Sequence record: DRR723986_18359
Reading direction: 5' to 3' (one strand)
Length of the DNA: 34,421 nucleotides
This document shows positions 1 to 34,421 of the stretch, piece after piece. The position numbers and the translations under genes were made by a program. The first letter of the stretch is position 1. Each line of letters begins with the position of its first letter. The notes under the pieces are model-generated. The model was not told the origin of the DNA, did not search any database, and saw nothing but the letters and a program-made list of their open reading frames with translations.

Positions 1-1
1 C

Positions 2-1504
2 ATCTGTAATTGTTAAACAAGGAGTCCAAGCAGAGTTATTAGGATAAAAATGACTTGGATTCGGTGAATTACTCGTTGTGCCATCTCCGAAATTCCATGA
101 ATAGCTATAAGGTGTTTGACCTCCCCAGGCCGTGCTAGTAAAGTGTGTGTAACAGTTTGGGTCAGTTGTGTACGTAAAATCTCCATCAACTGTACAGGTG
201 TTTGCACAATTAACAATCAAGTTGTAGGATACTGTGTCTGAACAACCAGCGACAAAATCGGTCAAATAAAGAGTAACTGTATAAGATCCATTGACTGCAT
301 AAGTATAAACAGGATTTGCTTGGGTGCTTTGCTGACCGTCACCAAAATCCCAGAAGTATTGATATTGATTTCCTGTAGAAGCTGGGTAAAAGTGAAATAC
401 GTTACAAGCAGACTGTGTATATTGGAAATTGGCATCACAAGATCCTGGCACACAATCAACCACTACTGGGTTGCAGATAGTCGTATCACAACCGTTGATG
501 TCAGTAATGGTTAAACATACATTCCAAGTGGGGCCATACGTTGCATACAAATGCGTTGGGCTAGCGGAAGTACTTGACGTACCATCTCCAAAATCCCAGT
601 AATAGGTGTATGGAGCAGTTCCACCGTAAGCTGTACTTACGAATTGTACTTGGCAATTTGTAGAATCTACATATTGAGTGAAAGCGCCATCTACGTTACA
701 TCCCGATCCACAATTTACTACAATTGTTTCAAGCCAAGTGGCCGTGCAACCGGTTACGTTATCTGAAATAACCAGAAAAACTTGATAAACACCATCAGCA
801 CTGTATTGATGACCAGGGTTCGCTTGTGTACTGTTTGTTCCATCACCAAAATCCCAGCTATAAGAATATTGGGCGCCTTGTTGTGTTGGATAGAAAAATA
901 GTGAATCGCAAGCAGCGAAAGAATAATTAAAGAAAGCATCACATTGAGGTGGTGTGCAATTTACCTGAACAGTATGACAAACTGTTGTATCACAGCCTAA
1001 AGAATCAGTAACTGTTAAACAGGGGGTCCAGGTTGAATTATTGGGATACTGGTGTACTGGGTATTGTTGATTACTTGTTGTACCATCTCCGAAATCCCAG
1101 AAAAATGTATAGGGGCCTTGGCCGCCTCCAAATGTTGTGTTAAATATTGTTTCACAATTTGAACCGTTAACAGAAGCAACGAAATCTGCAAAGATATTGC
1201 ACGTTCCTCCACAATTTACGTTTACGATTGCGGTAACAGCATTAGAACAATTAGCCACTGTATCTTGTAAAATAAGGATTACGGTGTATGTTCCATCAGC
1301 GTTATAAACATGAGTAGGATTCGAGCTAGCACTTGATCCGCCATCACCAAAGTCCCAAGTATAAGTGTATTGTGATCCAGTAGAAACCGGCACAAACCAA
1401 ATTGAATCACAATCAATGTGGGAATAGGTAAAGGTAGCATCACATTGTGAATAGGAATTCAAAAGTGTAACTAGAGATAGGAGTAGTAGCGCAATTTTTT
1501 TCAT
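2..1504 (-). CDS. Secreted Cys-rich multi-PKD-domain protein, 3' end truncated by the window edge (likely T9SS cargo)
   Basis: Not in the ORF track because no stop codon lies in the window. ATG at 1504 reads MKKIALLLLSLVTLLNSYSQCDATF..., a signal peptide with Gln at +1. Six W[DN]FGDG PKD motifs fall in the same frame (e.g. YTWDFGDGGSS, FFWDFGDGTTS, YSWNFGDGTTS). Confidence 0.9.
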   Translation of the reverse strand, partial: MKKIALLLLSLVTLLNSYSQCDATFTYSHIDCDSIWFVPVSTGSQYTYTWDFGDGGSSASSNPTHVYNADGTYTVILILQDTVANCSNAVTAIVNVNCGGTCNIFADFVASVNGSNCETIFNTTFGGGQGPYTFFWDFGDGTTSNQQYPVHQYPNNSTWTPCLTVTDSLGCDTTVCHTVQVNCTPPQCDAFFNYSFAACDSLFFYPTQQGAQYSYSWDFGDGTNSTQANPGHQYSADGVYQVFLVISDNVTGCTATWLETIVVNCGSGCNVDGAFTQYVDSTNCQVQFVSTAYGGTAPYTYYWDFGDGTSSTSASPTHLYATYGPTWNVCLTITDINGCDTTICNPVVVDCVPGSCDANFQYTQSACNVFHFYPASTGNQYQYFWDFGDGQQSTQANPVYTYAVNGSYTVTLYLTDFVAGCSDTVSYNLIVNCANTCTVDGDFTYTTDPNCYTHFTSTAWGGQTPYSYSWNFGDGTTSNSPNPSHFYPNNSAWTPCLTITD

Positions 1505-1534
1505 TTCAATCCTGAATTTTCTTTATATAAAACC

Positions 1535-1559
1535 AGACGAACCGAAATGCCTGCGGTTG
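1535..1559 (-). promoter_or_regulatory. Putative ECF-sigma promoter (CAACC-N15-CGTCT) for the PKD gene
   Basis: Minus strand reads CAACCgcaggcatttcggttCGTCT about 30 nt upstream of the ATG. This fits the general ECF AAC/CGT pattern and resembles the motif at 26390-26415. Confidence 0.5.
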
Positions 1560-1696
1560 GCTTAAAAATGAATTAATGTGCTGTATTTCAATTGAGCCGT
1601 AGAATGAATATTGGTTGAAACCCAATATTATCAAGGTCTATAGAATGGTGTCGACTAAGTGTATTTTTTTAAGGATGAAAATCCCTTTCATTTCGA

Positions 1697-4600
1697 TTAA
1701 AACAATAATCCCATGAATAAAACATCATCAATTTGATCAAAGTCACCTTGCCAATTATCAAAACTGTCTCCTACAATTTTTCCGAACTTGTTGTCGTCAT
1801 ATTCTTGCATACCAGTTATAATTCTCTTAGTTCCGGCAAGTTTTAATTTTCTTCCATCAGGTCCTCCAAATTGGTCAGGATATCCATCAGAGAACAAATA
1901 GATCGCTTCACCTTTTTTCATGGTGTACTTTCGAACGGTAAATGGAACTTGGTCAACTTCACCTCCTCCAATTGCTCGTTTATCCCCAGATATTATTTCA
2001 ATTTCACCGTTTTGTTGAACAAAAGAATGTCTTTTAGCTGCTGACAATAGTACCTCATTGGTTTTAGTGTTTATTTCACACAGGGTCATGTCCATACCGT
2101 CTCGTGACCTAAAGAAATCTTCTTCGGCATTTAATTGAGTTTTTTGGTGTAGAATTTTCTGGATTTCCATATCCAAAACTTCTAGTACTTTTTCTGGCGT
2201 CAACCATTCTCCGGTTTTCTCCATTAGTTTGTAGATGTTTCTTAAGGTTGTTGATCCAATCATGCTCATAAATGCACCAGGAACACCATGCCCCGTACAA
2301 TCACAACATGCAACAATTAACTTTTCATCATATTCTCTTATGAAGTAAAAGTCACCACTAACAACATCCCTTGGTCTAAAAAAGATAAATGAATTTGGAA
2401 GGTATTCATCAAGTACCTCTTGCTTTGGTAAAATAGAGGATTGAATTCTCTCAGCATAGTTAATACTTGCTGTAAGGTCTTTGTTGATCTCTTCAATTTT
2501 TTCTGCCTTCTCAACAACCTCTTTCGTTTTAATTTCCAGTTGCTCTTCGAGATATTTTTGTTGCGCCTTAAGTCTTTTAACCCTTACCTGGATAATTAAG
2601 AAAACGAGAGCAGAGGCTAGGACCACTACAACGAGGTAAAACCACCATGTTTTCCAATAGGGTGCCGCAACCTTTATTTTTATTTGAGCTGGCACCTCAC
2701 TGCAATTATCTTCTCCATTACATGCCACTACATTGAAGGTGTATTCTCCATCAGATATTCTGCCATAGGTTACCGACAGTTCTTTAGTAGGGTTTGAATA
2801 AATGTCGTCATACCCATCAAGTTTGAATTTGTAAGAGACGTTTTCAGGGTTTTTGAAACTAACTCCGATATAATCGAATTCAATTCTGTAATTATTATAC
2901 GGAAGGTTTATTTCTTGATCAATATCATAGGCTTGATCACCAATTCTGACTTGTAAAAGGTTTGTAACAGGTGGAACAGTGTTTTCTCTGTCTTTAGAAG
3001 GATCATATTTTATTGAACCGCCGTCTGTACCAATCCATAAATATTCAGAATTATCCAAAAACATTGCGTTCGGATTAATCTGATCTTTTATTCCTGATTT
3101 ATGATCATAAACTACTATTTCACCATTTGCATTACTGATTTTACTGAGAGCACCTCTGTGTCCGATCCACATATTTTGGCGGGCGTCTTCGTGAATTGCA
3201 TAACAGTAATTCGATTTTAATCCCTCAGAAATACCAAAATGAATGAATTTACGACCTACTTTTTTATAAACACCGTTTTCAGCCGTGGCAAACCATATTT
3301 CACCATTTGCTCGCTCAGTTATAGAAACGATTTCAAGCTCCCCAGAATTGGTGATTTCAAACTCTTGAATTGAAGAATTATGAAGGGAATAGATGAATCG
3401 GCTATGAGTGCCCATCCAAACTTTTCCGTCACTGGCTACACAAGCAGATTTGATAGCATTATGTGCTAATCCCATCTCTGTATCAAACAAATTCATGGAT
3501 TCATTTCTTATATCGTAAACGATTAATCCACCTTCAGTTGCAATCCAAACTCTTGTTTCATCCGCTGATACTTGATTAATTCTGTTTTGAAGACTACCAT
3601 AGTCAATCGGTAATTTTTTTATTTTCTCATTTCTATAGTCGAAATAATAAACACCCGATTTTCGTGTCCCGATCCATAAAACCGAATCTCTTTCATAAAG
3701 CGTTGTGACCACATCATCTGTGAGACCATTGCTTTCTGTATAGAATTCATAATATTGTTCTAGATTGGGATTTATTCTTATCAATCCGTTCTCGACCCCA
3801 TACCATTTATTGTTATCATCTATCCATATGGAAGATACATTGTTTCCTATATCATTTGGGGAGTGGGAGTAAAAAGTGAAGAAGTCATCAATTAGGGTTG
3901 CGAGACCTGCACCGAATGTACCTATCCATATATTTCCCTCTCTGTCTTGAAATACGGATTTAACAAAATTGCTTGGCATACCCGTTTCCTCATTATAGAA
4001 GGTGTATTCGTTTTTAATATTTCCTATGCTGTCAAGGTGAATTTTTATTAAACCATTACCGAAAGTCCCTAACCAAATATTGTTGTCTTGATCTTGAATG
4101 ATAGATTGGATCTCGATATCCTTTAGGTCTCTTTCTCCGTCCCAACCTGAAAATTGAACTGATCCTTCATGGATTCTTACTTTGTATAAACCATCAGACT
4201 TAGTTCCGGCTAAATAGATTCCAGATTCATTTGATTTGGAAAGTACAGAAAACCACATATCTTCTTTATGGCTTTTTACTGTTTTCCATGCTTGACCGTC
4301 TTTTCTTATGTGTAATAGACCTTCATCCGTTCCAATAAGAATATTGTCATTATCAATACATGCTAATGAAAAGAAATTATCAAAGTTAAACGATCCAATT
4401 TTCTCGATTTTATCATCTACAATAGAGTAAAGCCCTGTATTTTGCGAGATAAAAAAAACGGCATCATCTGAAGAAGCAAAGGCGTTAATTTTACTTTTAT
4501 TGAGGTCTCTTGTGTCAAGAGCGGTAATTTTATTGTTGATGAGTTTAGTAATTCCGCCTTCATTATGACCCAACCACTGAACACCTTTTTTATCTACGTG

Positions 4601-4846
4601 GGAACAGGTAATGACATCTTCAGCCAACCCTTCATTAGAATTTAAAGTTGTGAAATTTCTACCGTCAAATTTGCACAATCCTTCCCCAGTTCCTACCCAT
4701 AAATAACCACTATTGTCTTGATTAATGGAATAAATAAAGTTTTGAGAAATTCCATCTTCGGTAGTATACTGATTAAACCTATAAGTTTGACTAGTGGCAC
4801 AAAAACCAATTAAAACAAGAAAGTAAAGAAGAAGTTTTTTGTGCAT
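1697..4846 (-). CDS. Membrane-anchored PP2C/SpoIIE Ser/Thr phosphatase with periplasmic two-component-regulator beta-propeller and Y_Y_Y domain
   Basis: Signal peptide (ATS|QT), Reg_prop-type repeats (QDNSGYLWVGT, QDREGNIWIGTFG), Y_Y_Y (FKNPENVSYKFKLDGYD...DGEYTFNV), TM helix PYWKTWWFYLVVVV, coiled coil, then SpoIIE motifs PRDVVSGDFY, DCTGHGVPGAFMS, DGMD, FSDGYPDQFGG and QIDD. Confidence 0.92.
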   Translation of the reverse strand: MHKKLLLYFLVLIGFCATSQTYRFNQYTTEDGISQNFIYSINQDNSGYLWVGTGEGLCKFDGRNFTTLNSNEGLAEDVITCSHVDKKGVQWLGHNEGGITKLINNKITALDTRDLNKSKINAFASSDDAVFFISQNTGLYSIVDDKIEKIGSFNFDNFFSLACIDNDNILIGTDEGLLHIRKDGQAWKTVKSHKEDMWFSVLSKSNESGIYLAGTKSDGLYKVRIHEGSVQFSGWDGERDLKDIEIQSIIQDQDNNIWLGTFGNGLIKIHLDSIGNIKNEYTFYNEETGMPSNFVKSVFQDREGNIWIGTFGAGLATLIDDFFTFYSHSPNDIGNNVSSIWIDDNNKWYGVENGLIRINPNLEQYYEFYTESNGLTDDVVTTLYERDSVLWIGTRKSGVYYFDYRNEKIKKLPIDYGSLQNRINQVSADETRVWIATEGGLIVYDIRNESMNLFDTEMGLAHNAIKSACVASDGKVWMGTHSRFIYSLHNSSIQEFEITNSGELEIVSITERANGEIWFATAENGVYKKVGRKFIHFGISEGLKSNYCYAIHEDARQNMWIGHRGALSKISNANGEIVVYDHKSGIKDQINPNAMFLDNSEYLWIGTDGGSIKYDPSKDRENTVPPVTNLLQVRIGDQAYDIDQEINLPYNNYRIEFDYIGVSFKNPENVSYKFKLDGYDDIYSNPTKELSVTYGRISDGEYTFNVVACNGEDNCSEVPAQIKIKVAAPYWKTWWFYLVVVVLASALVFLIIQVRVKRLKAQQKYLEEQLEIKTKEVVEKAEKIEEINKDLTASINYAERIQSSILPKQEVLDEYLPNSFIFFRPRDVVSGDFYFIREYDEKLIVACCDCTGHGVPGAFMSMIGSTTLRNIYKLMEKTGEWLTPEKVLEVLDMEIQKILHQKTQLNAEEDFFRSRDGMDMTLCEINTKTNEVLLSAAKRHSFVQQNGEIEIISGDKRAIGGGEVDQVPFTVRKYTMKKGEAIYLFSDGYPDQFGGPDGRKLKLAGTKRIITGMQEYDDNKFGKIVGDSFDNWQGDFDQIDDVLFMGLLF

Positions 4847-5823
4847 TATCTGTCTTTCGGTTTTACCTGTAGATTAGATTTTGGTTTAGGAATTCCACCA
4901 ATAGGTATCGTATTGAAGGGCATCATTTCACCATATTGGTTGGTAATATAGAAACTTACATTGTTATTTTTTGCAGGTTTGGATTTATTTTTATGAAACT
5001 GTACGTCAAAAGAAGATTCCTTTTCATTGGCAAGTACCTTATGTTCACTTCTCATCCAGTTTCCTTGTCCTGATTTTTTAAGATGTACTGCGTAACGAGT
5101 ATTTGTGACAATTTTTAGATCACCGTCATAATCCCAATCGAAATTACCCTGCTTAACAGAAATCACTCTTTTATCGATATAAGGATAAACGTGCGACACC
5201 TCTTTAGGGTCTTCGTGCATTCTGAAAGTATATTCATAGGTAAAAGCGTTCCCTCCTTCAATTTCTTGATTTTTTGATGAAGAGGTACTTAAAAAATAGC
5301 GATATAAGTTGCCATCATCTCCACTTTTTCCCTGAGCGATTACTTTAATAATATATCCGCCATATTTGGGAGCATTTTCACCTGAAGTAGGGTTGAAGGG
5401 TCCAAAAGTATACCATTCATCATCATATTGATCAGTAAAAGTTTTAGAATCTAACAAATTCCCACTTTTATAATTTCCCGTAGGATTCGCTCCACGTGCA
5501 TCTTTATTGGTGATACATCCAGCACCTCCATAAACAGAAAATTTAGTAGAAGTATTAAAAGCTCCTTTTTGTTCATCATATTTGCCTCCAGTTCCTGGAT
5601 CAAAAACTCTGATATAGACTGGGTCTTTGTGGGTGGTTGGAATAACAAAAAAGAATATTTGACAAAAGTCATCATCTCCCCATGAGGTTGCCGCATCAGA
5701 TCCGAAGGTTACTAAAAAAGGAATATTTTCTTCAACCGAAGGAACACTTTGTGCCATGGAATTATTCAATCCTAAAAACAAGGAGATTACGAGTAAACTT
5801 TTTTTCATAAATGTATTTTTCAT
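4846..5823 (-). CDS. Secreted/periplasmic protein of unknown function, translationally coupled to the phosphatase (start may be 5808)
   Basis: 325-aa ORF with a signal peptide (NSMA|QS) and an acidic WGDDDF motif. Its stop overlaps the phosphatase start (TAATG at 4844-4848). Confidence 0.8.
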   Translation of the reverse strand: MKNTFMKKSLLVISLFLGLNNSMAQSVPSVEENIPFLVTFGSDAATSWGDDDFCQIFFFVIPTTHKDPVYIRVFDPGTGGKYDEQKGAFNTSTKFSVYGGAGCITNKDARGANPTGNYKSGNLLDSKTFTDQYDDEWYTFGPFNPTSGENAPKYGGYIIKVIAQGKSGDDGNLYRYFLSTSSSKNQEIEGGNAFTYEYTFRMHEDPKEVSHVYPYIDKRVISVKQGNFDWDYDGDLKIVTNTRYAVHLKKSGQGNWMRSEHKVLANEKESSFDVQFHKNKSKPAKNNNVSFYITNQYGEMMPFNTIPIGGIPKPKSNLQVKPKDR

Positions 5824-5846
5824 GGACTATTCAATAACCGTTCCAA

Positions 5847-7934
5847 TTATGGTAATACCAATTTAAATTCAACTCTTCTATTCAGAGCCTTACCTTGTTC
5901 GGTATCGTTTGAAGCAATTGGATTTCCTTCACCAAAACCTTGTGTTGAAATTCTATCCATGTCTATGCCCCCGTTTGATATGTATTTCGCAACGGATTTT
6001 GCTCTTTTATTGGAAAGCTTCATGTTGAAATCAAAGGTGTTACTATTGTCGGTATATGCGGAAATTTCAAGTAAGATGTTTTCATTTGCTTTCATAATAT
6101 CGATCACTCGATTCAGTTCGGGAATTGCTTCAGGAAGAATATTCCACTTCCCTTTATCAAATTTAACATTGTTCAAAATAAAAACATCCTCCAGTTTAAA
6201 ATCAAGATTTTCTTCAATAAATGACCTTACTACAGCATCTTCTAAACCAATTTCCTGCATTTTAATCCAAAATTCATAAGCTTCCATTGGAGTTTCGAAT
6301 TCACCATAATAATATACATAGAGTTGTTCTTCTTCAATGTATTTCAAACTGTATTCTCCAAAAGTCTCTACCAATTTAAATCTGAAATCATCTGCAGCCA
6401 ATTCTTCTTTTTCTGAAGCAAATTCTACACCGTAAAAGGTGTTTAATGAGTCTTTAGGGTCTGCATAATAGTGTTTTTCTTCAACTATTTCCGTTTCGTT
6501 CGTATTCTCAACCAAATTCAACTTTTCAATTACTCTGTCCGTTGGAATAAACCCTTTTTGATCAGTACAAACAACTGTTTTGTATACACATGCGGTAACC
6601 TCCTGTTCATTGTCAAATCCAACAATTCCTAACTGAATATCATAAATTCCAGGTTTATCAAAACTGTGCTTGACATTCAGTCCACGATAACTTGCACTTG
6701 TTCCGACATTCCAGTAATAATCATTTTCATCAATCAATAAATTTGGCAGATTAGTTTTGCTTGCATCCATATCGAACGATTCTCCAACTTTTACGGTGTC
6801 AGGAGACTCTATGTAGGGTTGCTCGGGATATTGTATAGAAAGATAGTAATAGCTTTGTTCATAAAAGGTCTGATTGACAATCGTATCAATAATGTCTAAG
6901 GTTATTTCATAATCTCCAGGTTCTGGAAAACAATAATCAATAGTTATTCCTGGAATTCTTTCTCCGTTAACATTCCACATATATACCAAAGCTTCTGAAG
7001 TACCTAAATCCATAGCGTATTGTTCCGTAAGTTCATAACAGAAATAAGTTTCAACTAAAGAATCGCATGGGCCAAACTGAGGCAATTCCAATTTGAATTT
7101 GAATAATTCATCCTTCCCATTTTTATTACTAGAGAAGTAGCCAGATTGAAAATTGTTTTTTGAGATAAGAGAAAATTCATCAGCTGGAGTATTAATAGTT
7201 GTATCAAGGATTTTAGCAGATTTTTCTGACCCCAAATCATAGAGATACAGATCTAATCCACCTACGCCACTTCGGTTTGAAGAAAAACTGAGCTTTGACT
7301 GTGAAATGGAAGGGAATACTTCATCCGAAGAGGTGTTTACAGATTTTCCAAGGTTTACAGGTTTCTGCCATTTAGAATCAACCAATTTTGATACATAGAT
7401 ATCAAATCCGCCTTGACCTCCAGGCATGTTACTTGCAAAATATAGTGTTTTACCATCCGCAGATAATGAGGGATGAGTGCAGGAGTATTCAGGACCGTTG
7501 AAAGGAAAAGCTTCAGGACTGCTCCATTGATTCGACCATTTGAAATAAGTATATAATCCTAAATTGTTGTCTGCGATATGTGCCAGTCTTTTAGGTACGT
7601 TATTATTTTGGTTACGAGATACTACTCCTACATTCTGATTTTCATCAAAACTAACGGGACCATCATTGAAATTTGTTCTGAAAGATTGATCAAATTCAAC
7701 TAGCTTAGAGGCATCTAATCGATAGATATCCACAGGTTCAGCATTGTTTTTATCTAAGATTGTTGGAAATATTCTTGACCGAGCATCTGAGCATATGAGG
7801 ATATCTCCGCCAAAATATGCGGGGCAAAACACATTAGATTTTGTATCAATCTCAACTTTATCTGTTGAATAAGATTGACCAAATACAACAGCGCTCAATC
7901 CACAAATAATGAATATTAAAAGATTCTTTACCAT
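5847..7934 (-). CDS. PorE-like OmpA-family protein (PD40 propeller, PKD-like, SPOR-like, OmpA_C peptidoglycan-binding domains)
   Basis: PD40 repeats (HPSLSADGKTLYFASNMPGGQGGFDIYVS), PKD-like YYWNVG...HSFDKPGIYDIQL, and C-terminal OmpA motifs (SAYTD, LSNKRAKSV, GFGEGNPIASNDT, NRRVEF). It lies directly downstream of porP/sprF. Confidence 0.85.
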   Translation of the reverse strand: MVKNLLIFIICGLSAVVFGQSYSTDKVEIDTKSNVFCPAYFGGDILICSDARSRIFPTILDKNNAEPVDIYRLDASKLVEFDQSFRTNFNDGPVSFDENQNVGVVSRNQNNNVPKRLAHIADNNLGLYTYFKWSNQWSSPEAFPFNGPEYSCTHPSLSADGKTLYFASNMPGGQGGFDIYVSKLVDSKWQKPVNLGKSVNTSSDEVFPSISQSKLSFSSNRSGVGGLDLYLYDLGSEKSAKILDTTINTPADEFSLISKNNFQSGYFSSNKNGKDELFKFKLELPQFGPCDSLVETYFCYELTEQYAMDLGTSEALVYMWNVNGERIPGITIDYCFPEPGDYEITLDIIDTIVNQTFYEQSYYYLSIQYPEQPYIESPDTVKVGESFDMDASKTNLPNLLIDENDYYWNVGTSASYRGLNVKHSFDKPGIYDIQLGIVGFDNEQEVTACVYKTVVCTDQKGFIPTDRVIEKLNLVENTNETEIVEEKHYYADPKDSLNTFYGVEFASEKEELAADDFRFKLVETFGEYSLKYIEEEQLYVYYYGEFETPMEAYEFWIKMQEIGLEDAVVRSFIEENLDFKLEDVFILNNVKFDKGKWNILPEAIPELNRVIDIMKANENILLEISAYTDNSNTFDFNMKLSNKRAKSVAKYISNGGIDMDRISTQGFGEGNPIASNDTEQGKALNRRVEFKLVLP

Positions 7935-8842
7935 CCTAAAAATCTTGGGTTTTGTGCCTTTGTAACGTATTTAAAATTATACTTTATTCCAATTTCGTGT
8001 GAACCGTAAGTGTATGATAAAAGTGAGTTCATTGGTATACCAAGAGAATACATGATCTGAAATTGTTTGGTTGGATTAACTTTTACTTGTAACATGGCCG
8101 CTTCTGAAGTTCTATACGCCAAACCTATTTCTAAACCTGGATTAAAAGCCACCATTAAATTAAAATCAAATTGCATTTGTCTTCCAACTTTATATTTAGC
8201 CAAAATTGATGGTTTTATCGATCCTTCTCTAAACAAATCGAATTTGTATCCTCCTCCAAGGGTGTAGTTATAATCAGAAAAGTCATTGCTTATTCGATAT
8301 TTCATTCCATTTAATTTGTGCGATAAAAATTGAGGAACCGCAAAGCTTGCGAAAGCTCTTTTACTGTAAAAATGCATACCAAAACTAAAATCAGGTAAAA
8401 TGCTTAAGGGTGTATCGCCTTGTAAAAGTGGGTCAAATTCATCTGTTGGACTTAGTTCGGTGAAATTGGTTTTTACCATATTCATTCCTGCTGCGACACC
8501 GAAAGCTAACGTTGAGTTCTCAAATTTCAGTCGGTAGGCGTATGAGGCAAAGAATCCCGTATTTCTGTCAACACCAATTTGATCTGCAAAAACTTGAAGG
8601 CCCACAGCTGAACTTAAATTCTTAAGTGGGGTATGTGCCGTTAAAGTTTCGGTTCTAGGTGCGCCCTTTAAACCTAACCACTGCCCTCTAAAAGAACCAG
8701 AAATGCTAAAAGCATCTTCACTACCTGTGTAAGCAGGGTTCAGACCAATGCCGTTAAAGAGGTATTGACTTTGCAAGGGGGTGAATTGACCATAAGCCTG
8801 AGCACCCAACAGCAGTATTGATATGAAGATTAATTTTTTCAC
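7928..8842 (-). CDS. Type IX secretion system membrane protein, PorP/SprF family
   Basis: SQYLFNGIGLNPAYTGS, RGQWLGLKGAPRT and YGSHEIGIKY...NPRF are typical PorP/SprF motifs. Its GTG start overlaps the TGA of the upstream type-B CTD gene. Confidence 0.92.
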   Translation of the reverse strand: MKKLIFISILLLGAQAYGQFTPLQSQYLFNGIGLNPAYTGSEDAFSISGSFRGQWLGLKGAPRTETLTAHTPLKNLSSAVGLQVFADQIGVDRNTGFFASYAYRLKFENSTLAFGVAAGMNMVKTNFTELSPTDEFDPLLQGDTPLSILPDFSFGMHFYSKRAFASFAVPQFLSHKLNGMKYRISNDFSDYNYTLGGGYKFDLFREGSIKPSILAKYKVGRQMQFDFNLMVAFNPGLEIGLAYRTSEAAMLQVKVNPTKQFQIMYSLGIPMNSLLSYTYGSHEIGIKYNFKYVTKAQNPRFLGW

Positions 8843-11800
8843 GTTTTGATTACTATGAATCCACTTTGATTGGATTCATCTTCTATAGTTATAATAAAGA
8901 AATAGGTGTCGTCTGGTAAAGGTTCACCATTCATATCTGTCCCCTGCCAATCATTTTGGTAGTTTTCTTGTTTGAAAACAGTTTGTCCCCAACGGTTTAA
9001 TATTTCAATGGTGTTTATCTTATTCTCAATTCCAGGTACTACATACGTATCATTGAAACCATCACCGTTTGGAGTGATAACATCTGGAACAGCTAAGTCG
9101 TTTACTTGAATCCTCATAGTGTCAGTAGCAGTTGGGCATACACCATTAGAAACCGTCCAAAAACACCAAGTTTCACCAGCGGGCAAATTGTTAATATTAG
9201 AGTAGGGGTCCAATTGATTTTCTATTTGAGCATCATTTGAAACTGTCCATTGGCCAGATCCAATTGTCGGATCAACAGCCTCTAATTGAGTTTCTGTTTG
9301 AATGTTTAGAATTTGATCGGGACCAGCATCAGCAGTTACAGCGTCATCAATTGTAATGTCAAAAGTAGTACTGTCAATACACATACCATTGGTAACATAT
9401 TGTATTGTAAAGGTGGTATTTGTGAGCCCATTATTGATATCCAATTCACCATTAGAAGCATCAATAGTTAATCCTGTAGGACTGATACTCCAATTTCCGC
9501 CAGACACTCCGGTAAGTGTAGGTAGCTGATTGGCATCTAGCTCGCAATAATTATTTGAAGAATATTGAAAGCTTGGGTCGTCTATAGCCCAAATAGTTAT
9601 AAAGTAAATGCTGTCTCGTAAACATGCCGGTCCAGGAGTTGTATAGGTAATAGCGTAAGGTCCTCCGGGGGTTGAATTAAGTAAATCGATAGTGCCGTCA
9701 CCAGCGTTAATAGTAACAGATGAACTTGCAGTAAAAACTCCTCCAGTTGTTCCGTCAATTGTTGGAACAGGATTGGTTTCGTTCACACAATAATCAGTTT
9801 GCAAATAGCTAAACGCAGGGTCCTCAACGAGACCTACGCTAATATCGAAACTATCTACATTTGGGCAAGTTGGGCCAGGTGTTGTATAATAAATTGTATA
9901 GGGTCCTCCCACTGGAGTTGCCATGATATCAACTTCTCCAGTTGTTCCATTCAGCAGTGCAATACTACTTGTTGTAGTAAACGATCCTCCTGCAACACCG
10001 GTAATTGTTGGAAACTGATTTACCTCATCCTGACAATAGTTATTTGAAAGATAAGTGAAAGAAGCATCTTCTAAAGAAGTTATGGTGACATCAAATGTTT
10101 CACTAACAGGGCAATTTGGGCCTGGAGTGGTGTATGTAATGGTGTAAGTCGCATCCGGTGTAGATGCCGATAAGTCAATTTCACCAGTTGAGGTATTTAA
10201 TGAAAGATTTCCAGATGGCTCAGAGAAAGTTCCGCCGGTGGTTCCAGAAATAGTAGGAGTTGGGTCCGTTTCATCTACACAATACATTATTTGAGAATAA
10301 GTAAAACTGCCATCATCATCTGGATTTATAGTTATTTGAACTGAGTCTGATTTTTGACACAGCCCAGGAGTTGTATAAACAATCCAATACATTCCTGTTG
10401 GGCCAGCACTTACATCAATTGTTCCATCTGAAGCATTCAAGGTTAGTGAAGAAGTGGGTTCAGAAAATGTTCCGCCATTACTTCCTGTAATATTTGCGAC
10501 AGGATCTAAGTCATACTCGCAGAAAGTTGTTTGCGAATAGTTAAACGAAGGGTCACCCATTGCAATTATTGTAAGGTTAAAGGTTTCTGTTACAGGGCAG
10601 TCTGGACCAGGAGTAGTGTAAGTTATTGTATATGTTGCTCCCGGAGTAGAAGCACTTAAATCGATTGTTCCAGTTGAGGTATTTAATGATAAGTTTCCAG
10701 TTGGTTCTGAAAAAGTTCCACCTGTAGTACCTGTAATAGTTGGAGTCGGATCAGCAGCCTCATGACAATAGCTAGGTTGAGGATATGTGAAAGCCCCATC
10801 ATCCAAATCTATTAAGTTGAGAGCAAACGTATCCACGCAACCGTTTGGTGAATCGTAATAAACGTCATAAAGTCCCGCGTTTGAAGTTCCAAGATTCAAA
10901 TCGCCGCTACTAAAATCTACAACTATTCCAGCTGGAGATGCAGTGAAATTACCTCCAGTAAGACCTGTAATAGTGGGAGATTCTACTGTGCCGTCTAGGC
11001 AAAATTGTCCTGCCGTATAATTAAATGCTGCCTCTGCGGCATCAAATATCGTAATATCAAAAGTTGCGGAGTCTTTGCATAAAGGACCAGGAGTAACATA
11101 TTTTATTGTGTAAGGACCTCCTGGAGTAGATGCTGATAAATCAATTTGGCCAGTTGAAGTGTTCAATGCCAGTTGTGCCGGACCTGAAAAAGTTCCGCCT
11201 GCCGTTCCAGTGATAATAGCTGTCGGGTCAGCATCATTTGTACAATACGTTGATGATAAATAAAGGTAAGCAGGATCATCAACGGCAACTATATCTACTG
11301 TAAGGGTAGAATCATATACGCAGGCAGTAATTGTATATGTTACAGCATATGATCCAACGCTTGAAGATGAAACATCAATTTGACCGGTTGAGGGATTTAA
11401 ACTGAGGCCTGCCGGTGTTGAAGAAAATGTCCCTCCAGCATCTCCGCTAATAGTAGGTACAGGCATCAGCGCAGCACCTTCACAATATTGTAGATCGGTA
11501 TAAGTGAAGCTTGGGTCACATGACTCAGTTTCCGGTCCTTTAGTATAAAATGTCGCAGGATCGTTTATCGTATTGAAGTCGGTGAGTATCCAATCTGCAG
11601 ATCGAACAATGTTAGAAATTCTTACTTCGTCTTGATCACCATCAAAATCCAAATTTGTGAATTGTTGATTTGTTCCAAGTCTAAGTTCAATAAAGCTCAA
11701 TAGGCCCGTACTTGGGTCCGTCGCATAGGTTTGGGTGCTACCAAGTTGAATGCCATCTTGATAAAATGTTACGGTATTAGCAGAAACATCTCTTGTGGCG

Positions 11801-12639
11801 GTGATAAAAGTATAGCCGGATCCCGGGAATGTCACAGGTGCGGAAGAGGTAACTACCACATCAGTACCAAGAACCCCAAACTCCCATAACATGCTTATTG
11901 TATTGTCAGCATTGATATTCAGATAGTACAGATGATTTCCGTCTAAAATATCTCCAAGTCCTCCAATTCCAATCAGCGCGTTATCCAAAGGGTCCACTGT
12001 TTGAATAACATCAGGATGAATCCAAGTGGATAAAGTAACATCTCCGCTCAATGCGATTGAACTATGACTAGGTGCGGTCATATAATCAGAGGTAGAGAAA
12101 TTTCTACATTTTGCTACTTGACCAGTTCCGTTATTACTGGTTCCAAAGTTTGTAAAATCATTTGAATTACTTGTTTTGTCAACAAAATCATCAGTCAAGT
12201 GATATACAGCTGCAAAGTTAGCATCCCATACATTAGACGTACTAGGGTCAGTACCTATAGATCCGTTACCATAATACATTCGAATTACAGTATTAGTAGC
12301 GGAACTGAGTGTTGGTATTTTTACCCAAGCTTGAAAATTACCATCCGTAGGATCATATCGTTCAATTTGGTGCTCTAAAAGCGTGCTGCCATCAGCCGCA
12401 GTAAAGGCGATATCATATCCGTATAAACTTTGAACCTTTCCACCATTACTTACGGTTGCTAAGTCACCATCAATCTCATCAATTAGTATTGGGAAATTGG
12501 TATGAGGTCCCGCCCCAGCAACTTGACTACTTTGAATCGTAATTGTTTTGTAGAAATGATAACCAGCCAATTGAGCATAGCTGTTCCCGACTAACATAAT
12601 TGTTAGAAATAGCACTATTTTATTTAGTTTGGGTAGCAT
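8839..12639 (-). CDS. T9SS type-B CTD (gliding motility-associated C-terminal domain) surface protein: DUF2341 + LamG/ConA-like domain + nine Ig-like repeats
   Basis: Signal peptide (SYA|QL). DUF2341-like TNFPILI...DIAFTAADG...WVKIP...MYYGN, LamG-like FDGDQDEVRISN, and type-B CTD signature VPDVITPNGDGFND...ILNRWGQTVF...YQNDWQG...TYFF. Confidence 0.9.
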   Translation of the reverse strand: MLPKLNKIVLFLTIMLVGNSYAQLAGYHFYKTITIQSSQVAGAGPHTNFPILIDEIDGDLATVSNGGKVQSLYGYDIAFTAADGSTLLEHQIERYDPTDGNFQAWVKIPTLSSATNTVIRMYYGNGSIGTDPSTSNVWDANFAAVYHLTDDFVDKTSNSNDFTNFGTSNNGTGQVAKCRNFSTSDYMTAPSHSSIALSGDVTLSTWIHPDVIQTVDPLDNALIGIGGLGDILDGNHLYYLNINADNTISMLWEFGVLGTDVVVTSSAPVTFPGSGYTFITATRDVSANTVTFYQDGIQLGSTQTYATDPSTGLLSFIELRLGTNQQFTNLDFDGDQDEVRISNIVRSADWILTDFNTINDPATFYTKGPETESCDPSFTYTDLQYCEGAALMPVPTISGDAGGTFSSTPAGLSLNPSTGQIDVSSSSVGSYAVTYTITACVYDSTLTVDIVAVDDPAYLYLSSTYCTNDADPTAIITGTAGGTFSGPAQLALNTSTGQIDLSASTPGGPYTIKYVTPGPLCKDSATFDITIFDAAEAAFNYTAGQFCLDGTVESPTITGLTGGNFTASPAGIVVDFSSGDLNLGTSNAGLYDVYYDSPNGCVDTFALNLIDLDDGAFTYPQPSYCHEAADPTPTITGTTGGTFSEPTGNLSLNTSTGTIDLSASTPGATYTITYTTPGPDCPVTETFNLTIIAMGDPSFNYSQTTFCEYDLDPVANITGSNGGTFSEPTSSLTLNASDGTIDVSAGPTGMYWIVYTTPGLCQKSDSVQITINPDDDGSFTYSQIMYCVDETDPTPTISGTTGGTFSEPSGNLSLNTSTGEIDLSASTPDATYTITYTTPGPNCPVSETFDVTITSLEDASFTYLSNNYCQDEVNQFPTITGVAGGSFTTTSSIALLNGTTGEVDIMATPVGGPYTIYYTTPGPTCPNVDSFDISVGLVEDPAFSYLQTDYCVNETNPVPTIDGTTGGVFTASSSVTINAGDGTIDLLNSTPGGPYAITYTTPGPACLRDSIYFITIWAIDDPSFQYSSNNYCELDANQLPTLTGVSGGNWSISPTGLTIDASNGELDINNGLTNTTFTIQYVTNGMCIDSTTFDITIDDAVTADAGPDQILNIQTETQLEAVDPTIGSGQWTVSNDAQIENQLDPYSNINNLPAGETWCFWTVSNGVCPTATDTMRIQVNDLAVPDVITPNGDGFNDTYVVPGIENKINTIEILNRWGQTVFKQENYQNDWQGTDMNGEPLPDDTYFFIITIEDESNQSGFIVIKT
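9340..11520 (-). repeat. Nine tandem ~81-aa (~243-nt) coding repeats, each with two Cys
   Basis: Consensus D(P/G)SFxY...YC...PTITGTTGGTFS...LNxSTGxIDLSAST.G.Y.I.YTTPGP.C. Repeats 4 and 6 share nucleotide stretches (ccagttgaggtatttaatga near 10184 and 10670). Confidence 0.9.
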
Positions 12640-12672
12640 TGGCTTCTTGTCAACTTTTATCTTACGTAAGAT

Positions 12673-13053
12673 TTAGTCATTGGTTTTAGATTTAATTACG
12701 ATCATTTCACCAATTAAGTTTTTAAAATCTTGACCAGTCTCTTCCATTTCTATGTCATCTTCATCATAAAGCCAAAGAACTGAAACTTTTTTAGAGCTTT
12801 GGAGTTTTTCTAAACTCAATAACATATTGACGATAAGTTTTGAGGACGCTGTATTGTAATATTCTAATTCTATTACGACATCAATTGAGTCAGATGGACT
12901 CGAATATAATTCTTGCAACCATTTTTTGAAGGGTTGATAAAAGGTCTTTGCATCTTCAGGCAAGCTTCTGCCTTTAAGGCTTAATTGTCCCAATAGTGCG
13001 TCACCTTTAATTTCTGGTGTTTTGAAGGATTCTTCTATGAAAATTTTACTCAT
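12673..13053 (-). CDS. SiaC family / DUF1987 regulatory phosphoprotein
   Basis: KTPEI...LSLKGRSLPEDAKTFYQP...LEYYNTASSK...VLWLYDEDDIEMEETGQDF matches the DUF1987/SiaC pattern. Confidence 0.88.
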   Translation of the reverse strand: MSKIFIEESFKTPEIKGDALLGQLSLKGRSLPEDAKTFYQPFKKWLQELYSSPSDSIDVVIELEYYNTASSKLIVNMLLSLEKLQSSKKVSVLWLYDEDDIEMEETGQDFKNLIGEMIVIKSKTND

Positions 13054-13072
13054 ACTTTTTATTCCTTGGGGT

Positions 13073-13080
13073 CAAAAATA
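13073..13080 (-). promoter_or_regulatory. Bacteroidota housekeeping promoter -7 element (TATTTTTG) ahead of the siaC-adhesin-porP cluster
   Basis: Matches the TAnnTTTG consensus about 20 nt upstream of the ATG at 13053. Confidence 0.55.
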
Positions 13081-13155
13081 TTGCAAATAATTCTTTTAAA
13101 AATATAAAATCGATTAGCAACTAAATACAGGGGGTTGAATGGATAAAATTACCCG

Positions 13156-13563
13156 TTAGAGTCGTTCCACCGCTATTAGATTTATTTCGCAGTTCATGAC
13201 TTCATCATAATATTCTCCAATTTCTCTCATTTCAAGATCGTCATTTTCGTAGTACCAATCTATAGAGACTTCTGTTTTCAAACCGATCATGTCATCAATC
13301 ATTCTCAACATTCTGGTGATAATTACGGCAGAACTACTGTTCATGTACATTAACGCGAATTTCACTTTTGTTTTTGGTGCGGGATTGCTCGTGTATTCGA
13401 CCATCCATCTATTGAATTGCCAATAGAATTCTCTCGTATTTTCTGGAATAGAAGTCCCTCTGAGTTCAATCAGGCCTTCTTTTTTATCGACTTTAATATA
13501 GGGTGTTTTACCCGTAGCCTCAATAACGAGCATGTTTTCATTTAATTCGGCTTGGTCGCTCAT
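13156..13563 (-). CDS. SiaC family / DUF1987 regulatory phosphoprotein (second paralog)
   Basis: IEATGKTPYI...ELRGTSIPENTREFY...LMYMNSSS...IDWYYENDDLEMREIGEYY. Confidence 0.88.
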   Translation of the reverse strand: MSDQAELNENMLVIEATGKTPYIKVDKKEGLIELRGTSIPENTREFYWQFNRWMVEYTSNPAPKTKVKFALMYMNSSSAVIITRMLRMIDDMIGLKTEVSIDWYYENDDLEMREIGEYYDEVMNCEINLIAVERL

Positions 13564-13653
13564 TGTTCTTGTTTTCAGAGAATTTTCTCAAAGTTTGAAT
13601 TGAATCTCCAATTTAGTGTTAATTCTTGAGATTAGAATAAACTTAAATTGAAT

Positions 13654-14007
13654 TTATGAAAACAATGTTTTTAAATGATAGTTCAATTCCTCATTTTTTA
13701 ATAGGAATTTATCTGCACCGTTTGAAAAGGCGAATTCAATTAGTTTGAGGTCTTTTATCCCAGTTAAAAGGATAATTTTAGCATTTTTAAATTTTGCCCT
13801 AAGTCTTGGTATTTCATTGGCTCCCAGTTCGTTTTCAAGAATATGGTCAATAAAAATAATCTCAGGGTCGCCCTGATATTCATCTGAAAGCACTGCATTA
13901 CAATGCTCGAAATGGTCTAAATTTAACAGACCTAAATTTTGTAGTTTTTTCCGAAACATTCTGGCAAAAAACAAGTCATCTTCTATGTGAATTATTTTTT
14001 GTTTCAT
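13654..14007 (-). CDS. Single-domain response regulator (receiver only)
   Basis: IEDD acidic pocket, phospho-Asp in IFIDH, IILLTG and FLLK. 117 aa with no output domain. Confidence 0.88.
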   Translation of the reverse strand: MKQKIIHIEDDLFFARMFRKKLQNLGLLNLDHFEHCNAVLSDEYQGDPEIIFIDHILENELGANEIPRLRAKFKNAKIILLTGIKDLKLIEFAFSNGADKFLLKNEELNYHLKTLFS

Positions 14008-14417
14008 TTACCAAATAGACTGTTGAAAAATTTTTTAATAGGACTGTCTTCAGTTTTTAATGCGGTCAAAAACTCTTCACTGTTTTGCATTATTAAGACG
14101 TCCTTTCTAAAATAATTAGCTGCTCCTTTGTTAAAAGCTTCTTCTAAAACTTTTTTATCATTTTGCCCAGAAATGATGGCTACTTTGACTTGTGGTAGAT
14201 TTTCTTTGAATAAAGGAAGTGCATCAACCCCGTTTACTCCTGATAAATAGTGGTCTAAAAAAATTGCTTTAGGCTTTATTTTGAGAAGGTCATTCAAAGC
14301 AGATTCGCAATCAGTAAAATGATGAATCTTGAAGTCCCCCATTTTTGTTATCCTTCGCGAAAATATTTTAGCAAAGAATTCATCATCTTCTACAATAAAA
14401 ATATGATTAGCAGCCAT
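14004..14417 (-). CDS. Single-domain response regulator (receiver only)
   Basis: IVEDD, IFLDHYLSGVNG, IISG and YFRK. ATGA overlap with the next gene. Confidence 0.9.
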   Translation of the reverse strand: MAANHIFIVEDDEFFAKIFSRRITKMGDFKIHHFTDCESALNDLLKIKPKAIFLDHYLSGVNGVDALPLFKENLPQVKVAIISGQNDKKVLEEAFNKGAANYFRKDVLIMQNSEEFLTALKTEDSPIKKFFNSLFGK

Positions 14418-14811
14418 ATTGAAGCTGTCTTAATTCTTTTTGCGCTAGAACAGATAAGCTTCGCAGGGCACTGTTAGAAATATTAGAGTCTAACTTTAGA
14501 AATTTTGATGTGGCGTTAATGACAAATTCATCCATAGTGAAAGGGACGTAATTTTTGTAAATATGCACAATACTTGTTCCTGCGTTTTTATTTTTAAGAA
14601 TCTTTAAAAAATGCAGTTCCTCTTCACTATTGACGAGCGATTCATCAGTAAATATAATGGCCTCATTTCCTAGGGATTCATTTATCATTTCAAGATAAGA
14701 TTGAAACTCAACAACTTCAACTTTTGTCTCTTTTAAGCGCTCAAATTTATTGATTGCCTGATACAAGTCAGACTTAAGAGAAACATTATTACTAGCTATT
14801 GCAATTTTCAT
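14407..14811 (-). CDS. Degenerate receiver-like (pseudo-receiver) protein
   Basis: REC-like layout (KIAIASNN...IIFTDESL...IVHIY...SKFLK), but the acidic pair is replaced by SNN. It overlaps the downstream receiver gene by 11 nt. Confidence 0.55.
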   Translation of the reverse strand: MKIAIASNNVSLKSDLYQAINKFERLKETKVEVVEFQSYLEMINESLGNEAIIFTDESLVNSEEELHFLKILKNKNAGTSIVHIYKNYVPFTMDEFVINATSKFLKLDSNISNSALRSLSVLAQKELRQLQYGC

Positions 14812-14840
14812 TTTTCCGTTATGTGTTCAAACACCTACCG

Positions 14841-14904
14841 CAAAAATAAAGCATTAGAGTCTCCGGGAGTAAAGTTCTCGATAAGTGGTTAGTTTATCTC
14901 GATA
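14841..14904 (-). promoter_or_regulatory. -7 promoter box (TATTTTTG, 14841-14848) with upstream direct repeat TCTCGATA x2 at 21-bp period (possible LytTR-type operator)
   Basis: tctcgata occurs at 14876-14883 and 14897-14904. A TAnnTTTG match lies about 30 nt upstream of the ATG at 14811. Confidence 0.5.
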
Positions 14905-14907
14905 GAA

Positions 14908-17547
14908 TTAAGTGTTAAAGGATTTTTGTTTTTCAACAATGCTTGAAACAGCTGATTTTAGAAGGTTTTTGAATTGGCTAATGTCTGATTCATTAAATTG
15001 TTTCGATTCAATTTTTTCAGCAATTCTCAGTGTTTCTTTAAATTCAAACGTGAGCAATGATGGTTTGATCTTGTGGGCGATTTGCGCAAGTTGTACGTGA
15101 TTTTTTTGTTTTTCAGCTTCCATGATAGCCGATAATTCATCATTTGTGGAGGTAATAAAAATATCAAAGAGGCTGTTTGCGAAGTCGGCGTCACCATCCG
15201 CTAGGTTTGTCAAAGTTGGCATTTCGAGGGCATGCCAATTTTTTGTATCAGGTTGTTTTTTAGTTTTGTTACCAACTTCACTTAATATGTTGATGATATC
15301 TTCTTTTTTAAAAGGTTTTGGAATAAATCCTTGCATTCCTGCTTGTTCACATTTTGCCTGTTCTTCTTCTAAAACATGAGCCGATAAAGCGTAAATAGGT
15401 ACATCACTGAACGTTTTGATTGTTTTGGTAGCTTCGTATCCGTCAATAACTGGCATTTGCAGATCCATAAAAATAACATGTGGAGAAAAACTCTTGGTTT
15501 TGTCTATCCCTTCTTGACCATTTTTAGCAAAGGCGACTGTTACATTGAATTTAGAGAGTACCTGTTGCATCAATTTAATGTTCACTTCATGGTCTTCACA
15601 AACTAAAATTCTTAAATGTTGTAAGTCTTTGCTTGAACTTTTTAATGATTCTTCTTGTGTGTCAAATTTTTCGACCGTTTTAAACGGTAGCTTAAAGCAA
15701 AAATTTGATCCTTGATTAATAGTCGAGCTTACTGAAACTTGGCCGGACATTAATTCAACAAGTTGTTTGACAATGGATAATCCGAGCCCAGTTCCGTGAT
15801 GTTTTCTTTGTATTCCCGAATCTACTTGCGCGAAGTTCTCAAAAATTGTAAGTAGATCAGATCCGTTCATGCCGATACCAGTATCGATAATGTTAAATAC
15901 TGTGAATTTGTTCTCTTGACTAACTTTAATTTCGATTCTTCCTTTTTCAGTGAATTTTATGGCGTTATTAATAAGGTTGTTTAAAATTTGAGAAATTCTG
16001 GTGTCGTCTCCGTGAACAAACAATGGTACATCATTGTCAATGTTTATACTCAAATCTAAACCTTTTATTTGCGCTCTATGTTGATGTAATTTAAGAACCT
16101 TTTGTAATGTTTCTTCTAGCGAAAAATTACGTGGTCTAATTTTCATTTTTCCAGCTTCTATTTTAGAAAGATCTAGAATGTCATTGATAATAACCAGTAG
16201 GTCTTCGCCGCTTTTTTGAATTATATTAATGTATTCTTTTTGTTGTTCGTTTATCGGAGTAGATTCAAGAAGGTCTGCAAAACCCACCAAAGCATTTAAA
16301 GGAGTTCTAATTTCATGACTCATGTTCGCCAAGAAAAGTGATTTGAATTCGGCAGATTTTTCAGCCAATTCTTTTGCCTCCTGTAGTTTTTTCTCCGTTT
16401 CTTTTCTAGCTGATATATCTTGATAAAAAATGAGGTGAGCCGGTTCGTTATTAAATGCAATTGGAGCCACAGATATTTGAACTGGGATGGATTTTTTATC
16501 AGAGGTCAATAAATAAGAATCAAGTAAATCTATCTTTCCTTTTTGGTACAGGTCAAAACCTTTCTTTGCTTCTTCTAAGTGCCACTCTGGAATTAGGTCA
16601 TAAACATGCATTCCAATCATTTTACTAACCGAGTAACCATGCAAATGTGCGCAGGCTTCATTCAAGTCAATTATTTTTCCGTCGGCTCTTGACTCCACCA
16701 AAATAGGCACATCACTTCCTTCAAAAATTGATCTAAAATTTCTTTCGTTTTCTCTAATTTTTTGCTCCGATCGCTCTCGTTCTGTTACCTCTCTAACAAA
16801 GAAAGTAACTCCTTGAACAACTCCCTTGTTCAGAATAGGGCTGCAATTTGATTCTAAATAGAAACTTGCATTTGACAAATTGAAGGCGTTAACCGCTATA
16901 GTTTGCTCATTGTTTAAAGCCGTTTCAAACATGGGTAGCCAAACATCCCTAAATATTGGAGGGACGTTTTCAAAAAAATTATCTCCTACTCGAGGAGCAG
17001 AATTGTAATGTTCTTTAATGTTAACTCTGGCAAGTTGATTTATGATTAATAATTTTCCTTTCGTATCTAAAGACCAAATTCCATCAGAAGTATTATTAAG
17101 GATAGCACGAGTGTTAGCATAGTTATCATCTAGCCTTTTTTCTAGATCACGTCTTAATTTGTTTTCGGCTTTTTGTCTTTTTACTGCATTAAGTATTCTT
17201 TCAAGGTTGTCTGAAGTGATTTGTTCTTTCGATAAAAAATCAATCGCACCTCTTTTTAAGGAATCTACAGCAATACGGAGATCTGCCGTTGCGGTTAGAA
17301 TGATGACAGAAGCATCATCCATGAACGAGAAGGACTCTAAAAAGTCTATCGCATTTCCGTCAGGCAAATTATAGTCGCAAAAAACAGCATCAATGTTCAT
17401 TAAATTGCTGAGTGCTTTAGTATCTGCTAAACTTTCTGCAATAAATAATTCATGAGGTTGCTGCAGCGTAGATAATTTTCGTTTGAAAATTTTTTGATCG
17501 GCATGATCATCCTCTATCAATAGAATATTTATTTTAATTGTGCTCAA
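14908..17547 (-). CDS. Cytoplasmic hybrid histidine kinase REC-PAS-PAS-HisKA-HATPase-REC-Hpt
   Basis: N-terminal REC (IEDD, FCDYNLPDG), two PAS-like regions, FLANMSHEIRTPLN, NNAIKFT, DTGIG, GTGLGLSI, second REC (MDLQMP, KP) and Hpt AHKIKPS. No TM helix; TTG start. Confidence 0.93.
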   Translation of the reverse strand: MSTIKINILLIEDDHADQKIFKRKLSTLQQPHELFIAESLADTKALSNLMNIDAVFCDYNLPDGNAIDFLESFSFMDDASVIILTATADLRIAVDSLKRGAIDFLSKEQITSDNLERILNAVKRQKAENKLRRDLEKRLDDNYANTRAILNNTSDGIWSLDTKGKLLIINQLARVNIKEHYNSAPRVGDNFFENVPPIFRDVWLPMFETALNNEQTIAVNAFNLSNASFYLESNCSPILNKGVVQGVTFFVREVTERERSEQKIRENERNFRSIFEGSDVPILVESRADGKIIDLNEACAHLHGYSVSKMIGMHVYDLIPEWHLEEAKKGFDLYQKGKIDLLDSYLLTSDKKSIPVQISVAPIAFNNEPAHLIFYQDISARKETEKKLQEAKELAEKSAEFKSLFLANMSHEIRTPLNALVGFADLLESTPINEQQKEYINIIQKSGEDLLVIINDILDLSKIEAGKMKIRPRNFSLEETLQKVLKLHQHRAQIKGLDLSINIDNDVPLFVHGDDTRISQILNNLINNAIKFTEKGRIEIKVSQENKFTVFNIIDTGIGMNGSDLLTIFENFAQVDSGIQRKHHGTGLGLSIVKQLVELMSGQVSVSSTINQGSNFCFKLPFKTVEKFDTQEESLKSSSKDLQHLRILVCEDHEVNIKLMQQVLSKFNVTVAFAKNGQEGIDKTKSFSPHVIFMDLQMPVIDGYEATKTIKTFSDVPIYALSAHVLEEEQAKCEQAGMQGFIPKPFKKEDIINILSEVGNKTKKQPDTKNWHALEMPTLTNLADGDADFANSLFDIFITSTNDELSAIMEAEKQKNHVQLAQIAHKIKPSLLTFEFKETLRIAEKIESKQFNESDISQFKNLLKSAVSSIVEKQKSFNT

Positions 17548-17550
17548 AGA

Positions 17551-19074
17551 TTACTTATTAATGGTGAATATAAAGCAAGTTCCTTCTCCTAGTGCTGATT
17601 TACATTGTACAAATCCTCCATTGTCTTGAATGATTTTTTTAACGATTGAAAGCCCAACTCCATTGTTTTCAAATCCGTTTTTAGGTTGGAGCGTTTGAAA
17701 AATATCAAAGACACGTTGTTGACTTTTTTCTGGTATTCCCGGACCGTTGTCAGAGATTGAAAAGACAAACTGAGTATCTTCTTCGAAACAGTCTACTTGA
17801 ATTATCCCAACAGTTTTATCCTGATATTTTATCGAATTATCGATAATGTTTTGAATGACTTGAGAAAACTGAAGCTCATTGAATATAATTTCGGGCAGAG
17901 GATTTTTGAATTCAAGTGTAAATTTTTTATCCAGATTTAGGCTGTCAAATACTTTTTGAATGGATTCTTGCGAGTTAATTTTTACTTTATCGATTGATCC
18001 GAATCCTGCTCTAGTGTAGGCCAGGATTCCATCTATCATCATTGACATTCGTTCAGCACGGTTTTTAACGAGAGCAAAATTTTCCTCACAAGTTTCATCC
18101 ATTTTCCCATTCAAATCCTCTTCTAAAAAAGACACGAAGCCATGAATTGCTCGTAAAGGTGCTTTCAGGTCATGACTAACAATGTGCGCGAAGTCATCTA
18201 AATTCTTATTGTTTATATTTAATTGCTCTTGAGAATTTTTTAATTCTGTAATGTCATGAGCTACTGCAAAAAGGTCACTTCCGTTAGCATCTGGGTGACA
18301 TGTCCAATGCAACCAAACATAATTCCCTTCTTTAGTTTTGTACCTGTTTTCAAACCCAATTGACTTTTCACCCGAATTTAACTTATCCATTTCCTGATAA
18401 GTTTTTGACAAATCATCTGGATGAACAAAATTAACGAATGGTTGAGACAGTAATTCTTCTTGAGTGTATCCAAGCATTAAGGAGAATGAGGGATTAATTT
18501 GCTTGAAATAGCCATTGGTGTCAGCTATACAAAGTAAATCAAGTGACAAATCAAAAAAGCGCTGGTATTGAATTCTTTCTTTTTCAATTTTAGCTTGTTC
18601 AATTGCCGAGATAACCTCAGTAGATAGAGTTTTTAACGCTCTTTTCTGATGTTCATTTAGGCTATTGGGCTGGTTGTCTATGACACAAAGTGTTCCCAAG
18701 GCAAAACCATTTTTGTCAATTAATGGTTGACCAGCATAGAATCGAATGTTAGGGTCGCCGGTAACCAGTGGATTATTAACAAACTTTTCATCCTCAAGTG
18801 CATTTTCAACCTGCATTAATTCTGTGCCCAAAATGGCATGTTGGCAAAATGAAATTTCACGAGGGGTTTGTGGAACGTCCAAGCCTACCTTACTCTTAAA
18901 CCATTGACGACTTTCATCAATAAGGCTAATTAGGCAGATCGGAACTTCACATATCTCAGAGGCCAATTTGGTGAGATTGTCAAGTCTCTCGTCAGCAATT
19001 GTGTCTAGGATTTCATATGAATCCAATGCTTTAAGTCGCTCGCTTTCGTTCTCTGGAATAGGTCGTTCGCTCAT
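17551..19074 (-). CDS. Cytoplasmic GAF-PAS histidine kinase
   Basis: GAF (ESERLKALDSYEILDT...SFCQHAI...NIRFYAG), PAS (FFDLSLDLLCIADTNGYF), SHDLKAPLR, DNSIKY, DNGPGI and GVGLSI. ATG at 19074 is preferred over the track's TTG at 19107. Confidence 0.93.
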   Translation of the reverse strand: MSERPIPENESERLKALDSYEILDTIADERLDNLTKLASEICEVPICLISLIDESRQWFKSKVGLDVPQTPREISFCQHAILGTELMQVENALEDEKFVNNPLVTGDPNIRFYAGQPLIDKNGFALGTLCVIDNQPNSLNEHQKRALKTLSTEVISAIEQAKIEKERIQYQRFFDLSLDLLCIADTNGYFKQINPSFSLMLGYTQEELLSQPFVNFVHPDDLSKTYQEMDKLNSGEKSIGFENRYKTKEGNYVWLHWTCHPDANGSDLFAVAHDITELKNSQEQLNINNKNLDDFAHIVSHDLKAPLRAIHGFVSFLEEDLNGKMDETCEENFALVKNRAERMSMMIDGILAYTRAGFGSIDKVKINSQESIQKVFDSLNLDKKFTLEFKNPLPEIIFNELQFSQVIQNIIDNSIKYQDKTVGIIQVDCFEEDTQFVFSISDNGPGIPEKSQQRVFDIFQTLQPKNGFENNGVGLSIVKKIIQDNGGFVQCKSALGEGTCFIFTINK

Positions 19075-19274
19075 TAATTTTTCAGGATCTTTACCTAAAG
19101 ATAGCAATTTTCAGTCACCTTGTTGAGTGGTTTGAAAATGGCAAGTAAAAAAGGATGGGTGAAGAATGAATTGAGCTCTTACTGTGTTGAATTCGTATTA
19201 ATTCGTGGTCATCTCTAAGATGAAGAATAAGAATCTGCTCTGCAATTGCTCTGCGTTCCACATAAAGCCTTATT

Positions 19275-19313
19275 AAAAACAAAACCTCAAAGCTTCCTTA
19301 AGCTTTGAGGTTT
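19275..19313 (-). terminator. Rho-independent terminator downstream of tRNA-Asp
   Basis: 14-bp stem aaacctcaaagctt/aagctttgaggttt with a 4-nt loop, followed by a U-rich tail on the minus strand. Confidence 0.8.
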
Positions 19314-19357
19314 CTAGGTCTACAGCCATATAGACTTACCTTTAACTCTATTTGAGT

Positions 19358-19434
19358 TGGCGGTCCGGACGGGACTCGAACCCGCGACCCCATGCGTGAC
19401 AGGCATGTATTCTAACCAACTGAACTACCGGACC
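19358..19434 (-). tRNA. tRNA-Asp (GTC), CCA encoded
   Basis: Reverse complement is GGTCCGGTAGTTCAGTTGGTTAGAATACATGCCTGTCACGCATGGGGTCGCGGGTTCGAGTCCCGTCCGGACCGCCA, with acceptor stem, D arm, GTC anticodon and TTCGA T-loop. Confidence 0.97.
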
Positions 19435-19461
19435 TAACCTGCTTTCCTTTGAAAGCGAAGG

Positions 19462-19491
19462 CAAATTTATATCTTTTTTTTAATAGCGCAA
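19462..19491 (-). promoter_or_regulatory. Bacteroidota promoter for tRNA-Asp (TTG-N19-TAAATTTG)
   Basis: -7 box TAAATTTG at 19462-19469 and -33 TTG at 19489-19491. Confidence 0.65.
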
Positions 19492-19507
19492 TAAAAAAAA
19501 TGAAATA

Positions 19508-20434
19508 TTAAAGAATTTTTTGTCGCTTAACCAAGTATTGCTGGAGGACAAATTCGACACCTTCCTGAATATCAACTTCTATGAAGTCAATTTTAAATTG
19601 TGAGCACTTTAATTTTAATTCAGCATTTAAGTTTTTTACTTCTTCTTGGTATGTTTTTTTTATTTCATTTGGTTGTAGCTTCACCTTCTCTCCGCTTTCA
19701 AGATCTATAAAGGTCGTTGGTTTGTTAGGAAAGTTCAGCTCAATTTCATGCTTTTTATCGGTAACATGGAATAGTAAAACCTCATGCTTGTTGTGCTTGA
19801 GATGCAAAAATGCATCCGTAATATCATCTAAAGATTCACCTGAAAAAAAATCAGAAAAGATAACAACTAAAGATCGCTTATGATTGTTTTCAGCAACGGC
19901 ATGCAAGATTTGTGAGAATGACGTTTTACGATTCAGACTTTCCTGTTGACTCGTCATCAAATTCTCTAATTCATGATAAAGTCTTCTATGATGAGCAGCA
20001 GATGTTTTAACAGCCGTATCTAATTTTATTTCATCCTCAAAAACCGTCAAACCAACACCATCTCTTTGTTTTTTCAAAATCTCAATTAACGAAGCCATGG
20101 CGTAAATGCTAAAACCTAATTTATTTAAGGGGTATTCTTCAGAGAGTTCAGGAAAGTACATGGAAGAGGAGATGTCTAAGATCATTCGGCATCTTAGGTT
20201 GGTTTCTTCTTCGTATCGCTTAACAAATAATTTATCCGTTTTTGCAAAAAGTTTCCAGTCTATGTGTTTCGTGCTTTCACCGTTATTGTAGAGTCGGTGT
20301 TCAGCAAACTCGACAGAAAATCCGTGAAAAGGAGAGCGGTGCATTCCGGTGATAAATCCTTCAACTACTTGTTTAGCAACAAACTCTAAGTTGCCAAATT
20401 TAGCCAGTTCTTGTATGTCTATTTTTCCGTACAT
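19508..20434 (-). CDS. DUF58 domain-containing protein (vWA-like, MoxR-associated family)
   Basis: GMHRSPFHGFSVEFAEHRLY...IDWKLFAKTDKLFVKRYEEETN...LDISSSM...VIFSDF. Confidence 0.92.
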   Translation of the reverse strand: MYGKIDIQELAKFGNLEFVAKQVVEGFITGMHRSPFHGFSVEFAEHRLYNNGESTKHIDWKLFAKTDKLFVKRYEEETNLRCRMILDISSSMYFPELSEEYPLNKLGFSIYAMASLIEILKKQRDGVGLTVFEDEIKLDTAVKTSAAHHRRLYHELENLMTSQQESLNRKTSFSQILHAVAENNHKRSLVVIFSDFFSGESLDDITDAFLHLKHNKHEVLLFHVTDKKHEIELNFPNKPTTFIDLESGEKVKLQPNEIKKTYQEEVKNLNAELKLKCSQFKIDFIEVDIQEGVEFVLQQYLVKRQKIL

Positions 20435-20500
20435 TACTATGGTGAAAGATACTCATTTCCTTTTTAATTAATATCTTTCAGGCTCTATACTTTATGTTAA

Positions 20501-20878
20501 ATGGCTGTTAAATCTGAGGATAAAAGAACATGTGCGCATTGTGGTGAAGAATTATTTGGTCGCCGCGATAAAAAGTATTGCTCAGATTATTGTCGTTCTG
20601 GTGCGCATAACGATCAAAACAGGGATTATTCGGCTTACATGCGCCGAGTAAATAATATCCTAAGAAAAAATCGTAGAATTTTAGCGGCACATAATCCGAA
20701 TGGAAAAGCAAAGGTGTCAGGTTCGGCTTTAATGGAGGAAGGATACAATTTTGCCTACTTCACAAACGTCTACGAAACTAAGAAAGGTGGTAAATACTAC
20801 TTTTGTTATGATCAAGGCTATATTAAGCTTGAAGACGGAATGTATGCACTTGTCGTGAGAGAATCCTATGTAAAATGA
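20501..20878 (+). CDS. Conserved Bacteroidota Zn-ribbon protein (DUF2116-like)
   Basis: CAHCGEELFGRRDKKYCSDYCR (CxxC...CxxxC), NNILRKNRRIL and YYFCYDQGY. Confidence 0.75.
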   Translation: MAVKSEDKRTCAHCGEELFGRRDKKYCSDYCRSGAHNDQNRDYSAYMRRVNNILRKNRRILAAHNPNGKAKVSGSALMEEGYNFAYFTNVYETKKGGKYYFCYDQGYIKLEDGMYALVVRESYVK

Positions 20879-21120
20879 GAAAAGTAATCAATGCCATTTT
20901 TATTTTCCCGGTCAAAATTTATCAATGGATAATTTCACCTATTCTTCCACAGTCATGCCGATATAACCCAACCTGCAGTAATTATATGATTACAGCTATT
21001 AAAGAATGGGGACCATTAAAGGGGGGTTGGATGGGAGTTAAACGTATTTCTTCCTGTCATCCTTGGGGAGGAATGGGGCATGACCCTGTACCAGAAAACC
21101 CTAAACGTAAACGGAATTAA
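20875..21120 (+). CDS. yidD: Membrane protein insertion efficiency factor YidD
   Basis: YQWIISPILPQSCRYNPTCSNY...RISSCHPWGGMGHDPVP. Confidence 0.95.
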   Translation: MRKVINAIFIFPVKIYQWIISPILPQSCRYNPTCSNYMITAIKEWGPLKGGWMGVKRISSCHPWGGMGHDPVPENPKRKRN

Positions 21121-21551
21121 AAGTTATAAAAAGCGGCTAGCTCTTTGCCACCAGCTTTTGATTTTGGAGAAAATGAAGCCCAGCTTTTACCCTTTCTAAA
21201 CATTAGGGTTTTCTTTCCTAAAAATCCAGATATTTTCAGTTTAGTAGCGTCTTCTAACTTGAAAATATACTTTTCATCTTGTTCAAGTAATTGAGCAATT
21301 TTTGCTTCTAAATCTTCAACATTTTCTGCTTCATTTATCATTTTTTTTAGGCCTTCGAAAATGCTTAGTCCGTCAAAATACGCATGATTTTTTATGGTGT
21401 TGAAAATGACAAACATCCCAATTGATTTTGTTGGGATAACGAAAAAATGATTTTTAGTACAAACAATGCAGCTGTAAATTTGCTTCATTGGCATTTTAGA
21501 ATTCATAGCTAAAGCCTCTTCAACTAATAAAATTTCGCCATTATTTTCCAT
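21117..21551 (-). CDS. Hypothetical protein
   Basis: 144-aa ORF with ATG start, convergent on yidD with overlapping stops. No family recognised. Confidence 0.7.
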   Translation of the reverse strand: MENNGEILLVEEALAMNSKMPMKQIYSCIVCTKNHFFVIPTKSIGMFVIFNTIKNHAYFDGLSIFEGLKKMINEAENVEDLEAKIAQLLEQDEKYIFKLEDATKLKISGFLGKKTLMFRKGKSWASFSPKSKAGGKELAAFYNF

Positions 21552-21575
21552 AGATTTATTTTTTTTGAAGGTAAT

Positions 21576-21606
21576 AAAAAATGGGGATTAGTTTAATCCC
21601 CATTTT
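21576..21606 (-). terminator. Rho-independent terminator
   Basis: Hairpin aaaatggggatta/taatccccatttt downstream of the 21634-22050 gene. Confidence 0.7.
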
Positions 21607-21633
21607 ACCCCTCAAAACTGTTACCTTGATGTT

Positions 21634-22050
21634 TTAGATCTTTGCGGTTTTCGTCTTGTTGTTTTTGACGAAAGTATTCAAGGTAACAAAATCCTCTTTA
21701 TTATCTTTTCTGAGATAGGTCAGCTTTTTGTTCCAGTCTATCTTGTATAGACAGTAAGATTCTCTGTCACAACCTTGTGCAAAGGTGATGGTGCCATAAA
21801 CAAAGTCAGAATCCGATTCATCTTCATCCAAATACTGGGCGAATCCAGATGGACAACGGCTGAACATTTTTTCTTCTTTATAATTGACCAATTGATTCAA
21901 GTCATCAAATACGTTTTCTCTCATGAACTCCCATACTTCTGAATTACTTACTTGATCTTTTTCTGAAGTTGGCTCGGGAAGTTCATTGTTGAATGAACTC
22001 AGAAAAATTGCGCAAAGTGCGACAAAAGTGAATGCTAAATACTTTTTCAT
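21634..22050 (-). CDS. Small exported hypothetical protein
   Basis: Hydrophobic N-terminal signal (MKKYLAFTFVALCAIFLSSF). ATGA overlap with the DUF2306 gene. Confidence 0.75.
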   Translation of the reverse strand: MKKYLAFTFVALCAIFLSSFNNELPEPTSEKDQVSNSEVWEFMRENVFDDLNQLVNYKEEKMFSRCPSGFAQYLDEDESDSDFVYGTITFAQGCDRESYCLYKIDWNKKLTYLRKDNKEDFVTLNTFVKNNKTKTAKI

Positions 22051-22688
22051 AGTGTTTGTTTTTTATGGTTATTAGTTAAGCTAAAGAAGATATATGTTTC
22101 AATGATGATCAGGTTGATGATCCAGCTTAACCAAGCGGTTGAAACAATTATAAATTCCTCAGAAAGATTATTAGATAAAGACATTATCGGAACAAGTAGT
22201 CGCAGTGTGACTGCTGCGAAGGATAGCGCGTAACTTCGATACATCCATTTTTTATGTTCGATTATTTTTTTCTTCTTGACGGTAATAATTGCCATGATAG
22301 TGGTATAAAACCATAAAAAACTCATTACCAAAAATGCAAGGGTTGACCACATTCCGCCTTCTGCATAAAAAGCCATGATTAATCCAGTAGGAGCAGCAAA
22401 TCCTAGAATTCCGTAAGCGTATATTTTCCCTAATTTTTTGTGGACCTGTAAATACCGTTTTCTTAAATTGGGTAAAAACTGGAACGGACCAATTAGAATA
22501 ACGAGCATACCGCTGATAACATGAATGTAAAATGTGGGCCGCCAAACTGTATCAAATATTAAATCTTGTTTTACAAGGAGGAAATTGATGTCAGGTCTAA
22601 AACTCAAGTATTGAGCCGTAACATAAAACAGCACCATTGCAAAAAATGTAATGACGAGCCAGCTGATATTTTTGAGATAAACCTGCAT
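22047..22688 (-). CDS. DUF2306 family membrane protein
   Basis: FYIHV...GPFQF...HKKLGKIY...HKKWMYRSYALSFAAVTLR, with multiple TM helices. Confidence 0.85.
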   Translation of the reverse strand: MQVYLKNISWLVITFFAMVLFYVTAQYLSFRPDINFLLVKQDLIFDTVWRPTFYIHVISGMLVILIGPFQFLPNLRKRYLQVHKKLGKIYAYGILGFAAPTGLIMAFYAEGGMWSTLAFLVMSFLWFYTTIMAIITVKKKKIIEHKKWMYRSYALSFAAVTLRLLVPIMSLSNNLSEEFIIVSTAWLSWIINLIIIETYIFFSLTNNHKKQTL

Positions 22689-22786
22689 TTAATTAGGACT
22701 ACAATTTAATTTGAAATTCGTTCATTTTTAATCAGTTAAGAATTCCATTATCTAAATCAATAATACAGGCTTTGAGAAAAAGTAAC

Positions 22787-22820
22787 AAAAAAGGCCTCGA
22801 GAATATCGAGGCCTTTTTTT
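22787..22820 (-). terminator. Rho-independent terminator of dsbD (bidirectional form)
   Basis: aaaaaaggcctcga-gaata-tcgaggccttttttt. Confidence 0.85.
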
Positions 22821-22839
22821 AAACGAAATGTTTTATCAA

Positions 22840-25329
22840 TTATTTGGCGATTTCAAATTCAGGTAATATAATTTTGCCTCCTTCAGTTGAACCAAATGCG
22901 CTCATACCTTTTTCTAGCCAAGCTTTAAATGCTACCGCATTTCCATGTGTTTGATAATTCGCTTTTCCTGAGATATTATTCTCGTTATGATCTAAAATAA
23001 CATACATAGGTTGCGTCACTTCTTGGTATTTGGTGATCTGCATATCCATCCATTTATTTCCTACAGTTTTCATTTCATTCCCGTTACGATCTATTTGACC
23101 CTTGTATTTTTCAGGAATATCTGTTCGATCATCTACATATAATGATGCAATAATGAATTGATCAGCCATAATTGGAGATACTGATGGGTCCGCCCATACG
23201 TACTCTTCCATTTTACGACAATTCACACAAGCCCACCCTGTAAAGTCTACTAATAAAGGCTTGTTTTCTTTTTTAGCGAATTCTAAGGCGTCATTGTAAT
23301 CAGAAATAACGTTGATTCCATGACCATGTGCTTTTGTAGTTTCTGGCCAACCTTCTTCAACTTCAGGTGCGTGACCTAAAATTCCGTAAGGTGACTCTGA
23401 ATAGGTCTGTGGAGGTGGGAATCCTGAAATCAATTTTAAAGGTGCTCCCCACATTCCTGGTAAAAGGTATATGATAAAACCAAGAACCGTCATAGCAAAC
23501 ATTCCTCTACCTACAGATAATTTTTCTATTGGACTATCATGAGGAAATTGAATCTTACCGATTAGATAGATAAATAGCATTAAGAATACCCCAATCCAGA
23601 TGGCTAAGAATAATTCTCTTTCTAAGATATGCCATTGCATAACTAAGTCTGCGTTTGATAAGAATTTGAGAGCCAAAGCTACTTCAACAAATCCTAAAAC
23701 AACTTTCACCGTGTTTAACCATCCACCAGATTGAGGCATTGAATTTAACCATCCCGGGAATGCTGCAAATAAACCAAAAGGTAATGCTAATGCAAATGAA
23801 AATCCTAACATAGCAACAATAGGTCCTGCAACACCTCCTTGAGCTGACTGTACCAAAACAGAACCTACAATTGGTCCGGTGCAACTGAAAGAGACAAGCG
23901 CTAATGTGAATGCCATAAAAAAGATTCCAATAATTCCACCCCTATCAGCTTGCTTATCTGCCTTATTTACCCAAGAGTTAGGTAAAGTGATTTCGAATGC
24001 TCCAAAAAACGAAATGGCAAAAACGATAAACAGGACAAAGAATATAATATTAACGATAGGATCAGTTGCCATAAAATTCAGTGCATCTTCGCCAGCTAGT
24101 TTTGCAACAAGTACGCCAAGAACAACGTAAATAGTAATGATAAATCCAGAATATAAGAACGCTTTTCTAATACCCTGAGATTTTGTTTTAGACTGTTTAG
24201 TGAAAAATGAAACAGTCATAGGAATCATTGGGAAAACACAAGGTGTTAACAATGCAAGGAATCCACCAATGAAAGAAAGAAAGAAAATAAGCCATAATGA
24301 ATCTTTTTCTGTTCTCACTCCATTATCATTTGCATTTGGAAGGTCAAAAGAAAGGGCTACAGCCTCTGTATTGTGAAAGCTGTTTTCGCAACCCATTAAA
24401 TACAGATCAAGTTGACCATCTATTGCTGTTAAATTAGTGGTATCCTTTACAGTAATGTTTTGTTGAATGCTTACTTCATATTTGTATCCTTTGGTTTTTT
24501 TACCAGTTAATTTACTGATGTTCGTTGTGTATTCTTCTTTAGATTCAATGTTGTCATTTTCGTTTAAACTAAACACTGATTTATAGCCATTCGGGTTATC
24601 AAAAGCATACATGGCAAATGCAGAATCGATTTTAATTTTTAATGAAACCGAGTAATTCATTTTGTCAGTTCGCCATGGAGTGGAAACTTCAACGATTACT
24701 GGTCTGAATTTACCTTTTAGTGTATAGCCCTCACAATTGTTTAAGGCTTGAAACATTACAGAGTCAATATCAACTGATGTCACGGCAATAGTTTCATCTG
24801 TAGTTTCCGACTCAACTTCCCCACTTAAATCACAGTCTTCTGTTTTCCCTTTTACTTTAAAAGAAGTATTGCCTTCTGTAGGGGGGAAGCAAGCTGTTTT
24901 ACAAGCCATGAATTCATACTTTACTTTAATTTCAAAATCTTTGGTTGAATTGATTTTAATTTTTTGTTTGAATTTGGCCTTGCCTCCTGGGAAATATTTT
25001 TCGGGGAAACTTATTTCTTCGCCTTCTTCTTTGTTTTCGTGCTCTTCTGCGCCATATTCTCGTACTTTACCAATTAATTCATAATCCGAACTCGGTTCAA
25101 ATACAAAAGAGGTAGGATAGGCTACAGCACCATCTGGTTGCTGCTGGGCATATACGTGCCATCCATCTTTTTGATCTACTGTGAAATTTAAATATGCTTC
25201 ACATCCATCATAAGTCACGGAGAAATTCCATTGAATGACTTCATCAACAGAATTTGGCATTTCGTCTTGAGCGAAATTTGTAAGGGCAATAAGGGCGATC
25301 GTCAATGATAAGAAAAGTCTTTTCAACAT
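22840..25329 (-). CDS. dsbD: Thiol:disulfide interchange protein DsbD
   Basis: N-domain YEFMACKTACFPP, TM-domain LLTPCVFPMIP and FSCTGP, and thioredoxin domain FTGWACVNCRKME. ATG at 25329 (MLKRLFLS...NFA|QD) is preferred because the track's 25428 start lies inside a terminator hairpin. Confidence 0.9.
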   Translation of the reverse strand: MLKRLFLSLTIALIALTNFAQDEMPNSVDEVIQWNFSVTYDGCEAYLNFTVDQKDGWHVYAQQQPDGAVAYPTSFVFEPSSDYELIGKVREYGAEEHENKEEGEEISFPEKYFPGGKAKFKQKIKINSTKDFEIKVKYEFMACKTACFPPTEGNTSFKVKGKTEDCDLSGEVESETTDETIAVTSVDIDSVMFQALNNCEGYTLKGKFRPVIVEVSTPWRTDKMNYSVSLKIKIDSAFAMYAFDNPNGYKSVFSLNENDNIESKEEYTTNISKLTGKKTKGYKYEVSIQQNITVKDTTNLTAIDGQLDLYLMGCENSFHNTEAVALSFDLPNANDNGVRTEKDSLWLIFFLSFIGGFLALLTPCVFPMIPMTVSFFTKQSKTKSQGIRKAFLYSGFIITIYVVLGVLVAKLAGEDALNFMATDPIVNIIFFVLFIVFAISFFGAFEITLPNSWVNKADKQADRGGIIGIFFMAFTLALVSFSCTGPIVGSVLVQSAQGGVAGPIVAMLGFSFALALPFGLFAAFPGWLNSMPQSGGWLNTVKVVLGFVEVALALKFLSNADLVMQWHILERELFLAIWIGVFLMLFIYLIGKIQFPHDSPIEKLSVGRGMFAMTVLGFIIYLLPGMWGAPLKLISGFPPPQTYSESPYGILGHAPEVEEGWPETTKAHGHGINVISDYNDALEFAKKENKPLLVDFTGWACVNCRKMEEYVWADPSVSPIMADQFIIASLYVDDRTDIPEKYKGQIDRNGNEMKTVGNKWMDMQITKYQEVTQPMYVILDHNENNISGKANYQTHGNAVAFKAWLEKGMSAFGSTEGGKIILPEFEIAK

Positions 25330-25414
25330 AATTTGAATTTTGTTCTTCAAATGTAATAGAAAAGAAGTGACCGAAATATTTTCTTTGCGGTTTATTCTTG
25401 AACTTCTAAAAATT

Positions 25415-25442
25415 AAAAAAGCGGCCAAAAGCCGCTTTTTTT
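25415..25442 (-). terminator. Rho-independent terminator
   Basis: aaaaaagcggc-caaaa-gccgcttttttt downstream of the 25461-25745 gene. Confidence 0.8.
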
Positions 25443-25460
25443 AACATTTTATTAAGATAA

Positions 25461-25745
25461 TTATATCATTCTTATGTCAACTATTTTAGAAATTGGAATC
25501 CATAGTCCTCCTTTGAGACATATGAAGCTTTTGCCTGCAGCCCATATTGTGGTTTGTACAGTTTTAAGTCCTGAGTCTGAGTAAAACTCAATCTCACATT
25601 TATACTTTTGTATGTTTCCTAAGCGAGTTGCATTAAGTATTTTTTCCTCTAATCTTGGATGTTGTTCAAATTCGACAATATTCTTGAATGATAAATTTGA
25701 AATTGATTCTTTTTCAATTAAAACGGGGTTTAACGTGTTAGGCAT
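25461..25745 (-). CDS. Conserved small Bacteroidota hypothetical protein
   Basis: IEKESI...ATRLGN..K.K..I.F....G.K.V.TTIWA.....I.LKGG..IPI..I pattern, which I recognise from Bacteroidota hypothetical proteins. Confidence 0.75.
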   Translation of the reverse strand: MPNTLNPVLIEKESISNLSFKNIVEFEQHPRLEEKILNATRLGNIQKYKCEIEFYSDSGLKTVQTTIWAAGKSFICLKGGLWIPISKIVDIRMI

Positions 25746-25880
25746 AGCTTTTAGGTTTTAAGGTCAGACATCCCTATAGTACCTATTAAGGCACTATTAA
25801 ACTGTTGAGTTATAAAGAGGTCTGAGTAATTTCGGCAAACACAATTTAAGAAATAAGGACATGCAAAGCAAGAGATGGTC

Positions 25881-25919
25881 AAAAAAAAACCGTCTTGGCT
25901 AAGCCGAGACGGTTTTTTT
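25881..25919 (-). terminator. Rho-independent terminator
   Basis: aaaaaaaaaccgtcttggc-taa-gccgagacggttttttt downstream of the 25937-26305 gene. Confidence 0.85.
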
Positions 25920-25936
25920 AACAAGTTTAAACTTGA

Positions 25937-26305
25937 TTAATTCATGATATAAGTTTGCATGAAATCATCAATTGCAAGGGAATTTCCACTTACAGTAATA
26001 TTTGGTGCCCCAAGAGTCATAAAGAAACGGGTAATTATTCTTCTATTGATTTCAGTATCATCAACCAATTTAATGCTAATGTCGTGTCCGTTAGCAGTTG
26101 CTTGAGGTGTTATTGTGAAATAATCTGTGTAATAAACTGAAGCATCAGTAATATTTTGGCCAGTAAAAGTTGCATCCAACGAGAAGTTGAATTCAGTAAC
26201 TGAAGCTTTATTGTAATTCGGTCCTGCATCATTAAAAGTTACAGTTTGACCATAGGTAAAAGCCGTTAATAACAGTCCGAATGCTAATCCAAAAATCTTT
26301 TTCAT
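25937..26305 (-). CDS. Small secreted hypothetical protein
   Basis: Signal peptide (FTYG|QT). It has its own terminator and an upstream ECF-like promoter. Confidence 0.8.
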   Translation of the reverse strand: MKKIFGLAFGLLLTAFTYGQTVTFNDAGPNYNKASVTEFNFSLDATFTGQNITDASVYYTDYFTITPQATANGHDISIKLVDDTEINRRIITRFFMTLGAPNITVSGNSLAIDDFMQTYIMN

Positions 26306-26389
26306 TTTATTATTTTTTATCGCTAAATCCTTAAAAACAAGGGGTTTTAACAGGTTAATTTCAGTTTTTCACTGATTTATTTATTACCT

Positions 26390-26415
26390 AGACGCAAATG
26401 GTATGCCAAAGGTTG
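26390..26415 (-). promoter_or_regulatory. Putative ECF-sigma promoter (CAACC-N16-CGTCT)
   Basis: Minus strand reads CAACCtttggcataccatttgCGTCT upstream of the gene at 26305. It resembles 1535-1559. Confidence 0.5.
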
Positions 26416-26473
26416 ACCGAATATATAAAATTTATTTTTGTGTAGTTTTAAAAAATTAACAGTAACTATTACA

Positions 26474-27076
26474 ATGTTAAAGAAGAATTATTCAAAAAAT
26501 AAAATTGAAGCTGGCTGTGATGAAGCTGGTAGGGGATGTTTGGCAGGTCCAGTAGTTGCGGCAGCAGTGATTTTGCCGTCAAATTTTAAACACCCTTTAT
26601 TGAATGACTCTAAAAAAATGACAGAAAAGCAAAGAGAGTTGTTGTTTCCAGTGATTAAAAAAGAAGCACTGGCCTATGGAGTTGGGATAGTTACTAATGA
26701 GGAGATAGACAAAATAAATATTCTAAATGCGTCTTTTTTAGCCATGCACCGAGCTGTAGATTTGTTGGGAACAAGGCCAGAGCTGTTGCTTATTGATGGC
26801 AATAGGTTTAATCCCTATAATGGAGTGGAGCATGTTTGTATAGTGAAAGGAGATTCGAAATATTTGTCAATTGCAGCTGCCTCAGTATTAGCAAAAGTCA
26901 CCAGAGATGAATTTATGAATAAGGCCGCTGCAAAGCATGATGGCTACGATTGGGAAAACAATAAAGGTTATCCCACTAAGAAACACCGGTTGGCTATAAA
27001 AAAATTCGGTACCACTGAATTACACCGAATGAGTTTTAATCTTCTAGGAGAAAATCAATTAAAACTGGATATATAA
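26474..27076 (+). CDS. rnhB: Ribonuclease HII
   Basis: AGCDEAGRGCLAGPVVAAAVIL, LNDSKK, LIDGN, KGDSKYLSIAAASVLAKVTRD and NKGYPT. ATG at 26474 is preferred. Confidence 0.97.
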   Translation: MLKKNYSKNKIEAGCDEAGRGCLAGPVVAAAVILPSNFKHPLLNDSKKMTEKQRELLFPVIKKEALAYGVGIVTNEEIDKINILNASFLAMHRAVDLLGTRPELLLIDGNRFNPYNGVEHVCIVKGDSKYLSIAAASVLAKVTRDEFMNKAAAKHDGYDWENNKGYPTKKHRLAIKKFGTTELHRMSFNLLGENQLKLDI

Positions 27077-27150
27077 GTTCACAATATACTGTGTATATTC
27101 TTTGAATCTATGCACTAAATATGAGCGAATTCAGCCTTAGTTTTGCAAGG

Positions 27151-29448
27151 ATGAATAAAAGGTCGTTCATATTGAGGTCTATTTTAACTGGAATTGCAAT
27201 TTGTTTATTCGGATACCTAGCCTATTATTTGTATACCAAACAAGAGGTTAAACTCGACTATTCATCATTTCAACTAGAAGAGGCAAAGGCGTCCGTATTT
27301 ATTCCGGATGTGAATAAGTTTATCTCAAAAATTGGTTCCAACTCGCACCCCGCAATTGCTGAGCTGCCAGATCCAATTCAGATCGCTTTCAACACATTGA
27401 AAGCAAATGAAGATTTCGATTTTAATCAGGCAATTAATAAATCGCTCTTCTTATCATATTCAACTACGGATTATCTGATCGTTGTGAAATCCACGTCTTC
27501 AGTTAGTAGTTATGTTAAAGAAATAAATAGCTCTTTTCAAGCAGAAGCGCAATTAACTGATGATCAATTTAAAATAGGAGAGCATAGTTTTTATGTAGGT
27601 TATTTTGGGAATTTTATTTGCTTTTCTACTGCTGCTTTTGAACCGAATAAGACTCAGCGGTTTTTTGAATACGGAAATGCTGATTATGTCGTGCTGAATT
27701 CAATTGATAGCACTGTTACACGACATGTTTTATCTAAGAAGTATCATTTTGCGGTTACAGAAGAAGACGGTTTTAATTTGCTTGGACGTCCAGTTTCTGC
27801 AAGAGCGTATGTAAATGTTTGCCCATCAGATTTCGATCAGATGAGGTTTTATGGTAGTTCTCGAATGAGGGAAGACGTGGACGCATTTTTTAAAAAAAAT
27901 GAAGATGAGAGTTTTGTTTGGTTAGATGATGGCTTGGTTTATTTAAAAAAAGATTCGTTCGAATTAATTATTGCTAGACAAGGATTGGAGCGAGATTTGG
28001 ATTTAATTTTACAGGAACAAACTTTGGAATTGTCGGGAGATTCAGCTGGCTTGAATTATTTTAACATTGGGAAGTTTAAGATATTGCCATTCAAAACTGA
28101 GTTTGCTTGGTCGGCATCAATTGAGGATCTTCAGGATCAACTTGAATATTACACTGAGTTTGAAGATTTCAATATAATGTCCAATTCAATTCCAGCTATG
28201 CGTTGGTATTTAGGGCAAATTCAGTTAGGTAATCTTTTCGAATCGAACAAACAAAATCTTGCGTTTTTCAATGATTGCCTTCCCTCTAAAGTTCACTATT
28301 TTGCCTTAACAAAAAATGATTCAAGTTTTACTTGTGTCAGTGAAATCAGCCAATTTTCAGGTAAGTCATTAATTACCAATGTGGATGCTGTGAGTTTCAC
28401 TCCTACTGCGGTTGGAACGGAAGTGCTTCATGACTTTAGTTTGTCAATTATTCCAACAAAAATTCAAGTATTTGAATCAAATGGTCAAGAATCTATACTT
28501 GCAAATAACGCGAATAACGTGACTCTTTGCTCTGTGGAAGGAGAAAAGAAATGGCAACTGAAGCTTTCATCTAATTTGGTTCAAATTCCACAATTGGTCG
28601 ATTTTAACAATGATGGCATCAATGAATTTGTGCTATTTCAAAAAGATCAGATTGATGTAGTAGATTGGTTTGGTAAGCCGTTAACAGGTTTCCCAGTGAA
28701 ATTGAATGGTGAATCGAAGGTGGGATTAGCAGTAAACTACGACATGGCCTTTAATTACAGGTTGATAGTGAATCAAGGAAACAAGGTAAAAGTCTACAGT
28801 GAAAAAGGGGAGAATGTTGATGGCTGGATGTTTGATCAGATGTCGGGGCAACTAGAAGGTAAAATTTATCATGTCTTAACAGAGGGAAAAGATATAATAA
28901 CCTTTAAGGATGTCAACAATCAGCAGTACGTGCTGAACAGAAGAGGAGAGTCGAGAGTAGATCACGAGATTAAATTCAAATTACAAAATGAAACCGATTT
29001 TGTCGTTGGGGGAATGGCAAATTCTTTAAGAAAGCATGGGTTTAAAAATGGACATATCTATACCTACTATTTGCTAGATGGAGAATTAGACTCTGTGAAA
29101 GTTGATCAGACTATCAATCCTGTTAAAATTCACTGGGAATACAATAATGGTAAACCATTGATGATTGCTGAAGAAACCGGAAGATTGCTGATTGTAGATG
29201 AATTCGGGTATGTTAAAAGTGAAGTACTTAAACCTCAAGCGTCTAGCGCCTTTGTTGGCCTGTTAGGTGACCAAGACTATGGGTTTGTTTTTGCAGATAA
29301 TTCTCAGAATAGTATATATTTGTTAAACAACTACGGAAAAATGCTACTGCCGATTGCTGTAAACGGTTCATCAGTAAGTGCAATTTATGGTGATTTGCTT
29401 TACACCTTTTCCGGTACGAATATTAAAGCTTACCAAATAAGTAAATGA
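27151..29448 (+). CDS. Membrane-anchored hypothetical protein with C-terminal beta-propeller-like region
   Basis: N-terminal TM anchor and an FG-GAP-like DFNNDGINEFV...GFPVKL motif. A TAGTTTTG box at 27138-27145 favours ATG 27151 over 27121. Confidence 0.75.
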   Translation: MNKRSFILRSILTGIAICLFGYLAYYLYTKQEVKLDYSSFQLEEAKASVFIPDVNKFISKIGSNSHPAIAELPDPIQIAFNTLKANEDFDFNQAINKSLFLSYSTTDYLIVVKSTSSVSSYVKEINSSFQAEAQLTDDQFKIGEHSFYVGYFGNFICFSTAAFEPNKTQRFFEYGNADYVVLNSIDSTVTRHVLSKKYHFAVTEEDGFNLLGRPVSARAYVNVCPSDFDQMRFYGSSRMREDVDAFFKKNEDESFVWLDDGLVYLKKDSFELIIARQGLERDLDLILQEQTLELSGDSAGLNYFNIGKFKILPFKTEFAWSASIEDLQDQLEYYTEFEDFNIMSNSIPAMRWYLGQIQLGNLFESNKQNLAFFNDCLPSKVHYFALTKNDSSFTCVSEISQFSGKSLITNVDAVSFTPTAVGTEVLHDFSLSIIPTKIQVFESNGQESILANNANNVTLCSVEGEKKWQLKLSSNLVQIPQLVDFNNDGINEFVLFQKDQIDVVDWFGKPLTGFPVKLNGESKVGLAVNYDMAFNYRLIVNQGNKVKVYSEKGENVDGWMFDQMSGQLEGKIYHVLTEGKDIITFKDVNNQQYVLNRRGESRVDHEIKFKLQNETDFVVGGMANSLRKHGFKNGHIYTYYLLDGELDSVKVDQTINPVKIHWEYNNGKPLMIAEETGRLLIVDEFGYVKSEVLKPQASSAFVGLLGDQDYGFVFADNSQNSIYLLNNYGKMLLPIAVNGSSVSAIYGDLLYTFSGTNIKAYQISK
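29290..29322 (+). promoter_or_regulatory. Putative internal Bacteroidota promoter (TTTG-N21-TATATTTG) for the DUF5723-OmpA gene
   Basis: TTTG at 29290-29293 and TATATTTG at 29315-29322, about 130 nt before ATG 29450. Confidence 0.45.
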
Positions 29449-29449
29449 C

Positions 29450-32056
29450 ATGAAAAAATTATTACTCAGTTTAAGTTGCCTTACTTTGATCTGTTCAAGT
29501 TCTGCCTTAGCGCAAGACTTTCTTGGGTTTAGACAAAGTAATTATTCAGGTGTTTCGGGTGGAGATTTTAATCCAGCGAGCATTGGAGATAACAGATTTA
29601 TTGTGGATGTAACGCTTGGAGGCTTTTCAAATTCAACGTACAATGATCACCTCTACTTTAATACAAGGCTAATGCCTTATTGGTGGTCTCAGTCTTTTGA
29701 TGATACCGATCAAAAGGTGCAAGACTGGCAAAATGCTCCAAATTACGATAAAATAATTCCTGCTGATTCAACGGCATATTATAAAGGAATAGGGCAAGGT
29801 AACTTCTTTACTTTTGCAAATCCAGATAGAAAACCGAGAACTGCATTCAGTAGTACAAATGTGGACATCTTAAATGTGATGGTATCTATTAACAGAAAGT
29901 ACGGAATGGCGGTTAGTTTAGGTGTGAAGAGTAGAACCATGTTGAACGTGGATCATTTAGCTCCAGAATTATTGGAATTAGCGCAAAATAGCTTGGATGT
30001 CCCTGATTTATGGAACTTAGATTTAAGTAATCAATTGTTGAATATGTCATTCAATAGTTGGATGGAGTACAACGCTGGTTTCGCCATGACGGTGATGGAT
30101 AAAAATGAACACTTTATCAAGGCCGGAATAAAATTAAAATTCTTGCAAGGTTTAGGCTCATTTTATATGTATACTGATGAAGTGAATTATAACTTCTTAA
30201 ATGCTGATACGGCCAATGCTGTACAAGGTAACTTCAATTACGGTTATTCAAGAAATATTGATACTTATTATGATTCTGGTAACTCGCAATACGTTGGTGG
30301 TTCAGGCCCTGATTCGTCTTTAACATTTAATGATGTCTACCAATTGCACTCTAAATTAGGATTAGGTGTTGATCTTGGATTTGTTTATGAGTGGCGTCCA
30401 AAATGGAAAGATTATAAATACGACATGGATGGGGAAACTGATTTATGGAGAAGAGATAAAAATAAGTATTTATTGAAAGTGAATTTTGCTTTGAATGATA
30501 TTGGAGGGATGACTTACTTGAAATCTGATAACAGTAGAGATTTCAACGTTACCGCTTCAGTTCTAGATTTGGCTCAATTTAATGATACACAGAGTTTAGA
30601 AGACTTTAATTCAAATGTTGACACCTTATTGTCAGATCCTCAAAACGGTTCATTCAATCAAGATGATGATGGTGAATTTTACATGAACCTCCCAACACAC
30701 ATGAATCTAGGAGTGGATTGGAATATTTGGAATGACTTTTATTTACAATTCAATTCAATGATTGGGTTCCAAATGAATAAAGATGCGCACAAGGTAAGAT
30801 ATCCTACAAGTTTCTCTTTAACTCCAAGATATGACTTCATGTGGGCAGGATTATCTGTACCAGTTTCATACTCTGGAATCTATGGATTGAGAGCAGGTTT
30901 AGGATTAAGAATGGGGCCGATCATTGTAGGTGTAGGTGACATGAAATGGTTATTTGCTCCAAGAAAAGACAAGGACGTGAGAGGAGCAGATATTTATGCA
31001 GCCTTAAAAGTGCCAATTCTATATACTCATCCTAAAGATGTTGATCAAGATAAAGTTTCTGATAAAGTTGATTTATGTGTTGAAACTCCTGGTGTTTGGG
31101 AGTTTATGGGTTGTCCTGATACGGATGGTGATGGAATTCAAGATTCTGAAGATGCTTGTCCTACGGAGGCTGGTCCTAAAGAATTCCAAGGATGTCCGGA
31201 TAGAGATGGAGATAAAATCATTGATAAAAATGACCAATGTCCGGATGATGCTGGTTTAGCAGAATTCAACGGATGTCCTGATACAGATGGAGACAGAATT
31301 ATCGATAAAAATGATGATTGTCCAGATGTTGCAGGTTTAGAGTTGTTTAACGGATGTCCAGATACGGATGGTGACGGATTGAAAGATTCTGATGACTTAT
31401 GTCCAGAAGTTGCTGGTCCTAAAGAAAACCAAGGCTGTCCTGATACAGATAATGATGGAATCTTTGATTACTTAGATGCTTGTCCAACAGAAGCTGGACC
31501 AGAAGAAAATAGAGGATGTCCATGGCCAGATACTGATGGTGATGGTTTATTAGATAAAGATGATAAGTGTCCATACAATGCAGGTCCTCCTGAAAATGAC
31601 GGTTGTCCTTATACCGATACTGATGGAGATGGTGTAATTGATAAAGAAGATGAATGTGTGAATACTCCTGGTCCTGTTGAGAACAAAGGATGTCCAGTAG
31701 TAGATGTTGAAATCTTGAAGAGAGCGTTTGACGCACTTCAGTTTGAAACTGCAAAAGCAATCATCAAAGAAGAGTCTAAAGCTTCATTAGAGGATCTTGC
31801 TAAGTATTTAGTGGATAATCCAGAGTTTAGATTGAAGATTGCAGGTCACACAGATAGTCAAGGTGCTGCACAAGCTAACTTAATCTTATCTAAGAAACGT
31901 GCCGAAGCGGTAAGAGACTTCTTAGAATCAAGAGGAGTTGCTGCAGATCGTATGATTGTTCAATACTTCGGAGAGGAGCAGCCAATTGCTACGAATGACA
32001 CTCCTGAAGGAAGAGAGCAAAACAGACGTGTTGAAATGGACGTGATCTTCGAATAG
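29450..32056 (+). CDS. DUF5723 outer-membrane barrel + thrombospondin type-3 repeats + OmpA_C protein
   Basis: Signal peptide (ALA|QD), SNYSGV...FNPASI, GLGVDLGFVYEWRP, eight DxDxD...D..D.C repeats, and OmpA motifs GHTDS, LSKKRAEAV and NRRVE. Confidence 0.88.
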   Translation: MKKLLLSLSCLTLICSSSALAQDFLGFRQSNYSGVSGGDFNPASIGDNRFIVDVTLGGFSNSTYNDHLYFNTRLMPYWWSQSFDDTDQKVQDWQNAPNYDKIIPADSTAYYKGIGQGNFFTFANPDRKPRTAFSSTNVDILNVMVSINRKYGMAVSLGVKSRTMLNVDHLAPELLELAQNSLDVPDLWNLDLSNQLLNMSFNSWMEYNAGFAMTVMDKNEHFIKAGIKLKFLQGLGSFYMYTDEVNYNFLNADTANAVQGNFNYGYSRNIDTYYDSGNSQYVGGSGPDSSLTFNDVYQLHSKLGLGVDLGFVYEWRPKWKDYKYDMDGETDLWRRDKNKYLLKVNFALNDIGGMTYLKSDNSRDFNVTASVLDLAQFNDTQSLEDFNSNVDTLLSDPQNGSFNQDDDGEFYMNLPTHMNLGVDWNIWNDFYLQFNSMIGFQMNKDAHKVRYPTSFSLTPRYDFMWAGLSVPVSYSGIYGLRAGLGLRMGPIIVGVGDMKWLFAPRKDKDVRGADIYAALKVPILYTHPKDVDQDKVSDKVDLCVETPGVWEFMGCPDTDGDGIQDSEDACPTEAGPKEFQGCPDRDGDKIIDKNDQCPDDAGLAEFNGCPDTDGDRIIDKNDDCPDVAGLELFNGCPDTDGDGLKDSDDLCPEVAGPKENQGCPDTDNDGIFDYLDACPTEAGPEENRGCPWPDTDGDGLLDKDDKCPYNAGPPENDGCPYTDTDGDGVIDKEDECVNTPGPVENKGCPVVDVEILKRAFDALQFETAKAIIKEESKASLEDLAKYLVDNPEFRLKIAGHTDSQGAAQANLILSKKRAEAVRDFLESRGVAADRMIVQYFGEEQPIATNDTPEGREQNRRVEMDVIFE
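31037..31696 (+). repeat. Eight ~27-aa TSP3-like Ca-binding coding repeats
   Basis: Units such as DTDGDGIQDSEDACPTEAGPKEFQGCP repeated eight times. Confidence 0.9.
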
Positions 32057-32076
32057 GGAATAAATGAATAAAATAC

Positions 32077-32109
32077 AAGGTGTGTTGAGAAATCAACACA
32101 CCTTTTTTT
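32077..32109 (+). terminator. Rho-independent terminator
   Basis: aaggtgtgttga-gaaa-tcaacacacctt followed by a T-run. Confidence 0.88.
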
Positions 32110-32157
32110 GTGCCTTATCGTCTTTTTTGACTTATATTTAAAAGAGAAAATTGATCT

Positions 32158-32904
32158 ATGCGAATTCTAATTTTTTGTTGTGTTACTTTACTTTTTTCAT
32201 GCAATGGTGAGAGGACATTGGACATATCCAAAGAAGAAATTGATGAGTATGTAGCTGAATGTTTAGATACAGCTCTCATTTATGACATCATTGTAGGACC
32301 TCGCTATTCAAGAGAAGATGAGAGTTATCACGTTACGCAATATTCACAATACGACACTACCATATTGTATGCTACTGAAGAATTCTCAAAAGAATCTTCA
32401 TGTAGAATGAATGTCTTTTATAAAGAAGATTTGCCAGTTTTTGTAGAAGAATATATCACAGAATATAATGAAAGCTCTACTGAGTCAATTGAACGAAAAA
32501 TATATCTTAACGGAAGGGATATCATTCACTCAGAAGAACGAAAGTCGCTTAATGAATATGAAATTGATCAAGTAAAGTTTAGTCAAGTTGACCTTAATCG
32601 AGATGACTATGACTTAGATAAACCAGCAAATGCTCTTTATCAAGAGAACGAATTTGAGATGCAGTTTAGCGAGTTTTTAATTATCAATCCAGAATCATAT
32701 CTCATTTTAAAAAATCCTAAAAGTGGTTATAGTGTAGCACTTTACATCTTAAAAGGAGATGATATGCTGGATGAATTATATGCTAAACCCAATCAGTATA
32801 AAGGAAAAACCGTTCGTTTTGATTATGAATTTGCGAATATGAACGGTATAGAAAGATTGATTTATAAAGGTGTTGAAATTAAAAAAGTTCAAGACCCGTC
32901 TTAG
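32158..32904 (+). CDS. Putative lipoprotein of unknown function
   Basis: Lipobox LLFS|C after a short hydrophobic leader; acidic mature region. Confidence 0.75.
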   Translation: MRILIFCCVTLLFSCNGERTLDISKEEIDEYVAECLDTALIYDIIVGPRYSREDESYHVTQYSQYDTTILYATEEFSKESSCRMNVFYKEDLPVFVEEYITEYNESSTESIERKIYLNGRDIIHSEERKSLNEYEIDQVKFSQVDLNRDDYDLDKPANALYQENEFEMQFSEFLIINPESYLILKNPKSGYSVALYILKGDDMLDELYAKPNQYKGKTVRFDYEFANMNGIERLIYKGVEIKKVQDPS

Positions 32905-33350
32905 TTTTCTTCTATTGTGAGTGAGGTAATTTTCTTTGAACCTCCGTTAGTCTTACTGTTTATTGTTACTCTATAAACTTTTGAAGCACTGAGTTCCCCT
33001 ATGAAGTATTCACTTTGTCCTGATTTGCCTTTATGAACAATTTTAAAGTCATTCGGTTTATGCGTAGCGAAAAAGGTTTTTAAGATCTGTTCCGCCTGAG
33101 ACTTTGAATATAAGTCTTCTTTACCATCAATGGATAAATCTACGTTTTCACTAAAATGACTAGCTATTTTATCGGCATTACCCGCTTTGAATGCAGCAAC
33201 CATTTTTGATTCAAATGATACCTGCTGAAGCAAGCTTGTTTCTTCTCGAACAATTGGGTCGTATTCAACATGAGCAAATTCTGGCTCGGCAGGTTGTGCG
33301 AAGGCCATACCATTAATCAAAAGGGCGATAAATAGAACGTAATTTTTCAT
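32901..33350 (-). CDS. DUF4783 domain-containing secreted protein
   Basis: AFKAGNADKIASHFSENVDLSI...YSKSQAEQILKTFF...F.IVHKG. ATG at 33350 (MKNYVLF...AFA|QP) avoids overlap with rlmH. Confidence 0.85.
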   Translation of the reverse strand: MKNYVLFIALLINGMAFAQPAEPEFAHVEYDPIVREETSLLQQVSFESKMVAAFKAGNADKIASHFSENVDLSIDGKEDLYSKSQAEQILKTFFATHKPNDFKIVHKGKSGQSEYFIGELSASKVYRVTINSKTNGGSKKITSLTIEEN

Positions 33351-33425
33351 CTGCAATAATTTCAACTTATTTGTTATAAATTTATCCTGGATTCTGCAAA
33401 AACTGAGCCAGAAAAATCTAATCGC

Positions 33426-33899
33426 GTGAAGATAAAGATAATCGTAATAGGTAAAACCCACAAAAAATTCTTGGTTGAGGGTGAAAATGAATACTTGAAT
33501 CGCATTCAACATTATATCCAAGTTGAGAAAATAGAGATCCCCGATTTAAAAAAAGCCAAGCACTTGTCCGAGTCGCAGATTAAAGATCAAGAAGGACAGT
33601 TAATATTGAATAAAATCGACAGTTCAGATTGGGTAGTTTTGTTAGATGAAAAAGGCAAACAATATGGTTCGGTAGAGTTCTCGAAATGGAATCAAGAAAG
33701 AATGAATCGTGGATTGAAACAGATAACCTTTGTTGTTGGAGGACCGTATGGGTTTAGTGATGAGGTTTATGCGCGAGCTAATGAAAAAATAAGTTTGTCG
33801 AAAATGACATTTAGCCACCAAATGATACGTATGTTCTTTATTGAGCAATTGTATCGGGCATTTACTATTCTCAAAAATGAGCCTTATCATCATCAATAG
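33426..33899 (+). CDS. rlmH: 23S rRNA (pseudouridine1915-N3)-methyltransferase RlmH
   Basis: MKIKIIVIGKT...LLDEKGKQYGSVEFS...FVVGGPYGFS...SLSKMTFSHQMIR...EQLYRAFTILKNEPYHH. GTG start. Confidence 0.97.
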   Translation: MKIKIIVIGKTHKKFLVEGENEYLNRIQHYIQVEKIEIPDLKKAKHLSESQIKDQEGQLILNKIDSSDWVVLLDEKGKQYGSVEFSKWNQERMNRGLKQITFVVGGPYGFSDEVYARANEKISLSKMTFSHQMIRMFFIEQLYRAFTILKNEPYHHQ

Positions 33900-33901
33900 C
33901 T

Positions 33902-34420
33902 ATGGTTGAAGTAGGAATAATAGATTGGGGTATTTGGTTGGTTTACTTTGCCATCATTTTTCTGACTTTGTTCATTTATAAAAATTCAAAATCTAACCCT
34001 GAACATTATTCTAATTTTATCAATGGCTTTCTGGTTCGAGCAATTGGGGGAGTGGCATTTGTATATGTTTACATCTACTATTACGGTTTCGGTGACACAT
34101 TTTTATATTTTAAAGGTGCTAGAGAGTTATCAAATGCCATGATTTCTGAGCCTACAGAGTATTTTAGATTGATCTTTTCAGAAAATGGCAATCTTCCAGC
34201 TGATTTAGGGGAGTACGCCACTGTAATTCCGTATTCACGAACCGCTGAAGAGTGGTTCATGGTTAAATTATTGTCACCACTTACCTTAATATCTTTTAAT
34301 TCGTATTTGGTGACTACTTTATTTGTTTCGCTCATTGCATTCTATGGAAGCTGGAAGATATATCTCGTATTTAAAGATCTATGGCCGGATGGAAAAACAT
34401 ATGTTTTTCTAGCTGTTTTT
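33902..34420 (+). CDS. Multi-TM membrane protein, partial; probably associated with polysaccharide biosynthesis (GT-C/Wzy-like)
   Basis: Not in the ORF track because it runs off the window. MVEVGIIDWGIWLVYFAIIFL...YIYYYGFGDTFLYF... is open to the end, and a YYGxGDT loop follows the TM helices. Confidence 0.7.
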   Translation, partial: MVEVGIIDWGIWLVYFAIIFLTLFIYKNSKSNPEHYSNFINGFLVRAIGGVAFVYVYIYYYGFGDTFLYFKGARELSNAMISEPTEYFRLIFSENGNLPADLGEYATVIPYSRTAEEWFMVKLLSPLTLISFNSYLVTTLFVSLIAFYGSWKIYLVFKDLWPDGKTYVFLAVF

Positions 34421-34421
34421 T

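Follow-up and report, generated by a model that had tools for sequence, protein, structure and literature searches.

A type IX secretion cassette beside a SiaA-type sensor phosphatase looks like undescribed wiring of the Bacteroidota cell surface to intracellular signalling

The window analysed here is a 34,421-nucleotide stretch of DNA (sequence record DRR723986_18359) from a marine Bacteroidota bacterium. Twelve minus-strand ORFs, co-oriented and tightly packed, span positions 1697-19107. This layout agrees with the twelve tightly coupled genes reported by the first-pass annotation, and all of the junctions that it quoted are correct: REC1 and REC2 overlap at 14407-14417, REC2 and REC3 at 14004-14007, the cargo and PorP genes at 8839-8842 (4 nt), the PorP and PorE-like genes at 7928-7934, and Unk325 and the phosphatase gene by 1 nt at 4846, and HK1 and HK2 are separated by a 3-nt gap (17548-17550). 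The features, from the upstream end, are as follows.

19281..19434, minus strand: upstream boundary, a tRNA-Asp (19358-19434) and then a strong hairpin terminator (19314-19281) (ARAGORN, Rfam)
17551..19107, minus strand: HK1, cytoplasmic GAF-PAS-HisKA-HATPase histidine kinase (Pfam)
14908..17547, minus strand: HK2, cytoplasmic hybrid kinase REC-PAS-PAS-HisKA-HATPase-REC-Hpt (Pfam)
14407..14811, minus strand: REC1, small protein restricted to this lineage that may be a degenerate receiver (Atlas lead, model)
14004..14417, minus strand: REC2, single-domain response-regulator receiver (PF00072, 3.4e-15)
13654..14007, minus strand: REC3, single-domain response-regulator receiver (PF00072, 2e-10)
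13156..13563, minus strand: SiaC1, SiaC/DUF1987 phospho-switch protein (PF09345, 9.4e-32)
12673..13053, minus strand: SiaC2, second SiaC/DUF1987 protein (PF09345, 2.9e-31)
8839..12639, minus strand: cargo, T9SS type-B-CTD surface protein (Pfam, TIGR04131)
7928..8842, minus strand: PorP/SprF-family outer-membrane protein (PF11751, 1e-63)
5847..7934, minus strand: PorE-like periplasmic protein with PD40 propeller, PKD and OmpA_C domains (Pfam)
4846..5823, minus strand: Unk325, exported, unannotated, very conserved all-beta periplasmic protein of 325 aa (alignment, model)
1697..4846, minus strand: transmembrane sensor phosphatase (Pfam, NF038263, TM scan, PDB 6K4E)

The tRNA-Asp at the upstream boundary was called by ARAGORN and matched Rfam RF00005 at 68.7 bits, and the terminator has a 15-pair stem with a T-run. 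The longest HK1 ORF starts at a TTG (19107), and an in-frame ATG at 19074, where the first-pass annotation placed the end of the block, may be the true start. Within the block, the interval between SiaC2 and the cargo gene is 33 nt long, and a scan of this gap found no terminator-like site. TAnnTTTG motifs upstream of REC1 (14841-14848) and SiaC2 (13073-13080) could be internal promoters. Metatranscriptome contigs bridge the phosphatase/Unk325, Unk325/PorE-like, cargo/SiaC2/SiaC1/REC3 and HK2/HK1 junctions, with one single RNA-library contig spanning the cargo gene, SiaC2, SiaC1 and REC3; such contigs do not establish that the genes share one transcript, and the library may contain carried-over DNA. 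The case that the arrangement is not due to chance comes from its conservation across genomes, and not from the window alone.

Both kinases carry HisKA and HATPase domains and a TM scan predicted zero TM segments in either. HK2 has two Response_reg stretches, one of them N-terminal, and an Hpt match which at 24.4 bits falls 0.2 bits short of the Pfam cut-off of 24.6. The first-pass annotation had counted three receivers. REC2 and REC3 do match Response_reg, and REC2 has an acidic pair and an Asp within 'FLDHYL', but no receiver domain was detectable in REC1, for which Pfam and NCBIfam searches gave zero matches and BLASTP found no similarity to its neighbour REC2. REC1 has just four relatives among 5.8 billion proteins, an Atlas lead to CheY-like clusters at 0.93, and a low-confidence model (pLDDT 54) in which beta and alpha elements alternate along the chain, so that it is possibly receiver-like at best. 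The other domain assignments of that annotation (kinases, SiaC, cargo, PorP, PorE-like and propeller-SpoIIE) were all found. The phosphorelay inventory thus comprises two kinases, a sub-cut-off Hpt and two confirmed receivers; Pfam found no DNA-binding or enzymatic output domain for it in the block.

The two SiaC proteins share 35% identity. SiaC1 matched P. aeruginosa SiaC (PDB 6KKO) at 6.8e-10 with the 'NTS' motif aligned to 'NSS', and a column check placed Ser76 of SiaC1 in the column of T68, which is the P. aeruginosa phosphosite according to the available text of PMC8457831. SiaC2 has Thr68 at this position, and the column holds Ser or Thr in all 31 of the 31 SiaC copies examined. Because both proteins score 66-68 bits against NF038265, whose cut-off is 150, we class them as members of the SiaC family and not as SiaC equivalogs. 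The first-pass annotation had likened the block to SiaABCD, but the window has no SiaB-like kinase: NF038264/DUF6272 was absent from its ORFs, as it was from loci L020-L099. Five DUF6272 matches are encoded in the nearest genome (G001), so that kinases are available in trans. No SiaD or other diguanylate cyclase was found among the window ORFs scanned, and the sole GGDEF match in G001 (93% complete) lies below cut-off at 22 bits, which makes the earlier suggestion of a role without c-di-GMP a reasonable one.

Downstream of the SiaC pair lies the T9SS cassette. The cargo combines DUF2341, a ConA-like Laminin_G_3 domain, nine Cys-pair repeats of ~80 aa (identified by repeat spacing) and a CHU_C CTD (1.2e-24), which belongs to type B by its TIGR04131 score (58.2 bits, cut-off 35). 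The PorP protein matched TIGR03519 at 229.5 bits (cut-off 90.55). The protein encoded at 5847-7934 scored 222.7 bits against NF053607, below the cut-off of that model, and 178.8 bits against the PorE model NF052230 (cut-off 600), and Pfam and NCBIfam detected no TPR in it; by these scores it is PorE-like and not a PorE equivalog. A T9SS translocon is present in G001, as indicated by a SprA_N match of 529 bits. This genome carries 42 SpoIIE and 29 PorP_SprF matches, and adjacency of such genes within it is therefore partly due to chance.

The phosphatase begins with a signal peptide and periplasmic Reg_prop propellers (PF07494, 1.2e-36) plus Y_Y_Y (PF07495, 1.8e-09), together covering residues about 22-735, followed by one TM helix (736-754), a linker and a cytoplasmic SiaA-type PP2C (SpoIIE) domain (about 830-1042). 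NF038263 matched at model positions 376-654 of 658 (2.2e-43), and its score is below the equivalog cut-off because the C-terminal half alone matches. SiaA (6K4E, 8e-25) is the sole PDB relative of the PP2C domain by sequence, and 28 orthologues all share its catalytic motif residues without change. Like SiaA, the protein is a membrane PP2C-type phosphatase. Its neighbour Unk325 had no Pfam or NCBIfam match and no close fold or sequence relative in the PDB. Unk325 has 4332 homologues, with identities of 57-86% among the 120 matches listed, across orders, and carries the invariant acidic motifs WGDDD, GDDGNLY and DxDxDG-like 'DWDYDG'; its model (pLDDT 77.6) consists of two beta-sandwiches. Few unannotated periplasmic proteins that we have seen are as strongly conserved.

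Conservation of gene order was analysed in two sets of loci, the 80 loci most like Unk325 and the Unk325 loci from an even sample of 301 Bacteroidia genomes. Among the 80 best loci, the phosphatase gene follows Unk325 in 72 and a PorE-like gene lies immediately before it in 63, with PorP and a type-B CTD gene each in 51; every remaining gene cluster is confined to 13 loci or fewer. Unk325 is present in 51/301 genomes of the even sample, where a PP2C sensor lies beside 41 of the 51 assessable copies and a Reg_prop sensor with another or unrecognisable output beside three; copies without an adjacent sensor number 8/80 and 7/51 in the two sets. Upstream of Unk325, PorE-like genes occur in 29/53 and PorP genes in 17/51 of the even sample. 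When the 19 coded families are counted instead, PP2C is found in 14, PorE-like in 13 and PorP in eight. None of the 17 loci in families f6, f15, f46 and f50 has T9SS genes beside Unk325 and the phosphatase, and the surface cassette is thus not obligatory for the sensor. Histidine-kinase output on an Unk325-linked sensor was seen only in the f66 variants (G210 and G288).

This comparison divides the block in two. The genes for type-B-CTD cargo, PorP, PorE-like protein, Unk325 and the Reg_prop/Y_Y_Y-TM-PP2C phosphatase form a core that is widespread in Bacteroidia and, by the comparison, an ancient conserved unit with Unk325 as its anchor gene. The T9SS cassette, Unk325 and the propeller-SpoIIE phosphatase are syntenic far beyond the host genome, in support of that part of the first-pass interpretation. 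The phosphorelay, which that annotation had included in the system, falls outside this widespread core. Apart from the window and its twin, it is linked to the core, together with the SiaC pair, only in three Crocinitomicaceae-like loci; the linkage is supported by four related genomes, which are not independent. In those three loci (L020-L022) the HK2-REC-SiaC-SiaC block is present in a different order, and each has a third SiaC gene beside Unk325 or the phosphatase gene.

The proposed tie between SiaC and the phosphatase does recur elsewhere. SiaC follows the phosphatase in five loci from three other families: L124 and L143 end in phosphatase-SiaC, and in L126, L127 and L150 the order is cargo-PorP-PorE-Unk325-phosphatase-DUF6272-SiaC, with a SiaB-like kinase intervening. 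SiaC2 clusters with the phosphatase-adjacent SiaC of L020 (support 98/94). Just 6/80 and 9/55 loci have a SiaC gene within about 10 kb of Unk325, and in most genomes the presumed substrate is thus not encoded nearby. Across the even sample, SiaC is present in 168/301 genomes, frequently in multiple copies, and occurs in 49/51 Unk325-positive genomes versus 119/250 others. The two Unk325-positive genomes without SiaC are G210 and G288, in which HisKA-HATPase replaces PP2C; G210 also lacks DUF6272. Together with the SiaA-type PP2C domain, the adjacency in five loci of other families and the lack of a GGDEF match above cut-off in G001, this co-occurrence makes SiaC the likely substrate of the phosphatase.

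With moderate confidence, we favour reading the locus as a SiaA/SiaC-type Ser/Thr partner switch with input components that are integrated into the cell envelope; whether signalling runs from the outside in or serves to regulate the cassette is something that we infer. Through the PorE-like and PorP proteins, the sensor would monitor the cargo anchored at the surface with respect to ligand or contact, load, or assembly, and this signal would set PP2C activity. Unk325 and the propeller domain may act together in the periplasm, Unk325 being a co-receptor or coupling protein, because it stays with the sensor even where the output is a histidine kinase. The PP2C domain would dephosphorylate SiaC-type proteins, here SiaC2 and/or SiaC1 at Thr68/Ser76, and the phosphorylating kinase (DUF6272, SiaB-like) would be encoded elsewhere in the genome. 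Unphosphorylated SiaC would then bind a target, most likely the relay of HK1, HK2 and single-domain receivers, since the SiaC pair is fixed beside a cytoplasmic phosphorelay in this lineage and a diguanylate cyclase was not detected.

Several other readings share part of this evidence. The cassette could be the monitored object and the output, and not a receptor for an external signal: Unk325 and the sensor would recognise, in the periplasm, the type-B CTD or cargo that has not been anchored, and the switch would in turn regulate how this cargo class is produced or secreted. A precedent exists in P. gingivalis, where the PorA CTD binds PorY in the periplasm and activates PorXY-SigP (available text of PMC12152298). 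The CTD, PorP and PorE-like protein are also conserved while the N-terminal part of the cargo varies, with cargo ORFs falling into several clusters and most tblastn matches confined to the C-terminal about 100-300 residues. However, such feedback would need cargo in trans in families without adjacent T9SS genes, and the module has no transcription factor; we consider it unlikely.

The Reg_prop/Y_Y_Y domain of Bacteroides HTCS binds soluble oligosaccharide. By analogy, the sensor here could bind oligosaccharide, with Unk325 as a calcium-dependent glycan binder or presenter and the lectin-like cargo capturing polymer, in a PUL-like logic with phosphatase output. The HTCS-type sensor architecture, the kinase output in G210 and G288, the Laminin_G_3 domain and the acidic motifs and two-beta-sandwich model of Unk325 are consistent with this, but the 80 loci show no conserved glycoside hydrolase, SusC/D gene or transporter, and the functional domains of the cargo differ among genomes, so that glycan sensing appears doubtful. 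The phosphorelay with SiaC pair (12673-19107) and the T9SS-Unk325-phosphatase genes (1697-12639) might also be separate systems that became neighbours by chance in one family. Most loci lack the relay and SiaC pair beside the module, the TAnnTTTG motifs could give the upstream genes their own promoters, and G001 has 12 SiaC matches, several of them in contexts without T9SS genes. Against this, gene order is rearranged in L020, L021 and L022 without loss of the linkage, and all three have their extra SiaC; SiaC directly follows the phosphatase in other families with or without SiaB, and the short terminator-free gap between SiaC2 and the cargo gene is covered by the RNA-library contig described above. 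Mere juxtaposition is thus very unlikely.

In an extended form of the partner-switch reading, which we advance tentatively and regard as unlikely, the T9SS-anchored complex would be a trans-envelope receptor in which cargo contact or ligand is passed through PorP, the PorE-like protein and Unk325 to the propeller sensor, and PP2C unlocks SiaC, which docks on the stalk of cytoplasmic histidine kinases and gates the His-Asp phosphorelay. If true, T9SS would have an outside-in signalling route of a kind not yet described for it, and the SiaC family a role that is independent of c-di-GMP; to our knowledge, diguanylate cyclase activation is the only role of SiaC/DUF1987 studied so far. The locus looks like an undescribed wiring of the cell surface to intracellular signalling. 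By joining SiaC, PorP-like/PorE-like complexes and Unk325, the module suggests a possible role for such complexes beyond anchoring, and offers a concrete, genetically tractable hypothesis for surface-state sensing in gliding or attached Bacteroidota.

No description of such a system was found in the literature searched, and its parts resemble several known ones. As in SiaABCD of P. aeruginosa (6K4E, 6KKO; available text of PMC8457831), there is a SiaA-type membrane PP2C and SiaC/DUF1987 with an N-(S/T) phosphosite motif, and three related loci have a DUF6272 SiaB-like kinase between phosphatase and SiaC. In contrast to SiaABCD, input in the periplasm comes through a double propeller of Reg_prop/Y_Y_Y type that has its own partner protein, the window has two SiaC paralogues and neither SiaB nor SiaD, and the linkage extends to T9SS genes and a phosphorelay. 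The same trio of type-B CTD cargo, PorP-like and PorE-like proteins makes up the T9SS anchoring complexes described in the available text of PMC9143113, in which six porP-like genes of F. johnsoniae adjoin porE-like genes and cell-wall anchoring of non-mobile cargo is proposed. Here the trio continues into Unk325 and a sensor phosphatase; the words 'phosphatase' and 'SpoIIE' were not found in that text. PorA-PorXY-SigP resembles our proposal in having a T9SS cargo as periplasmic ligand of an inner-membrane sensor, but PorY is a histidine kinase, PorA is a type-A CTD protein, and the pathway as given in the available text of PMC12152298 has no PorP/PorE cassette, Unk325, PP2C or SiaC. Bacteroides HTCS share the periplasmic Reg_prop and Y_Y_Y architecture and single TM helix, and the Unk325-linked sensors of G210 and G288 carry HisKA-HATPase; the output here is PP2C instead of HisKA-HATPase-REC-HTH, and Unk325 is an obligatory-looking partner gene. 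Finally, HptB-HsbR-HsbA and RsbU/V/W, which PMC8457831 mentions, combine in one pathway a His-Asp phosphorelay with a PP2C whose target is a STAS-like switch protein, with receiver and PP2C fused and a sigma factor or cyclase as output, whereas here receiver and PP2C are separate proteins.

The gene block consists of twelve co-oriented minus-strand ORFs running from 19107 to 1697, and the gene junctions listed in the first-pass annotation all match this ORF layout exactly. Its upstream limit is a tRNA-Asp gene and the terminator of that gene. The features discussed by position are:

1697-4846, minus strand: sensor phosphatase with Reg_prop/Y_Y_Y domains, a transmembrane helix and a PP2C (SpoIIE) domain
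4846-5823, minus strand: Unk325, a periplasmic protein that carries no family annotation
5847-7934, minus strand: PorE-like protein
7928-8842, minus strand: PorP/SprF protein
8839-12639, minus strand: cargo protein with a type-B CTD
14407-14811, minus strand: REC1, at best a receiver-like gene

The first five form the core. Searches against Pfam and NCBIfam bore out the domains named in the first-pass annotation, except for its third "receiver", REC1, which has no family match. HK1 is a GAF-PAS histidine kinase and HK2 is a hybrid kinase with a receiver at each end and an Hpt domain that is marginal at 24.4 bits (cut-off 24.6); no transmembrane segments were found in either kinase. Two single-domain receivers, two SiaC (DUF1987) proteins and the PorP/SprF protein were confirmed. 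The cargo carries DUF2341, Laminin_G_3 and nine repeats of about 80 residues, each with a Cys pair, in addition to its type-B CTD, and the PorE-like protein has a PD40-PKD-OmpA architecture that scores under the PorE equivalog cut-off. The 1049-aa phosphatase starts with a signal peptide, which is followed by some 710 periplasmic residues (about 24-735), a single transmembrane helix (residues 736-754) and a PP2C domain in the cytoplasm. REC1 has no similarity to the neighbouring receiver and only four relatives in a large protein collection. Its predicted model is of low confidence (pLDDT 54), with alternating beta and alpha elements, and is too poor for a fold search, while a protein language model (Atlas) gave a lead to CheY-like clusters. 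Outside the block, 192 nt downstream of the phosphatase, the window end cuts a gene for an exported protein with six or more PKD domains (2-1504, minus strand), which is not kept at that position in other loci. At 27121-32056 on the plus strand, a 775-aa ORF with no Pfam match is followed by an 868-aa DUF5723/thrombospondin-type-3/OmpA protein.

Motif scans of the window gave results at chance level, both for sigma-70 promoters (70 found, 68.5 expected) and for terminators (10 found, 11.2 expected), among which the tRNA terminator alone was convincing. The motif TAnnTTTG also occurs at chance frequency (47 found, 46 expected), although the copies at 13073-13080 and 14841-14848 on the minus strand, in the spacers before SiaC2 and REC1, may be internal promoters. 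Transcript data came from one metatranscriptomic run (X3, Logan contigs) that contains a close relative and whose library may include DNA carry-over. Contigs from this run bridge the phosphatase and Unk325 (4467-5330), Unk325 and the PorE-like gene (5302-6021), the cargo, SiaC2, SiaC1 and REC3 (12508-13949), REC2 and REC1 (14016-14717), and HK2 and HK1 (16773-17927). Differences in depth along these contigs cannot rank the genes, and the bridging is compatible with co-transcription, short of proof.

The gene order of the core is conserved. Using an Unk325 alignment, we scanned a collection in which each GTDB species is represented by a single genome. This confirmed at least 576 relatives among 600 pattern matches, with a cultivable carrier, a Saccharicrinis isolate, among the loci, and we retrieved the best 80 as a first set, with 10-kb flanks where the contig allowed. 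In 72 of the 80 loci, the phosphatase lies downstream of Unk325 on the same strand; the script counted 70 of these, and we added by hand L020, where a SiaC gene stands between the two, and L041, where they overlap by 6 nt. Directly upstream of Unk325 there is a PorE-like gene in 63/80 loci (59/73 where at least 2.3 kb of upstream sequence is available). PorP occurs in 51/80 (47/67 among loci with at least 4 kb upstream) and a type-B CTD match in 51/80. All five core genes occur together in 41/80 loci (39 by script, plus corrections for L020 and L041). By ORF clustering, every gene family outside the core is confined to 13 or fewer of the 80 loci, and the flanks are thus not conserved. Within the cargo, the N-terminal part is variable and falls into several ORF clusters, whereas the CTD is kept.

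As these 80 loci are those most similar to the query, we recounted in an even sample of Bacteroidia, in which 51 of 301 genomes and 27 of 169 genera have Unk325. This second set holds 55 of the 57 matches, leaving out the window's twin in its nearest genome (G001:C196) and, in G292, a fragment of 44 residues at a contig edge, and its genes were called with HMMs built from the first set. For 51 Unk325 copies the contig extends at least 3.3 kb downstream; of these, 41 are accompanied by a PP2C sensor, three by a Reg_prop sensor whose output domain is of another kind or not recognisable, and seven by no sensor; the 41 contain two hand corrections, L110 (ORF call overlapping Unk325) and L127 (gene split into two ORFs). 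A PorE-like gene is directly upstream in 29/53, PorP is present in 17/51 and a type-B CTD gene in 16/51. Of the 19 families, 14 have PP2C, 13 a PorE-like gene and 8 PorP. The link to type IX secretion is therefore frequent and phylogenetically wide, not universal. No T9SS genes were found beside the Unk325-phosphatase pair in the 17 loci of families f6, f15, f46 and f50. Loci of f6, f15 and f46 (L119, L132, L145) have a 316-351-aa TPR-repeat protein downstream of the phosphatase on the same strand.

Unk325 itself is an exported protein of 325 aa with no match to any Pfam or NCBIfam family. Homologues number 4332 at E <= 1e-3. The 120 listed show 57-86% identity, have no Pfam domain, are called 'hypothetical protein' where the source names them, and belong to Crocinitomicaceae, Flavobacteriales, Marinilabiliales and other Bacteroidota; one is K6119_15565 of Paracrocinitomix mangrovi, a cultivable carrier. 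A Foldseek search of the PDB with the Unk325 model returned weak two-sandwich or CUB-like matches only (TM ~0.2), and a profile search of PDB sequences returned nothing at E up to 10. LipL32, an Atlas lead with a score of 0.91, was confirmed by neither search. In L121 (G210) and L125 (G288), Unk325 is followed by a Reg_prop/Y_Y_Y sensor that ends in HisKA-HATPase, not PP2C (with PAS too in L125), and in L149 (G013) by an 840-aa Reg_prop/Y_Y_Y sensor with no recognisable output domain. These three sensors are a natural domain swap.

The first-pass annotation had joined the signalling genes and the T9SS cassette in one system. Across Bacteroidia, the Unk325-phosphatase pair is widespread and T9SS genes are frequent beside it, but HMM searches of the fetched flanks found SiaC in only 6/80 loci of the first set and 9/55 of the second. 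Nevertheless, SiaC and the phosphatase gene adjoin in several families. The Crocinitomicaceae-like loci L020, L021 and L022 each carry an HK2-REC-SiaC-SiaC block like that of the window, placed differently relative to the core, and in each of them another SiaC, the third of the locus, adjoins Unk325 or the phosphatase. In three other families the operon runs on past the phosphatase into SiaC, in the order cargo-PorP-PorE-Unk325-phosphatase-DUF6272-SiaC in L126 and L127 (G118 and G083, f43) and L150 (G286, f45), and with SiaC straight after the phosphatase in L124 (G041, f43) and L143 (G019, f21). L020 (JBLFXO010000010.1) is filed as 'Arenicella sp.' (Gammaproteobacteria) and carries a Bacteroidota T9SS module with an Unk325 75% identical to that of the window; the gammaproteobacterial label is probably a binning error.

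The PP2C domain is by sequence of the SiaA type. The cytoplasmic part of the phosphatase matches the SiaA model (2.2e-43), the only PDB sequence relative of its PP2C part is SiaA (6K4E, 8e-25), and 28 orthologues all keep the same PP2C motif residues. SiaC occurs in 49/51 Unk325-positive genomes versus 119/250 others; related genomes in these counts are not independent, and the SiaC tally takes in G089 and G167, which are unpublished. The two Unk325-positive genomes with no SiaC are exactly G210 and G288, whose Unk325-linked sensor ends in HisKA-HATPase; DUF6272 is also absent from G210. The phosphosite column is conserved in the alignment, with Ser or Thr at the position of P. aeruginosa T68 in 31/31 SiaC copies (excluding the window's twin and a fragment of 87 residues). 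According to PMC8457831, phosphorylation of T68 by SiaB blocks partner binding, and the part of SiaD to which SiaC binds is a coiled-coil stalk. A tree built from these 31 copies groups SiaC1 with the first pair members of L020-L022 (97/100) and SiaC2 with the second pair members and the phosphatase-adjacent copy of L020 (98/94), and leaves copies of other families unresolved.

G001, which served as proxy for the window's genome, is 93% complete and carries the locus on contig C196, where the encoded proteins share 96-100% identity with those of the window. This 3.6-Mb genome shows a strong expansion of signalling and T9SS paralogues, with 42 SpoIIE/PP2C, 12 SiaC, 5 DUF6272 and 29 PorP_SprF matches, and it also has the SprA translocon. 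No GGDEF domain scored above cut-off, which agrees with the earlier description of the system as apparently lacking c-di-GMP; a diguanylate cyclase, which is the output known for SiaC, was thus not found. No SiaB-like kinase was detected in the window or the first 80 loci. Since the five G001 ORFs matching DUF6272, the Pfam family of ORFs that fit the SiaB kinase model NF038264, lie elsewhere in the genome and two are beside other SiaC genes, a kinase acting in trans is plausible. G001 also has a second Unk325-phosphatase pair (L157, G001:C58, 2754-6736), cut on its upstream side by the contig end. In L160 (G001:C395:15000-34999, 4612-19338) and L161 (G001:C395:35000-48000, 5688-11670), a SiaA-like PP2C protein adjoins type-B CTD cargo and PorP on the same strand with no Unk325; one is dCache-HAMP-SpoIIE and the other a TPR-SpoIIE split into two ORFs, whose cargo has CotH. 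By a rough estimate, such PorP-SpoIIE adjacencies in G001 are about as many as chance would produce (3 seen, 1.4 expected).

Because Unk325 stays with the propeller domain when the output is swapped, the two may act together in the periplasm. In the most probable reading, the PorE-like protein, PorP and cargo would be the input, or the object monitored, and the PP2C domain would dephosphorylate SiaC, which in the window's lineage may act on the neighbouring cytoplasmic phosphorelay. That the core is instead a secretion checkpoint resembling PorA/PorY (PMC12152298) is unlikely. Periplasmic glycan sensing, as in HTCS, is a rather improbable alternative. That the phosphorelay is merely juxtaposed to the core seems very unlikely; its block is placed differently in L020-L022 and recurs there together with a SiaC beside Unk325 or the phosphatase.

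Our literature search, which covered the main texts of open papers, found no description of this module and, among the papers listed, no mention of SpoIIE joined to type IX secretion or PorP, or of Reg_prop or Y_Y_Y joined to SpoIIE/PP2C; the words 'propeller', 'periplasm' and 'SiaA' are absent from a 2025 PP2C survey. Compared with known systems, the block contains parts of the same kind as the SiaA/B/C partner switch but lacks two defining features of SiaABCD, an operon SiaB and SiaD. It has the same kind of parts as the type-B cargo/PorP/PorE-like anchoring set in PMC9143113, and its sensor domain is of the same type as in HTCS, although its output does not fit HTCS. What is new is that a propeller sensor phosphatase forms a fixed pair with the unannotated periplasmic family Unk325, that this pair is frequently joined to a T9SS anchoring cassette, and that it is attached to SiaC, in the window together with a phosphorelay.
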